Virus record (IMG/VR): IMGVR_UViG_3300022602_000039 | Span: 1-64,000 of that record | Strand: one strand, 5' to 3' | DNA length: 64,000 nt | Source: a virus | In this document: positions 1 to 64,000 of the stretch, one piece after another | How positions within the stretch are numbered: position 1 is the stretch's first letter | How the letters are laid out: every line of letters begins with the position of its first letter | Notes under the pieces: generated by a model | The model's database searches: none | Seen by the model: the letters and a program-made list of their open reading frames with translations, nothing else | Told to the model about the DNA's origin: nothing | Translations under genes and position numbers: made by a program

Positions 1-141
1 CATATAAAACCGACTAACACTTTTGATTTGACTGATATAAAACAACAAAAGCAATGCTTTCACTATACCAATCTAAGACCTCTTTGGGCCACAGATAACT
101 TATCTAGACCTAAGAATGGCAGTGATACTATCGATCGTTAA
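1..141 (+). CDS. 3' end of His-Me/HNH endonuclease (family copy 0, cut off by window edge)
   Basis: Frame 1 reads HIKPTNTFDLTDIKQQKQCFHYTNLRPLWATDNLSRPKNGSDTIDR*, the same C-terminal motif as 534..1349. Confidence 0.85.
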   Translation, partial: HIKPTNTFDLTDIKQQKQCFHYTNLRPLWATDNLSRPKNGSDTIDR

Positions 142-397
142 TAGCTTTGAGATTATCTTGATAGATTAGTAAAGCTTGAATAATAGCATCTAGATTGCAG
201 TTATCAAAAAGAATCTTTGTACAAGGTTGCGGATTCCTATCAAAGTGACACGGGTCAGTATCCTGGATAGCAAACTCTGACCAATCCTCAGGATTATCAT
301 AATGAGGTCGAATGTAAAGAATCTGATTACATTCGTGAGCATCATTCTCAAAAAGCTCGACTTGGACAGTACTTATAATTCTATTTCTAGTTCGCAT
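128..397 (-). CDS. Hypothetical protein, paralog of 9542..9817
   Basis: Start moved to MRTRN: TTGCTT-17bp-TACTAT promoter lies just upstream, and the longer ORF start runs through the ncRNA. Confidence 0.7.
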   Translation of the reverse strand: MRTRNRIISTVQVELFENDAHECNQILYIRPHYDNPEDWSEFAIQDTDPCHFDRNPQPCTKILFDNCNLDAIIQALLIYQDNLKAINDR

Positions 398-430
398 ACA
401 TACATAGTAATACATTTTCATTATGAAAGC

Positions 431-518
431 AAGAAAAAAAGGCCTCCGAAGCACTATTGTCTGTCATGAGCAATAAACTTACCTATAACTATGGTCACAG
501 GAAAGGTGCTTCGGAGGT
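431..518 (-). ncRNA. HNH-associated structured small RNA, copy 1
   Basis: Outer stem cctccgaagcac/gtgcttcggagg; inner hairpin with CAUA loop whose mismatches are G-U only on the minus strand; U-tract; 462-474 repeats 530-542. Confidence 0.7.
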
Positions 519-525
519 ATAAATA
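518..525 (+). promoter_or_regulatory. T4-like late promoter TATAAATA for the HNH gene
   Basis: Exact T4 late consensus 8 nt before the ATG; TAAATA is at the equivalent position in all family members. Confidence 0.6.
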
Positions 526-533
526 TATATGTC

Positions 534-1349
534 ATGAGCAATCAAACTACCACACAAGAACTCTCTAAAAATAATAAAAGTAAAGATAGAAATAGAGATT
601 ATTACTTACGTAATAAAGAGAAATTAGCAGCTGCAGCAAAAGAACGCTATATCAACAATAGAGAAAGCCGTTTAAAGTACGGTAAAGAATATTACTCAAA
701 AAATAGAGATAAACAAATAAAGTCTTCTACTGACTGTTATAAACGAAATAAAGAAAGACGCCTAGATCTAGCAAAAAAATGGTACCAACAAAATAGAGAT
801 GAGCAAAGAGCAGCTGCAATAGCTAATCATGAGAGAAATCGGGATAAACGTTTAGCACAAATGAAAATATACTGTGCTGAATATAAGAAATCCGGCAGAC
901 AGCGAGCGAAGCATAACGAATATTATAGTAGGAATAAAGAGCGAATTAAAGAATACACCCAAAATCACAGACTCGTTAATAAAGAAGAGATAAGCAAAAG
1001 ATTTAAATATAGGCGAACAAATGACTTACACTTTAAAATGGTTGGTATACTAAGATGTAGATTATTTGCAGCTTTAAGAAAACAAAAAACAAATAAAGAT
1101 ATCAAAACATTAGAATTATTAGGTTGTACTATTGAGGATTTTGTACAATATATTGAAAGACAATGGTTACCGGGTATGAACTGGGAAAACCATACAAGTA
1201 ACGGATGGCATATTGATCATATAAAACCATGCAACACGTTTGATCTAACCAATATAGAAGAGCAAAGGAAATGTTTTCATTATACTAATCTAAGACCTCT
1301 TTGGAGCTTTGATAATAGGTCAAGGCCGCATGATGGTAGCGATGTCTAA
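534..1349 (+). CDS. His-Me/HNH endonuclease with N-terminal 15-aa helical repeats
   Basis: GMNWEN-WHIDHIKPC-FDL-CFHYTNLRPLW motif; Y..N(K/R)E repeats. Confidence 0.85.
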   Translation: MSNQTTTQELSKNNKSKDRNRDYYLRNKEKLAAAAKERYINNRESRLKYGKEYYSKNRDKQIKSSTDCYKRNKERRLDLAKKWYQQNRDEQRAAAIANHERNRDKRLAQMKIYCAEYKKSGRQRAKHNEYYSRNKERIKEYTQNHRLVNKEEISKRFKYRRTNDLHFKMVGILRCRLFAALRKQKTNKDIKTLELLGCTIEDFVQYIERQWLPGMNWENHTSNGWHIDHIKPCNTFDLTNIEEQRKCFHYTNLRPLWSFDNRSRPHDGSDV

Positions 1350-1355
1350 AACACT

Positions 1356-1739
1356 TCAAGCTTCTTCTGAAAGAACCTTTTGAGCACAAGCTATGGCATC
1401 ATCAAGGTTATCAAACTCTTGACAATTTACAATCCACTTTGAAGGCTTTCTTCCTCTTCCTGCTACCTCTCTTCCACAATTATCAAGGATAAGAATCTCA
1501 CCAAGAGAAAACACAGGAAGTCTTACATCAATAATATCTTCTTTCGAGAGACCATCATTCTCTTCATCATCATAGACATCATAGAACCTATAAGCTTTGT
1601 AACCACAAGCATTAGCCATAGTCATATTATCTTCTTCTTTTTTTCTGTCTCTTACAAGAAGATCATCATACTTGTTCCCATCTTCGATATGCTTAGGAAC
1701 CCAAGTAATAACTCCAAATGTGTAATCTTTATTCTTCAT
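1356..1739 (-). CDS. Hypothetical protein, paralog of 14602..14976
   Basis: Near-identical translation; type-B promoter upstream. Confidence 0.75.
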   Translation of the reverse strand: MKNKDYTFGVITWVPKHIEDGNKYDDLLVRDRKKEEDNMTMANACGYKAYRFYDVYDDEENDGLSKEDIIDVRLPVFSLGEILILDNCGREVAGRGRKPSKWIVNCQEFDNLDDAIACAQKVLSEEA

Positions 1740-1744
1740 GCCTT

Positions 1745-1775
1745 TATACTATATGGATCCTTAGGACACTTCAAG
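1745..1775 (-). promoter_or_regulatory. Type-B repeated early promoter (TTGAAG-tgtcctaaggatccata-TAGTAT)
   Basis: 17-bp spacer, ATG a few nt after -10; copies near 5303-5333, 14360-14385, 14575-14606, 14980-15011. Confidence 0.7.
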
Positions 1776-2265
1776 CTTCTTCTTCTCCAAAGAACTTTAG
1801 ACCTTTGAGTTCTGCTAATGACTTTGCTGCTTGCTTTACTATTATAGTATTAAAAGATTCATCTTCAGCCTTTCCATATCTAAGATAAAGAGCTTGGAAC
1901 AGAGTTGCCAATCGAATAGCTTCATCTCTCTGTTCTTCTACTTTCTTCAACTCATCTCTCTCTTTAAGATACTTCAAACAGATTTGAGGAACAAACCTAC
2001 CAAGATCCTCTACTTCAGCATTCAAGTTAATATAATCAGAGACTTCATTCCACTGATTCATGACCTTTAGAGCTTCTTCTTTCCATTGTCTTAGCTCTTT
2101 ATTTGCATCTCTCAGATCATTAATCTCCCTCTCATCCTCTTGAGTCTTTACCCACAGAGCATCTTTCTCTAGCTTCAAAGCTTCAAACTGTTCAACAAAA
2201 CTCTTCATCTCTTGAACATCTTTTTTGATCTGTTTATGATCTTCTTTAATAAAATTGTGAATCAT
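1771..2265 (-). CDS. Coiled-coil hypothetical protein, chimera of 15933..16319 (N-term) and 15008..15808 (C-term)
   Basis: Segments match both genes, with the crossover in ALWVKTQEDEREIN. Confidence 0.75.
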   Translation of the reverse strand: MIHNFIKEDHKQIKKDVQEMKSFVEQFEALKLEKDALWVKTQEDEREINDLRDANKELRQWKEEALKVMNQWNEVSDYINLNAEVEDLGRFVPQICLKYLKERDELKKVEEQRDEAIRLATLFQALYLRYGKAEDESFNTIIVKQAAKSLAELKGLKFFGEEEA

Positions 2266-2274
2266 TATTACAGT

Positions 2275-2526
2275 CTATAGAGATTCTAAGGACAATTCAA
2301 GCTTTTTAATTTTATCCCTTAACTCTTTATTTACATCTCTCAGATCATTTATAATCCTCTCATCCTCTTGAGTTTTGACCCACAGAGCATCTCTTTCCAG
2401 CTGAACATCCTTTAGAGTCTTTGTCAATACAGACACAGACAACTCCAAATCAATATCATCATTCATATTCTTTATAGTCTCTGCTCCTCTAAGGATTTGA
2501 TTTATCTTATCTTGGTATCCAATCAT
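2275..2526 (-). CDS. Hypothetical protein with MIGYQDKINQ module and ALWVKTQED module
   Basis: ORF track; modules shared with 3948..4385 and 15008..15808. Confidence 0.6.
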   Translation of the reverse strand: MIGYQDKINQILRGAETIKNMNDDIDLELSVSVLTKTLKDVQLERDALWVKTQEDERIINDLRDVNKELRDKIKKLELSLESL

Positions 2527-2527
2527 A

Positions 2528-2764
2528 TTAATACCCCATATTAAGCTCTTGTGCCTGTTTAGTTAACTCATTTAAAGATTGCTTCTTTAGAATTCTCTCA
2601 AACCTATCCCAATCTGTCTCATAGATTCCAGAACCTCCATCCTCTCTTACTAGAACAGTTTGACCATAAATGAAGCTACACCAGAGTTTCTTCTCAACAT
2701 CATTGAGGATGCTGAAGATGTCTTCTTCTCTATAATGAGGATAGGGTTCTTTAATGAGTTCCAT
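2528..2764 (-). CDS. Hypothetical protein sharing the C-terminal ELTKQAQEL.MGY with 28718..28990
   Basis: ORF track comparison. Confidence 0.65.
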   Translation of the reverse strand: MELIKEPYPHYREEDIFSILNDVEKKLWCSFIYGQTVLVREDGGSGIYETDWDRFERILKKQSLNELTKQAQELNMGY

Positions 2765-2915
2765 TTTAGATATGCTTAAAACAAATTACTTCACCAGAGA
2801 TCAGATAATAGACATAGAGTGCTGCAATAGTTGCAATGACTGTATAAAAAAGGTTTTTAAGTTGTTTCATAATCTTATTATATATGCTTTAGGAGGAGGT
2901 GTCAAGAAAAGAATT

Positions 2916-3028
2916 TTTACTAAAATCTATTGTTTTTACTGATGAGTAAAAATTCATGTTTTCAGTAAACAATAAACTAGTTATATCACAGTAAACTAGG
3001 TAGATTTACTGTTACAAAGAGATTTACT
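2916..3028. repeat. Cluster of seven AGTAAA/TTTACT motifs in an intergenic AT-rich stretch
   Basis: TTTACT at 2916, 2935, 3005, 3023; AGTAAA at 2945, 2964, 2990. Confidence 0.45.
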
Positions 3029-3029
3029 A

Positions 3030-3254
3030 TTAAATTTCCTTTAATTGTTTGAGAATTTCTTTTTCTCTGTCCATAAGATCTTTCTTCTTTTTTAAGACTG
3101 CACTTGGACTGATGGAAAAATCTGCATCATGTGATGGATTTTTAAGCATCTTAAGCTTACTTTTTATCTGCATTAACTCACTATGTAAATCAGTCTTATT
3201 AGTAGATTCCATAATACTCTCAACTAAATCATCAAACTTCATATTATTTTTCAT
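3030..3254 (-). CDS. Small protein with MKFDDLVE motif (possible internal head protein)
   Basis: N-terminal motif shared with several late genes. Confidence 0.6.
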   Translation of the reverse strand: MKNNMKFDDLVESIMESTNKTDLHSELMQIKSKLKMLKNPSHDADFSISPSAVLKKKKDLMDREKEILKQLKEI

Positions 3255-3290
3255 AATCTTATTCTATATGCTTTAGGAGGAGGTGTCAAG
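3252..3290 (-). promoter_or_regulatory. Type-A repeated early promoter (TTGACA-cctcctcctaaagcata-TAGAAT-aagatt-ATG)
   Basis: Consensus -35, 17-bp spacer, near-consensus -10; copies near 2868, 3680, 4516, 6042, 11463, 15912, 16540, 17180, 17377, 21180, 23627. Confidence 0.85.
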
Positions 3291-3675
3291 CTTTTTCTTC
3301 AAACTTTCTGGTATTGACAACTGTGTGCTGTGCATTAGCTAATTGCTTTTCAATTTCAAGTCTCATTTTTGCTTCTTTATCAGCACCTTTAACTTTTTGC
3401 TTTTCTGCTTCTTCTAAATCTTTAACACTTATCCACTCAGCCTCTACACCATAATCCCAACCATCTCTATATCCAGCTTCATATCCTTTTATCCAGATAC
3501 TATATTTTAACCAAGGCATTCTAAAACCAAATTCTATAGGTCCAATTTTAAATAATCCAAAATTTGCATACCTAGTATAGTGACATTCAAACTCCACTTT
3601 ATCGGTAATGATGTTCTTAAAACCAGCCCACTTAAAAGTGAATAATGGTGATTTATGTAATTCAAATTTATTCAT
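3286..3675 (-). CDS. Hypothetical protein
   Basis: Start moved to MNKFE behind a type-A promoter; the stop is the TGA inside the next -35 box. Confidence 0.65.
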   Translation of the reverse strand: MNKFELHKSPLFTFKWAGFKNIITDKVEFECHYTRYANFGLFKIGPIEFGFRMPWLKYSIWIKGYEAGYRDGWDYGVEAEWISVKDLEEAEKQKVKGADKEAKMRLEIEKQLANAQHTVVNTRKFEEKA

Positions 3676-3947
3676 TGTTCCTATGGTATATGTTTTAGGA
3701 GGAGATGTCAAGCTTCTTTATGATAATTTCAAAGATATCTTCGTAACTTGGTGTATCAATAAAAAACGAATTTGCTTTATCGCCTTTTCTGTATACAAAA
3801 GTGCTTGATTGATGACAATCACATAAAGTGTCAAAAATCAATTCTTTTATATCCTCTTCAGTAAATTTGTTTTCTTCGTTCATAATCTTATTTTTTAGAA
3901 GGAGGTGACAAGAAAAATATTAAAAGGTATATTCAAAATGCCTTAAA

Positions 3948-4385
3948 CTACTCATTGTGGTTGTTTTCTTTGCTGTCAATATACTTTATAATCAATTCTC
4001 TTATTGCATCATCTGTACCTTTGCAAAGCTCTAAAATATCTTCATCAAGGTCTTCTCTATTATTTCTTTTGATACTGTTGTCTTTAGAAATCTCTTGTTC
4101 CATATTGTTTCTTTCTGTGTATAATTTGTACCACTTCTCATTCAGCTCTGGATCAATAGCATTTCCATATTCAAGAGCATCTATAATAGCATTAAAATCT
4201 CCATGACCAGCAGCATTAGCTATAGTCTCCAATGCATCAATAATCTTATTTTCATATATTTTATCCATAGCAACCTTATTATAGTGCTCCTTATCTTCTT
4301 CTGTTAAATTAGGTCTATTTGTCATATTCTTTATAGTTTCTGCTCCTCTAAGGATTTGATTTATCTTATCTTGGTATCCAATCAT
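3948..4385 (-). CDS. Hypothetical protein with MIGYQDKINQ module
   Basis: ORF track. Confidence 0.6.
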   Translation of the reverse strand: MIGYQDKINQILRGAETIKNMTNRPNLTEEDKEHYNKVAMDKIYENKIIDALETIANAAGHGDFNAIIDALEYGNAIDPELNEKWYKLYTERNNMEQEISKDNSIKRNNREDLDEDILELCKGTDDAIRELIIKYIDSKENNHNE

Positions 4386-4549
4386 GGTATTAATGAGTTA
4401 AAAATTTCCAATAGGCTAATGCTTTGATTAATTGAAAAGTAATTCCAATAAAAACTAATAAAAAAAGAACAGTCAATACAAATGATATATGTATAATGTC
4501 TTTGGTACTCTTCTTCATATTCTTATTCTATATGCTTTAGGAGGAGGTG

Positions 4550-5020
4550 TCAAGATCTAAATTGTTGAACACCAAATTTAGCTTCTTTAAGTTCTTTTAA
4601 AAATCTTGGATGAATATAACTAATTGATTTGTCTGGATAACATGATTCATCCTCATACTCTGCTCCACATTCAAAACAATAAGGAATTAAGTATTTGGTT
4701 TTAGATTCTAGTTTTTTGATTTCTTCCTTAAGTTCTGTATTCTCTTTTATAAGAGTCTTTCTGTCATATTCAAGTTCATGAACACTACATTGAGCACCAA
4801 ACTTTGAATTATCTAGTTCTTTCTTAAGCCTTTCAATTTCCTTTTCAAGCTCAATATTCTTGAAAATAGATTTAACAATGGCTTCTGCATATTGTTCTAA
4901 TTTATTCTTATCTCTAGACATCATATCACACTCTTTTTTTATAATTTCTATGATAGCATCATCAATATTTTTAGTTAAAAATAGAATTTCTTCATCCAGT
5001 TGATCAGTTTTGTTGTTCAT
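4550..5020 (-). CDS. Coiled-coil hypothetical protein
   Basis: ORF track, ATG start at MNNK; ends in a promoter -35 TGA. Confidence 0.6.
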   Translation of the reverse strand: MNNKTDQLDEEILFLTKNIDDAIIEIIKKECDMMSRDKNKLEQYAEAIVKSIFKNIELEKEIERLKKELDNSKFGAQCSVHELEYDRKTLIKENTELKEEIKKLESKTKYLIPYCFECGAEYEDESCYPDKSISYIHPRFLKELKEAKFGVQQFRS

Positions 5021-5150
5021 ATTTTGGGAATGTGGCAAACAATCTCAGCAAAAATCCAAGCCGATCCAGCGATAAGAAACATAATTATCGACGCTGTAAG
5101 AGCAAGGACAATAGCCCCGCCGCAAAAGGTTAAAAAATTTTTCATTTTTT

Positions 5151-5297
5151 TTACACTATCTTTCTCCAAGAAGTGATGATATTTGTAACTTTTTTATATT
5201 TTATACCATCAATGATGACCTCTTTTGCATCACCAGCGATCATCTGAAAATCATCTTCACAGAATTCCTTATGGGTTGCATCTATTTTCTTTTTCAT
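5151..5297 (-). CDS. 48-aa protein (CEDDFQ..IIDG.KYKKVT..ITSWRKI domain)
   Basis: Hand translation; same domain ends 6076..6387 and 23660..23902; type-B promoter upstream. Confidence 0.65.
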   Translation of the reverse strand: MKKKIDATHKEFCEDDFQMIAGDAKEVIIDGIKYKKVTNIITSWRKIV

Positions 5298-5334
5298 ACC
5301 TTTATACTATATGGATCCTTAGGACACTTCAAGC

Positions 5335-5544
5335 TTAATAATCCCCTGCATCAAGTTCTTCATCCTTTCCTTCAAGACAAATACTATCAATCTTTACAGG
5401 TGCATCATAGACATAATCCTTAGCTAACTCTCTCAAGAGTCTAAAACAAGCTTTACCTAATTCTGGGCCTTTAATATCATCATCAACATCCATCACTTCA
5501 TCCATCTCAATGACAACTCTACCTTGTATTCGAATTGATTTCAT
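5335..5544 (-). CDS. Hypothetical protein, paralog of 14373..14570
   Basis: MKSIRIQGRVVIE vs MKAIRVQGRVVIE. Confidence 0.7.
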   Translation of the reverse strand: MKSIRIQGRVVIEMDEVMDVDDDIKGPELGKACFRLLRELAKDYVYDAPVKIDSICLEGKDEELDAGDY

Positions 5545-6075
5545 ATTAATAAAGATTCTCTAGTCCCCAAGGATCATCTTTTGAATTCCATAAAGGAATC
5601 GAATCATATTCTTCTTTAGTCATATTATTTTAATAGAGTTCTATTGATGTTTTTCAATCTCTTCATTCAACCATTCCACTTGTAAAGATAAAAAATCTAC
5701 ATATTCTTTACTTGTAATTTTTTCATTTGCAAAAAGCTCATAAACAGGAGCTATAGCATCTTCAATCTGGGTACTAACATTATCAAATACTTTTGTAAAT
5801 TGTTTATTCATGATTTTTATATTCTATATGCCTAACTCATTTTTTCTACATATGTATGATAATACTCTAACAAATTAAGATATTGCTTTGAGCTATAATT
5901 GTATTTGTCATTGATTGGTACAATTATAAAATTGAAGTCTTTAAACTTAACAGCTTTTTTAAAGTATTCTTCAAATTCAGTTAAAGCAATGTCAGTTAAT
6001 TTTAATATTGATTGTTTTGTTATGTCTGTTAGTATTTCATTCATAATCTTATTCTATATGCTTTAGGAGGAGGTG

Positions 6076-6387
6076 TCAAGAAATCTTTCTCCAAGAAGTA
6101 ATTGTCTGAGTAACCTTTTTGTATTTGACTCCATCAATGATAACCTCATTAACATCTCCAGAAATGATTCTTTGAAAATCGTCCTCACAGATGTATTCTG
6201 ATTTGATTTCCTTTTTAGGTTTATCCACAGCATTACCATAGACCTTAGCATGACCATAGACCAGAGCATTACCATAGACCTTAGCATTACCATAGACCCT
6301 ATCATTACCATAGACCCAAGCATCACCAGAGACCTCAGCATTACCATAGACCCAAGCATCACCAGAGACCCTATGATGGTTCCGATA
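6076..6387 (-). pseudogene. Start-less fragment of a hexapeptide-repeat (VYGNAK) protein
   Basis: 18-bp tandem repeats read RVSGDAWVYGNAEVSGDAWVYGN...; C-terminus nearly identical to 23660..23902; no start codon after the upstream TAA. Confidence 0.7.
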
Positions 6388-6852
6388 TTATGTGAATATA
6401 AGACGCTTAACCGATGCTTTGCAGTTAACCGCATACGGGCAATCCCTGCAAGCTCTATTATTATTGAGATAGATATCAGGTCGAATGCATGTGCCATTTT
6501 CCGTGCATTTAGTTACTTGCTCCGGTGAATCCTTTAAAAAGACCTCACGAGAAACATATGGTTTGAGAGTTGGAATACTATAGATAACCTCTCCCTGTTC
6601 GTTAGTCTTCTTGTGAAGCTTAACCTTCCGAACCTTCTTCTCCTTGATAGGTTTTGCAGGCTTGGAAGCACTAATACACTTCCGACACTTAAACTCGTCG
6701 AGAAGACTCCAAAGAGTACCGAACTTTTTAATCCGATTCTCGAGATTACTTCCGAACATCGTAACGTCGGTTTCGCATTTATTGCACTGAATCTTCTTAT
6801 TGATAAGATGACCGGTCTTCAGGAAGTGTTCTTGTTGTTCTTTATTTTTCAT
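6388..6852 (-). CDS. Cys-rich (zinc-binding) hypothetical protein
   Basis: Three CxxC motifs; TTGTAA-17-TAATAA type promoter upstream. Confidence 0.7.
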   Translation of the reverse strand: MKNKEQQEHFLKTGHLINKKIQCNKCETDVTMFGSNLENRIKKFGTLWSLLDEFKCRKCISASKPAKPIKEKKVRKVKLHKKTNEQGEVIYSIPTLKPYVSREVFLKDSPEQVTKCTENGTCIRPDIYLNNNRACRDCPYAVNCKASVKRLIFT

Positions 6853-7368
6853 ACTATTATTATGGCTGGGTTAAAAGGAAATTACAAGCAAATTATTGAA
6901 TGATTCTCTCGGCATCCATCAAGCGCTGCTCCCTAATGGAACGAAGTGCCCAGGTTGTATCTTTCAGAACATCGATTGTCAAATTAAGAGACTTCTTTAG
7001 ATCTTCAATCTCTTGATAAAGAGCCTCAATTTCTGCAGCAACAGCAGGGTTAATCAATGCTCCTTCGTGGGTGTGCTTAATTTTCATACACCTATTATGG
7101 ATAAGATTAAAGGAAGTAGCAAGCAAATATTTTGTTCTTGCGTACAAATAGAATTCCTATACCATATTTGAATATGGAAGAAATATTTCTAGGTCTACTT
7201 TGTTTTGTAGCTGTTCTAGCGATTGCACGTTATTGTTAATAAGTAAATTATTATGCAATTTCTTCATCTAATTCACGATAAATTTCAAACCGGGTTAGCT
7301 ACAGGATTAGCTGCTGCTATTGTTTACCTGTGCTTCAGTACCTGGGGTAGATGGTCTGACGAATAAAC

Positions 7369-7444
7369 TGGCTACGAGAGAAGGGTTTGAACCTTCAACC
7401 ACCAAATCCAAATTTTGGGGCTCTACCAATTGAGCTATCTCGTA
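7369..7444 (-). tRNA. tRNA-Gln(TTG)
   Basis: Acceptor tacgaga/tctcgta, G73, CCA, anticodon stem ccaaa/tttgg. Confidence 0.85.
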
Positions 7445-7529
7445 TTAAATTGTACAGGGTTTGTTTTTATCTCGTTGGCCTGATCCTGTGTTTGCCCTTC
7501 AGTTGGGTGCGACCCAAACATCTCTAAAT

Positions 7530-7605
7530 TGGCTGCCGAGGTAGGGATCGAACCTACGACCATGGTCTTAACAGGACCCCGCTACTACCGCTGAGCTACT
7601 CGGCA
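7530..7605 (-). tRNA. tRNA-Asn(GTT)
   Basis: Cloverleaf, loop ctGTTaa, CCA. Confidence 0.92.
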
Positions 7606-7910
7606 TTATAAATTAATTTCGTTGCTTCCTATCCTCTACCTTTTTTCTAGACTCCTTAGGTACAGTGTTAAGCATAATCTTCTTATTAAGCTTCTCTTCA
7701 GCTACAATAGCATTCCACTCCTCGTCCTTAAGTCCTTTTGGTCTATTGGCAAGGGTCTTATTAACGTTAAAAGCTTTAGAAGCGCGGGTAATAGAAAGGT
7801 TAGGCCAGAAGTGCATGATGTCAATATATTAGCATCAAATTGATAGATAATCAACTCTAAAAATAAACAAACCTATTAGAAATAAACAGCTCTAATCGTT
7901 GTCTGTGATT

Positions 7911-8300
7911 TTAGCTAGACCATTGCTCCGTTGGTAATACTGGCCAATTCGGACTTGTTATAGGATTAACAGCTAAGGATCTTACAGCTGAGCGATAGGT
8001 TAGAAACTCTGCTTGATTAGTTAGTTTAGGTGATCCTGTTGTGATGTCAGATAACGTTACCCAATCAGTTGCTGCTAATAAGCTCTGTGCTTTTGTCTTA
8101 CAAGCTGCTAATTGTTCTGCTTCAATTGCAGCATCATAAGCTGCAGCATCATAATTAATAACACCGTCTACAAGAGTTAAATAAGGATATTGACTAAAGG
8201 CATATGTATCAGAGATCTTTACAGCGTCAGCTGGAATCAGACTGATTTGTGTTTCGTCAAATCCCCATAATTTATTATTTGTGTCAATGTAATGATTCAT
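7911..8300 (-). CDS. Putative tail fibre assembly chaperone
   Basis: LLAATDW...YRSAVRSL...WPVLP motif; directly downstream of a fibre-like gene. Confidence 0.7.
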   Translation of the reverse strand: MNHYIDTNNKLWGFDETQISLIPADAVKISDTYAFSQYPYLTLVDGVINYDAAAYDAAIEAEQLAACKTKAQSLLAATDWVTLSDITTGSPKLTNQAEFLTYRSAVRSLAVNPITSPNWPVLPTEQWSS

Positions 8301-8303
8301 AAA

Positions 8304-8984
8304 TTAACGAAGTTCATACCAATTACTAAACCCAGGCGTTTGAGAGGTCGTGATACTGTATGTACCACCTGCAGGTACAATAGCTGAAGTTGTAGATACG
8401 GGGTAGTAGGCATTAGACGATGATGTTACCCCAACAGTTACACCGTTTACAACTAAGATGAATCCCGCGCTCGCCGCTGCCGGTGATGTAACATTTACCA
8501 TAATTGGTCTATTTGTTGAATTAGTATACGTAGTATTTCGTGCTCTACTAGATGTTACATCTTGCCACGATTGAACTGAAGAGCCAATAGGAGCAGATGA
8601 TAATGTACTGCTATCGGAAAAGGTTATCCCTGCAGAACCAAAAGACATATACGTTGTATTACCTGCAATTGTTTGAATATAAATGGCGCCGGTATTACTC
8701 GGAATTCGTAAAGCAAGATTTGTTTGATCGCCAAAAAACCCTGTATTAACAATTCCGATTCCTGCAGTAGATCCAAATAATCCAGATCCACTAGATTGCA
8801 GTGTAGTTATATTAATAGCACCAGCACTTAAACTCGCACTACTCAAATTAGTTATGGTTGCAGTATTGGTATTTAAACTCGTAGTTGTCAGGTTACCAAA
8901 TGCGTTAACGGTCGCAGCTGTTGTACCATTAACTAGGATATATCCCTGAGGAGCTGTTTGATCTGCTTGTAAGGAAATTGACAT
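8304..8984 (-). CDS. Tail fibre-like virion protein
   Basis: Ser/Thr/Gly-rich; C-terminal WQDVTSSRARNTTYTNSTNRPIMV motif typical of phage fibres; TAAATA upstream. Confidence 0.65.
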   Translation of the reverse strand: MSISLQADQTAPQGYILVNGTTAATVNAFGNLTTTSLNTNTATITNLSSASLSAGAINITTLQSSGSGLFGSTAGIGIVNTGFFGDQTNLALRIPSNTGAIYIQTIAGNTTYMSFGSAGITFSDSSTLSSAPIGSSVQSWQDVTSSRARNTTYTNSTNRPIMVNVTSPAAASAGFILVVNGVTVGVTSSSNAYYPVSTTSAIVPAGGTYSITTSQTPGFSNWYELR

Positions 8985-9309
8985 ACTATACGTTTATTTA
9001 TCATAAAACATATAGTTTTCAATATATGTTTATTAAGAAAAACTCTTAGCACCTTCTGCTAGAGCTTGGCCGATGGAGGAATAGAAGAGATTCATCTCTG
9101 CTTCATCATAAACCATATAGAACCCTTTGCAAACCTGATCGGCTTTATCCTTAGCTGCATTTATACCAGAGCCAGCGAACGTTTTACCATCTTCGAGTGT
9201 TCTAATCCAATCAGGAAACTCACCAAGATAAGTACAAAACATAGGTTTTTCATACTTGTCAGTAGTAACAGCGTAGTAGTTCTTTTTAATTGTATACTCA
9301 ATACTCATA

Positions 9310-9540
9310 TTATTTCTTTGCTACTCTCTTTACTGGCTTATTAGGATGCTTCTTAATATCCCACCAAATTGCTATAATAGGCACTCCAATAACAAGGAAA
9401 GGTATAACAACAAAAAAGATCAAACAAAGAGACATAGAATAACTACAATCCACAGGAGGTGTTACAGTAATATGACCATGATGAACAACAGGTTTATTGT
9501 CGCCACCTAACACCGAAGACCAAAAAATATATTGAAGCAT
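9310..9540 (-). CDS. Small membrane protein
   Basis: One hydrophobic helix followed by a basic tail. Confidence 0.55.
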   Translation of the reverse strand: MLQYIFWSSVLGGDNKPVVHHGHITVTPPVDCSYSMSLCLIFFVVIPFLVIGVPIIAIWWDIKKHPNKPVKRVAKK

Positions 9541-9541
9541 A

Positions 9542-9817
9542 TTACAGAGTCTTAATTCTCTTTTGATTATCTCTATAGATAGTTAACGCTTCAATAATGG
9601 AATCAAGATTACAGTTATCAAAGATAATCTTTGTAGCAGGCTTTGGATTCCTATCAAAGTGACCGGGATCGGTATCTTCTATAGCAAACTCTGACCATTG
9701 TTCACCATTATCCTTATAAGGTCGAATGTGGAGAATCTGATTACTCTCTCGAGCATCGCTCTCAAAAAGCTCGACTTGGACAGTACTTGTAATTCTATTT
9801 CTATTTCTAGTTTGCAT
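9542..9817 (-). CDS. Hypothetical protein, paralog of 128..397
   Basis: High identity; same promoter context. Confidence 0.7.
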   Translation of the reverse strand: MQTRNRNRITSTVQVELFESDARESNQILHIRPYKDNGEQWSEFAIEDTDPGHFDRNPKPATKIIFDNCNLDSIIEALTIYRDNQKRIKTL

Positions 9818-9850
9818 ACATGCATAATAATGCATTTTCATTATGAAAGC

Positions 9851-9938
9851 AAGAAAAAAAGGCCTCCGAAGCACTATTGTCTGTCATGAGCAATAAACTT
9901 ACCTATAACTATGGTCACAAGAAAGGTGCTTCGGAGGT
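9851..9938 (-). ncRNA. HNH-associated structured small RNA, duplicate of copy 1
   Basis: Identical to 431..518 except one change that gives a U-G pair on the minus strand. Confidence 0.7.
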
Positions 9939-9953
9939 ATAAATATATATGTC

Positions 9954-10088
9954 ATGAGCAATCAAACTACCACACAAGAACTCTCTAAAAATAAGAAAAG
10001 TAAAGATAGAAATAGAGATTATTACTTACGTAATAAAGAGAAATTAACAGCTACAACAATTCCAGTTGTATCCTTTTCAATAGTATAG
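9954..10088 (+). pseudogene. Truncated HNH endonuclease (first ~31 codons of the 534..1349 gene)
   Basis: MSNQTTTQELSKNKKSKDRNRDYYLRNKEKL, then unrelated sequence and a stop. Confidence 0.8.
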
Positions 10089-10155
10089 TGACTGATATGA
10101 CCTTTAAGAGACATTCCTTAATACTATAGGCATTCTATGGACTAGTCAAGATTTT

Positions 10156-10416
10156 TTACCCAATTAAATTCACATCACTATAATAATGACCAAACTCACT
10201 TAAAAAGGATTCAACTTTTTTAGAATCAGTAATACCTGTTCTTCTGATTAAATCTAAATCTAATTTTCTAACAAGCTCCTTAGCAGCCTCTTCTGTTCTA
10301 CAGACTGCTTTAAATTCATCATTATTTTCGCTGGAGCTAAATACTACAAAAACCTTATTGTCTATATCTTCATTAACAATATTCATATAAGCTTCTGTCA
10401 ATTTGTCAAACTTCAT
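10156..10416 (-). CDS. Late small protein with MKFDKLTE motif
   Basis: TAAATA-ataat-ATG context. Confidence 0.65.
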   Translation of the reverse strand: MKFDKLTEAYMNIVNEDIDNKVFVVFSSSENNDEFKAVCRTEEAAKELVRKLDLDLIRRTGITDSKKVESFLSEFGHYYSDVNLIG

Positions 10417-10607
10417 ATTATTATTTATCTTTTTATTCCTTTTTGTATGTGAAATAATGTACTTCATGCTCTGCATAAGCTGCAAAGCTCTTATTACACT
10501 CATCACATTCTACTTCAATAGTATCATTATGCCCTCTAAAATGCTCAAAAGAATCTCCACTCTCATGACCACAATAAGGACAAACTACTTCATCAGTATA
10601 GCTACAA

Positions 10608-11036
10608 TCAATTTCCTTTTCCATATTTCTCCTTTGTTCTATCAAAAGCATTATTATACACTACCTCAATAGGATTACCATCACATCCTAGATACTTTCC
10701 ATTCTCATCAAAGAGCTTATGGAACTCATCAATGATCATCTCATTCTGATAAACATCCCTTGCATACCATTCACCATATTTGCAACCATGTTTCCAAAGA
10801 GAATTCTCTACACTACAGCATCCTTCCTCACCACAGCTTTCACAAACTGGGCAATAAGGGCTTTCTCCAATGTCAATGTCATCTTCTTCCATGTTTATAA
10901 TTCTTGTATTTTGTTCTGAATAATGTTCCTTAATAGCCTTTTCAGCATCTTCATATGAATTATACTCAATACCATCTATAAAGCTCCAGCAATTACTAAA
11001 GTATCTTTGAATTCTAAAATGCTTCATATTAACCAA
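10608..11036 (-). CDS. Cys-containing hypothetical protein
   Basis: ORF track, in an overlapping operon. Confidence 0.6.
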   Translation of the reverse strand: MVNMKHFRIQRYFSNCWSFIDGIEYNSYEDAEKAIKEHYSEQNTRIINMEEDDIDIGESPYCPVCESCGEEGCCSVENSLWKHGCKYGEWYARDVYQNEMIIDEFHKLFDENGKYLGCDGNPIEVVYNNAFDRTKEKYGKGN

Positions 11037-11498
11037 AAATTACTTTGCCATTATACACAATATCCCAAGGATCTAATTCAAAGTCTCTTTCAGCTTTAAT
11101 ATAGCAATCAGCAATATAGAGACTCTTAAGTGATCTGATATACTCTGACATCTGCATAATCTGATCCAATGCCTTTAGTCCACAGCCAATAGTAATCTCT
11201 TCTTTCTTCTCTTTGATTAGGAGACCTAAAAGAGACTCTCTGATTGCAATCTTTTGTGGTATCCAATTCATATTAGTCATTCATATACCTCCTCATATAT
11301 CAGAGGAAAATTGGTATCTGATACAATGATTAGCTCTGATGTAACCTTTCCAAGACTTTCCCTAGTCTCATTACCATTAAGAATTTTATTAAGATAAACA
11401 ACACCATTTTCCTTTCTATCAAATGATACTAGTTCATTAGTGTCTTTGTTTTTATATGTCTTCATAATCTTATTCTATATGCTTTAGGAGGAGGTGTC

Positions 11499-11581
11499 AA
11501 GAAGAACCTCCGGGATACGATTGTCTGTCATGATCAATATAATACAAACAGCTATGGCTGTAAGAAATGTACCCCGGAGGC
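11499..11581 (-). ncRNA. HNH-associated structured small RNA, copy 2
   Basis: Stem cctccgggatac/gtaccccggagg (G-U on minus); hairpin acagc-tatg-gctgt; 11527-11536 repeats 11594-11603. Confidence 0.7.
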
Positions 11582-11596
11582 ATAAATAATTTAGTC

Positions 11597-12385
11597 ATGA
11601 TCACAAATAATACCACGCAAGAATCGTCTGTTGACGAAAAGATATTAAAACACAAAGAAGCTAAAAGAGAGTATTATAGGCAATACGCTTTAAAAAAGAA
11701 AGCTCTTAATCCAAATCATTACAAGGATTGGTATCAAAGAAATAGAGAACGTATTCGTAGTGATGAAGAGAGAACAAAAAGAACTAAAGAATACACTAAA
11801 CAATGGTATCAAGAAAATAGAGAACGCGAATTAAAGAAAGCAAAAGAATATCAAAAGAATAATAGAGAAGTGAGAAGCGAATATGTAAGAAATTGGCTCA
11901 AAGCCAATCCTGACAAATATGAAAAGCATTTAGAAAGCACCACAGAATGGATAAAGAAAAATAAAAAAAGAATAAGAAGCCGTACAAACAAAAAATATCA
12001 AACAGATCCCCAGTATAAGCTTAGCAATACATTAAGAACCCGTATTAATCATGCTGTAAAAAATCATAACGTATGTAAAAGTGCTTCTACTATGAAGCTT
12101 GTAGGGTGTGATATAACTACTTTAAAAGAGCATATCGAATCACAATTCGTAGAGGGAATGAGTTGGGATAACTACAACCATAAAACATGGCATATAGATC
12201 ATATCAAGCCGTGTAATGCTTTTGATTTATCGGATCCTGAGCAGCAAAAACAATGCTTTCATTATACCAATTTGAGACCTCTTTGGGCTACAGATAATTT
12301 AAAAAGACCTAAGGATGGTCGCGATGTTCTTTTGGACGAATCGCCGCTGTCACCCTTATTACCCATTGAGATTCAGTCTCACTAA
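11597..12385 (+). CDS. His-Me/HNH endonuclease
   Basis: WHIDHIKPC...CFHYTNLRPLW; start moved to MITNNTTQES after TAAATA. Confidence 0.85.
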   Translation: MITNNTTQESSVDEKILKHKEAKREYYRQYALKKKALNPNHYKDWYQRNRERIRSDEERTKRTKEYTKQWYQENRERELKKAKEYQKNNREVRSEYVRNWLKANPDKYEKHLESTTEWIKKNKKRIRSRTNKKYQTDPQYKLSNTLRTRINHAVKNHNVCKSASTMKLVGCDITTLKEHIESQFVEGMSWDNYNHKTWHIDHIKPCNAFDLSDPEQQKQCFHYTNLRPLWATDNLKRPKDGRDVLLDESPLSPLLPIEIQSH

Positions 12386-13004
12386 CATCCCAGAGAAGAT
12401 TAACAATCTCTGACTTCTCTCCTCTTGGCAAATTAGGCATAGCTTTATCAATGCTCTTCCAAATATCACTCCAATCAGCTGTGTCCTTATTCTCAATAGC
12501 ATTAGCAATCTTCTTCCAAAGCTTCTTAGGGATCTTAAAGTCCTTATGCTCAATTGCTCCTTGAACTACAGGCAAAGGAACACCAGTGTGTGAGTGCGGA
12601 GCGTCGAAATCCCTTGTATAGTCTGCCCATCCGTCGTTCCTCTTAAAAGCTTTGTACCTTCTAAGAGTTTTTTGAACTTCATATCCAAGAGTAGCATCGC
12701 CTACCTTCTCTTGATTGTAAATACCCCAAGAAGCGTCGAGATGACCTCCAAGGTCTGGATCCTTAAAGAGAGTATCTCTTATAAATTTATGACAAGCCCT
12801 CCTATCCTCATAATCGATACAATGATCGAAAGCTTCGCTCAAAGCATAATCAACCTGGCCCAAGCGTAAGCGCTGATACACCTCTAACGCACGGATTATT
12901 ACGTTTAGGTGTTCCTCTTGAAATTCTACAACAACCGGTTGACGTACCTTTTCTTTATAGCTTTTGGCAGCTGCTTTAAGAGTCTTTGCGGCTTTCTTAT
13001 TCAT
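12309..13004 (-). CDS. Hypothetical protein
   Basis: TTGCCG-17-TATTAT promoter before MNKKA; N-terminal fragment duplicated near 14250-14350. Confidence 0.7.
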   Translation of the reverse strand: MNKKAAKTLKAAAKSYKEKVRQPVVVEFQEEHLNVIIRALEVYQRLRLGQVDYALSEAFDHCIDYEDRRACHKFIRDTLFKDPDLGGHLDASWGIYNQEKVGDATLGYEVQKTLRRYKAFKRNDGWADYTRDFDAPHSHTGVPLPVVQGAIEHKDFKIPKKLWKKIANAIENKDTADWSDIWKSIDKAMPNLPRGEKSEIVNLLWDVSETESQWVIRVTAAIRPKEHRDHP

Positions 13005-13037
13005 ACACCTATAATACATGATATCGTAGGCATCGGC

Positions 13038-13121
13038 AAGAAGAAACTCCTAGGCGTTGTTGGAACTGCGATGAACACAAACACAAACCGTAGAATGTAT
13101 ACGGAAAGAACGCCTAGGAGC
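13038..13121 (-). ncRNA. HNH-associated structured small RNA, copy 3
   Basis: Stem ctcctaggcgtt/aacgcctaggag; hairpin ccgta/tacgg; 13067-13077 repeats 13133-13143. Confidence 0.7.
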
Positions 13122-13136
13122 ATAAATATTTATGCG

Positions 13137-14003
13137 ATGAACAACACAACTCAACAACCGTCTACTGTAATAACCAACTGCTTATACTGCAGCAAAGAGT
13201 TTTCTTTTTACCCTCCTTCGCGTAATAGAAGATATTGCTCACGAAAATGTTCGGGGATTCATGCAGCAAGTAAGCGACCATCATTAACCGTAACAGCTAA
13301 CTGTAAAATCTGTAATAAAGAGTTTTCTTTCTTCCAGTGCAAGAAAGCAAAATATTGCTCAATGGCGTGTCGTGCGAAAGGTAGAATAAAGCCAGGTACT
13401 GCAGAACGCAAAAAACAATATGTTTTGGAGCATAAAGAATATCACAGTATAAAGTCTAAAGAGTGTTACGAGAGAAATAAAGAAAGATATAAAGAAAAAG
13501 GTAAAGAAAGGCGTAAGGATCCAGAGTACAAAAAACGAACAGCAGAGTATCAAAGAAACTATCTCAAAGATCCTAAGACTAAAGAGCGCATGAAAGAGTA
13601 CTATAAGGAATATAACGAGCTAACAAAAGATCGTAGAAACGAACTTACTAGAGCTTTATATAGAAAATATATTAAAGATCCAAAGCATAAGATAAAACGT
13701 AAGCTACGTAATAGATTATACAGTGCGTTAAAAGCTAAAAACGCTGAGAAACAATTAAGTGCTATAGCTCTTGTTGGATGCTCTATAGAAGATCTAAAGA
13801 AGCATATAGAATCCCAATGGTTACCAGGGATGACTTGGGAGAATCATACTATAAATGGTTGGCATGTTGATCATATAATGCCTTGTAATACATTTGACTT
13901 AACCAATATAGAAGAACAAAAGAAATGCTTTCACTATACTAATCTGAGACCTCTCTGGGGACCTGATAATGTATCCAGGCCCCATGATGGTAGTGATCTT
14001 TAG
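13137..14003 (+). CDS. His-Me/HNH endonuclease with two N-terminal CxxC..YCS.xC zinc fingers
   Basis: WHVDHIMPC...CFHYTNLRPLW; start moved to MNNTTQQPS. Confidence 0.85.
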   Translation: MNNTTQQPSTVITNCLYCSKEFSFYPPSRNRRYCSRKCSGIHAASKRPSLTVTANCKICNKEFSFFQCKKAKYCSMACRAKGRIKPGTAERKKQYVLEHKEYHSIKSKECYERNKERYKEKGKERRKDPEYKKRTAEYQRNYLKDPKTKERMKEYYKEYNELTKDRRNELTRALYRKYIKDPKHKIKRKLRNRLYSALKAKNAEKQLSAIALVGCSIEDLKKHIESQWLPGMTWENHTINGWHVDHIMPCNTFDLTNIEEQKKCFHYTNLRPLWGPDNVSRPHDGSDL

Positions 14004-14242
14004 GACACTTCAAACTCTTCAATATAAGCATGAGCTTCACTAACAAGATCTTCTTTGCTCATCTTAAGATAAGGATTCATACTTTTGTTCTTCTTGAGTA
14101 AAATCTCATTTACAACAAAATTAATAGCATTATTCTTTTCAGCAAAAATCTTATAAACACTAGGAGTATCAAACTCCCCTGTACCATCAAATACAACATA
14201 CACTTTATTCATAAAACTTTCAACTAGTTTATCAAACTTCAT
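14000..14242 (-). CDS. Late small protein with MKFDKLVE motif
   Basis: TAAATA-ataat-ATG; KVYVVF segment resembles 10156..10416. Confidence 0.65.
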   Translation of the reverse strand: MKFDKLVESFMNKVYVVFDGTGEFDTPSVYKIFAEKNNAINFVVNEILLKKNKSMNPYLKMSKEDLVSEAHAYIEEFEVS

Positions 14243-14372
14243 ATTATTATTTATTCTGAAACTCAATAGTAACAGGCTGTCGAACTTTCTCTTTATAGCT
14301 CTTTGCAGCCTTCTTGAGATTCTTTTTAGCTTGTGCTTTAGTAGTCATTATGCTTTTATAATATATGAATCC

Positions 14373-14570
14373 TTAGGACTCTTCAAGCTCAAAATCTACA
14401 TCACTGATCAGATCAATCTCTACAGGTGCATCATAGATATACTCTTTGGCTAAATCCTTACAAAGTTTGTGACACTCCTTGAACAGAGCTACACCTTTAA
14501 GATCATCCTCTACATCCATGATCTCATCAATCTCAATGACAACTCTGCCTTGTACTCTAATTGCTTTCAT
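14373..14570 (-). CDS. Hypothetical protein, paralog of 5335..5544
   Basis: Translation comparison. Confidence 0.7.
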   Translation of the reverse strand: MKAIRVQGRVVIEIDEIMDVEDDLKGVALFKECHKLCKDLAKEYIYDAPVEIDLISDVDFELEES

Positions 14571-14601
14571 TATTACAGTCTATATGATTCTTTAGGACAC
14601 T

Positions 14602-14976
14602 TCAAGCTTCATCTGAATAAAGAAGCTTCTGAGCACAATCTATAGCATCATCTAGGTTATCAAACTCCTCACAAGTCACAGACCACTTTGATGGTTTTCT
14701 ATTTCTCCCTGCTACCTCTCTTCCAGTAACATCAAGAATAAGAATTTCCCCAAGAGAAAACACAGGAAGACAAACATGAACTACATCTTCCCTTGAGATA
14801 CCATCATTCTCTTCATCATCATAGAACCTATAAGCTTTGTAACCACAAGCATTAGCCATAGTCATTACATCTTCTTCTGTCTTTCTATCTCTTACAAGAA
14901 GATCATCATACTTGTTCCCATCTTCGATATGTTTAGGAACCCAAGTAATAACTCCAAATGTATAATCTTTATTCAT
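14602..14976 (-). CDS. Hypothetical protein, paralog of 1356..1739
   Basis: Translation comparison. Confidence 0.75.
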   Translation of the reverse strand: MNKDYTFGVITWVPKHIEDGNKYDDLLVRDRKTEEDVMTMANACGYKAYRFYDDEENDGISREDVVHVCLPVFSLGEILILDVTGREVAGRNRKPSKWSVTCEEFDNLDDAIDCAQKLLYSDEA

Positions 14977-15007
14977 TTTTATAGTCTATAGGAATTTTTA
15001 GGACACT

Positions 15008-15808
15008 TCAAGCTTCTTCTTCTCCAAAGAACTTTAGACCTTTGAGTTCTGCTAAAGACTTTGCTGCTCCTTGTACCATCAGAGTATTGTAATGTTCATC
15101 TTCAGCCTTTCCTAGCCTGAGATAAAGAGTTTGGAATAGAGTTGCCAATCGAATAGCTTCATCTCTTTGCTCTTCAACCTCTCTTTGTTGCTTTACACCT
15201 TCTTCAAACAATTCATGCCATCTATTTCTTTCATCAGTTAACACCTTTATTGATTCTTCTAGAAGAATTAACTCATCCCTCTCCTTAAGATACTTCAAAC
15301 AGATCTGAGGAACAAACCTACCAAGATCCTCAACTTCAGCATTCAAGTTAATATAATCAGAGACTTCATTCCACTGATTCATGACCTTTAGAGCTTCTTC
15401 TTTCCATTGCCTCAACTCATTATTCACATCTCTGAGATCATTGATCTCCCTCTCATCCTCTTGAGTTTTGACCCACAGAGCATCTCTTTCTAATTTAAGT
15501 TCATCATACTTCTTAACAAGCTCCTCAACACATGCTAATGTTCCAGGAACACAATAGCTATCTCCTTCAATAAACTCCTTTCCTATAATAGGCTCTAGCA
15601 TCTCTTCAATCTTTGTGTCATCATAAGCCCATTCATCAAAGGCTCTATCAATAAGCTCCTCTTTTTCTTCTAGCTTCTTTTCAAACCATTCAAGCCTAAA
15701 CTCTGGGTTATCATAATCATAAGGACAATTCATATTATTATCTCTTGTGTTCTTTATAGTCTCTGCTCCTCTAAGGATTTGATTTATCTTATCTTGATAT
15801 CCAATCAT
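15008..15808 (-). CDS. Mosaic coiled-coil hypothetical protein
   Basis: MIGYQD module, ALWVKTQED module, and C-terminus shared with 1771..2265. Confidence 0.7.
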   Translation of the reverse strand: MIGYQDKINQILRGAETIKNTRDNNMNCPYDYDNPEFRLEWFEKKLEEKEELIDRAFDEWAYDDTKIEEMLEPIIGKEFIEGDSYCVPGTLACVEELVKKYDELKLERDALWVKTQEDEREINDLRDVNNELRQWKEEALKVMNQWNEVSDYINLNAEVEDLGRFVPQICLKYLKERDELILLEESIKVLTDERNRWHELFEEGVKQQREVEEQRDEAIRLATLFQTLYLRLGKAEDEHYNTLMVQGAAKSLAELKGLKFFGEEEA

Positions 15809-15932
15809 ATTAGAGATGCTTAAAACAAATTACTTCACCAGAGATCAGATAATAGACATAGAGTGCTGCAATAGTTGCAATGACTGTATAAAAAAGGTTC
15901 TTAAGTTGTTTCATAATCTTATTCTATATGCT

Positions 15933-16319
15933 TTAGGAGGAGGTGTCAAGCTTTTCTTCTTTTGAAACAGGTGTAATAGCACTCTGAACAATCTCTGGAA
16001 ACTCTCTGAGAATAGGAATCAATACTTTTGGTATAGGTGTATTCTCTACAATAACTTTTGCAAGCACTTCATGTTTGCTTCTCCAATAAGATGCATTTTC
16101 AGAATATTTATGAGCAGTTTTTTCCCAAACTTCCTTTAGTTTTTTCCACTGATCAACAGCATCCCTTAGCTGATTAATCTCCCTCTCATCCTCTTGAGTT
16201 TTGACCCATAGAGCATCTTTCTCTAGCTTCAAAGCTTCAAACTGTTCAACAAAACTCTTCATCTCTTGAACATCTTCTTTGATCTGTTTATGATCTTCTT
16301 TAATAAAATTGTGAATCAT
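15933..16319 (-). CDS. Coiled-coil hypothetical protein ending in promoter-encoded LDTSS
   Basis: N-terminus shared with 1771..2265. Confidence 0.7.
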   Translation of the reverse strand: MIHNFIKEDHKQIKEDVQEMKSFVEQFEALKLEKDALWVKTQEDEREINQLRDAVDQWKKLKEVWEKTAHKYSENASYWRSKHEVLAKVIVENTPIPKVLIPILREFPEIVQSAITPVSKEEKLDTSS

Positions 16320-16570
16320 AATCTTATTCTAAAATATGATTCTTAATCATCTCAAGAAGAGAATCAATACTCTCTTTAACTGAACCTTCAATCTTAATTA
16401 CTGTCTTTAAAACATTGCCTTCAAAGCCCTTCATTGGATCATTTGGATCCTTTGGAACTGGCAATGCACTATCTCCATCCCAATAAATGAGACTGATGAG
16501 ATTGTTATTCCTATCAATTGATATTTTATAATTGTCCATTATTATAGTCTATATGCTTTAGGAGGAGGTG

Positions 16571-17179
16571 TCAAGCAAAATAGATTTTAAAGAGATCATC
16601 CCTTGTTGTAACAAATGTTGGATGAGTTGGTACATCCTTGTTAACATTATGCCAATAATTATCAAAGTCATTAGGATTATATGAAATTTCATTCTTAATT
16701 GAACCTCTTAGAACTGTTACCTTTAATCCTTTTTGAATACAATTATTTAGAAGCTTTCTATAAAACTCAATACCAAGTTTATTAGCTGTTTTATCAGAGA
16801 TTAGTGATGTATAATATTTTGGTAAAAAGTTAAGAATAAAGTTTCTAATCAAACCTGTATTACTGTCTGTATTCCTCTGCCACACACCTCTACTAAAATT
16901 ATTACCTTTATTAGATGCAATCTCCATAAAAGCATCTGTTAGATTATCTTTTACAAGACAAAATGTTACTTGATCCTCATTAAACCCATCTTGAACTTTG
17001 TATACATCCCAATTCTGAAATTTGTCAAATGGTTTATTATCTGTAATAATTTTTTGAGTTACTTCTCTATTATGTTTAATGTCATTCATTTGCTCATTAA
17101 ACACAGCATCATAGTACATAGGACTTTCAACAAAGAAAGATGTTTGTAAATATGATTCTATAGCCTCATCAAATTTCAT
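16571..17179 (-). CDS. Hypothetical protein with MKFDEAIE motif
   Basis: 202-aa ORF, TAAGTA motif upstream. Confidence 0.7.
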   Translation of the reverse strand: MKFDEAIESYLQTSFFVESPMYYDAVFNEQMNDIKHNREVTQKIITDNKPFDKFQNWDVYKVQDGFNEDQVTFCLVKDNLTDAFMEIASNKGNNFSRGVWQRNTDSNTGLIRNFILNFLPKYYTSLISDKTANKLGIEFYRKLLNNCIQKGLKVTVLRGSIKNEISYNPNDFDNYWHNVNKDVPTHPTFVTTRDDLFKIYFA

Positions 17180-17397
17180 TATTGATACTTATTCTATATG
17201 CTTTAGGAGGAGGTGTCAAGAAACACATCAATAATACCAAAAGGAACATTCAACTCACCAATTTTGCAAACTGGAGTCGGAGGTTCATCATTGTATTGAT
17301 ATGGACTAAATGTTGGTAGCAATTGAATATACTTTAATGCTGCTGGATCTACTGTTATTTTGCTGTTTTGTGTGTTCATAATCTTATTCTATATGCT

Positions 17398-17889
17398 TTA
17401 GGAGGAGGTGTCAAGGTTATTATCTTTCAATTCATTCCAAGTAAACTCATCTAAGGAATCTCTATTCTCTTCAGATAAAACTGTTTCAATAAAAGCATCA
17501 CAATCAGAACAGAATAGATCTTTATTTCCTGCTTGATTTGTTACAATATAGCATCTGTAATGTCCACATCCTTCAGCAACTGTTGGTACAAAATCTTTAG
17601 GAATGTTATCATCCAACCACTCTTTTGGTCTCTCTGTAAACTTTCCTTCTTCTCCTAAGAGACTATAATAAGCTGTCTCCAATCCAATAAGCATACCATA
17701 CATATACTCATTGCAGTTGTAGTTGCCATTCTGCTTTTGGATGTCAATAAGACCTTTAATCTTTTCTGCTGCTTCTTTCATATGAATCTTATCAATAGCT
17801 CCCTCAAATACTGTTCTAATATGTTCTCCTTCAACTTTCATATCATTGATAAAGTCATTGACTGTAAAGGTTGGTGTTTGTTCTTTCAT
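17398..17889 (-). CDS. Hypothetical protein ending in promoter-encoded LDTSS
   Basis: ORF track. Confidence 0.65.
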   Translation of the reverse strand: MKEQTPTFTVNDFINDMKVEGEHIRTVFEGAIDKIHMKEAAEKIKGLIDIQKQNGNYNCNEYMYGMLIGLETAYYSLLGEEGKFTERPKEWLDDNIPKDFVPTVAEGCGHYRCYIVTNQAGNKDLFCSDCDAFIETVLSEENRDSLDEFTWNELKDNNLDTSS

Positions 17890-18956
17890 ATCTAATCTCT
17901 GTTCCTTCTGTTGATGTATTTACAAAACCATCAGCACAATCTGGTCCTTTATATGGCTTCCATTTGTCATGTTGTATAGGACCAGTAAACCTCTCATCCA
18001 AATAAGGACTATGACCTGTCCACACAAGCTTCTCAATTAGCTTCTGAATGATAATAGACTGATCCATAATACAGTCACTGTTATGATTAACAAGCTTTTG
18101 AAGCTCATCAATCTTTTTAGTTAGTTCATCTAATTGTTGTGGGATGTTCATAAATTAATCCTTATCAAAGAATCCAAGCATAGCTAATGCAAGTAACCCT
18201 ACTCCTGTTCCTAGAACAAAAAGAAAAGGACACCAAAAGCAAAGCTCTAAAATTAAATCTCTAGTTTGTGGAGTCATATTATTTTTACCAGGCTGGAAGG
18301 TTCTTACTAATGTCCCATCCCTCTGCTTCATATTTCTTTTCAAGTCTTTCTAGGATAGGCTTTAGAAAGTCATTGAGTTCTTTACTTGTACAATTCTCTT
18401 CACAGCTTAGATAATAGAACATACCTTTATAATAAGTCTCCCAGTAATATCCTTTCCCTCTTAATTGACCAATCATTGTAGATGGCAAACCTGTAGCATC
18501 ATAAAATATCTTTTTCTTCTTCATACTATGATGCTAATCTATTTCCTGGTTTATATCCAGCAGCTTGTAAAACTTCATCTCTAGCTTCCAATAACTTTTC
18601 AGATGGTAAAAAATAAGGCTCAACACATCTTAGAAGCTTATCAATAGCTTTACCTAAGTCTTCTCTCCTTTCTTCATAAATGAGTCTATGAAGATCTTTA
18701 GCCAATCTATCCTTAATGAGTTCCTCTGCTATTTTATTACCAGTCATTGTCAGAGGTTCTTGATAATACTCTGCAAAGAATTCAAGTTTAGCTCTATGTC
18801 TAATCCTACCACTATTAGTAAATTCTGTAGTGTATTGAATCTTATCTGTAAAGTCTTTGTCTTTCATTTTATTTTACAAAAAGAGTTGCTACATAAATTA
18901 ACATTAGCACAATAGATACTATACCAAAGATAACTTTAAATAACTCAAAGTCCATT

Positions 18957-19427
18957 TTAGACTCCTACATATTCCAAAAGATATTCAATCTCCTTTTTAA
19001 TGTTAACAACAATACTAGTATTTCTTTCAATAGTAGCACACAGAGGAATCGAGTGTTGAGGCTTAATGTCTTGTGGATCATCACAAGCTGGAGCTACGAA
19101 TGTAACAGGCTCAAGCTTCTTAACCAATTTTTGAATAAGATCATATGTATGATGAATATTCTCTTCTAGGTTCATCAGAGCATCATCAACAGGACTAGCT
19201 TTCTTTGCAGCAAGATTAGGCTCATCATTCCAGCAACTAGTGGAAACAGATAATTTATCTTTTGTTTGTTTGTGATACTCTTCTTGAAGCATTTTTATAT
19301 ACTCATCAGTTGAAACTTCAGGAGAATAACTTGTTTGACCTTGTGCTGCTTGTTTTTGAAGAATCCTCTCTACTACAGATTCAATAAATTCCTCAGTGTT
19401 GTTTTGGAGTTTTGGGTTCTTAGCCAT
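18957..19427 (-). CDS. Hypothetical protein
   Basis: TTGACA-17-TATAAT promoter at ~19435-19463 then ATG. Confidence 0.7.
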   Translation of the reverse strand: MAKNPKLQNNTEEFIESVVERILQKQAAQGQTSYSPEVSTDEYIKMLQEEYHKQTKDKLSVSTSCWNDEPNLAAKKASPVDDALMNLEENIHHTYDLIQKLVKKLEPVTFVAPACDDPQDIKPQHSIPLCATIERNTSIVVNIKKEIEYLLEYVGV

Positions 19428-20605
19428 AAAATGATTATATGTTAATTTGTTCTATTGTCAAGAATTATTCCTGTTTGTACTCATACTAACCTACCTTAAA
19501 GAAATGTAGTCCTAAATTACCAATGTTGCATTGTATAGCAACAAATCTTGTACTCTTCTTAGGACTAGAATACTCATAGTTATGTGTACCAAAGAATCTT
19601 ACAAAAGGTCTCCAAGAGACTCTAAATGTATATTTGGTATTGAATAGAACTGTACTATAGTCAATTAAAAATGTTTCTTCCATATTACTTTTTTCTCTTT
19701 ACATTTACTGTGATCTCTACATCTAAGTCTCTTAGATCTTGTAAATTCATAAAAGGATATGGTGTTGGTAGCTTAAAATTACTATCTGGAATGTTATCAC
19801 CAACTCCCCAAAGAGTCATATGTGTTTTAGGATAATGAAATATACCATCATCATTATTTGTTTCTATTTCACTAACCTTTGCAAAGATTTTGTATTTCAT
19901 TTCAAAAAGTATAATACAGTAAAGTAAAGTGTCCAGACAAAAAAGGCAAAGATGAGGCAAAAGAATCCAAGTAATGCTGTACCCAGATCACCAAGCCAAG
20001 TACTACCAGCATCATTTAGATTTATCAGACCAAAGATAACACAAGCAATGGATAGAATAATAGGAATCCAAATGGATGAGAATGAAATTGTAAGTGCTAG
20101 GATCATATTAATTTACAGCCTTTTCTGTTGTCTCATCATAAGCAAAGTTTTCCATCTGCTTAATATATCTCAAAGCTGTCTGATGTCTAGTCTCATTTTC
20201 ATAACAACTAGAAACATTTAGAATTAGCTCATAGTAAAGATCAGAAAGTTTTTCATACTTCTTTCTATTAACAACCCCATCAAATGCTTCTACATTATGC
20301 ATCTCCATCCAATTATATAGCCTTTTAGCAGCAGCAATGATATCTGGTGGTACATCATTTACAGGTAGATAGATGTCATTGTTCATAGATTAAATGCTTT
20401 CTCTACCTCTTTATCAAACTTGTTGAGAGCAGAAATTATAATATCTCTTTTATTAATATCATATGGTTCTAACTCTTCAGCTAAAGTAGTAATAAACTCT
20501 GTTGTAGCTTTCATTACATTACTTCTAATAACAGAAAGCTCATCATGTTCTTCTAGTCCAGTTAGAACTTCTTTTAGGAAATTTTTAATCTCTTCTCTTT
20601 TCATA

Positions 20606-20827
20606 TTAATAAGGGTATGATTCTATGGCACTCCACATATCTCCATTCAGTTCTTCATCTTCTTCTCTTACATCTCTTTCACAAGCTACTGCAAACCATT
20701 TAGGGATCTTTACTGTCTTTACATTCTCATGTAGCCAACAGATATAACTTGGATCAATGTCTCCAACTTCATCTAAAGTCTTTCCTTTATACTTTCCAAA
20801 GTCTAAAACTGTTTCTAAGCTTTTCAT
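20606..20827 (-). CDS. Small FGKYKG-motif protein (exonuclease X C-terminal-like domain)
   Basis: LDFGKYKGKTLDEV..DPSYICWL. Confidence 0.6.
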   Translation of the reverse strand: MKSLETVLDFGKYKGKTLDEVGDIDPSYICWLHENVKTVKIPKWFAVACERDVREEDEELNGDMWSAIESYPY

Positions 20828-21561
20828 ATTATTTCTTCTTTTGATAACATATTATTTGAGAACATGCTGAATTCCATCAGCAAGTTTTTCAAATACTCCT
20901 GTTCCATAGAGAACACTAGCTATTACAATTCCGAGAAAGATTTGAAATACTGGATCTGGATTTTTATTCTTCATACCTTTAGTGTATAGAGATTTTCAGG
21001 ACAATGCAAGAAAATTATTTCTTCCACCAATCAGCACTATCTTCATCCTTTTTAGTGTGCTCTTCAATATACTTTTTTGCTTCTACAATTATCTTTGCAC
21101 AATTCTTTGCAAGAGCATCTGTTTGCCTATTAACTAATTCTTTAAGCCTTTTATTCTCTTCAAGAAGCTCTTCGTAAGTCATATTCTTATTCTATATGTT
21201 TTAGGAGAAGATGTCAACTATAAAGGAGGCTGAATCCTTCCAATCTTATACAGCCAATAAGGAAATGGTGTCATATGCCACACTTCAATAATTTTATTCT
21301 TTAGCTTCTTATGCCACTTCTTTTGCTCATGAAAATAAATTGCTACATCAGAATTTACTAAAGCCAAATCATGTAAAGCTTTTTTTGGGTCATTCTCATG
21401 CTCCTTACTATAAATGTGCCAAGTTATTAATTCTTCAATAACAGCTTCCTTCCACTTACGAAGCTTATAGACTTCAGGATCAGTCCAATCTACCCCACAA
21501 ACACATTCGTGTTCACCATGTGCATGACACTTACAGCCTTTACCTTCGTAGTATTCGTCAA

Positions 21562-21750
21562 TCATAGGAATAGTTGTTCTTCGCAATCTTTATACAGTTT
21601 AGATAGCTTCTCTTGGATATCAATAAGATTTTTTAGAATCTTTTTAGCTTCATCATCTAAAGGATTATCTAGACAAATATCTTGAAGAGCTTTAATTTTC
21701 TCGTCTTGTTCATTACACCAGAGAGCAATTGAGTACGGTGTATCTTCCAT
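21562..21750 (-). CDS. Hypothetical protein
   Basis: Start moved to MEDTP behind TTGCTC-17-TAGTAT. Confidence 0.6.
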   Translation of the reverse strand: MEDTPYSIALWCNEQDEKIKALQDICLDNPLDDEAKKILKNLIDIQEKLSKLYKDCEEQLFL

Positions 21751-21785
21751 TACTAATAATACTATAGACAGAAGCAGGAAAGAGC

Positions 21786-21872
21786 AAGATAAAAAGGTCT
21801 CCAGGTGCTGTATCTTCTGCAATGAATGATCACACAACTCGTAGTATGTATACGAAAAGAGCACCTGAAGAC
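21786..21872 (-). ncRNA. HNH-associated structured small RNA, copy 4
   Basis: Stem gtctccaggtgct/agcacctgaagac (U-G on minus); hairpin tcgta/tacga; 21818-21830 repeats 21884-21896. Confidence 0.7.
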
Positions 21873-21887
21873 ATAAATATATATGCA

Positions 21888-22106
21888 ATGAATGATGATT
21901 TAACCACACAAGAACTGTCTAAAAAGGAAGAAAAAGATAAGCAATACTTTCGTAATTGGTATTTAGCTAACAAAGAACGTTTAGCTAAAATGGGAAAAGA
22001 GAGGAGACAAAGGACCGAAAATAAGGAAAGATCTCGTGTTTATTGCGCTAAGAAAAGAGCTACTACAGAACACAAACAATACATGAGAGAGTATTTAGAA
22101 GTATAG
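21888..22106 (+). pseudogene. Truncated HNH-family gene (N-terminal repeats only)
   Basis: MNDDLTTQELS start and WYLANKE repeat; no nuclease domain. Confidence 0.7.
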
Positions 22107-22370
22107 ATGAATTCATAATACAAAGCAAGCCTATACGCAACCAGTTTCTGCAATGAATTTCACTAACAAACTTCAGGTAAAATAAGCTCGTTATCTTTAA
22201 TAAACTGCTCGACAACAGCTAAATCATTGTCATAAAATATATTAAACGGTGTAGATATTGTACCAAAAGTTTGCTCTGGCCCTTGAAAAATAATATTATC
22301 GGATCGCCAACATACAGCATATTCCCCGCTTAAAGTAACCGTTGTGTTGTTTAATTGTGTAGCCATAAAA

Positions 22371-23261
22371 TTATCCTGGTATTGCCGATGATCCTAGAGT
22401 AACTGACCAACCCTGTGGTGAAGCTGTTAAATAATTAACGTAAGAATAAATTGCTCCGTTTATGGGCCCAGCAGCTGAAGAGGATAGTGCTGGCATATTC
22501 GGTCCACCTAAATTAATAGTACCACTAAGAGTGTTATATTGAGAAACCATTGTAGCAAAAGCAGACAAACAATAATATACACCTGTTAGTGTAAAATAAT
22601 TATTATGTGCATCAAAACTTTTTAATGTTTTAGGAACTGGATTTAAATTAAATCCTGACAATTGATTGATATAAACCCAAAATGTATTTAGGTTTGTACA
22701 ACCACTGAGTGAAGGTATTGTTCCATTTATTTTTATTGATCCATTTTGTTTAAAACAATAGTATAATGCAAGATTAGGCAAATAACCAAAAGGTGGTATT
22801 GGTCCTGAAAAATAATTATCGTCAAATCTAAATGTAGTAGATGTTGCGGTTGAATTCGGTAATACAGGTAAAGATCCAGACATACTAGAGTTATAAACCG
22901 AAAAGTTTTGTAGGTTGGTAAGTGCGGTTAATGGTGGGAGACTCCCAGTAATAGAATAATGGCTTATCCCTATATTGAAATATGTGAGATTAATTCTTGA
23001 ACTTAAAGTTGAAAAATATGATGAAAAATCACCCGGTATATAACTTCCATAAGTATAAAAATATGTTAGATTTGGACAATTATCAAATCCCGGTTTTAAT
23101 GTTACAAAGTTGTTTGAAATTCCACCACCAGTATTAAATGATGTAAGATTTGGAAAAAATGATATATCAACAGTTCCTGAGAGAGGTGGATTCGAAGACC
23201 CTAAATTTATAGAAATAATTGAATCTGTAACGCTTCTAGGTAATAATGAAATAATTGCCAT
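22371..23261 (-). CDS. Leucine-rich-repeat protein
   Basis: LTNLQNFSVYNSSMSGSLP, DNYFSGPIP, INGTIPSLSGCTNL: plant-type LRR units. Confidence 0.65.
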   Translation of the reverse strand: MAIISLLPRSVTDSIISINLGSSNPPLSGTVDISFFPNLTSFNTGGGISNNFVTLKPGFDNCPNLTYFYTYGSYIPGDFSSYFSTLSSRINLTYFNIGISHYSITGSLPPLTALTNLQNFSVYNSSMSGSLPVLPNSTATSTTFRFDDNYFSGPIPPFGYLPNLALYYCFKQNGSIKINGTIPSLSGCTNLNTFWVYINQLSGFNLNPVPKTLKSFDAHNNYFTLTGVYYCLSAFATMVSQYNTLSGTINLGGPNMPALSSSAAGPINGAIYSYVNYLTASPQGWSVTLGSSAIPG

Positions 23262-23659
23262 GACTTAATATGTTTTACTTACAGACGAAAATGCAGGTGC
23301 AAGTGTTGATGAACCGTCTCCCCAATAAATATATGTACTACCATTTATTGTTCCAATTTGAACCCCTGATAGCCCCGTGCCAGTAGTAGGAGTAGGAAAT
23401 GACCACAAAGGAATAATCGAATTTCCTGAGAAAACTCTTTGTAATCGAAATTGACCCTGTAGTTGAAGTGATGACATATTAAAATATATTTAATTAATAA
23501 AATTACTTTTTAAACGGTTTATTAGAATGCTTTTTTGTATCCTACCATTTGAATCATATGCCAATCTAAATCCTTTTTAAGACTCTCAATAAGGGTTGTG
23601 CATTTTGTTGTTTCTACTTCGTATTTCATAATCTTATTTATAAGCTTTAGGAGGAGGTG

Positions 23660-23902
23660 TCAAGAAATCTTTCTCCAAGAAGTAATTGTCTGAGTAACCT
23701 TCTTATATTTTACTCCATCAATGATAACCTCATTAACATCTCCAGAAATGATTCTTTGAAAATCGTCCTCACAGATGTATTCTGATTTAATTTCCTCTTT
23801 AGGCGTATCCACAGACATATTAAAATTGCTTAAAGGAACATCTTGAGCATTCAAGATGTGGATCCTCGTAGATATGATATACACGATCAAATCTATGACC
23901 AA
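23660..23902 (-). CDS. Protein or fragment ending in the CEDDFQ domain; start uncertain
   Basis: C-terminus nearly identical to 6076..6230. Confidence 0.5.
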   Translation of the reverse strand: MVIDLIVYIISTRIHILNAQDVPLSNFNMSVDTPKEEIKSEYICEDDFQRIISGDVNEVIIDGVKYKKVTQTITSWRKIS

Positions 23903-24398
23903 AGAGAAGACAGAGTAGTCTTTTAATCATACTAGGATCCCCACACAAATTCAATAAACGTAACTCCATCAGGTCTTGGATCGAGAACCCTAAAACCTTC
24001 CAAAAATAAGCACGCTGTCGATCCGTCGCTATCGTCTATAAGCTGTCGACCAGCCTCGTTAATAATCTCAGACCAACGCGGATTAATCATAATTTCACTA
24101 TTAATCTGCTTGTCGCTGATCCTCCAATAATTACTATAAAAAATAACTTGACCAGGAAATACCGGCTCATCTGACCAAATATCAGGATGATCAACAATCC
24201 AATTATTAAGGTCTCCTTTATCGTCTTTGTTTGTTTCAAACATTGAGAATGACAGACCGACGTTACCTTGTGCGCTCTTATGCTTACACATGGCTTTGGT
24301 AACCTTCTCCAGGGTAGAGTAGGTAGAGGTAGCGGTATATTCTAGCAAGGGTGCGTTTTCAATTTTCATACTATCAGTATATTGGAAACCGATAGGAA

Positions 24399-24692
24399 TT
24401 ACAAGCTAGAAATTGAATGAGAGACGAGCGAATCAATCCTAAAAGAACGCCAGGCCTTTTTCTCTAGATCCCAAACAGCAATGTTTGTTTCACTCTGCTT
24501 CTTATCCTTTGTAGCATCTTCATCCTCATGCTTCTCAACAACAGGGAGGTGTTCGGCTTTAAGAGTACAAAGCATTGTTCTTTCAGTACCGTCCTTCTTT
24601 GTAAAGACAACAGAGAGGACATTTTCAAGAAGGAGCTTCTTGAGATCGTTTCTTAGGGATTGGTATAGGTTGGTTCCAGTTGTATCAGTCAT
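24399..24692 (-). CDS. WYL-like SH3 beta-barrel protein (DUF2693-like)
   Basis: VVFTKKDGTERTMLCTL...VWDLEKKAWRSFRID. Confidence 0.75.
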   Translation of the reverse strand: MTDTTGTNLYQSLRNDLKKLLLENVLSVVFTKKDGTERTMLCTLKAEHLPVVEKHEDEDATKDKKQSETNIAVWDLEKKAWRSFRIDSLVSHSISSL

Positions 24693-25049
24693 CCTATCAA
24701 TATAGTTGAGCTCTTAATGAACTACAAGCTTATTTTTCTAAATTCTTTTTAGCTTGATCGAAGTTAAACTTGATATCCTTTACAGTCTCTTTAGTATATG
24801 GATCAAGCTTCTCTTTAAACGATTCGTAATCAGTAAGATCGTGAACAGTAAAATGAGGTAGAGGCTTAGTGTGCTTAAACTTATTCTCCTGATGATTATG
24901 ATAGGTAAATAAAAATACTACACCGAAGAATAAAACACCAAGGACAACTGTTTTAAAAGCACCTGCAATAATTCTCTCAATAATCCAAATAGAAACAACA
25001 GCGAGAAGAACGGTTAATATAATTTCAATGGGATTAGAGTAGTCCATTT

Positions 25050-25454
25050 TTATTTTGCGTCTGGGTTATAAAGCATGTCGTGAGACGCTGTTGAGATATC
25101 GTATTTACTGTAAGTAATACTTGTATCGTTATTAGTAAAGTTAGGATCCATATCAGCTGCACTATAATCTTCATTCTGTTCTTTATATAGCTCAAGACCC
25201 TCTCTAAGAACATTATTGATAACATCGTTAGCGGAGATATCCTCATCAAGAGACTTCTTGATAATCATCTCAAGTACCTCTCTAGGCCATTCACCTATAT
25301 TAAGCTCAACCTTTACATATGGTCGAAGCTCTACAGCTCCATCATCCTTGAGTTTAACCTCATATCGCTGACCACGCTCAAGGCCTAGCTCTTGAACTTC
25401 CTCATCAGAGAATTGAATAAACAGTTCGTTAGTTGGTTGTAGGGTTTTCTTCAT
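25050..25454 (-). CDS. Putative AbrB/MazE-like DNA-binding protein
   Basis: FIQFSDEEVQELGLERGQRYEVKLKDDGAVELRP resembles a swapped-hairpin motif. Confidence 0.4.
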   Translation of the reverse strand: MKKTLQPTNELFIQFSDEEVQELGLERGQRYEVKLKDDGAVELRPYVKVELNIGEWPREVLEMIIKKSLDEDISANDVINNVLREGLELYKEQNEDYSAADMDPNFTNNDTSITYSKYDISTASHDMLYNPDAK

Positions 25455-26005
25455 ATTATTACTGGTGTGTGCATTCTAGTATAGATGATACCGACAGCTC
25501 TTTCAACTGTCATTTTACCATAAAGTGTAGATTTTGGATGTATTCTAATTTCAGGAAACTCTGGTGGTTCATACGGAGAATCAATTCCAGTAAAGTCTTT
25601 AATCTCTCCAGCTCGAACCTTTTTATACAAACCTTTAGGGTCTCTCTCTTCACAAATCTCAAGAGGTGTATCCATAAAGACTTCAAAAAATCTTGCGTTC
25701 GCATACTTTGTAATCATATCTCGTGCTTCATCCCTCATTGAACGGAGAGGGGAGATCATAGCGACAATAACAAGATCAGCCTTCTGAAATGTTAGCATAT
25801 TCTTAGCACAGTAAATAGCTTCAGAAACCATTCTCTGTCTACTCTTCATATCAAACCCTTTTGGTTTGTCATACTTTGATCTAAGAATATCACCATCAAC
25901 AATACCTGTTCGATATTGATCCTTGCACTTTTCATACAAAGCATTGGCAACAGTTGTTTTACCAGCCCCAGATAATCCTGTGAGCCAGACGACAGTAGGT
26001 CTCAT
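25451..26005 (-). CDS. cysC: Adenylyl-sulfate (APS) kinase
   Basis: WLTGLSGAGKTT P-loop, DGDILR, ERDPKGLYKK...FTGIDSPYEPP. Confidence 0.93.
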   Translation of the reverse strand: MRPTVVWLTGLSGAGKTTVANALYEKCKDQYRTGIVDGDILRSKYDKPKGFDMKSRQRMVSEAIYCAKNMLTFQKADLVIVAMISPLRSMRDEARDMITKYANARFFEVFMDTPLEICEERDPKGLYKKVRAGEIKDFTGIDSPYEPPEFPEIRIHPKSTLYGKMTVERAVGIIYTRMHTPVII

Positions 26006-26233
26006 CAGTCAAGTGTTATATTATTTTCTTCCATCAACTTATGAAGTTCATTTCTTACTAATTCCATAGTATCAGTAAGAAGCTCAGGAACTCCTTCAGC
26101 AGGATATTTGATATATTTTCTTAGATACTGATCAAGGTCCCAAAGAACAGAACGATATTTACTAGCATTAACTGCTTGTTCAAATTCGTACTGATCTTCG
26201 TTCAAATCAAACTCTAGAATTGCTTTAGGCATA

Positions 26234-27568
26234 TTATTTTTCTCCTCGTTCTATTTTATATACATTGCATGGACAAATCCACTTTTTTTCTTTTTGAAAT
26301 TCATTAGGATGTATTTTTGAAAGTGATTCGGTAAATTCTGTAGTTCTCTTTAAAAGCTCTTCAGCATCAAACTCTACCTCTCTCTGCTTTGCTTGAACAG
26401 CATCCTGCATAGCAACTTTAGTTGTACTCCATTTCTCAACCTGCTTTTCATCTAAAGGATCTTCACTATTAAGTTCAGATTCAACAAACTCCTTAATGTT
26501 CTTATCATAAACACTCCAATGAATAGGGTACATAGGATGCTTTTGTTCTTCTGTCTTCTCGATCATTAATCCTTCTTTACAGAAGCCACAACCACCAAAG
26601 TAATTAGTATCATGAGCTACTTTATAGCCACACTTGTTACAGACATAACTGGTTTCAGTTCCATCATACGAATTACCCTCTACAGGATCTTCACTATTAA
26701 GTTCAGATTCAACAAACTCCTTAATGTTCTTATCATAACCACTCCAATGAATAGGGTACATAGGATGCTTTTGCTCTTCTGTCTTCTCGGATACATAATC
26801 AACAATATCATCCTCTAGCTTTTTAATCTGAGCTTTCTGCTCATCAATAGTACTCTTACCACCTTCAATAATTTTATGAAGAGCTGTAACTTGAAGATTT
26901 AACTTTTCATTCTCCTCTTTAAGAGCCTTAACTTCTGTATGCCAATTAGTGCTCATTTCATTAATCTCGCTTCTTAGCTCTTCATTAATCTTTTTGAGAA
27001 CAATAACATCATAGTCAAGTGAGTGATTTATTAGATCATCACTAAACTTAGAATCATCGAATTTCTTCTTCAATGCTTCAATCTCTTTATTAGCTGCATT
27101 GAGCTGATGCTTAAATTCATCTCTTTCTTGAGAACACTTCTTATAATTGTTCTGAACAATCTGAAGCTTTGCTTCCATATACTTCAAACCACCCATTGTA
27201 ACAAAACCATTATACTTCTCAAGAAGTTCAGTGTTTCTATTCTTCAACACAGCATAGTCATTCTTAAGAGTAAAGAGCTGATCCTGTAGATCTCTATTTA
27301 CATCACTATCAATCTCATTAACTCTTTCCATCAACTCAACATTCTCTTTCTTGAGATGTCTAAGACCATTAACTTCTTTTACAAGCTCATCAACAGTATC
27401 TGCTTTTTCATCATATAACTTTCTCCAATTTTTATTGCCTATTTTCCAGCCTTCAAGCTCATTCTTAAGCCCTTGATTCTCAGTTAAGAGCTTTCCTATA
27501 AACTGTGTGAGCTCATCAGTTGGTGCACAATTACCAGGACCACCAAACTTTGAAAATAAATTGAACAT
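26234..27568 (-). CDS. Long coiled-coil protein with an internal 106-bp duplication flanking a zinc ribbon
   Basis: Heptad pattern; repeats 26456-26561 and 26684-26789. Confidence 0.75.
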   Translation of the reverse strand: MFNLFSKFGGPGNCAPTDELTQFIGKLLTENQGLKNELEGWKIGNKNWRKLYDEKADTVDELVKEVNGLRHLKKENVELMERVNEIDSDVNRDLQDQLFTLKNDYAVLKNRNTELLEKYNGFVTMGGLKYMEAKLQIVQNNYKKCSQERDEFKHQLNAANKEIEALKKKFDDSKFSDDLINHSLDYDVIVLKKINEELRSEINEMSTNWHTEVKALKEENEKLNLQVTALHKIIEGGKSTIDEQKAQIKKLEDDIVDYVSEKTEEQKHPMYPIHWSGYDKNIKEFVESELNSEDPVEGNSYDGTETSYVCNKCGYKVAHDTNYFGGCGFCKEGLMIEKTEEQKHPMYPIHWSVYDKNIKEFVESELNSEDPLDEKQVEKWSTTKVAMQDAVQAKQREVEFDAEELLKRTTEFTESLSKIHPNEFQKEKKWICPCNVYKIERGEK

Positions 27569-29336
27569 ACCTAAATGATATATTCATTTTAAATGATGTC
27601 AAGATTTAAATTTTGCTTTTATCTTTTTAATAAAAGCTTCTATCTCTGGAATAAAACAAACTACAAGAAATAAGCCAAACAAGGATATAGCTATAGATAA
27701 CAGTACTAAAAATATAACTAAAAGTAGATGCATAAATTAAATTTCGTAAAACCAACTCTTCTTAAACTTCTCAAACTCTCTTATCCATATATTAAACTTT
27801 CTAAGTCTTCTACCAGCCTTTCTGCCCTTCTTCTTTACTTTCTTTAAACCCTTAAAGATCATTAAAAAGAACAATAACATACCTACAGCAAACAAACCCA
27901 TTGTTACATGACCAATGAGTGTAAAGGGATCCATATTATTATTTAATATATCTCCTTATACTCTATATAGCTCTCTAAAATTTCATCTTCAAATTTAAAC
28001 TGAAGACAGCTCTTGCCTTCATGCATATATCTCTGAATAGCTGTAACCTGAGATAAAGGAACCCATTGTTCAATATCTTCTACCCATACACAAGCTATCT
28101 TTACACCATGCATAAAAGTATTTAATACATCTCGTTAGGAACAAGTTCTAAGACTTTCTTTCTAACTTCTTCTAATTGTTCAAGGTTATACTTCTCATGC
28201 TGATCCCATTCAAGGTCACCATAATGCTCAACATACCAAGCCAATTCATCTAGAATTGAGTTCTTTAAAAGCTTAATCAATTCCACCTGACACTCTTCAT
28301 AGGTATCAAAACTTGTCTCTTCATATCTAGGATTAACAAAACCATGATGAGCTACTGTCCACTGACCAGGTTTCCCATATGAAAAGGTCTGTGTTATATA
28401 GAAATGACAATCTCTATCCTTATGCCAAGAGCCACCACTTAAAATAGAAAGATACCAAATTTCATTTAATTCGGCAATTTTATCTAGATTGGTCATAATC
28501 TTCATAAGGATATTCTGTTTCTAGTACTGAATTTACATCAATGTCCATATCAATTTTAATAGGTTTTCCTACTATGTGATTGCTTTCATCAACTGCTCTA
28601 ATAATAATAAATCTAGGATTAGTTATAGACTTTTGAACCATACCTGCACCAATAATGTGTATTACATCATTGCCTATACCACCATCTGAATCATACTCTA
28701 CTCTTACTGCTTTCATATTAGTATCCCATATCAAGCTCTTGAGCCTGTTTTGTTAATTCATCTAATGACCCAGCCCTTTCTTCTTTCCATATAAGGTTTA
28801 AAATATGGTCCTGAAAAGTTGTATAGTCATAAGCATAAATCTCCCATTCATCAAAGCCTGCATCCTGAACTGTCTTACCTCTCATATAATTCTCCCACAA
28901 AGGGATTAACTCTTCAGGTAGAGCTCTTAGAATATCTTTTTCAAAGATACATCCATTTTCATTGGCTCTAAGATTAGGTGCTTGTTTCATATTAATCCCT
29001 CCTCTCTCAAAACTTTATTAATGATCTCAGGATCACTGTTTTCAGCTCTCCTTTTTCTTCGCTCTTCTCTAGTCTTATCAGCTTTGGGTGTGTATAGAAG
29101 ATTCCAGAACTTAGCATTAATGAGCTCTTGTTGTCTTTTATCAGACAACTCTCCATTCCCAGATCTGTGTGAATAAGACCAAGCATCAGCATTCTGCACA
29201 AGCTCTTGAATAGCTAGATTGTCCATACAACAAACAGCCATATTAATCTTATGCAAGAATGCCTCATACACTTTAACTTTTTGTTTTAGGGTTGGATTCT
29301 TCATTTCCTATATAGTATAGAAAATTCAAGGACAAA

Positions 29337-29756
29337 TCAAGCTAAATATTCTAGTCCTTCAATATATTTTTTCTTTTGTTTTTCAGATGGTGTATCATTA
29401 AGATTATATTTCATATCAGCAATCTTCACAGCCCTAGCAATAGGATTGTTTTTTATTGAAGAAAGATACATCATATAATCTATTCCCTTTGTCTTTGTTA
29501 ATCTGTTTACAGCATCAACAACTTTATCAGGCATTCCAATTTTTGACAAGTCATTAAGATTATAACTTGTATCCTCTACAACATCATGAAGATATGCAGC
29601 TGCAATATTTTCTGGAGTCTGAGGCTGAACAGATCTTGCCACACCATCTACATGATTAAAGTATGATGTTTTACCATCCCTGCGAAATTGACCTGTATGA
29701 GCCATTTGTGCAAAATTTCTAGCTGTTACAATTAACTCAAGCCCTTTTTCTTTCAT
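29337..29756 (-). CDS. HD-domain (p)ppGpp hydrolase-like protein (SpoT/Mesh1 small alarmone hydrolase type)
   Basis: AHTGQFRRDGKTSYFNH, AAYLHDVVEDT, VKIADMKYN. Confidence 0.8.
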   Translation of the reverse strand: MKEKGLELIVTARNFAQMAHTGQFRRDGKTSYFNHVDGVARSVQPQTPENIAAAYLHDVVEDTSYNLNDLSKIGMPDKVVDAVNRLTKTKGIDYMMYLSSIKNNPIARAVKIADMKYNLNDTPSEKQKKKYIEGLEYLA

Positions 29757-29768
29757 TTTAATATTTAA

Positions 29769-30434
29769 TTAATTTACTTCTGGTTTATGATGATCAAATG
29801 TTATCTGATCATAGGTTCTAAATTTAGCTCTAAGCTCCCCAAATGAAATAGGCTCAGGACAAACCTCTACTCCTACATCTATTGTTTTTGCTTTATAAAG
29901 AAGTTTTCCTAGCTCAGACTTATAAAGATTGCCATGGGAGTGACTATGAAGATGCCAGGCTCCTTTATGCTGACCATTCCAAGTAGCCTGAGCATAATGA
30001 TTAAGAACTATAGCCTGTCCATTCACTACAACCTCTAGATAGTTTGGAACAAAATGAATCAGCTTCTCATGACCATCAACATTAAGAACATTCTCATGCA
30101 ATGAATCAAAGATCTGCTTATATCCAGCCTGATGGTTACCAGGGAGAATATAGAGCTCTTTAAAGTTAAGTCTGTTAAAAAGCTTCAATAGCCTCTCATC
30201 AGCCTTATAGCCAAAGATAGTGTCACCTAGAAGGAAACCAATAGTGTTCTTATTAGCTTTTGTGTTCCAGTTCTTAATCAGACCCTCATCATGCTCAGCT
30301 GAGCTGTTATAACCTCTAGTCTTCCAGATAGGTATATCCCATTTTGGGTCATGACCATAATGTAAGCAGCCTTGGAAGAGCACATCATGATCCTTAGCAG
30401 TAATCTTAACAGGTTTATAGAAGTACTCTTTCAT
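29769..30434 (-). CDS. Calcineurin-like metallophosphoesterase
   Basis: CLHYGH, LGD, GNH, HSH and DVGVE motifs; start moved to MKEYF behind TTGCGT-17-TACAAT. Confidence 0.8.
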   Translation of the reverse strand: MKEYFYKPVKITAKDHDVLFQGCLHYGHDPKWDIPIWKTRGYNSSAEHDEGLIKNWNTKANKNTIGFLLGDTIFGYKADERLLKLFNRLNFKELYILPGNHQAGYKQIFDSLHENVLNVDGHEKLIHFVPNYLEVVVNGQAIVLNHYAQATWNGQHKGAWHLHSHSHGNLYKSELGKLLYKAKTIDVGVEVCPEPISFGELRAKFRTYDQITFDHHKPEVN

Positions 30435-30469
30435 TACGACCGATTGTAAGAGCTTATTGTGGAATACGC

Positions 30470-30556
30470 AAGCAGGAAAGGCTCTCAAGGTGCGATCGTC
30501 AGTCATGAACAATATAATACCAACTGGCTATGGCCAGGGAAATGCACCTTGAGAGC
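30470..30556 (-). ncRNA. HNH-associated structured small RNA, copy 5
   Basis: Stem gctctcaaggtgc/gcaccttgagagc; hairpin ctggc-tatg-gccag; 30501-30510 repeats 30568-30577. Confidence 0.7.
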
Positions 30557-30571
30557 TTAAATATTTAAGTC

Positions 30572-31291
30572 ATGAACGTAACTAATACCACACAAGAACT
30601 CTCTACACGAAGAGAAAAAAGTAAAGAATATTACCGTAAGTATAGAGAGCGGATTAGAGCTTGGAGTAAGGCTCATATAGAAGCTAACAAAGAACGTTAC
30701 AATGCATCATCTCGGGAATATCACCATAAAAATAAAGAGAAGTGTAATTTAGCGTGTAAAGAGTACGATAAAAAGCATAAAGAAGAGCTTAAGCAAAAAA
30801 GAGCTGAACAATACAGACTTAATAAAGCGAAAATGTCTAAAAAGCGTAGTGAAGAGTATTTTGCTAATCACGAGGAAAATAAAAGAAAAGCAAGAGAGAA
30901 GAGAAACGCTAATAAAGAAATACGAAACAAAAAACGTAAAGAGCGTTATAAGACAGACATACAATATAAACTTTCAAATCTTATACGTGTTCGCATATAC
31001 AGCGCAATAAAACAATCGCAAGCAAAAAAGTGCGAAAAGGTTGAATATCTTATAGGTTGCAGTCTTGCAGTGTTAAAGTCACATCTTGAAGCTCAATTCG
31101 AACCTGGTATGAATTGGAATAATAACACTCAATATGGTTGGCATATTGATCACATTATACCTATATGTACTTTTGATCTTCAAGATACGGAACAACAAAA
31201 AACATGCTTCCATTATTCTAATTTACGCCCTCTATGGGCTATAGATAATCTATCAAGACCAAAGAACGGTAGCGATGTATATTCAGACTAA
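30572..31291 (+). CDS. His-Me/HNH endonuclease with 15-aa repeats
   Basis: WHIDHIIPI...CFHYSNLRPLW. Confidence 0.85.
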   Translation: MNVTNTTQELSTRREKSKEYYRKYRERIRAWSKAHIEANKERYNASSREYHHKNKEKCNLACKEYDKKHKEELKQKRAEQYRLNKAKMSKKRSEEYFANHEENKRKAREKRNANKEIRNKKRKERYKTDIQYKLSNLIRVRIYSAIKQSQAKKCEKVEYLIGCSLAVLKSHLEAQFEPGMNWNNNTQYGWHIDHIIPICTFDLQDTEQQKTCFHYSNLRPLWAIDNLSRPKNGSDVYSD

Positions 31292-32308
31292 GGACAGAGC
31301 AAGCTTAAACTTTCCAAGTTGTTTTACCACCACCTGAATGACCACAGGTCTCACAGGACTCTCCTTCATCTGCCTCCCAATCATCATATTGAATACAGCT
31401 AAGAAGGCTCTCTACATTACTTGTATTATCCTTAATGGCTTCCTTAACTTTGAGTAAAAGGTAATCAATTAACTCATCATTCTGTTCAAGGTACTGACCC
31501 TCCTTAAGCCACTCTCCGTTAACAGACCATGATGGACCATAACAGGACTTTTCATCCTTAACAATTGTGTATTTTATATCACTCATCTAATTTGTATTTG
31601 TTTGTATTACCAAATCTATCTTTAGTAAAGATTTTAAAAGCTTCTAAGATCTGTTCTTCAAATTCTATCTGATCCTGTTCATCCACAACATCAACCATAC
31701 AGTCTAGGATTGCTGTTAAGAAACCAGCTACTTGAGTACTAGATACACCCTCTTCAAAATCTAGAGTCCTAACAGCTGGATTACCCTTATACAGGCCAGC
31801 TATTAGAACTGGTACAAAATCATCTTCGTTTGCTTTATTGCTCATTTCTCTCCTTCCATATTATATCAAATAACCAATAAGGCAAATAAGCATAACTAAG
31901 AATATAGAATCTCTTTCTCCAAGACAATCCTTCAGTTATGTTCAGAAATCTTTTAAGGAATTTCATCACCTAAAAGCTTTTTGTACAAATTATTACAAGA
32001 GATCCTATACTCACACTCCATAGGATCTCTTGCCTCAATGGCATTGAAATACTGCTCATCATTCTCAATAAACTCTTCTTTTAACTGCTTTTTAAAATCA
32101 GGGTTGAGCTTAGCACTAATCAACTCAAGAATAGGTTTAACATCTAGATCTGATAAATGTAAAGTAATTTCAGAGTTATCATATTCTGAACCATAATTAA
32201 ACTCAAGCTTTAGAGTTACAGGAGGATGATAGAGATCACCAAAAGGTTGACCTGTAAAGTCTGAAAAATAAGTTGCTTCTTCGCAAGATTTTGGAACTAA
32301 TATTTTTT

Positions 32309-33181
32309 TCATGATTTGTTTAAAGAGTTATAGATATTATCATAAGCTCCAAGAGAAGCCCACTGCTGTTTCTTCAGCGCTTTCTGCTCCTCTTGGAATT
32401 TTCTTTCTGATTCTTGATAAAAGTTCTCTACTCCTGTATCGATGATATTATAGGTACCATCTTCTAGGATTTCAAGAACTTGTTGAAGACCACAATCAAT
32501 ATCAATACAGAGTCCCTTATTTCGAGTCTCTTCTACATCGATACCATGACGCATTGGAGTATGTCCATATACCTGTTTGATACCTGATTGGTCATTCCAG
32601 TATGAACCTGTATAAGGTTCTTGAAAATGATCTCGCCAAACCGCGCCACCGACCCGATGAATGCCCCCCCTACACTTTCCAGCTCCAGCTAGTTCGTTAC
32701 TAAAGATTCTCGCATCAAAATCCTGTTGTATCTTCTTGAGCTTAATATTAATTATCTCATTATCCATACCATAAGGCGGGCTTGAGAACCAAAACGGATG
32801 AAAGCCAGCATGAGAAAACCAAAAGCCATTTTCAAAGTGAGCTATCTTAATCTTATCCCAATCTTCATTGGTCATAACTCTATTGATAGCATCATCCTTA
32901 GCAGGTGAATATCCTGAACAATTGTAAATCTGTCTACTACCGCGAATATTTCTATAGTCGTAATTGATATCATGGTTACCCATTAGCATAATATGATTAT
33001 CTTTACTGATAAAATCCTTGACCCACCTAGCAGTTTGATCTGCTTCAATAGCAGAATCACCAAAATTATCAAACGCGTCACCGCAGAAAATAATTGTATG
33101 GGTATTATCGTACTTATCGACAATAGCACTCGCTTCTGCGATATGATTATGAATGTCAGAAAACGCTAAAATTTTGGCCAT
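32309..33181 (-). CDS. Calcineurin-like metallophosphoesterase
   Basis: SDIH, GDAFD, GNHD, SHAG, GHT motifs. Confidence 0.85.
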   Translation of the reverse strand: MAKILAFSDIHNHIAEASAIVDKYDNTHTIIFCGDAFDNFGDSAIEADQTARWVKDFISKDNHIMLMGNHDINYDYRNIRGSRQIYNCSGYSPAKDDAINRVMTNEDWDKIKIAHFENGFWFSHAGFHPFWFSSPPYGMDNEIINIKLKKIQQDFDARIFSNELAGAGKCRGGIHRVGGAVWRDHFQEPYTGSYWNDQSGIKQVYGHTPMRHGIDVEETRNKGLCIDIDCGLQQVLEILEDGTYNIIDTGVENFYQESERKFQEEQKALKKQQWASLGAYDNIYNSLNKS

Positions 33182-35191
33182 AATATAATTATATTAGTTT
33201 TTAACTTAGAGGCAAGGAGAATATTGCAATGATTGGTATAGATATTAATATGAATAATGATATAATTTTTCACGACTATATGCATGCAAAGTATCAGGAA
33301 TACTTAGAACATAAGATATCAATAAAAAAGAACAAGAAAGGCTTTAATAAGACCATACCATATTAACCCGCCAATGGCCATAGCACAAATCCAAGCTACT
33401 AGAGGTATAAAATCCCTATTCATAAATTTAAATAGTATATGCTATTATATAAATAGGCAAGAATTAATTATACGCGGTTGCTTATAAGCAATCCGTGCTT
33501 GGAGAGAGAATCGTACCCTGCTACATTGAATATAATAATATCGAATGTACCAACACTACTAAAGCTAGGAATAGTGACATAGAGGTGATTATCGTCTGTA
33601 GTATAGAAGTAGTTAGCAGGTAGCTGATATCCAGAAAATGATGGAAACGCTGTTAAAGCGCTCGGATTTGTTGTTCCTATACTAACAGCACACAGTGATG
33701 GAAACTGTATACTACCAGAACTTAAGTAAACCTGTTGAAGATTTCTATATTGTTGTCCCTCAAGGAGAATTGAAGCTGTTTGCGGATATACTATCGTTAG
33801 GTAGTTCACTACCAATATTTATTCTTCCTCTTTCTTTATACCGTTTCGTTCGTAATCTCTAACTGCATTCACAATTTGTTGCATCAGTACCTGATCTGGT
33901 GCAAAATTAAAAGAATCACTTTTTAACATATTTCCAACAGCCATTCTATCTTCTGTGTAGAATTCTGAGAGAGTTAATGTTGATTCATCCACATCATTAT
34001 ATAACTTAATAACTCTACGATTTACTATATCTGTATTTGCACTTATTACCTTAATCATATATACCTGAATTTATCTCAACCTGTCTCGAACGGCAAGCTC
34101 GTAACATTGCTTTTGTTTGTTGTAGCTCAGTTTTTAGTTCAACAACTTGTTGTTCTAAATATTCATTCTTACGCGATAAATCAGCAATAGCTTCTGTTAA
34201 AATTACTTCCCTATCATTCATAGTTATTCATTAAGTTTAGATATAGCATCCTTAAGACCCAATTCTATATCTTCAAGATCATCCATCTTTATATTTAACT
34301 TCTGTGCCTTATTCCTATCAGGCAAATTAAATCCCTTATCCTCATAGTAGTACTCTTCAATATATTGATTTTGTTCTTGTAAAAAAGACTCTAATTTATC
34401 TAAATAGATAACATTAAAAATTTTTTCAAAATCTGTCTTACCAGGAAAAAGAACTGTCGATACATAATAAACCCCAGCCATTTCATCGAGTTCCTCAATG
34501 GATGACCAGGGATAATTATTATTGGGTATCTCTTTAAAGCGGATTGATACCTGCTTCATTTCTTACAACCAGCCGCCGTTTTGTACAGGAGGCTGAGCCT
34601 TCTTAACAACAGTGTTGTTATAGGCAGCGTAAATCTTCTGAAGATTACCATCAAGGGTAAGAATATTCTTTTGAAGACCTGCGACAGTCTCGTTGAGGGT
34701 GTTGATCTGAAGCTGAAGACTTGCAAGAGCTTCTTCGGTTGTTGCGGCGGGTTTTGTCATATAAGGTTATTTACAAATTAAAGCTATTAAAAGCAACTTA
34801 TTTTAATTAAAATGATCCCAATCATCATTACCGTCATTAAGATCAAGCTCATTTTGTGTAGCTTTTCTCCATTGAGTATCTGTAACAATAGGGCCGAGAC
34901 AATATTCAACTGTTTCCTTGAGTTCAGTTAAATCCTTTGCATAGTAATTAAAGTCTCTACCGGTTCTATCAGTATGAATAAGACTTACCGTTTCATCTGC
35001 CAAATTATATTCAGCAATCACTTCACCCTTTCCTTGAACAAATAGCTTATACATCTCGATATTATTTTGAGCGCTATCGTATAGGAATACGTCGTTAAGA
35101 TACTCTTTTACAGTCATGTTTATTATGATTTATAGTTATGGTTCATTTTTAAGATTTATATATTAAAAAGAAATAAATGAATATGCAAGAT

Positions 35192-37654
35192 TTATTTTTT
35201 AAGAATTATAAGAACCTTATCCTTTAGACCAATTTTATATTTGTTCTTTAAATTACCCTTTAAAAGTTCTTCAGCTAGGAAATCTTCAATCTCGTGTTCA
35301 ACTAATCGACGAACACCACGAGCTCCATATTGTTTATCATATTTGTTATCAACAAGATATTCAAGAACATCATCATTAATAGTAAGGGTTAATTTATGAT
35401 TTTGCTCAATACGATCAAGAATTTTTTTAGCTTCTAAAGCAATAACAGATTTAATACTATCTTTATCTAATTTATTGAATATTATAAGCCCATCTAGGCG
35501 GTTTAAAAGTTCAGGTTTAAAATGGCTCTTTGCCTGTTCAAGTACTTTCTCTCGGGCACTCGTTGAGACTTCAGGTAGTTTATGCGCGTTAAATCCCATA
35601 GCAACATCCTTTGTACTCGTCATTACTTCGGCTCCAAGATTAGAAGTCATAATAATAATAGTATGTCTGAAGTCTACTTTTCTACCTTCACCATCGGTGA
35701 GTGTTCCATCTTCAAGAACCTGAAGAAGAAAATGGAGTACATCCGGATGTGCTTTTTCAATTTCATCCAATAATACAACACTGTAGGGATTACGGCGAAT
35801 CTTTTCAGTCAATTGACCGCCTTCTCCATAACCTATATATCCCGGAGGTGCACCAATAAGCCTAGAGAGTGCAAATTTTTCCATATATTCTGACATATCT
35901 ATCTTTACTAACGCATCCTTATTCTTATAAACAATGTCAGCAATAGTCTGTGCCAAATACGTCTTGCCAACACCAGTTGGACCAAAGAAAATGAATGATC
36001 CAGTGGGACGCTTTGGATCTTTAAGGTCTAATCTACCTTTCTTTAATATTCGTGATACCTCTTTTATGGCTTCATCTTGACCGATAATAGTAGAAGATAA
36101 AGTTGATTCTAAACGAAGCAATTCTTCTTTGCCTGTTTCACGAAGTTCAGTCAACGGAATACCCGTAATAGTTGAAAGAGTTGTTAATACATCCTCTCGT
36201 TCAATAGTAATATCGGAGCGTTCTTTTTTATCTAAAAATTCTTTCTTTATTTGATCACGTTTCTTAACTAAGTTTTTTTCTTTGTCTCGCATCTTAGCTG
36301 CTTTCTCAAAGTCCTGTTTAGCCACCAATCTCTCCTTTTCAAGTGCTAATTCTTTAATTTGTTCGTTAAGTTTAAGAACTTCATCAGAAGTAGAGAGTGC
36401 ATTGATTTTAGCTCTTGATCCTGTTTCATCCATAATATCAATGGCTTTATCAGGTAGATATCTAGATGGCAGATAACGATCGGAATACTTTACCATATCT
36501 ACAATTACATTATTTGGAATAATTACCCCGTGGTGAGTCTCATAATGTGGACGGATACCTTTAAGAATTTCAATAGCTTGATCTACTGTTGGGGGGTTAA
36601 CCGTTATGGATTGAAAGCGACGTTCTAAGGCATTGTCCTTTTCTATATATTTTCTGTATTCATTAAACGTTGTAGCACCAATGCATTGAACTTCTCCACG
36701 ACTTAGAGCAGGTTTAAGAATATTAGAAGCATCCATTGTGCCCTCAGCACTACCTGCACCTACCATTGTATGTAATTCATCAATAAAGAGAATTATATTT
36801 CTTTTTTCTTTTACCTCCTGCATTACTGCTTTAATCCGTTCTTCAAATTGACCACGAAACTTAGTACCAGCAACCATTAGAGTAAGATCAAGAGAAAGAA
36901 CTCGTTTGTTAGCAATAATAGAAGGTACATCTCCATCAACAATTTTTTGTGCTAAACCTTCAACAATTGCAGTTTTTCCGACTCCTGCTTCACCAATGAG
37001 AACAGGATTATTTTTTGTTCGACGACAAAGAATCTGAATCATTCGCTCAATTTCTTTTTCACGGCCTACAACAGGATCAATTTTATTTTCTTTAGCGAGT
37101 TTAGTAATGTCGCGTGCAAAGACATCTAAAGCTGTTTGCTTCCCGTCAGTTCTATTTCCACCACCTGCACCTACTGATTGAAATTTATCTTCATCCTCGT
37201 CTTCATCCTCATCAAAAGGAAGAACTGATGGGTTAAGTTCTTTAACAATTTCTTGACGAACAATATTAAGATCAACATTGAGCTTGTGAAGCACAGAAGC
37301 TGCCATACCATCCTTCTCTTTAATAAGACCGAGAAGAAGATGTTCGGTTCCAATATAAGTATGACCAAGTGCTTTAGCCTCGCGACCAGCTAATACAAGA
37401 ACTTTGTTAGCACGAGGGGAATAAATTAAATTTGGCACTACCTTTTTGCTATTGGCAGCATTCCTCTCTATAGTTTCAAATATATCATTTAGATTATTAA
37501 TAATCTTCTTAAGAACATTAACAGCAAGACCCTGATTTAAACGGAGAATACCAAGTAAAATGTGCTCTGTACCTACGTATCCGCTCTGTAAACGTTCAGC
37601 TTCCTTCTTTGCTAAAGCTAAGGCCTGTTGTGCTCTTGGTGTTAAGTTATTCAC
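35192..37654 (-). CDS. clpC: ATP-dependent Clp protease ATPase subunit ClpC
   Basis: Two Clp-N repeats, two AAA+ modules ([16 protein letters not shown]), UVR-type coiled coil. Confidence 0.93.
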
Positions 37655-37703
37655 GCGTTTAGAATATTTTAATATATATAATTAAATTATCTATCGTGAT
37701 TAC

Positions 37704-37958
37704 TTAAGCGCAGACTGATTTGCTAAAGTTCTTTACCGCACTTCTTGATCCATTTGGAATAAAATATTTTTTATTCTGTTCGTAGAAATCAGCTGAAACA
37801 ATTTGTATCTCCCCACCAGTTTTATGATCAAACGCCATAAAGGCTTTTCTTGGCTTAACGACATTATGCTTGTGAGCACAAGCTGAACAGAATACTGTAC
37901 TTGGAAGTACTTCTAAACGTTCAGGTTCAATACTATTTTGACAGATACGGCAATTCAT
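37704..37958 (-). CDS. DksA/TraR-type C4 zinc-finger protein
   Basis: CRICQNSIEPERLEVLPSTVFCSAC. Confidence 0.75.
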   Translation of the reverse strand: MNCRICQNSIEPERLEVLPSTVFCSACAHKHNVVKPRKAFMAFDHKTGGEIQIVSADFYEQNKKYFIPNGSRSAVKNFSKSVCA

Positions 37959-38003
37959 ATTCCAATAGTATATTGGAAATCATACAATCAGGCAACTCTA
38001 ATA

Positions 38004-41000
38004 TTATGCTGCTTTGATTACAACGTATTTGAATGTAGGGGCATCTGCATTCATTGTTGCACCAGATAACGAGCGTACGTAAATTGTTGCAGAGCCTGCT
38101 CCAGGTGTTGCAGCTACATTGTATAGGCCAAAAGCTTGTATATTTGTACCACTAGTTTGTGTAAAGAGAATATTATCGTTGGTACTAATAAATGAATTAT
38201 TGAATATAAAACTCGTTAATTGGTATGCGGTGGTTGTAGCTGCACTGAATAATTGTATACTACCCATTGGAGCATTCAGAGTAACAGTGGTACCTCTTGA
38301 TGCTGTTTGAGTAACAGAACTAGATCCACCAGATAAGTAAATAGAACCTGCAGTAATTCCACCTGATAGATTAATATTATTAGCAACAATACTAGAAGCA
38401 ACATTAAGGTATGTATTTACATATACACCGCTTAAAAAATTCAACGCTAATGTATTAGTACCGTTACCGTTTAAATTTGATCCATCGGTTAAGACAGTTT
38501 GACTAGCGTTACCGGATATAGCATTTGTATAAACAGTATTTGAAGCACTTAGTGTGGAAGCATAAACAGTACCAGATGCATTTATTGTAGTTGCACTTAA
38601 CGTATTAGTGTTTAATGCATTTGTATAAACAGTATTTGAAGCACTTAGTGTGGAAGCATAAACAGTACCGGTAACAGTTAATCCTGCATTAGAAATAGTA
38701 GCTCTTGTATTGCTTGCAGACAACGTACCACCGGTAAAGAAATTAATATTACCGGTACCTGCAGTGCCTAAAGCAAGATTATTATTAGTTGTATAAAGAT
38801 AACCATCGCCAGGTCCTACTGTCGTAAAATTAGGGGTAAAAAGATTACCATTATAATTTGTACTGGCTATACCTAAATCAATATAATTTACACCGTCGTT
38901 GTTGTAAAGTGAAATATCTGCACTAGCGCTGACTCCAGGTACTGTATTTTGTATTGATTTAAATACTGATCCACTTGCTGCACCTACTAGAGTTAATAAA
39001 TTTGTATTAAAAGGATTTATAGCTGAATTTGGTGAACTAATAGTACCTGATGATAGACTGATATTACCTGTAGCACTAATTGAACCTGCTATGGTTAATG
39101 CTTGATTCGGAAGAGCTACATTAATACCAACGTTGCCACCAATATTTGCACTACTCTGAACACTTAAATTATTAACATATGTGAAATTGGATTGTGATGC
39201 GCTTAAATTTGAACCAAGAAGGAATGTATTAGGGTATGATGTGTAGTTAGCTGAACCACCAGCGATGAATGAATAACCAGCAGAAGCTGTATTAGCAACA
39301 CCACTACCGATAAAGTCAAAAGCACTTAATGTAACATTACTCAATCCATTTAAAATAGTTGAATAACATCCGCCGGCAATGTTTAAGCAACCATTAAGAA
39401 CGGTATCACGTGTACAATTTGCAACGTTGCAAACACCACCAATAACAGCACTATCAGTATTAATAGCGCAATTACATGTACCGGTTGCGACAAATGAGCT
39501 ATTACATGTAGCTTGGTTATTACGACCGGCTAGGATTACTGATCCAGATCCTGACGCTATATTTCCACACCCTGCACCAACAAATGAGCGGTAACCAGAA
39601 GCTGTATTAGCACACCCTGCAACAACAGCAGCATAATTACCAGATCCTGTTACACAGTTATTAATACCACCAAGAATAGCAGAGTATGGTCCACTAGCAC
39701 TTAAACTCTTACCTCCACCAATTGTTGAATAAATGCCAGAGGTTGTATTACTCAAACCACCACCGATGCTTGAACCAGATCCTGAAGCAACATTTCCATA
39801 ACCACCGCCAATACTAGTTGCCCAGTTTATAGCACAATTTGACCAACCACCGGCAACAACAGCGTAGCCAGATAAAGCTTGATTGACATTACCGCCACCA
39901 ACGGTAGCCCAAGCAGAAGCTGCTACGTTAACAGTACCACCGTTAATGTTTGAATAAAGACCAGATGCAACGTTATAAAACCCGCCTGCAACTACATCAC
40001 CTGCACTTAATGCTTTGTTGTTACTACCACCAAGTATAGCAGAAAAGAATCCAGATGCATTATTTGCCGAACCTGCTGCTACAATTGAATAAGCTCCAGA
40101 TGCTGTATTACTACCACTTACAGGTACAATAGAGGCAGTAAGTGAGGTATTATTATTAAAGAATCTATACGGGCTTGTATTACCACCTACAACGCCTTGA
40201 CCACTAAAGATGGTACCAGTAGCACTAATGTTGCCAACAATAGTTAAATTTGTTGCACTTAGTCCACCACTCGCAGTAAGATTGTTAAGATATAAAGTTG
40301 TAGCGGTTACAGCTGTAAGATAGGAATATGCTGTTGACCAGTTAGAACTTAATGATGAAACAGTGCCGTAAGTGGATTGCCAGTTAGCACTATTTGCTGT
40401 TAAAGTTGTAACAGCTGTATAGTCTGCAAGCCAATTACCGCTTTGAGTGTTTACCGTAGTATAGACTGTATTCCAGCTAGCACTATTTGCCGTAACTGTT
40501 GTATAAGTACTTTGCCAGTTAGCTGAATTAGCAGTTAAATTTGTATATCCTGAATTCCAGAGGTTTGAATTTCCACCTGAAGCATAATGTATATTATTAG
40601 TACTAAGAATACCATTTACAGTTAATGGTGCGATAGGATTGGTTGTGTTAATACCAACGTAACCGGCACTTGTAATAACTACTACCGTATTACCGCTTAA
40701 TGTACCATTTGTGAAAAAATTGATATTATTACTATTTGCTGTACCAATGTCGAGATTACCACCAACAGCGTAAATGTATGAATCACTAGGCTGGGTTACT
40801 GTAAACGCCGGTGTAACTGCATTACCGTTATACTGTGTACTTGTAATACCGATATCTAAATACGCTAACCCTTGATCATTTGTTAAAACTAAATCTGTAC
40901 TCGCACTAACAGAGGGTGCAAGATTTTGTATTTGATTGAATACAGAACCTTGCGCTGACAATGCAACGGTAAGCGGTAACGCATTGCCGGTAGCAATAGC

Positions 41001-41699
41001 AGGTTGTGTTATAAAAACAGCTGATGTAGAGATAACACCCTGTGCAGTTAAATTATTAACATATGTTGTGTTTGCTTGAGATGCACTTAATCCAGAGCCG
41101 AGAATAAAGGTATTTGGATAACTTGTGTAATTACCAGATCCACCGGCAATAAAAGAATAACCTGCTATAGCTGTATTGTTACCAAAGCCTCCAGGTATGA
41201 TTGATGTAGATAATGTCGGTGTAGATCCAGCTGTTTTATAAACCGAAGCTGGTAGATTAGTAATTGCTGATCCATCACCGTGCAATGCAGCTGCATAAAC
41301 TTGGCCTTGAGAAGAGAGGTTATTTACATACGTATAATTCGGTGATGGTGCACTAATGTTTGAACCGAGTATAAACGTATTTGACTGACTATTTGTTGTA
41401 TTACTTTGACCGCCAACAATAGCTGAATAATTACCGGATGCAGTGTTATTTATACCACCGAGAATTCCTGCAGCACTACCTGTAACTGTATTCTTATTAA
41501 CTAATGGCTGAAAACTACTAAGTGTTGGATTATATACCGGTACACTTAAAAACGTTCCTAACGAAGTGGCTACAGCGCCTGCAGAAATCTGTGCAGTCGT
41601 TGAGAAATTACTAAAGAAACTACTATTTACAACCGGAAACACATCACCAGGATTTACTGCTGAAATCGGTGTGAGATCCGTAATTCTTAAATTAGCCAT
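38004..41699 (-). CDS. Large Gly/Ser/Asn-rich tail fibre or virion surface protein
   Basis: MANLRITDL N-terminus, many GGxxNxASG beta-helix repeats, internal duplications, TAAATA upstream. Confidence 0.7.
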   Translation of the reverse strand: MANLRITDLTPISAVNPGDVFPVVNSSFFSNFSTTAQISAGAVATSLGTFLSVPVYNPTLSSFQPLVNKNTVTGSAAGILGGINNTASGNYSAIVGGQSNTTNSQSNTFILGSNISAPSPNYTYVNNLSSQGQVYAAALHGDGSAITNLPASVYKTAGSTPTLSTSIIPGGFGNNTAIAGYSFIAGGSGNYTSYPNTFILGSGLSASQANTTYVNNLTAQGVISTSAVFITQPAIATGNALPLTVALSAQGSVFNQIQNLAPSVSASTDLVLTNDQGLAYLDIGITSTQYNGNAVTPAFTVTQPSDSYIYAVGGNLDIGTANSNNINFFTNGTLSGNTVVVITSAGYVGINTTNPIAPLTVNGILSTNNIHYASGGNSNLWNSGYTNLTANSANWQSTYTTVTANSASWNTVYTTVNTQSGNWLADYTAVTTLTANSANWQSTYGTVSSLSSNWSTAYSYLTAVTATTLYLNNLTASGGLSATNLTIVGNISATGTIFSGQGVVGGNTSPYRFFNNNTSLTASIVPVSGSNTASGAYSIVAAGSANNASGFFSAILGGSNNKALSAGDVVAGGFYNVASGLYSNINGGTVNVAASAWATVGGGNVNQALSGYAVVAGGWSNCAINWATSIGGGYGNVASGSGSSIGGGLSNTTSGIYSTIGGGKSLSASGPYSAILGGINNCVTGSGNYAAVVAGCANTASGYRSFVGAGCGNIASGSGSVILAGRNNQATCNSSFVATGTCNCAINTDSAVIGGVCNVANCTRDTVLNGCLNIAGGCYSTILNGLSNVTLSAFDFIGSGVANTASAGYSFIAGGSANYTSYPNTFLLGSNLSASQSNFTYVNNLSVQSSANIGGNVGINVALPNQALTIAGSISATGNISLSSGTISSPNSAINPFNTNLLTLVGAASGSVFKSIQNTVPGVSASADISLYNNDGVNYIDLGIASTNYNGNLFTPNFTTVGPGDGYLYTTNNNLALGTAGTGNINFFTGGTLSASNTRATISNAGLTVTGTVYASTLSASNTVYTNALNTNTLSATTINASGTVYASTLSASNTVYTNAISGNASQTVLTDGSNLNGNGTNTLALNFLSGVYVNTYLNVASSIVANNINLSGGITAGSIYLSGGSSSVTQTASRGTTVTLNAPMGSIQLFSAATTTAYQLTSFIFNNSFISTNDNILFTQTSGTNIQAFGLYNVAATPGAGSATIYVRSLSGATMNADAPTFKYVVIKAA

Positions 41700-42102
41700 A
41701 TACCATTATTTATGGTACAAGCTATAAAAAGGTTAAATAACTACTGCCATTCCTTTGTCAGAATTCCAATCTTGGAAATTATACTTAGTAAATCGTGTTT
41801 GTATTTTTTGTTTTTTAGGCTTACTTTCCTTAATCCTATAAGGAAAATCATTGGTATAATGCCACCAATATTCTTTTAAATGTTTGTTCACCTCTCCCAT
41901 TGTCTTATAAGGTGAACAGAGCGATGGAGCCCAATTCTTCCCTGTCCATCGCTCTATTACGTAAGTCATTTGATTATTTCCGCTTTTTACCAGCATCCGA
42001 GCGTTGAGCTCGATACTTCGTCTTACAGCTTGCTGGCTTTCCAGCGTTCAATTGACGACGGAGAAACGCTGCAGTTTCATACCGACGTGAACTTCCCTTA
42101 AT

Positions 42103-42164
42103 GACTTGAACCCACGGCATCATGCGTGACAGGCATGCGCTCTAACCAGCTGAGCTACAACTCC
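42103..42164 (-). pseudogene. tRNA-Asp(GTC) truncated after the T-loop
   Basis: ggagttg, D arm, catgc-ctGTCac-gcatg, gtggg-ttcaagt; the 3' T-stem and acceptor strands are missing. Confidence 0.8.
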
Positions 42165-42170
42165 GTTATT

Positions 42171-42243
42171 TCGTGATGGAGAGACTCGAACTCTCGGTTC
42201 CTTGCTCCCAAAGCAAGTGCCATAGCCGCTAGGCGACATCACG
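42171..42243 (-). tRNA. tRNA-Pro(TGG)
   Basis: Cloverleaf, cttgc-ttTGGga-gcaag; no encoded CCA. Confidence 0.9.
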
Positions 42244-42256
42244 TTAAACTGTTATT

Positions 42257-42330
42257 TAGGACTAGCTGGGTTCGAACCAGCGACCCTGCGCTTATCAAGC
42301 GCATGCTCTGACCAGCTGAGCTATAGTCCT
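42257..42330 (-). tRNA. tRNA-Ile(GAT)
   Basis: tgcgc-ttGATaa-gcgca; no encoded CCA. Confidence 0.9.
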
Positions 42331-42335
42331 GAAAA

Positions 42336-42411
42336 TGGTACGCGAGGAGGGATTTGAACCCCCGACATTTTCCGTGTAAAGGAAACGCTACTACCCCTGA
42401 GCTACTCGCGC
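42336..42411 (-). tRNA. tRNA-Val(TAC)
   Basis: tttcc-ttTACac-ggaaa; CCA. Confidence 0.9.
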
Positions 42412-42458
42412 AATATTATTAATATATAAGCTTATTATTGTATATGCAATATAAAAGA

Positions 42459-42533
42459 TGGTGGAACCGTCGAGATTTGAACTCGAAACCAATTCGTTAA
42501 AAGCGAACTGCTCTACCGTTGAGCTACGATTCC
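42459..42533 (-). tRNA. tRNA-Lys(TTT)
   Basis: gttcg-ctTTTaa-cgaat; CCA. Confidence 0.9.
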
Positions 42534-42537
42534 AAAA

Positions 42538-42613
42538 TGGTGGAACTGCAAGGAATCGAACCTTGTTCTAAACGTCCGTAGCGTTTCGTGATATTCCATT
42601 TCACTACAGTTCC
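42538..42613 (-). tRNA. tRNA-Arg(ACG)
   Basis: aaacg-ctACGga-cgttt; CCA. Confidence 0.9.
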
Positions 42614-42631
42614 AAATTAGTGCTCAGGGAG

Positions 42632-42705
42632 AGACTCGGGTGGGAGTCGAACCCACAAAATTCTGCTCCTAAGGCAGACGGATATGCCAATTCTCCTACC
42701 GAGGC
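42632..42705 (-). tRNA. tRNA-Leu(TAG) with short variable loop and damaged 3' end
   Basis: tctgc-ctTAGga-gcaga; acceptor 3' strand runs into the 3' remnant of another tRNA (42618-42638). Confidence 0.7.
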
Positions 42706-43178
42706 GTTATTTTTTTAATGTATGATTTCTTAGCTGCTGTCGGGCAACCGTCTTTATATTTATATCTGTTTTTTCTGTATGTATCAGTTTGACTGTGACA
42801 GTTAGGACATAAAAGACGTATATTTTCTCTTCTGTTATCCAACCTATCACCGTTAATATGATCTAATTCTATAGTAATTTCTTTTCCCTGCCAGCTTTTT
42901 ATACCGCATAAAGAGCATTTATTTTCTCTCTCTCTAAAAACCCATTTGCGCAACGTTGTGCTTGGAATAAATTTTTTTGTAGTAAACACATCTGCTTCTG
43001 TTTTATAAGATTTGGGCTTTACTCTACCTTTTCCAGCAGGATTAGGATCAAATAAATCATACTCTTCAGCTTTAGTTTTAAAGACACTATAACTGCACTT
43101 AAGATATCTTGCAGCTGCCTGCATTGATAGTGTTGCAGCTATGGCACCCTTTATTTGTTCGTATGAAAAGTTTCTCAT
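42696..43178 (-). CDS. HNH endonuclease
   Basis: CSLC...IELDHINGDRLDNRRENIRLLCPNCH. Confidence 0.88.
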   Translation of the reverse strand: MRNFSYEQIKGAIAATLSMQAAARYLKCSYSVFKTKAEEYDLFDPNPAGKGRVKPKSYKTEADVFTTKKFIPSTTLRKWVFRERENKCSLCGIKSWQGKEITIELDHINGDRLDNRRENIRLLCPNCHSQTDTYRKNRYKYKDGCPTAAKKSYIKKITPR

Positions 43179-43188
43179 ACGGTTATTT

Positions 43189-43227
43189 ATGTTAGACGTA
43201 TTAATTATATTGTAATACGTCTAACAT
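43189..43227. repeat. Perfect 15-bp inverted repeat upstream of the HNH late promoter
   Basis: atgttagacgtatta-9nt-taatacgtctaacat. Confidence 0.75.
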
Positions 43228-43232
43228 TTAAA

Positions 43233-43517
43233 TTATTTACCTCGGATTACAATAATTTGAGGTTGTTGTGGTGGTACAACAATGGGGGCTGCGTAATAGG
43301 TCGGATAATAACCACCGTAGCAAGGATAATACCCACCGTAATAAGGATAATATCCACCATAGTAACCACCCCATCCGCCTACAAATCCGCCTCCCCAGCA
43401 TCCTCCTCGATAATACCCACCGCCATAGTACCCACCACCGCAGTAGTAGGCTTTGGCTGGCATCAAGCTACAGAGAAAGAGTGTAACAAGAGCAATAGCG
43501 AGTGTTTTGAGTTTCAT
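43233..43517 (-). CDS. Secreted Gly/Tyr-rich small protein
   Basis: Signal peptide ending AKA, then YYGG repeats. Confidence 0.7.
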   Translation of the reverse strand: MKLKTLAIALVTLFLCSLMPAKAYYCGGGYYGGGYYRGGCWGGGFVGGWGGYYGGYYPYYGGYYPCYGGYYPTYYAAPIVVPPQQPQIIVIRGK

Positions 43518-43558
43518 ATGAGTATTATGGCTATATTTAGTTGTATATGCAAGCAAAA

Positions 43559-43640
43559 TGGTGAGGACGGTTGGGATCGAACCAACATACTCCAGTTACA
43601 CATTTAACGACCGCTTAGAAGGCGGGTGTGATACGTCCCC
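43559..43640 (-). tRNA. Atypical tRNA-like RNA, anticodon TCT (Arg), no D arm
   Basis: Acceptor ggggacg/cgtcctc-A-CCA, T arm gttgg-ttcgatc-ccaac, ccgc-ctTCTaa-gcgg; about 8 nt in place of the D arm. Confidence 0.65.
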
Positions 43641-44033
43641 GTAAGTTTAATATTTAAACAAATCTAGAATACCTTTTTGTTTATCTAATTCCGTAATAAA
43701 ACCTTCGTCTTCAAGATATTTTTTAATACTATCCCAAGCTCGTTCTTCAAGAAAACCTCGTGTCTGAACTGCAACCTGAGTACCGTTAACTTCACAATTA
43801 AACTCCATACCACTATAAACAATAGTAAAAGAATATTGATTATGTTTTTTCATTGACGATGAAGCTCAGCAGTTGGTAGAGGCCTATATGTACGAATGAA
43901 ATTCCTGATAGGAGTACTAAAAATAAGACATGTTGATACTACGATGAGTATAGCTAGAGAACAGCTAAAGACAAGCTTCATCTTTAGTGTTTGTTTTAAT
44001 TCTGGTTGTTGTTTAAGTTGCATATATAAAAAA

Positions 44034-44056
44034 TGGTACCTGTGGTCGGATTCGAA
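44034..44056 (-). pseudogene. Orphan tRNA 3' remnant (T-loop to CCA)
   Basis: ttcgaat-ccgac-cacaggt-A-CCA. Confidence 0.7.
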
Positions 44057-44085
44057 AATAAAGATTCAAAAGCATAAATATTATT

Positions 44086-44799
44086 ATGCCTTGTTTATTT
44101 CCTATTAATATAGCTCAATCTGTTAAGAAGTGCGACGGAAAAATTATAAAATTTAAATGTGATGGTTGTGGAGAAATATACCTAAAAAGTAAAGTATATT
44201 GGTATCATAATGTCATTAACAAGAAACGCACGGTTTCTTTTTGTACTAAACAATGTGAAATGAAATATAGGTTTGTACGATGTGGTAGTATTAATGGTAA
44301 ATGTAAACAGTGTGAAAAGAATATAGTTGTGAGAAAACGTGATCAAAAGCTACGAAAAAATCACTTCTGCTCTAAAAGTTGCGCCGCTACATACAACAAT
44401 ACACATAAGCAATCAGGTACCCGCCGCTCAAGACTCGAAAAATGGATTGAGGAACAGCTTATTATTCTATATCCGAATATACAATTTAAGTTTAACAAAA
44501 AAGATGATATTGAATCAGAACTCGATATCTATATACCACATTTAAAGTTAGCGTTTGAGCTTAATGGTATATTTCATTACGAACCAATTTTTGGTAAGCA
44601 GTTACTTGAAAAAATGGAAAATAATGATCAACGAAAAATGCAAGCGTGTTTAGAACGAGGTATTGAACTTTGTATTATTAATACATCTCAGCAAACATAT
44701 TTTAAATCACGTACATCGCAAAAATATTTAGATATTATAACTAATATTATTAATAATAAAATGGTGGTCCTACCCGGGGTCGAACCGGGAAGCCTTTAG
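44086..44799 (+). CDS. Zinc-finger plus Vsr/DUF559-like PD-(D/E)XK endonuclease
   Basis: FCSKSC fingers; RSRLE...ELDIYIP..KLAFELNGIFHY. Confidence 0.8.
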   Translation: MPCLFPINIAQSVKKCDGKIIKFKCDGCGEIYLKSKVYWYHNVINKKRTVSFCTKQCEMKYRFVRCGSINGKCKQCEKNIVVRKRDQKLRKNHFCSKSCAATYNNTHKQSGTRRSRLEKWIEEQLIILYPNIQFKFNKKDDIESELDIYIPHLKLAFELNGIFHYEPIFGKQLLEKMENNDQRKMQACLERGIELCIINTSQQTYFKSRTSQKYLDIITNIINNKMVVLPGVEPGSL

Positions 44800-45046
44800 G
44801 GCAGCGGATTTTACTTACCACTATAGCTTTCGCTACTCTTTCGATTTGTGGTCTGGACTATGCCTTTACCTTTGTATTGCTACTTTAGGTAGATGATTAT
44901 AGTCTCTACACCTTCTCATTTCTGAGCTTGGCTCGGCGTTGGGAGGTTAAACCGTTCACCGAATTTACATCTTACTAATATAGAATTTCTTCTATACCGA
45001 CCCCTTACTTGTAGTCCGCTGTGTTTGCCAATTTCACCATAGGACC
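44762..45046 (-). tRNA. tRNA-Leu(TAA) interrupted by a group I intron
   Basis: Exons join to gcgga-ct|TAAaa-tccgc; long variable arm; CCA. Confidence 0.88.
44814..45012 (-). ncRNA. Group I intron (IC3-like), 199 nt, no ORF
   Basis: Follows U and ends in G; core elements aaattcggtgaa, aacgccgagccaag, gtagagacta, ggcatagtcc. Confidence 0.88.
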
Positions 45047-45426
45047 ATATTTTATTAAAGTTTTATTTTTTAAAAATTATTCATACCTCCTCTTTATTAA
45101 TACCATTTTAAGTGCACTGGCTTATTATGGCAATCAAGAAATTCACCCTGTTTAAACTCTATACACTTATAGGTACCCATCTCTTCTAGGAAGAGTTTAT
45201 CCCCAGATGTCATAGGGTTAACATACCGCATTCCATCTTTAGTAATGGGAGCATTATTACAAATATATCCAAGTTCACAAGCTGCTTTAAGAAGAGACTT
45301 ATCCTTACCGGTTCGTGATACTTTCTTCTGAGCGCGTTCAACAATACGATGGGATTTACGAAAGGATTTTTCAAGCTCTTTAGCCTTTACGTCAATGTCT
45401 TTAAGGATATATTGTTTCATTTAAAA

Positions 45427-45503
45427 TGGTGGGCCGGGTCGGAATTGCACCGACAGTCTCTACCGTTATGAGCAGTGTGTTTTAACTATTAAACTACCAG
45501 CCC
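45427..45503 (-). tRNA. tRNA(CAT), Met or Ile2
   Basis: actg-ctCATaa-cggt; gggctgg acceptor; variant T-loop tgcaatt; CCA. Confidence 0.8.
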
Positions 45504-45541
45504 CAGATTGATTTATAGTTCGAATGTGATTAAATAATAAT

Positions 45542-46033
45542 ATGAATTGTTTAAAATGCAATAAAGAACTTACAAGTAGATGGTCTAAGCGCTTTTGTAA
45601 TAAAAGTTGCGCGGCTAGCTATAATGGTAGAGTACATCCTAAGCGTAGTAAAGAGAGATTGAAATGGCCTAAGTGTAGAGAGTGTAGTAATACTGTTGTT
45701 GCAAAATATTACAAATATTGTAGGGAGTGTATTGAAAAGCGAAAACATTATCACGGTACACCTGCTGACGAGCAAACAATCGCACTTGCTTCCAGAAGAG
45801 GCGGTGCTAATCGATATGATATAATCAGAGCTCATGCACGTAGGATTTATAAAAAAGAATTAGAAGGTAGTTGTGAGAAGTGTAATTATAATAAACATGT
45901 TGAGCTTTGCCACATTAAGCCTATTTCCTCATTTGATAAAAATATAACAATAGCAGAAGTTAATAAGAGAGAAAATATTTTATTCTTATGTCCAAATTGT
46001 CATTGGGAATTTGATCATATATTACCGGAATAG
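45542..46033 (+). CDS. HNH endonuclease
   Basis: CEKC..VELCHIKPI...NILFLCPNCHWEFD; TAAATA upstream. Confidence 0.85.
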   Translation: MNCLKCNKELTSRWSKRFCNKSCAASYNGRVHPKRSKERLKWPKCRECSNTVVAKYYKYCRECIEKRKHYHGTPADEQTIALASRRGGANRYDIIRAHARRIYKKELEGSCEKCNYNKHVELCHIKPISSFDKNITIAEVNKRENILFLCPNCHWEFDHILPE

Positions 46034-46313
46034 ATAATACAACTCAAGCAAAAAAAGAAGTACACCCAATCCTATTGTACTCCATACAGTAACAGGGTGT
46101 TCCCAGATGTTCTGAATAAAGATACGAATAGGATTGAGCTTAATCATTACTCCTTATCCTCGTCGAGGATTTCCTTAATCTCCTCGTTAAGACGCTTAAT
46201 CTCATCACCGAAAGCTTTAGCTGAAGCCTTCTTACGATGTTTTGTATCTTCGAGTTCTTGGACGAGTTGATAGACTCGCTGTTCTTTACTTGGTTTTGGT
46301 TCTGTCATAAAGT

Positions 46314-46580
46314 CTAGCCCCCAGCAATCGCCGGTACAATAGAGATGATATCATTCTCTTGAATATCGTTTGTAGATAGAAATCTCATATCTTCATCGTT
46401 TACAAATATATTAATAAATCTACGAATCTCACCATTCTCATCATAGAGTCTTTCCTTGATATCGGGGTAGGAAAGACAGAGAAGCTGTAAACACTCATCT
46501 AGTGTCTTACCAAACGTTTTGATCTCTTCGCTTCCTCCAACGAGTTTTCTTAACGGTACTGGAATTCTAATTGTTGCCAT
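46314..46580 (-). CDS. MoaD/ThiS/CysO-like ubiquitin-fold sulfur carrier
   Basis: RIPVPLR...INIFVNDED...IVPAIAGG with C-terminal GG. Confidence 0.88.
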   Translation of the reverse strand: MATIRIPVPLRKLVGGSEEIKTFGKTLDECLQLLCLSYPDIKERLYDENGEIRRFINIFVNDEDMRFLSTNDIQENDIISIVPAIAGG

Positions 46581-46595
46581 AAATTTATTTAAAGT

Positions 46596-46619
46596 TGGAA
46601 GTGGGTGCGGGAATCGAAC
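46596..46619 (-). pseudogene. Orphan tRNA 3' remnant (T-loop to CCA)
   Basis: gttcgattcccgcacccacttCCA. Confidence 0.65.
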
Positions 46620-46652
46620 TTGTATCTATCCGGCTGTTCAATAAATAATAAT

Positions 46653-47357
46653 ATGAAATGCACAAATTGCAACAATGAACTTATACACCGTGATCAAAAA
46701 AAATTTTGTTGTCGGTCATGCGCGGCTTCTTATAACAATAAGATCAAGGGACCTAGGTCAATCACTACAAGGGAAAAAACGAGTAAGACATTAAAAGATC
46801 GTGCCGATAAATTAGGTAGAAAACACCCTAAGAATGGATCAATGTTTGTAAGAGTATGTCGTATATGTAAAACAGAATTTTTGCATGTGAAATATAGCAA
46901 GAATTTATGCAGCTATAAATGTCAGGTTGAACTGAAAAGATTTTTTAATAAGCAGGTTCAAGCTCAAGGTAGAGGTATATGGGCAAAACGTAGTCGAAGC
47001 AAGGGCGAAAAATTACTCGCTGAAAAATTAGCTAAAATTGGAGCTAACGTTATAACAAACAAGCACATGTTTAGTGGCTACGATGCAGATATAATTTTAC
47101 CGGATTATAAGTTAGCCATACATTGGAACGGTGCTTGGCACTGGAAGCCCTTAAGAGGTGAGCAGTTACTCAAAAAGATAAAAGCACGGGATGAAGAACG
47201 ATATAAAGCTGTTGAACAGGCAGGGTATATAAACCTTATAATTATAGACCATAAATTCACCACAGCGGAGCAAGCTGCCGATATACACTTTCGAAAGCTG
47301 GTGCGCTTGCTCGGACTTGAACCGAGACCAGGGGATTATCTATCCGAACAGGTATAA
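46653..47357 (+). CDS. Zinc-finger plus Vsr/DUF559-like endonuclease
   Basis: RSKGEK...YDADIILPDYKLAIHWNGAWH; ATG after TAAATA. Confidence 0.78.
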   Translation: MKCTNCNNELIHRDQKKFCCRSCAASYNNKIKGPRSITTREKTSKTLKDRADKLGRKHPKNGSMFVRVCRICKTEFLHVKYSKNLCSYKCQVELKRFFNKQVQAQGRGIWAKRSRSKGEKLLAEKLAKIGANVITNKHMFSGYDADIILPDYKLAIHWNGAWHWKPLRGEQLLKKIKARDEERYKAVEQAGYINLIIIDHKFTTAEQAADIHFRKLVRLLGLEPRPGDYLSEQV

Positions 47358-47388
47358 GCTGTCCTGCTCTACATTAAGCTACAAGCGC
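47299..47388 (-). tRNA. tRNA with TAT anticodon (Ile?) and long variable arm
   Basis: gcgcttg/caagcgc-A-CCA; gacag-ctTATac-ctgtt; ~20-nt variable region. Confidence 0.75.
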
Positions 47389-47428
47389 AAAAAAATTACA
47401 TTAACCCACCATTTCCATCTATTATAGA

Positions 47429-47908
47429 TTATCGCTCTAAGTGGGCAAGCTGTTTCCTTAGCTCTTTATTCTCTTTCTTGAGCTTTTCAATTTCAGATGC
47501 TTCATTAAGTCGGGCCTGATACCAACCAATACGCTTCTGTTTAACATACTCAATAATATCTCTAATTTCTTGATAATCATTAGGTACAAAGATCTCAGTT
47601 ACACCTTTAATCTTTTGATCAAGCCAGAGATTCTTCGGATACATTCTCTTAAGCTCTTCTTCAGCTTCTAGTACCTCTCTAGTTGGACCGTAAGCTGTTG
47701 TCATAATCTTTATATCCCAGAGATTGTACTCCTCATTTAGAAAGCGATGGGCAGCATCATACTTCCCTGTAACCCCTATTTTATAAAAACTCTTTACATC
47801 TTCTGTCTTCGATGTAAAACGTGCGAGATAGAGTTTAATATTTTTATATCTAAGGAGCTGTTCTTGAAACATACCCCATATTATGCTATCACTCGTCTGC
47901 AGAGTCAA
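47429..47908 (-). CDS. Putative GIY-YIG-related nuclease-fold protein
   Basis: LYLARF..FYKIGVT...RF...EEELK...GVTEIF pattern. Confidence 0.45.
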   Translation of the reverse strand: MTLQTSDSIIWGMFQEQLLRYKNIKLYLARFTSKTEDVKSFYKIGVTGKYDAAHRFLNEEYNLWDIKIMTTAYGPTREVLEAEEELKRMYPKNLWLDQKIKGVTEIFVPNDYQEIRDIIEYVKQKRIGWYQARLNEASEIEKLKKENKELRKQLAHLER

Positions 47909-48127
47909 GCAATTTCTTTAACTCTTTCATTTCATAATCATGGCGTGCTTTAAGTTCATCACACTCACGATTAAACTCTTTTAATTTCTTCTTGTTAGGT
48001 TTCGTTAAATTTATATCACAACCACTTTCAAAAATATAATCATTTATCTTCTCAGATAATTCATCCATCTTATCCTGAATCCAATCAAGATTATTATAGA
48101 TAGCAATTATCTTTTGAATAGTTTCAA

Positions 48128-48892
48128 TCATCTGTTCTCGTAATCTTTAAGATTAGTATATAGCCAATTTAGCTTATTAATGAAACGTTGATATTCTTTC
48201 TTTACCTTAGGGTTGTCCTTATTATCGTATAGATACTCTACAAATTCATGCTTACCGATCTTCTGAATTAAATCCCCTAAATGATTATCTGGTACGTCAC
48301 CACCACGAATAAATTCTTCTAATTCCTTTAGAATTTCTTTTCTCTCTTCTGGAGTTTCTGCTGCTGTATACTGATCTTCAATTACCTGAATAATATTGGT
48401 AACGTAATTATGAACCTCAACAGGATCAGTATAATAATCTAATTTACTTCTTTCGTAATGCTTACCAACGTTTTTATAAGGCTGTTTAGCATGATTTATT
48501 TCATGAACGAGTGCATCCTTAATAACAGCTCTATCATACTTTAGCTTGTAGTAATGAAGGATAATATACTCTTCATTAGTATCAGCATCATAGATATATG
48601 TACCTTTATCTAAAGATTTCTTATCAAATCCAACGTAAACAGGAATCTTCTTATCTACCTTATCCTCATCGTCGTAGAATTCAGCAATGCCTACTGTTAC
48701 AAATCCCTTGTCGTTAATAAACTTCTTATAAACTCTCTCAGGGCCTAGGCTAATAATCTTTGCTACTGGCATCTTTAATCTCTTTGGATCAAAGAGATTC
48801 ATATAAAAATCTACTATCTTGTTTACACTCTGTTGTTCAACTCCAGATAACCTATAAACACGCTCTAATACAAATTGTTTAAACGATAGCAT
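48128..48892 (-). CDS. Late protein with HExxH zinc-metallopeptidase motif and MLSFKQFVLE leader
   Basis: LVHEINHAKQ...YYTDPVE; TAAGTA upstream. Confidence 0.65.
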   Translation of the reverse strand: MLSFKQFVLERVYRLSGVEQQSVNKIVDFYMNLFDPKRLKMPVAKIISLGPERVYKKFINDKGFVTVGIAEFYDDEDKVDKKIPVYVGFDKKSLDKGTYIYDADTNEEYIILHYYKLKYDRAVIKDALVHEINHAKQPYKNVGKHYERSKLDYYTDPVEVHNYVTNIIQVIEDQYTAAETPEERKEILKELEEFIRGGDVPDNHLGDLIQKIGKHEFVEYLYDNKDNPKVKKEYQRFINKLNWLYTNLKDYENR

Positions 48893-48901
48893 TAACAATA
48901 C

Positions 48902-49084
48902 TTATCGACTAAACTTTATCTTTTTATGCATAGCTTTCTCTTTGCGCTTTTTCTTTTGAGTAGGAGTCTCAAAATATCTCTTAGCGCGTACAGTTTCTAG
49001 AACAGCATCTACATCCATTTTGTTCTTTAAACGCTTAAGTGTGCGATCGATATCTTCTCCCTTTCTTGGTACTACTGAATGCAT
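48902..49084 (-). CDS. rpsU: 30S ribosomal protein bS21
   Basis: KGEDIDRTLKRLK...RAKRYFETPTQKKKRK. Confidence 0.85.
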   Translation of the reverse strand: MHSVVPRKGEDIDRTLKRLKNKMDVDAVLETVRAKRYFETPTQKKKRKEKAMHKKIKFSR

Positions 49085-49097
49085 AAATTATTGAAAT

Positions 49098-49109
49098 TAT
49101 TTATAAATA
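49098..49109. promoter_or_regulatory. Palindromic bidirectional late promoter tatttataaata
   Basis: TATAAATA on both strands between the divergent rpsU and 49117 genes. Confidence 0.55.
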
Positions 49110-49116
49110 GTTATGT

Positions 49117-49404
49117 ATGAATTTTAAGAAATATCCAATAAATCGCTTTGCATCAGCAAGTATCAAATTATTTCTTTATATATCAATAGCGTCACTATCA
49201 TCGTTATTATCAGACTTTTCTCACTATTCTGATGATGTGCATGTTCATGATATTAATGATATGCGTTGGATCACAATCGCTATCAATGCTATTGTTCAGG
49301 GGTTAATTGCATGGAGAGCCTTCATCGATGGTTCTGTTGAACGTATTCATGAAAAGGAAAGAGAAGAGGAAGCTCTTGAACATACAGATACACACTTGCA
49401 TTAA
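49117..49404 (+). CDS. Two-helix membrane protein (holin-like?)
   Basis: Two hydrophobic segments and a charged tail. Confidence 0.5.
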   Translation: MNFKKYPINRFASASIKLFLYISIASLSSLLSDFSHYSDDVHVHDINDMRWITIAINAIVQGLIAWRAFIDGSVERIHEKEREEEALEHTDTHLH

Positions 49405-49428
49405 TAATCTACAACCATAAATCTTTTT

Positions 49429-49617
49429 ATGTCAGACTCAATTACTACATTCAAGACAATTACTGAAACATTTGTAACCGAAGCTACTAAGTTCTATGGT
49501 GGCAATAACGCCGCAGGAACACGCGCACGTAAGGCTCTTCAAGAGCTTATTAAGTTTGCACGAGCCGAGCGTAAAGCAATCCAGGAAGCCAAAGTTGCTC
49601 GTAAAGAAGCTAAGTAA
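49429..49617 (+). CDS. Histone H1-like (Hc1-type) nucleoid protein
   Basis: GNNAAGTRARKAL motif. Confidence 0.75.
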   Translation: MSDSITTFKTITETFVTEATKFYGGNNAAGTRARKALQELIKFARAERKAIQEAKVARKEAK

Positions 49618-49638
49618 AACAACTTCAATATATAAATT

Positions 49639-49666
49639 AAAACCCGGTCTTAAGACCGGGTTTTTT
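49639..49666. terminator. Bidirectional intrinsic terminator
   Basis: aaaacccggtct-ta-agaccgggtttttt between convergent genes. Confidence 0.85.
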
Positions 49667-50154
49667 ATTGTTCAGAATTAAAATCTAGAATTTCACCATC
49701 TGCAGGATCTCTTACAAATCCTTCTTTAACAAGATATTCAATAACTGTTAACAATTCATTATCAGGTATTTCTCTATCCTCATCTACACATTCTACAAAA
49801 ACCTCTACTTCACCATCCTCTTCTAGTACATCAATTTTGTACTCGATATTCTTAAGAGCTATTTCGAAGGTTTTCATTACAGTAATAGCTCTGCTATATT
49901 AATATTTAATGCTATACACCAAGCATCTTAAGTGCCTTTGGAGCTGTTACCATATTAAGAAAAAATTCTTTACCGTCCTTTGCATAAAGGACACCATAAG
50001 CTGTTGAATTACTTAGCTCTTGTTTTTGTACAGACTTTATACGTATCCAGCCTTGGAGGATAAATTCCTCTTGAGCTTGGGCGAGTATACGGAGATCGTG
50101 CTTTAATTCATCGAAATTCATGGTGTTATACTTTATTGGTAAATGTTATTAAAT

Positions 50155-50409
50155 CTAGAGTAATTCTAACTGTTCTGGAGTTTTTTCTAATTCATCCCCT
50201 TCATTCCAGTTATCTCCACAGCAATCGCATTTATATTTGATAGCTTTACCGACTACGTTATCCTTGATCTTCTTATCAATGAGATCAAGGATCTGAGTTA
50301 CAATGCCAGTACTACCGTAGTGTTCGCAATCAGGGTTACAATTTCTAACCCGATCACCAACCTTAAATTTATCTACAGATTGCTTGTGGAAGTCTTTAAA
50401 ACTAAGCAT
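50155..50409 (-). CDS. Late SH3/KOW-like small protein with MLSFKDF leader
   Basis: FKVGDRVR..G.TGIV; TAAATA upstream. Confidence 0.6.
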   Translation of the reverse strand: MLSFKDFHKQSVDKFKVGDRVRNCNPDCEHYGSTGIVTQILDLIDKKIKDNVVGKAIKYKCDCCGDNWNEGDELEKTPEQLELL

Positions 50410-50904
50410 ACAGATATTTATGTATGCTAGTTTAGATTACTTCTTTTTCTTCTTGGCAATAAACTTACCGCTCTTCTTACAACGAGCTTGCTTTATAGGT
50501 CTCTTAAGTTCCTTAACTGTCTTCTTATTAACGGTAAGTTTCAACGGTTTATTCTGACTCTGAATGGTACAATCAATAAGATAATCCATACGCTCAAAGA
50601 GATAGTCCTTGTTTCCAGCGTACCGTCCGTTAAGAAGAAGCTTCATCTCCATGGCAATATCACGTAGTGCGCTATTCTTGGTAATACCTTCTGTAATAAA
50701 ATTCTCTCTGTTTGTGGCCATCTGCCTATTAACATAGAGCGTATTACCAATTCTGTTCAATGTTGTGGAATTTGAACGAAGGGTATAGTCAATAATGGAA
50801 TCAATGATGTTTGTCATATTTCTAGTTATAGATTGAAGAGAAGGAATATGCAACTCCTTTTTAATTTCTATTGATTCTTATATAATATAGGTTAAATTTA
50901 AGAT

Positions 50905-51843
50905 ATGGATAAATTCGCTATCTTTCACATTGATGGTGGTTGTGGTAAGAACATTGTAGCTACCTCAGTCGTCAAGTCTATTAAAGCTGCTTACCCTGAA
51001 CACAAGCTCATAGTTGTGACAGCATGGCCTGAAGTGTTTATACATAACCCTCATATTCATCGTGTTTATAAGTTTGGTAATCTTCCATACTTCTACGATG
51101 ATTATATTGATGGAAAGGATTCAAAGATCTTTAGAATGGAGCCGTATCACTCTGAAGATCTTCTCTATCGTCGTAAGTCATTAGCTGGTATTTGGTGTGA
51201 TATTTTTGGTATACCTTGTATTGATGATAAACCAAACATCTTCCTTACTGAACGTGAAATTCTTTTTACTCAACAGCAGCTACAAAAAGACGGTCCTGTT
51301 CTTTTAGTTCAATCCTCAGGTGGTGCCGAACAACAAGGTCATCCTTATTCATGGTCAAGAGATCTTCCACCGCCATTTGCCCAGGAAGTTGTTGATGCCG
51401 TTCGTGGTAGCTTTAGTAAAGTTCTTCACGTACGTAGAGATAATCAACCGGAGATAACTAATACAATTAAAATTACCGATGGCTTTAGAAGTCTCTTCTG
51501 TTATGTAGCACTCGCTGACAAGATTCTTGCTATAGATTCGTTTGCCCAACATGCAGCGGCAGCCTTTAATCGCCCAGCAGTCGTAGGATGGATATCTAAC
51601 TCACCTATTGTATTCGGTCATGATATACATACTAATATCGTTGCTACCGGTCACGAGTCTTTCCGTCACCGTATTGATAGCTATCTAGAGTCTGATGATT
51701 GGACTGGCGGTCGTTTCCATGAATGTCCATATGATAATATTTCTACAATGTTTGATAAAGATCAGTTCGTAGAAGCCCTTCTTGGTTCAAAGTCTGGTGA
51801 ATTACTATTTGATATGCCACCAATGGCTACTACAATAATCTAA
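50905..51843 (+). CDS. Glycosyltransferase family 9-like protein
   Basis: GGCGKNI..., EVFIHNPHI, IDSFAQHAAAAFNRPAV. Confidence 0.75.
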   Translation: MDKFAIFHIDGGCGKNIVATSVVKSIKAAYPEHKLIVVTAWPEVFIHNPHIHRVYKFGNLPYFYDDYIDGKDSKIFRMEPYHSEDLLYRRKSLAGIWCDIFGIPCIDDKPNIFLTEREILFTQQQLQKDGPVLLVQSSGGAEQQGHPYSWSRDLPPPFAQEVVDAVRGSFSKVLHVRRDNQPEITNTIKITDGFRSLFCYVALADKILAIDSFAQHAAAAFNRPAVVGWISNSPIVFGHDIHTNIVATGHESFRHRIDSYLESDDWTGGRFHECPYDNISTMFDKDQFVEALLGSKSGELLFDMPPMATTII

Positions 51844-51844
51844 T

Positions 51845-52663
51845 ATGATATTCTTTAACTCTTCCATGCCTCGTAGCATGAGTACACTTCTTCAGTGTAT
51901 TCTTAATCAGAATCCTGATATCGCAGCTACACCTACTGATCCTGTATTAGAGTATCTTTACGGTGCTAGAATGAATTATACAAATACTCCAGAAGTTAAG
52001 GCTATTGATCCTGAGCTTGCAGCAAGAGCTTGGAGAGGGTTCTGCTGGGGCGGTCTCGAGAACTACGCAACAGTGTATTCAGAGAAGCCTCATCTTTGTA
52101 TTAAGACTCGAGGCGGTACGATACACTACCGTTGGTTTGAATCTTTTATGCCATATAAGCCTAAGATGATTTGTATGGTAAGAAATCTAAAAAGCATCTT
52201 TTCTTCTATGGAAAAGCTCTACCGTAAGAATCAAGAGCACCATCAAGCTATTCAGAATCATGCAGAGATGAAAGGGACATCAACGGCAAAGCGTATTGAT
52301 AGTTGGTGTGCTTCACCTCCTGTTGGTCTTGCTCTAGAGCGTTTACAGCAGTGCTTCCTTGAAGGAATAAATCAAGAAGTTCTATATATTCGTGCTGAAG
52401 ATTTAACTTCATACCCAGAAAGAGAAATGAATAAGATCTACCAGTATCTTGAGCTCACACCTTTCAAGCACGATTTTAATAATGTAGAGCAATCAATCAA
52501 GGAAGACGATTCAGTTTACGGGTTAACATCCGACCTTCATACTATCCGTCAATCTGTTCAGCCTTTAACACCTGACTACAGTACGATTCTTGGTAAGCAG
52601 ATCTGTGATTGGATTGATAATAACTTTGCTTGGTATCAGCAAGGTTTTGGCTATACTAAATAA
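51845..52663 (+). CDS. Sulfotransferase family protein
   Basis: SMPRSMSTLLQCILNQNP PAPS-binding loop; MVRNLKSIFSS; IRAEDL. Confidence 0.8.
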   Translation: MIFFNSSMPRSMSTLLQCILNQNPDIAATPTDPVLEYLYGARMNYTNTPEVKAIDPELAARAWRGFCWGGLENYATVYSEKPHLCIKTRGGTIHYRWFESFMPYKPKMICMVRNLKSIFSSMEKLYRKNQEHHQAIQNHAEMKGTSTAKRIDSWCASPPVGLALERLQQCFLEGINQEVLYIRAEDLTSYPEREMNKIYQYLELTPFKHDFNNVEQSIKEDDSVYGLTSDLHTIRQSVQPLTPDYSTILGKQICDWIDNNFAWYQQGFGYTK

Positions 52664-53503
52664 CAATATGTCACAATTAAAATTTAGTGTAACTGAGGAT
52701 GGAAAGAAGTTAGTTACTTTTGATATTACTGAAGAAAGATTTGCAGTATTCGGATCAAAAGATAATGTTTGACTACCGCCACCACCGCCACTAAAAATTG
52801 TAGCTAGATCAACACCACCTGAAAGATACTGACCGGTTACGTTTAATGTACCGTTCATTGTACCACCGTTAGCAAATTGTTGAGCTACCGAACCACCACC
52901 TCCACCGAGTTCAAGAATGCGACGTGCGTGCTTATTAACTTGCTCTTCAATTAATTTCTTAATATCCTCAATCTTTTCCGGGTCCTTTACGTTAGCAATC
53001 TTTGAAGTAAGCTTGTCAAACTCATCAACGTAATTATCTGTAGGGTTTTTGGCAGTAGGTGGTGTAGTTTGTCTCTCAAGCTCTTGAATATAATCATTAT
53101 TAATTACAGGAGCCTTTGGTTCCTCTACCGGTAATTCTTGTTCCTTTATTTCCTCTTGTATCGGCAATTCAACTGGAGGAATAACTGTTTCCTTCGGTGG
53201 TGAAGTTAATATGTTTTTTAATTTACCGAGAAAATCACCAAAATTATCTTTTTCTTCTACTACCTCTGTTATATCCTCCTCAACAACAGGTTGGTCTTGT
53301 ATAACAGGCGTTTCTGCAGGAACTGTAGGGAGATGTGCTTCAACTTGTTTAGCTATCTTCTCTTGTAAATTAGCTAAAGTAACAGCAAGAGGTGTAACAG
53401 TTTCCGGAGCTTCAAGCCCTTCCATAATGGCTCTATGCTCTTTCTCAACATTAATCTTCTCTGAAAGATTAGATAGAAAGCTTAATAACGGATCTTGTTC
53501 CAC
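52565..53503 (-). CDS. Acidic/Pro-rich late protein with fibre-like C-terminal start, probably truncated
   Basis: GGGGSVAQQFANGGTMNG motif; the tail after ~52735 is antisense to plus-strand genes. Confidence 0.55.
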   Translation of the reverse strand: MEQDPLLSFLSNLSEKINVEKEHRAIMEGLEAPETVTPLAVTLANLQEKIAKQVEAHLPTVPAETPVIQDQPVVEEDITEVVEEKDNFGDFLGKLKNILTSPPKETVIPPVELPIQEEIKEQELPVEEPKAPVINNDYIQELERQTTPPTAKNPTDNYVDEFDKLTSKIANVKDPEKIEDIKKLIEEQVNKHARRILELGGGGGSVAQQFANGGTMNGTLNVTGQYLSGGVDLATIFSGGGGGSQTLSFDPNTANLSSVISKVTNFFPSSVTLNFNCDILLFSIAKTLLIPSKVIINPITDLLTKNRTVVRC

Positions 53504-53986
53504 GCTATTATTTACATCAAAAAACTAAGAATTATATAGCTTTACTCCTTATAATCTTGTTTATATACTGTCTTAAATGTTTACTATAATCAATAGATTC
53601 AGTAGTGTCAATATTACTAGTTGAAACACTCTCACGTATAAACGTTGGTGTTGTTACTTCATGAAAATCTGAAGGTAGATCAAAGGCTGCTGTATTAATT
53701 GTTGATTCTGGAAGCTCACCGTCTTCACAAACCACAAGCTTAAACTTTACGTTATCAAATACCTCACCATCTGACAATTTTATACTGGTAACAAGAAACT
53801 TTTCTCCAGAATCTTCAGTTATATAACTATGAATAAATTCCTTGTTCTTTGTTACAATATTAGCAACATTATTAAGACTCTCTTCTAGAGGACGACAAAA
53901 GATAATATTTTCTGCCTCTTCTGTGTCTACAAAATTGCAGGTTACACGGTTATCTATTAAAATCTCACTAAAATGCACATGAGTAT

Positions 53987-54424
53987 TTATGAAAGAAAAA
54001 CAGAATTCAATGATGAAGATAACTGTATTATTTCAATGCCGTAATCCTTTGCAATATTCTCTGGTGAATAGGATTCATCAAACTTGTACGACTCTACATA
54101 AACAATTTTCTTAATTCCGTAAGCTGCTAATGTTTTTAAACAATCATTACAAGGAGCATGTGTAATGGCAGCAAGATAACACTCACCTGGTTTAATCATT
54201 CGACAGGCATTTACTTCTGCATGAATTACGCGTTTGTGTTTCTCTACTCGATTATGCCAATCAATCTCAACTCCTGATGGTGCTCCGTTATACCCTAGAC
54301 TTGCAACTGTATGATCAGGTCGTAATAAACAGCATCCAACTTTCGTTCTTGGATCTTCAGATCTTAATGCTGCAACCATCGCTAATTGAATAGCATATTC
54401 ATCCCACGATATTCTCTTACTCAT
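53987..54424 (-). CDS. dCMP deaminase
   Basis: RSEDPRTKVG, GYNG, HAEVNA, PCNDC. Confidence 0.9.
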   Translation of the reverse strand: MSKRISWDEYAIQLAMVAALRSEDPRTKVGCCLLRPDHTVASLGYNGAPSGVEIDWHNRVEKHKRVIHAEVNACRMIKPGECYLAAITHAPCNDCLKTLAAYGIKKIVYVESYKFDESYSPENIAKDYGIEIIQLSSSLNSVFLS

Positions 54425-54999
54425 AGCTTTAAAAAGATGTCCCATTCAGGGATGTTTTTGTGATTGTTAATATAGAACATTGTTGGTACAGCTCTTGGTT
54501 CGTATGGTTGACGAATGAGCTTGAGACCTGCTTCCTCAGGTGTTCTATTACCCTTTTTATGATTTACTTCTTTATGAGAAAGAACGCAATTTGTCCATGT
54601 TGTTCTACCGCCCTTACTCCTTGGTAAAACGTGATCAATATTGGCTTCGTTTGGTGTTAGCTTCTTACCTGTATACTGACAAACTCCACCATCTCTATTC
54701 CAGATAGCTTTCGAAGAGAACTTCGGTCTTCTCTTTGGTACTTGATTGTATTCACATAATACAATGACCTTAGGGACCTTTATTTTACCACGTACAGTAC
54801 TAATGTATTCAGCCTTCTCATCAAAAGGTAAGGAGATCCAATTCTCCCACGAATACGGCACCATGTTATCATACCCTACGATATCTAAACCCGTAGCGTT
54901 ACCAACGTACATCATTGATAGAGCTTCAGCTGCTGACTTTACATGGATGGCTTGCCAGCTTCTATTTAAAATAAGAACAGATTCACTTGTTAGGTTCAT
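54421..54999 (-). CDS. HNH endonuclease (McrA-like HNH_5 type)
   Basis: VLILN, RDGGVCQYTG, IDHVLPRSKGG..WTNCV...NHKKGNRTP. Confidence 0.88.
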   Translation of the reverse strand: MNLTSESVLILNRSWQAIHVKSAAEALSMMYVGNATGLDIVGYDNMVPYSWENWISLPFDEKAEYISTVRGKIKVPKVIVLCEYNQVPKRRPKFSSKAIWNRDGGVCQYTGKKLTPNEANIDHVLPRSKGGRTTWTNCVLSHKEVNHKKGNRTPEEAGLKLIRQPYEPRAVPTMFYINNHKNIPEWDIFLKL

Positions 55000-55897
55000 A
55001 AAATTAAAATGATATTTTAAAAGTCGTAAATGTCAAGACACGATTTACTGTAAAGTCTTTTACAAACTCACCTGTCAGGATGAAATTTGTTGTCTTTAGT
55101 CTATATGTTGATTCAGTGTGATTATTAATAATATCAATATTATTGATATACGGGTAGTCGGCAGGTGATAGAACCACATTGGTGTCTGCAAAACAGGCAC
55201 AACACAAGAATAAAAACACTAACAATGTTCTCACTTCTTCTTATATTTATTACTTTTAAATTTCTTTAAATGAGGTATATACTCAGGCGGATAGTATTTT
55301 TTTCTTAACTCTAAATACCACTTTTTGTCTTCAGGAGAGACAATTACGTTTTTATCAACATTGTAAATACTCATATACATCCGGAGTTACCTGCTCCTTT
55401 GCTTCCTCTGAAAGAACATTATCAATCCATGAAAGAGCTTCTCTCTTTTTACCTTCACGAATCATCTCTGATATTGCATTAAGCTCTTTAAAGTTTTTCT
55501 CTACGTAATGCTTACGGTTACCCCATTTTTCGGCTAATAGCAGGGTAGCGTTACCAATTAAGCACTGATTCTTATACCACTGATAAACATGGGAAGCAAA
55601 ATTATCGGCAAGAAAATATGCCTCAATATCAAAGTCGTTATCCTCGTCCATTGCCTTTAACAAAAAATTTAATTTTAGCAAACGTCATATCTTTATCAGT
55701 GATAATGTATCGAAACGGTTTGTTTTTGTATTTTTCCTGCTCGATGTAGATAGCGCGTTTAATTATAGATTCACGCTCTTCATAGGTAGGTTCATACTTA
55801 AAGACAATTGTCTGTGTGTATGAACGTTCGTTCTTTACGGGTTTCTTTGCTTTAGTAGCTTGTTTAGCCATACCCACTATAATAGGGGTATTATAAA

Positions 55898-56269
55898 TTA
55901 GTTCAAGCGAATACTTTCAGGTTTTGTAGAACGGATATAAACTTCACCGTATACTTCTAAAATACCCATGGCAGCTTGAAACTCACGCTGGGACATCTTA
56001 TCCCAATTCTTAAGCTTTCTATATGTTTCATCAGCCATCATCTTAAAGTGTTTATCTCTATCTTCACTCTTTGCATGCTTAATTGCATCCTTGTATGGTC
56101 TTAGTTTAGCTTTATAGTGAATAGCTGTCAACAGGCTGTAACCGCCCTTCTTACGGGTCATCTTCTCAATCTTAATAGCACCAGCTAGACGCTTATGAAG
56201 AAATTCTAAAAAACTCTCCGCTGTATTCAACCCAGACTTAACTGCTTCCATTAATGCTTCTAATCTCAT
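55898..56269 (-). CDS. Late hypothetical protein with MRLEALME leader
   Basis: TAAATA-cttct-ATG. Confidence 0.65.
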   Translation of the reverse strand: MRLEALMEAVKSGLNTAESFLEFLHKRLAGAIKIEKMTRKKGGYSLLTAIHYKAKLRPYKDAIKHAKSEDRDKHFKMMADETYRKLKNWDKMSQREFQAAMGILEVYGEVYIRSTKPESIRLN

Positions 56270-56277
56270 AGAAGTAT

Positions 56278-57927
56278 TTATGCTTCACAGTTTGCACAAG
56301 CTAGAATAGAACGAGCTAATTCTTGAGCTGGGTTCGCCGAACGCTGATAATACAGTGCTTTGATTCCTTGCTCCCATGCAAATATCATAAGTTCATTAAC
56401 GTCCTTAGGCTTTGTATTCGGTGGAATCATTACGTTCAATGATTGACCTTGATCGATGTATTTCTGACGACCGGCAGCTTGGATAATAATCTCCTTCTGA
56501 GAGATTTCACCGAATGTCTTAAAGACATCCTTTTCAGCCTGAGTTAGGAAATCAAGATGTTGAACTGATCCACCCTTCTTTAGGATAGACATCCATGTTT
56601 CGTCATCATGCTTTCCTTTCTCCTTGAGAAGGTGCTTAAGATATGGGTTCTTAAAAGTAAACTTACCCTTAGCTAGATCCTTAACAAAGTAGTTACTGTT
56701 TAAAGGTTCGATAGACGGGCTTACCTGACCAAGAATAAACGAACTTGAAGTAGTTGGAGCTACGGCCAACGTTGTTGTATTTCTACGACCATATCCCTTA
56801 AGAAGTGGTGGTTCGCCGAATTCCTTAGCAAGCTCTACAGAAGCTTTATCTGCCTTATCTCTAATTATCTTCCAAATCTGACCATTGAGAAGCTTAGCCT
56901 GCATTGATTCGAATGCAATCATCTTCTGTTGAAGAAGTGAATGCCACCCTAGAACTCCAACACCGATTGCTCGTTGATTAATAGCAAAGTTTCTTGGATG
57001 ATTCATGAACTTCATTCCATCGGTTTTATTGATGAACTCAGTCATGACTGCATCGAGGAAATAAACAAGGGTTTCAACAGCATCTGTTTCCTTCCAGTCT
57101 TCCCAACGCTCAAGATTAAGTGAAGAAAGATCACAGACAAACGATTCATCAATACCGTTAGAGAGCATGATCTCTGAGCACAAATTACTATGATGAATCT
57201 TTAATCCCTTATCTTTATAAACTTGAGGTGCTTGATTATTGGCATTATCTGTAAAGAAGATATAAGGGTAACCTGATTCAAAGCGCTTCTTAATAACTTG
57301 TCCCCAGATGGCGCGTTTTTCCTTATCACCCTCCATCATGGATTTCATCCATTCATCGGTAATACAAACACCAATAGAAAGATTCTGAATATCATCACCT
57401 TCACCTCTGATCTTAAGGAATTCCTCAATGTCAGCATGATCAATAGGGAGGTAAGCTGCAAACGAACCACGACGTACATTACCTTGGGAAATGTAATTTG
57501 TTAATGACTCAAAAACAGTTAACTGGTGGTGAACACCCGTTGCTTCACCGCCGGAGGAAATCTTAGCACCTCTTGGTCTAATGGCACCAAAGTATCCTGA
57601 CGTACCACCACCGACCTTTGACATAACACCAACTTCAGACATCTTATAAAGGATATCGTCCATATCATCATTTACATAAGAACCAAAACAACTAATTGGT
57701 AACCCGCGATCACGACCAAAATTACTCCAAATAGGTGATGATAAGGAATAAAATCCCTTGTGCATATAATCCTCAAACTTATGAGCAAATCCCTTAATCT
57801 TTAAGAGCTTTTCAGCTGTCTTTGCGATGTCGGTAATACGTTGTTCGGCAGTTTCTCCTTCTAGAAGGTAACCACGTTCGAGAAACTTTCTCGAATCCTT
57901 ATTAAGCCAGTAGATATCCTTATGCAT
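56278..57927 (-). CDS. nrdA: Class I ribonucleotide reductase alpha subunit (short form, no ATP cone)
   Basis: PISCF, SNLCSEI, APTTSSS, LYYQRS, C-terminal CANCEA. Confidence 0.95.
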   Translation of the reverse strand: MHKDIYWLNKDSRKFLERGYLLEGETAEQRITDIAKTAEKLLKIKGFAHKFEDYMHKGFYSLSSPIWSNFGRDRGLPISCFGSYVNDDMDDILYKMSEVGVMSKVGGGTSGYFGAIRPRGAKISSGGEATGVHHQLTVFESLTNYISQGNVRRGSFAAYLPIDHADIEEFLKIRGEGDDIQNLSIGVCITDEWMKSMMEGDKEKRAIWGQVIKKRFESGYPYIFFTDNANNQAPQVYKDKGLKIHHSNLCSEIMLSNGIDESFVCDLSSLNLERWEDWKETDAVETLVYFLDAVMTEFINKTDGMKFMNHPRNFAINQRAIGVGVLGWHSLLQQKMIAFESMQAKLLNGQIWKIIRDKADKASVELAKEFGEPPLLKGYGRRNTTTLAVAPTTSSSFILGQVSPSIEPLNSNYFVKDLAKGKFTFKNPYLKHLLKEKGKHDDETWMSILKKGGSVQHLDFLTQAEKDVFKTFGEISQKEIIIQAAGRQKYIDQGQSLNVMIPPNTKPKDVNELMIFAWEQGIKALYYQRSANPAQELARSILACANCEA

Positions 57928-57963
57928 ATAGTCTTATTTTAATAGCTAGTTTAAAGATAACAA

Positions 57964-58938
57964 CTAGAATAGATCGTCTTCTGAAAAAGATTGTGACTTC
58001 TTGGAGTACTCAACCGGGCGACTGTGAAAGAAGTCGGTCATATTGTTGCCATGAAGCTCTTCTTCAAACCAGGTTGAAGCTTTTAATAATTCAGTATCAA
58101 CTTCAAAGGGTTTGTGAAAGCCAATACCTTCTAATGAATGATTAATTCTGTTCTTAATGAATTCTTTAAGAAGAGGTGCATTGAGATTCTCTTCATTGAT
58201 ATCATTGAGCATCCAGTCAACAATCTTAGCTTCAGCCTTGAATGCCTCGTGTGCTTCGTGAATAATCTTATCTTCAAGCTCTTGATCAAATAATTCAGGA
58301 TATTCTTCGCGAATTACGTTAATAATCTTCGTACCAACAAGCCCGTGAATATTCTCTTCATTGCGGGTATATTTTACTTGCTGGTCGGTATCCTTAAGAA
58401 CATTCTTAAAGCGTGCAAACCAATTAATTACGTAAAACTGACTGAAGAGTGATACGTTCTCAATAAGAAGAGTGAAGAGTGCAATAGCATAGAGATACTG
58501 CTTCTTTGAATCCTTAAAGCAACGCTTTGTATACTTCTTAAGATACTTTACTCGACCCTGAATCCAAGGGAGTTCTAAGTTCTTTTCAAAGATATCCTCA
58601 AGACCGAGAACAGAAAGTAAACGCTCGTAAGCATTATTATGAATAACTTCTGTATTAGCCATTACATACCCAAGATCATAAATCGAAGGATGTGGAAGAT
58701 TATCACCTAAACGTGCCCAAAATGTCTTTACTGAGACTTCAATCTGACCAATAGCAGACAATACTCTAATAATAGCTTCTCTTTCTTGATCGGATAAATT
58801 AACCTTAAACTGTTGGATATCGGATTTAAAACTAAATTCCTTATCTGTCCAGAATCCATTATGCATTGCTTCAATGAACTCCTCTGTCCATTTATAATTG
58901 TTTGGTTTGCGGCTAATTTGTTCGTCAAAGATCTTCAT
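57964..58938 (-). CDS. nrdB: Class I ribonucleotide reductase beta subunit
   Basis: EVIHNNAY, ENVSLFSQF, EENIH, DFFHSRPVEY. Confidence 0.95.
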   Translation of the reverse strand: MKIFDEQISRKPNNYKWTEEFIEAMHNGFWTDKEFSFKSDIQQFKVNLSDQEREAIIRVLSAIGQIEVSVKTFWARLGDNLPHPSIYDLGYVMANTEVIHNNAYERLLSVLGLEDIFEKNLELPWIQGRVKYLKKYTKRCFKDSKKQYLYAIALFTLLIENVSLFSQFYVINWFARFKNVLKDTDQQVKYTRNEENIHGLVGTKIINVIREEYPELFDQELEDKIIHEAHEAFKAEAKIVDWMLNDINEENLNAPLLKEFIKNRINHSLEGIGFHKPFEVDTELLKASTWFEEELHGNNMTDFFHSRPVEYSKKSQSFSEDDLF

Positions 58939-59278
58939 TGTTGTTATAATTTATTAAAAAAACGGTGGTGATCCTGAAGGTCGGATGAACCTTTTTAGAT
59001 CAATTCTTATACGAGTATAGAATAAATACCCTTATTTATCAAGGTTGTTTTCTGGCAATTTCCAGATGAAATACCCTACCTTTTCATCGTAGTCTAGGGA
59101 AAGAGCCATGCATTTTTGATATCCTGACCAGCATACACTGCAAACAAGCTTACGTGTAATTTCACTCCAATCTGTCCAGCAGATTATCCTCCAAAAAACA
59201 TCACCAAGATAATAAAAGAATAGGGCTAGAAATTTATAATACAAATGTTTCATGTATGTATAATAATGGCTATTTTTA

Positions 59279-59452
59279 CTATTGACAGTGATAATTTAAA
59301 TAACGTTGAGCGGCTTTAGCTGTCAAACCACCCTTACCTTTAAGTCTGCGTGCTTTAGAACAAGTTAATTTACCTTTAACCTGGCGTTTAAGAATACCAG
59401 GATGACGTGGTTCATCTATACTCTTCTCTAAAACATACTCTTTAAATGTCAT
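59279..59452 (-). CDS. 57-aa basic late protein with MTFKEYVLE leader (not in ORF track)
   Basis: Hand translation; TAAATA-ctctt-ATG. Confidence 0.6.
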   Translation of the reverse strand: MTFKEYVLEKSIDEPRHPGILKRQVKGKLTCSKARRLKGKGGLTAKAAQRYLNYHCQ

Positions 59453-59502
59453 AAGAGTATTTATGGGGTAGCGATAAGTAGGAGTCGAGAATAAGTAATG
59501 AT

Positions 59503-60357
59503 ATGATCAAAGAAATTAGTAAATTAAAAAATGCTGATATATTATCTGTTGCATGTAGTTTTTGCAATAAAGAATTTAAACGCAAGGTACGGGATATACG
59601 AGCATCGATACGGCGTCGTGGCAGTGATGCCAACAAAATGTATTGTAGTGCTATATGTTCAAATAAAGTAAAAAATAGATCTATAACTACAGAATGCAAA
59701 CAGTGTGGTGAGAGTGTATCGCTGTGGTTGTGTCAAATAAATTCTAAGTATAGAAAATCACAAAATGCATTTTGTAGTACAAAATGTGCAGCAACATATA
59801 ATAATAAGCAGCGATATGTAAATTATATCCCGAAAGTTAAAGACAAAAAAATTAAACACAAGACATGTTATCAGCGTATATGCATACATTGTAACATAGA
59901 ATATACAACACAAAATAAAATATCATCATATTGTTCTGGTCGTTGTAGAAACTTAAATTTAAAGTTGCACAGTTTTGCACATAAGAGTAGCGGTAAATCT
60001 CGTTCAAAGATCGAAGAATATCTCGAACAAAAACTAACAACAGACTATCCAAATTTAGAAATAAAATTTAATGATAAAGATACTATATATTATGAATTAG
60101 ATATACATATTCCAAAGTATAATTTAGCGTTTGAATTAAATGGTGTATTCCATTATCTACCTATCTATGGAGAGGAGACGCTTAAGAAAACGCAGTATAA
60201 GGATCAACAAAAACTACTACGATGTAAAGAAAAAAATATAGATCTACATGTTATAAACCTCGGCAACACATGTTTTTCAAAAGAAAGAGGGGATATAATT
60301 TATAATACTATTATTGATATTATAAAATCACGCTCGGGACAGAGTCGAACTGTCTAA
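59503..60357 (+). CDS. Zinc-finger plus Vsr/DUF559-like endonuclease
   Basis: RSKIE...ELDIHIPKYNLAFELNGVFHY; paralog of 44086..44799. Confidence 0.8.
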   Translation: MIKEISKLKNADILSVACSFCNKEFKRKVRDIRASIRRRGSDANKMYCSAICSNKVKNRSITTECKQCGESVSLWLCQINSKYRKSQNAFCSTKCAATYNNKQRYVNYIPKVKDKKIKHKTCYQRICIHCNIEYTTQNKISSYCSGRCRNLNLKLHSFAHKSSGKSRSKIEEYLEQKLTTDYPNLEIKFNDKDTIYYELDIHIPKYNLAFELNGVFHYLPIYGEETLKKTQYKDQQKLLRCKEKNIDLHVINLGNTCFSKERGDIIYNTIIDIIKSRSGQSRTV

Positions 60358-60401
60358 AAGTTCTTTTGCAGAGAACCGCCTAGCCGTTTAGCTTCCGAGC
60401 G
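60330..60401 (-). tRNA. tRNA-Cys(GCA)
   Basis: gttct-ctGCAaa-agaac; U73; no encoded CCA. Confidence 0.85.
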
Positions 60402-60412
60402 ATATTTAAAAT

Positions 60413-60503
60413 TGGAGGAAGTGGTAGGATTCGAACCCACGGTACCATTTCTGGTACTTCGCATTTCAAGTGCGACGCATTATGACCACTCTGCCACACT
60501 TCC
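60413..60503 (-). tRNA. tRNA-Ser(TGA)
   Basis: tcgca-ctTGAaa-tgcga; long variable arm; CCA. Confidence 0.9.
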
Positions 60504-60548
60504 ATTCATTTATATTAGATTATTTAAGAGATAAGTCAAGAAAAAAAT

Positions 60549-60638
60549 TGGAAGGAGCGGTGGGATTCGAACCCACGGAACCGATTAAGGTTCGGGAATT
60601 TAGTAAATTCCTGCTTTCGGCCTCTCAGCCACACTCCC
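60549..60638 (-). tRNA. tRNA-Ser(ACT)
   Basis: ggaat-ttACTaa-attcc; long variable arm; CCA. Confidence 0.82.
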
Positions 60639-60693
60639 ATAAAAAATATATTATATAGTGCTCCAGGTGCTCAATCCAGAACTAAATTAAACT

Positions 60694-61168
60694 TTATTTA
60701 ACCTCGATACTGATATTATGTACCTCCGGTTTCACGACAGGGACCTTAACTCGTAGTAGCCCGTCTGTGTATGTTGATGAGATGTTCTTAACGTCCGTAT
60801 TGTCATTAAGAGAGAAGGACAACTGTCCCTTTCTACGGCTAATGCCTTTACGATGGAAGACAACTGTCTCATCATATTCGACCTCTTCCTCTTTATTAGT
60901 ATTAATGTGGAGTTTACCCTCCTTAACATTAACAGTAATATTATCCTTACCAACCCCTGCCAATGCTACCTCAATGTAGTACGCATATGGATTTCCATCA
61001 GGGTCGGTTTCCGATACAATGTTATAAGGATAGGTCGCGTTTGGAACATCAAACGCTTTATCAAGATCCTTGATAACGCTACTTAACCAACTTTCGTTAA
61101 ACAGGCCTGGAAGTTGGCTATAACCAAGTCCTGTTGCCGGAATGACCCGGCCTAGTGTGTATTGTCAT
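60694..61168 (-). CDS. Small heat-shock protein Hsp20 with an apparent frameshift just after the start codon
   Basis: YPYNI..IEVALAG..KGISRR..DGLLRVKVP; the AAGGAG-led ATG at 61168 is one base out of frame. Confidence 0.8.
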
Positions 61169-61256
61169 ATTTTTTCTCCTTTGTTAAGCGAGTTAATATG
61201 TTTGCTTTAGTCCCAAATGTGAGCACCTGAGCTATAAATAATTATGCTTTAAGATT

Positions 61257-61826
61257 GTGAAAAATCAAGAAAATAATAAAAAATATTATATTTACGGTTA
61301 TATTGATCCTGAAAATAACAATGAATTGTTTTATATAGGTAAAGGCTGCAGGTACCGTTATAGAAATATTAGCACGCGAATGTGTAATAGATTATTATAT
61401 AAGAAGCTTGTAACGTTACTAGAAACATACAATATTGATAGTATTACAAAAAAGATTGCAGTAAATTTATCTGAAGATGAAGCGTACGCTCTTGAAATAC
61501 AATTAATAGCAAAAATAGGAAGACGAAACATTGGATCTGGTACTTTACTCAATTTAACACCAGGTGGTGATGGTTTAGTTGGTGTTGCGAACTTAAACAG
61601 TTACTATAAGAGTAAGCCTTGTCGGTTGATTTGTAGTGATGGTCGTGAATGGCTATTTGAAAGTAAGCAGGATGCTATTAGAAAAGGATTTCCGGGGCAT
61701 ATTATAGAAAAAGCTATAAAAACCGGTTCACATACATTAGGCAATAGCACCTATAAAAGAATAAAAAACAGTAAAGCAACTATACAGTTTAAAAATGGTG
61801 ATACAATCACATACATGCGTTTATAG
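61257..61826 (+). CDS. GIY-YIG homing endonuclease
   Basis: YYIYGYIDP..FYIGKG..R, E..LI, LLNLTPGGDG; TATAAATA at 61233. Confidence 0.85.
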   Translation: MKNQENNKKYYIYGYIDPENNNELFYIGKGCRYRYRNISTRMCNRLLYKKLVTLLETYNIDSITKKIAVNLSEDEAYALEIQLIAKIGRRNIGSGTLLNLTPGGDGLVGVANLNSYYKSKPCRLICSDGREWLFESKQDAIRKGFPGHIIEKAIKTGSHTLGNSTYKRIKNSKATIQFKNGDTITYMRL

Positions 61827-61840
61827 ATTTCTATAATCAA

Positions 61841-62515
61841 TTAAATTTTGATTTTTTGTCTGTAAACTTTAAAGTTCTCTTTTAGTTCTTTTACCACATT
61901 ATTGTAGTTCTTTTGTTCAGCCTTAGTACGCTTCTTCTTATCTTTAAGAGTATAAAATTCTGTTGTAAGGTAGGCTTGAATCTCGTCGTCCATGACAGAT
62001 CTATCATAGCCTAATTCAAGAAGAACATCTTCAGCCTTTTTACGGAGAGAGCGATGAAGCTTTTTAAGAATCTTAAGAGTGTTCTCTTTATATTCCTTAT
62101 CTAAGAAAAAGAGAGCATGACAGCATTCATGTTCAATTGTACTGACGTCAGTATTTGAACCAATTAGATAATAATGATTACTTTCAATTTCTGTTACAAT
62201 CTTATTATGGATATTAAGAATAATATCATCATAGATATTATAATCTTCAATTTTGTAATCGTAAAGACTAGCAACAATAGGCCCAGGAATATTAAACCCT
62301 CCCCAATCCATAGGGTAGGTAAATGACCCTTCATTCTTCTTCGAATAAACAGCCATTAATTCAATAAGTGTAAATCTCTTTCCACGAATTTGCTTAAACG
62401 GCGATTCATAGAATTCTTGTACTCTACAAAAGGTCATAGCAAGATCATACATATCCTCTATCTTACAGAGATAGATACCAGGGTATAGCTTTTTAAGTGA
62501 ATATTTGATCTTCAT
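61841..62515 (-). CDS. Hypothetical protein with HExxH motif
   Basis: QEFYESP...EHECCHA...DEIQAY. Confidence 0.65.
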   Translation of the reverse strand: MKIKYSLKKLYPGIYLCKIEDMYDLAMTFCRVQEFYESPFKQIRGKRFTLIELMAVYSKKNEGSFTYPMDWGGFNIPGPIVASLYDYKIEDYNIYDDIILNIHNKIVTEIESNHYYLIGSNTDVSTIEHECCHALFFLDKEYKENTLKILKKLHRSLRKKAEDVLLELGYDRSVMDDEIQAYLTTEFYTLKDKKKRTKAEQKNYNNVVKELKENFKVYRQKIKI

Positions 62516-62530
62516 TTTTTATTTATTCTT

Positions 62531-62605
62531 TGGCATTCCCGACGGGATTTGAACCCGTGCCAGGTCTGTGAAAGAGACCGGTGCTAACCACTACACTACG
62601 GGAAC
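62531..62605 (-). tRNA. tRNA-Glu(TTC)
   Basis: ggtct-ctTTCac-agacc; CCA. Confidence 0.9.
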
Positions 62606-62607
62606 CA

Positions 62608-62657
62608 GAAAAAGACCGGGCGTGAGATAGCTTGCATGTGCAGAGGCCCGCCCGGTT
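62608..62657 (-). terminator. Terminator-like stem with a large loop
   Basis: accgggcg/cgcccggt followed by a U-tract on the minus strand. Confidence 0.55.
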
Positions 62658-62669
62658 TACTTTACTTAC

Positions 62670-63767
62670 TTATGCTTCGAGATTAGCAGGAGCAACATCA
62701 CGGAACGGATCCGGTGCAACCGCTGCAAAATCAGGTCCCTTGAAGAAGAGATCAGACGCTAGGCGATTGAGCTCCATACGGAAGGCAATATTCTCATCCG
62801 TAACATGATGGGTAGCGACATTAGTCAAGTTATTGAACAAGTCATACGCATTAACGTTTGAGTTCGCTGTTGACTGCCAGCGAGTACCCTTCTTAGCAAC
62901 ATCAATACCAATAGTCTTATAACGACCCTTGATCTCGTTATCGTTAAACATCTCTACGGCAAGCTCCTTATCAAGATCCATAACAAGCTTACGTGCGTTG
63001 TAGTACTCACGGATAGAAGCGTTATTATCACGTAGACGATTTGCGTTAGCTGAGACTTCTTCACGGAGAACGTCACCGGTCATAAACTTACGAACCTGGG
63101 TATCAAAGGTACGCTGACTGAAGTCTGCACTATCAATGAAGCGCTGGGCCATACGATGAACAGCGGGCATTCCGTTCGAACAAACAAGACGGAGAAGATA
63201 AGGATAGAACTGTGACTTATTCATCGAGAAGTTCATTCCAAAACCACCCTTCCACATATCACGACCATCTCCGAAAACATCAATATCGGAATCTGGATTC
63301 TTGAAGTTAATTCCAATACTAATGTTCATAGGATCGAAGTTAAAATCCCGAAGCTCGAGATTGTTCTCGTTATCCCTCAAAAAGGCCTCAGTATAACGAA
63401 GGCCTGCGGAAAGATCAATCTGACGCTCTTCCTTAATAGGACGGTCAAAGAGATTGACAATCTCATTATTGTGGTTGTTAACAATCGCAGTTACACGCTT
63501 GTTCTTCTTGATGTTCGTAAGAGCATTATGGAGTGGTGCCCACTGGGAGCTGTCATCCTTAATCTCGTTAACAAGCTGATCCTTAACTCCAAGAACTCCG
63601 AGGAGACTCTTAAGAGAATTATTAGCTAGTCGGTTATTGTTGTAGGAGAAGTTATTACCGTTCTTCTCGATGGACTCAATATCCAGAGGTGCGAGGGTGT
63701 AGCCTTGCAACGTCTGGCGAATATCATTGCTCTTGGCAACGAACTTATCTAGTGTTGTTGTACTCAT
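62670..63767 (-). CDS. DUF932/DUF945-like protein
   Basis: LRLVCSNGM motif; NAYDLFNNLTNVATH. Confidence 0.6.
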   Translation of the reverse strand: MSTTTLDKFVAKSNDIRQTLQGYTLAPLDIESIEKNGNNFSYNNNRLANNSLKSLLGVLGVKDQLVNEIKDDSSQWAPLHNALTNIKKNKRVTAIVNNHNNEIVNLFDRPIKEERQIDLSAGLRYTEAFLRDNENNLELRDFNFDPMNISIGINFKNPDSDIDVFGDGRDMWKGGFGMNFSMNKSQFYPYLLRLVCSNGMPAVHRMAQRFIDSADFSQRTFDTQVRKFMTGDVLREEVSANANRLRDNNASIREYYNARKLVMDLDKELAVEMFNDNEIKGRYKTIGIDVAKKGTRWQSTANSNVNAYDLFNNLTNVATHHVTDENIAFRMELNRLASDLFFKGPDFAAVAPDPFRDVAPANLEA

Positions 63768-63853
63768 GACTCCTTTATATTACGGGCACTCGATTAGGAA
63801 TTCCAGAATTATTTTTAAATTCCGGAAAGTAATTTGTATTTTACTATAAAATC

Positions 63854-63998
63854 AAAGAGAAACCCCTACCACCTGATCAGGGTAGTAGGGGTGAGTTCGA
63901 ACTCTGCTTTCCATTTCTTTATCTCTCTGCATTTTAGGGAGAGCGACTCCTTTCCGGACTTGAGACCGGCAACTGGTAGCATTACTAAAGAAATTTGT
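63854..63998 (-). ncRNA. Unassigned structured RNA ending in an intrinsic terminator
   Basis: atttcttta/taaagaaat encloses ccgg/ccgg and ctctc/gagag hairpins, then acccctac/gtaggggt plus a U-rich tail. Confidence 0.4.
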
Positions 63999-64000
63999 GG

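Follow-up and report, generated by a model that had tools for sequence, protein, structure and literature searches.

Pairing between the antisense RNA of the insertion sequence IS10 and its target begins between a loop and a 5' end. The c4 RNA of phages P1 and P7 is a small structured molecule whose loops pair with the translation start of a linked target, matching changes setting the specificity; it is processed from the target's own transcript and controls an antirepressor, whereas the putative target in the phage considered here is a nuclease. RNA-OUT of IS10/Tn10 is antisense to the start of the transposase message (RNA-IN), prevents ribosomes from binding and also works in trans on further copies, according to the source passages used here (PMC5006887). 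The locus described in this study lies in a window of 64,000 nucleotides (the whole stretch of DNA that was analyzed, positions 1 to 64,000 of IMG/VR record IMGVR_UViG_3300022602_000039) and would resemble RNA-OUT in that the small antisense RNA of a mobile element covers the start region of the message for its DNA-cutting enzyme. RNA-OUT overlaps its target, to which it is complementary by position over 35 nt, whereas the genes here are divergent and do not overlap; a second copy of the start sits ~68 bp away inside a three-way-junction RNA, and the target would be the near-leaderless message of a homing endonuclease.

In the divergent type I toxin-antitoxin pairs tisB/istR-1, zor/orz and shoB/ohsC, short complementarity, 21 nt for IstR-1, blocks translation, as set out in the relevant portion of PMC4147584. 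The module described here appears similar in that a small RNA gene adjoins its target, is divergent from it and shares short complementarity with it. The label "type I antitoxin-like" attached to it by the first-pass annotation is an analogy: type I toxins are small hydrophobic peptides, whereas the targets here are nuclease-like proteins of 239 to 288 aa, and the site bound by IstR-1 is a standby site within a long leader, whereas the predicted site here is the 5' end with the start codon. In cyanophage S-PM2, the antisense RNA CfrI is linked to a homing endonuclease gene (PMC12197685); it is ~225 nt long, cis-encoded between psbA and the endonuclease gene and, in the sections of that source drawn upon, a single case, whereas the present module appears portable, with its loop reset for each gene. 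Homing endonucleases of the T4 type are controlled by hairpins that hide the ribosome site, by late promoters and by I-TevI autorepression, in the account given in the parts of PMC2988022 used here. The proposed aim would be the same in our phage, namely to keep a selfish nuclease low and late, and a late promoter lies directly 5' of the gene; the T4 structures, however, form on the sense strand, where they sequester a Shine-Dalgarno site, whereas here the structure is on the opposite strand and the phage genes mostly lack such sites. HEARO is a large guide RNA encoded on the same strand as the gene it accompanies. HEARO and the omega RNA of IscB are structured RNAs that adjoin HNH-encoding genes, as stated in the portion of the source consulted (PMC10055086); in contrast, the RNA proposed here lies on the strand opposite its gene, would be ~85 nt long and has no match in Rfam.

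Nuclease genes and their upstream elements

At six sites in the window an element lies directly 5' of an ATG, and these comprise four full nuclease genes and two remnants. All six ATGs (534, 9954, 11597, 13137, 21888 and 30572) and their elements were located where the first-pass annotation had placed them, and a covariance model (CM) recovered every element (~85 to 97 nt), each on the minus strand and thus opposite its plus-strand gene. Nuclease paralog 1 (534 to 1349; tblastn 534 to 1346) encodes 271 aa with an HNH-like C terminus (AF2 model pLDDT 95). The plus-strand stretch from 518 to 542 consists of a TATAAATA motif at 518 to 525, an 8-nt spacer and a start word at 530 to 542 that includes the ATG at 534, and its element (429 to 526, CM 46.4 bits) has an outer stem at 443-454/506-517, a hairpin at 482 to 501, an anti-start word at 462 to 474 and a U-rich tail at 431 to 442. 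The near-identical second element (9849 to 9946, 44.8 bits), in which the single change produces a G-U pair in the hairpin, heads a 5' remnant (9954 to 10058, by tblastn) with 35 codons that are alike, followed by unrelated sequence. Paralog 2 (262 aa, 11597 to 12385; tblastn 11597 to 12382; start word 11594 to 11603) is preceded by the third element (11494 to 11589, 33.9 bits), with its outer stem at 11507-11518/11569-11580, including one G-U pair on the minus strand, and its anti-start word at 11527 to 11536. Paralog 3 (288 aa, 13137 to 14003; tblastn 13137 to 14000; start word 13133 to 13143) carries a Cys-rich insert near the N terminus; its element (13033 to 13129, 108.9 bits) has an outer stem at 13047-13058/13109-13120, a hairpin at 13088 to 13104 and an anti-start word at 13067 to 13077, and the minus-strand stretch immediately before it is CATAAATA plus 6 nt. 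The fifth element (21784 to 21880, 119.1 bits; outer stem 21798-21809/21860-21871 with one G-U pair on the minus strand, anti-start word 21818 to 21830) precedes a truncated gene of 72 aa (21888 to 22106; tblastn 21888 to 22004; start word 21884 to 21896) that is family-like in the first ~39 aa only. Full-length partners of this second remnant (21784 to 22106 with its element) are present in other phages (L002 and L006). The sixth element (30468 to 30564, 37.1 bits; outer stem 30482-30493/30544-30555, anti-start word 30501 to 30510) precedes paralog 4 (239 aa, 30572 to 31291; tblastn 30572 to 31288; start word 30568 to 30577). A further plus-strand paralog, found by tblastn at 1 to 129, is represented by its C-terminal end only, cut by the start of the contig; in a 98%-identical metagenome contig (L087) this nuclease copy has its own element.

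The tentative designation of these proteins as HNH nucleases found no backing in Pfam, NCBIfam or PDB-sequence searches, which returned no match; its support comes from weak PHROG matches to endonuclease VII and HNH (E 2.6e-7 to 3e-3) and by weak fold matches to HNH domains (Z 3.4 at most, rmsd 2.9 to 3.9 over 66 to 74 residues; Foldseek E 0.36). HNH (beta-beta-alpha-metal) nucleases are defined by a beta-beta-alpha core with a catalytic His and conserved Asn residues. In the present proteins, residues D228, H229 and N252 are invariant and N261 is nearly so among 44 homologs, and the nuclease model places strands at 225 to 229 and 253 to 257 and a helix at 258 to 263.

Fold, strand and correspondence with the gene start

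The element folds as a three-way junction with a 12-bp outer stem and two hairpins. Paired cells in the alignment amount to 97.3%, compared with 67.0% in shuffles, none of 500 of which reaches 97.3%, and with 32 to 41% in slid-alignment controls; both-sided changes occur in all 20 pairs of the fold, including 12/12 in the outer stem, where every cell is paired, and 5/5 in the hairpin. The strand that had been described as variable does track its own gene start, but part of it forms a small third hairpin of 3 to 4 bp, in which 3/3 pairs covary and 91% of cells are paired in an alignment that was itself fitted to the model. By these measures of sequence change, the structure of the element is under selection. 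The fold belongs to the minus strand, as had been proposed, because wobble cells form G-U pairs there only (10 on the minus strand against 0 would-be G-U pairs on the plus strand, in 295 cells of which 8 are unpaired) and because folding energy is lower on the minus strand in 13 of the 16 distinct copies. CAU occupies the hairpin loop in the window copies but not in four copies from elsewhere (L001, L005, L087a and L095). At the gathering score of Rfam 15, tRNAs alone passed over the whole window and HEARO was not matched; at E of ≤5 over positions 1 to 32000 the sole match to an element was mir-44 (E 3.7, 19.9 bits against a gathering score of 54), in keeping with the first-pass remark that the element was not recognized as a known RNA family.

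Within the element, the beginning of the adjoining gene (from about -4 to +10) is repeated exactly over 10 to 17 nt in 15/15 copies tested, and two further copies (L171 and L223b) behave likewise. The longest shared word averages 12.7 nt for cognate and 6.8 nt for noncognate combinations, and predicted duplex energies average -24.4 and -13.8 kcal/mol, respectively (15 copies each); in all 15 the cognate match is the longest or is outdone only by near-identical relatives. The match starts at -4 in 10 copies and at -1 to -5 in the rest, adjoining the predicted transcript start, and where the gene begins with GTG (L005), its element carries GTG too. The five words quoted in the first-pass annotation, at 462/530 (also 9882/9950), 11527/11594, 13067/13133, 21818/21884 and 30501/30568, each occur only at their quoted places on either strand of the whole 130,033-bp contig, with a chance expectation of 0.005 to 0.29 per word. 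On the plus scale, the anti-start word lies 66 to 68 bp upstream of the start word and the element ends 12 to 16 nt before the ATG. The second short match reported after a bulge was also recovered: the match is in two parts, and the spacer differs by 0 to 8 nt between element and gene, a variation that a bulged RNA duplex fits better than a protein-binding site. Both remnants without a nuclease domain retain an intact fold and a perfect start match. The related copies L084 and L099 have atypical layouts, and no clear match between element and gene start was seen for L084.

The promoter geometry is compatible with leaderless messages, as the first-pass annotation had supposed. Of 207 crude open reading frame calls, 35 have TAAATA 5 to 10 nt ahead of the ATG, and the early promoters likewise stop 6 nt short of it. 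Few calls have a Shine-Dalgarno motif, GGAG being present 4 to 11 nt upstream in only 7/207; judged by its sequence, the phage thus appears to rely on leaderless messages throughout its genome. On the minus strand, an ATAAATA-like heptamer lies 6 nt before the stem (7 nt in the copy at 11597). It is exact in 2/17 copies and reads TTAAATA or ATAAGTA in three more, variants that also occur in the plus-strand promoters of these cassettes, and in the remaining 12 it is at least one base away from the motifs seen on the plus strand; the minus-strand promoter of the RNA is therefore weak or uncertain.

Proposed antisense control and its alternatives

We suggest, with a probability of about 0.6, that an antisense RNA encoded divergently from the nuclease gene masks the 5' end of its message. 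Each cassette would consist of two back-to-back genes on the two sides of a brief AT-rich stretch that serves as promoter region. The plus-strand gene has a TAAATA-type promoter at a distance of 8 nt from the ATG and would yield a near-leaderless message starting near -3; the minus-strand gene would yield an RNA of ~85 nt that starts at or just before the outer stem and ends at the U-rich tail. The loop of the third arm and the adjoining strand would be antisense to the first 10 to 17 nt of the RNA's own message, start codon included, and a second stretch of ~7 to 9 nt would pair deeper into the first codons after a bulge. We infer that the RNA is produced from such a start point, that it pairs and that pairing represses: it would cover the 5' end that the ribosome needs on a leaderless message, and synthesis of the nuclease would be held low, paralog by paralog. 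In the 12 copies (of 17) that allowed scoring, the predicted seed is more open than the remaining RNA, with an unpaired probability of 0.51 to 0.71 compared with 0.30 to 0.42. The U-rich run after the stem in 15/17 copies, detailed below, agrees with an RNA end there. Those parts of the first-pass interpretation that sequence alone is able to check were all borne out.

Several observations count against the antisense reading, among them the weak or uncertain minus-strand promoter and the atypical copies L084 and L099. Mismatches within the predicted intermolecular duplex (3 wobble-tolerated, 2 not tolerated and 14 transversions) show no preference for changes that wobble would tolerate, and the third hairpin is short and backed by a model-fitted alignment. 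Transcription that continued on the minus strand from the upstream gene would itself produce RNA antisense to the nuclease gene in full, so that an extra anti-start copy looks redundant unless the small RNA differs in timing or stability, and the timing itself would be an argument against the reading, with RNA and message both late.

In a rival explanation, the structure is mainly an insulating terminator, stopping minus-strand transcription that would run antisense through the nuclease gene ahead of the next early promoter, and the two direct repeats are operators at which the nuclease represses its own synthesis, much as the operator bound by I-TevI overlaps its late promoter. The stem is GC-rich, a U tract comes next and a TTGACA -35 box follows at once; in the third element, the early sigma-70-like promoter of the next minus-strand gene (TTGACA, 17 nt, TAGAAT; 11472 to 11500, minus strand) comes directly after the U tail. 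The U-rich tail noted earlier is present, and the CUUG after it is the -35 box of the next early promoter. No such structure precedes the other early promoters of the region, which suggests that the cassette brought it along. At least six U residues fall within the first 9 nt 3' of the stem in 15/17 copies, and the stem encloses a junction of ~50 nt; a scan for intrinsic terminators restricted to loops of 3 to 8 nt flagged the inner hairpins alone, with a total of 7 against 6.4 in shuffles. I-TevI represses itself through an operator resembling its homing site, as described in the part of PMC2988022 used here, and paralog-specific DNA-binding proteins would also make both sites change together. 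A simple hairpin, however, is enough to terminate, whereas here the two inner hairpins and the conserved linker also covary; the repeat occupies loop and junction positions within a conserved RNA fold; the two-part match with its variable spacer is awkward for a protein site; the layout is the same for two unrelated nuclease folds, HNH-like and LAGLIDADG; and both remnants keep perfect repeats without a nuclease domain. We consider this explanation unlikely.

An RNA whose programmable loop is set into a conserved scaffold, encoded beside a nuclease gene, also resembles a guide or bridge RNA, bound by the nuclease or a partner, whose variable loop would aim the protein at matching DNA or RNA for homing or copy choice. 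Guide RNAs beside HNH-bearing transposon nucleases are known (PMC10055086, in the portion consulted), and the long, helical, basic N-terminal part of the modeled protein could bind nucleic acid. The loop's sole match in the 130-kb contig is nevertheless its own cassette start, so that a guide would aim at the element itself, and no Rfam family matches, HEARO included. The guide alternative offered in the first-pass annotation is further weakened by the copy in L171, where this module stands before a LAGLIDADG_3 gene, a position that speaks for a control unit that is portable and not for a protein-specific guide, and by the absence of the RNA at 148 of the 160 loci that encode homologs of the HNH-like protein. 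A guide role is, in our judgment, highly unlikely. Most improbable of all is a sense-strand leader, in which the element would be part of a longer plus-strand message and the outer stem would hide a purine-rich ribosome site until late transcription begins within the element. On the plus strand, the 3' side of the stem does end in GGAGG, AGGAG or similar in most copies, and the scheme is that described for T4 homing endonucleases in the source cited above (PMC2988022, in part), but the wobble cells fit the minus strand only, the promoter motif is downstream of the purine run, which would leave that run out of late messages, few genes of this phage are preceded by a Shine-Dalgarno motif, the repeat is direct and cannot pair within one strand, and no plus-strand promoter was seen upstream.

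Implications for phage homing

No selfish genes are commoner in large phages than those for homing endonucleases, and to our knowledge the means by which they are restrained from harming the carrier are known for a few T4 cases only. If the antisense reading is correct, an entire lineage of lake phages not yet in culture relies on a compact RNA module transferable among nuclease genes of unrelated kinds, and to copy the gene's first bases into the loop is all it takes to reset the specificity. The result would be a natural, modular antisense switch that acts on leaderless messages, one genome already containing sets of variants that do not cross-react, and would add an RNA family missing from Rfam. 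The genome-wide promoter geometry suggests in addition a phage that runs almost wholly on leaderless messages, which is unusual. A further and doubtful extension of the antisense reading is that the module is a portable, resettable unit of immunity and brake for selfish nucleases, in which a genome that retains no more than the RNA gene and the initial codons would shut off the corresponding nuclease of a coinfecting relative. Since the RNA would act in trans, such a genome would escape both cutting and invasion, and this would explain the intact fold and perfect start match in the nuclease-less remnants at 9849 to 10058 and 21784 to 22106. Were this the case, homing in phage populations would be an arms race with antisense RNAs.

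The element, its genomic setting and its strand

The single viral contig (130,033 bp, 35% G+C, about 60% complete according to CheckV), whose first 64 kb form the window, carries most of its genes on the minus strand. On the plus strand lie four full-length nuclease paralogs of one protein family (534-1349, 11597-12385, 13137-14003 and 30572-31291), two 5' nuclease remnants (9954-10058 and 21888-22106) and a C-terminal nuclease piece cut off by the contig start (1-129). The first-pass annotation had placed a structured element before six ATGs, and we found it directly upstream of each (6/6); the five words it had quoted as common to an element and the adjacent gene start occur, on both strands of the whole contig, only at their two quoted places. 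When the whole contig was scanned for stems, with other nuclease families in view, the architecture turned up at no further place. There was no blastn match between window positions 400-1400 and the phage collection, PHROG scans gave no named function for six proteins neighbouring the cassettes (element, promoter region and nuclease gene), and Pfam Gp23 had no match in the contig and none in control genomes either. A duplication of about 260 bp is present at 380-640 and 9800-10060, the copies lying 9.4 kb apart; the duplicated stretch runs from the terminal part of a minus-strand gene through the element into the nuclease gene, of which it takes in 105 bp from the start; beyond that point the 9800-10060 copy breaks off into unrelated sequence. 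The reading frame at 11597-12385 overlaps the end of the convergent gene 12309-13019 by 76 nt (12309-12385), and its product thereby gains an 18-residue tail that is absent from the other paralogs.

All copies share one minus-strand fold, consisting of a 12-bp outer stem, a U-rich linker (CUUUC, AUUUC or CUUUU), two hairpins, a closing strand and a U-rich tail; the first inner hairpin has 5 to 8 bp, and a short third hairpin bears a loop of 11 to 15 nt that carries the start-codon antisense. MAFFT alignments left the stems out of register, and a stepwise alignment was therefore made with a covariance model that was first built from four gap-free copies and to which all copies were then realigned. 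Over 15 distinct rows of this alignment, 97.3% of cells were paired, whereas shuffling gave 67.0% and none of 500 shuffles equalled the observed value. This count is biased towards the model's structure because the copies were realigned to it, mostly at the third hairpin, whose mere three pairs lean more heavily on the fitted alignment than any others. Changes on both sides were seen in 20/20 pairs, every cell of the outer stem was paired, and a control in which partners were moved by 1 to 3 columns gave 32 to 41% pairing.

The 295 cells comprised 277 Watson-Crick pairs, 10 G-U pairs on minus and 8 unpaired cells, while A-C on minus, equivalent to G-U on plus, occurred in none; seven of the 10 G-U cells belong to the outer stem, whose alignment is secure. 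The minus strand folded at lower energy than plus in 13 of the 16 distinct copies compared, although the gap was often small. Wobble asymmetry and folding energy thus both favour the strand opposite the nuclease gene, and the original assignment of the RNA to that strand is upheld. No Rfam family matches the element, in keeping with the earlier impression that it was not a known RNA family. A coding role was considered and rejected, since an upstream ATG yields peptides of inconsistent length and frame.

Complementarity to the gene start and promoter geometry

Using 15 copies, we set the interior of each element against the -5 to +28 region of every gene. The longest shared word averaged 12.7 nt for cognate and 6.8 nt for non-cognate combinations, with mean predicted duplex energies of -24.4 and -13.8 kcal/mol, and the cognate gene was outdone by near-identical relatives only (in word length at L006 and L094, in energy at L001, L006 and L102, all related loci outside the window). 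The elements at two other outside loci, L171 and L223b (the second hit at L223), also track their own gene starts, bearing out the proposal that the variable strand follows the neighbouring gene. The match begins at -4 in 10/15 copies. Between the orthologous cassettes of e13137 (the window copy named after its adjoining ATG) and L001, which occupy the same site, differences in the start region are mirrored in the elements, and L005, which has a GTG start codon, has GTG in its element too. Many copies contain a second match of 7 to 9 nt, located in the conserved codons that specify the peptide (N)TTQELS at the N-terminus and preceded by a spacer that varies by 0 to 8 nt between element and gene. 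The seed, the part of the RNA complementary to the gene start, has a higher predicted unpaired probability than the remainder (0.51-0.71 versus 0.30-0.42; 12 of 17 copies could be scored), and in a wobble test of mismatches in the predicted intermolecular duplex three were tolerated and two were not. The peptide is encoded from the first codons at 534-570, 11597-11640, 13137-13170, 21888-21925 and 30572-30610; it is present where the RNA module is present and is lacking in homologs that have no module, and its retention could serve pairing, the protein or the two together.

Of 207 crude ORF calls across the whole contig, 35 have the late-type promoter motif TAAATA 5 to 10 nt upstream of the ATG, and all other distances up to 54 nt together account for only 14 more occurrences; the genes so headed include the largest ones, and minus-strand examples are 38004-41699 and 8304-8984. 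Shine-Dalgarno motifs are rare, GGAG being present 4 to 11 nt upstream in only 7/207 calls. A nearly invariant early-type promoter of about 35 nt (TTGACA, a 17-nt spacer containing CCTCCTCC, and TAGAAT) recurs in the window, where at least six copies end 6 nt short of an ATG, on the minus strand at 2877-2905, 3261-3289, 3683-3711, 4525-4553, 6051-6079 and 11472-11500. From the spacing of both promoter types to the ATG, the phage therefore seems to depend largely on leaderless or near-leaderless messages, almost throughout for the late ones, a pattern into which the leaderless nuclease mRNA envisaged by the first-pass annotation fits. The nuclease genes have the late promoter pattern with an 8-nt gap to the ATG; if transcription starts as in T4 late promoters, the message would begin about 3 nt before the AUG, where complementarity also begins.

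The CUUG that follows the U tail of each element belongs to the next early promoter as its -35 box, and the stem and tail must have come with the cassette, since early promoters that do not adjoin cassettes have no such stem before them. On the minus strand, a heptamer resembling ATAAATA precedes the outer stem by 6 nt (by 7 nt in e11597, the copy before the gene at 11597); it is exactly ATAAATA in 2/17 copies, TTAAATA or ATAAGTA, variants that these cassettes also use on plus, in three more, and at least one base off in 12. The stretch between outer stem and ATG is partly palindromic (CATAAATATTTATG; window 13121-13134 and 30556-30569, L001 1305-1318), with mirrored changes in L001 and in e30572, the copy before the gene at 30572; the palindrome, imperfect in most copies, may represent two overlapping promoters or a hairpin.

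Probable mode of action and its alternatives

We suggest, with a probability of roughly 0.6, that the element specifies a minus-strand antisense RNA that blocks the nuclease message of its own cassette. A small RNA would be transcribed up to the putative stem-plus-U terminator, its exposed loop would pair with the 5' end and start codon of the message, and this pairing would block the ribosome, so that the nuclease would be kept low, paralog by paralog; the fold, its strand, the match to the gene start and the promoter spacing are seen in the sequence itself, whereas we infer transcription, pairing and repression. Counting against this mechanism are the weakness of the putative minus-strand promoter in most copies and the possibility that antisense read-through transcription leaves the small RNA superfluous; likewise, a search of RNA sequencing runs with window positions 9800-14100 listed none that carries this stretch. 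A terminator accompanied by operators that the nuclease itself binds, on the analogy of I-TevI autorepression (PMC2988022), would account for the stem and U tail and is the most serious competitor, though an unlikely one. The first-pass annotation had offered a guide RNA as its alternative; the variable strand is matched to the gene start, and we regard a guide as improbable. A sense-strand leader hiding the ribosome site, set beside a fold that belongs to the opposite strand, is more improbable still, and the remaining probability falls to something that we have not thought of.

In its working the putative antisense RNA resembles IS10 RNA-OUT, which acts on the transposase message (PMC5006887), and in its layout the divergent type I toxin-antitoxin pairs such as tisB/istR-1 (PMC4147584). 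The module belongs to neither kind: unlike RNA-OUT, the element does not overlap its target gene, and unlike type I toxin-antitoxin pairs, its target is not a small toxic peptide. In the literature we found no account of free-standing homing endonuclease genes that are accompanied by a structured antisense RNA module; the nearest described case is CfrI of cyanophage S-PM2, as covered in a review (PMC12197685), and the main text of a study reporting over ten thousand candidate phage RNAs (PMC10690425) says nothing of such a motif, although its supplements may contain it.

The nuclease and the portability of the module

The nuclease has no Pfam, NCBIfam or PDB-sequence match and gave nothing in Foldseek at E 0.001 or better. 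PHROG gave weak endonuclease VII and HNH matches, and an AlphaFold model (44 homologs, pLDDT 95) has long helices at residues 12-183 and a C-terminal beta-beta-alpha unit at the invariant D228-H229 and N252; comparison of residues 150-271 retrieved almost only HNH-type domains, weakly (best Foldseek E 0.36, Z no higher than 3.4). The HNH identity first assigned is weakly favoured by the fold and PHROG matches and finds no counterpart in the family and structure-sequence databases; it stays putative, and the protein is best called HNH-like. The family has hundreds of relatives in viral and metagenome collections, yet has no Pfam or NCBIfam model. The N-terminal 170 residues of the 534-1349 product are predicted to form long helical hairpins built from basic repeats.

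Among the best 80 viral loci encoding a homolog, four contain the element, as do eight of the best 80 metagenome loci (nine hits in total), and all these hits lie opposite to the gene strand. Whole-record and pattern searches added three (one at L171, two at L223), of which L171 and L223b add distinct copies to the set. The model missed two relatives whose layout is atypical: L084 (G001:C1, about 41.4-41.6 kb) has a 10-bp stem some 110 nt upstream of its ATG and lacks a clear start match, and L099 (37-170) has the parts in a different order and a 13-nt match to its own start. Three viral loci encode a relative of gene 12309-13019 and are without the element (best covariance-model hit there, E 0.39); the exact borders of the cassette cannot be read from them because their neighbouring genes differ from those of the window. 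At L171 (about 1480-2500; G004:C1 near 67.5 kb), the module heads not an HNH-like gene but one encoding LAGLIDADG_3 (E 3.2e-8, above the curated cut-off) and helix-turn-helix domains, the product of which begins with TTRELS, a close variant of (N)TTQELS. Because module and peptide are here paired with a different enzyme, the moving unit would be the RNA gene together with the promoter region and the opening dozen codons.
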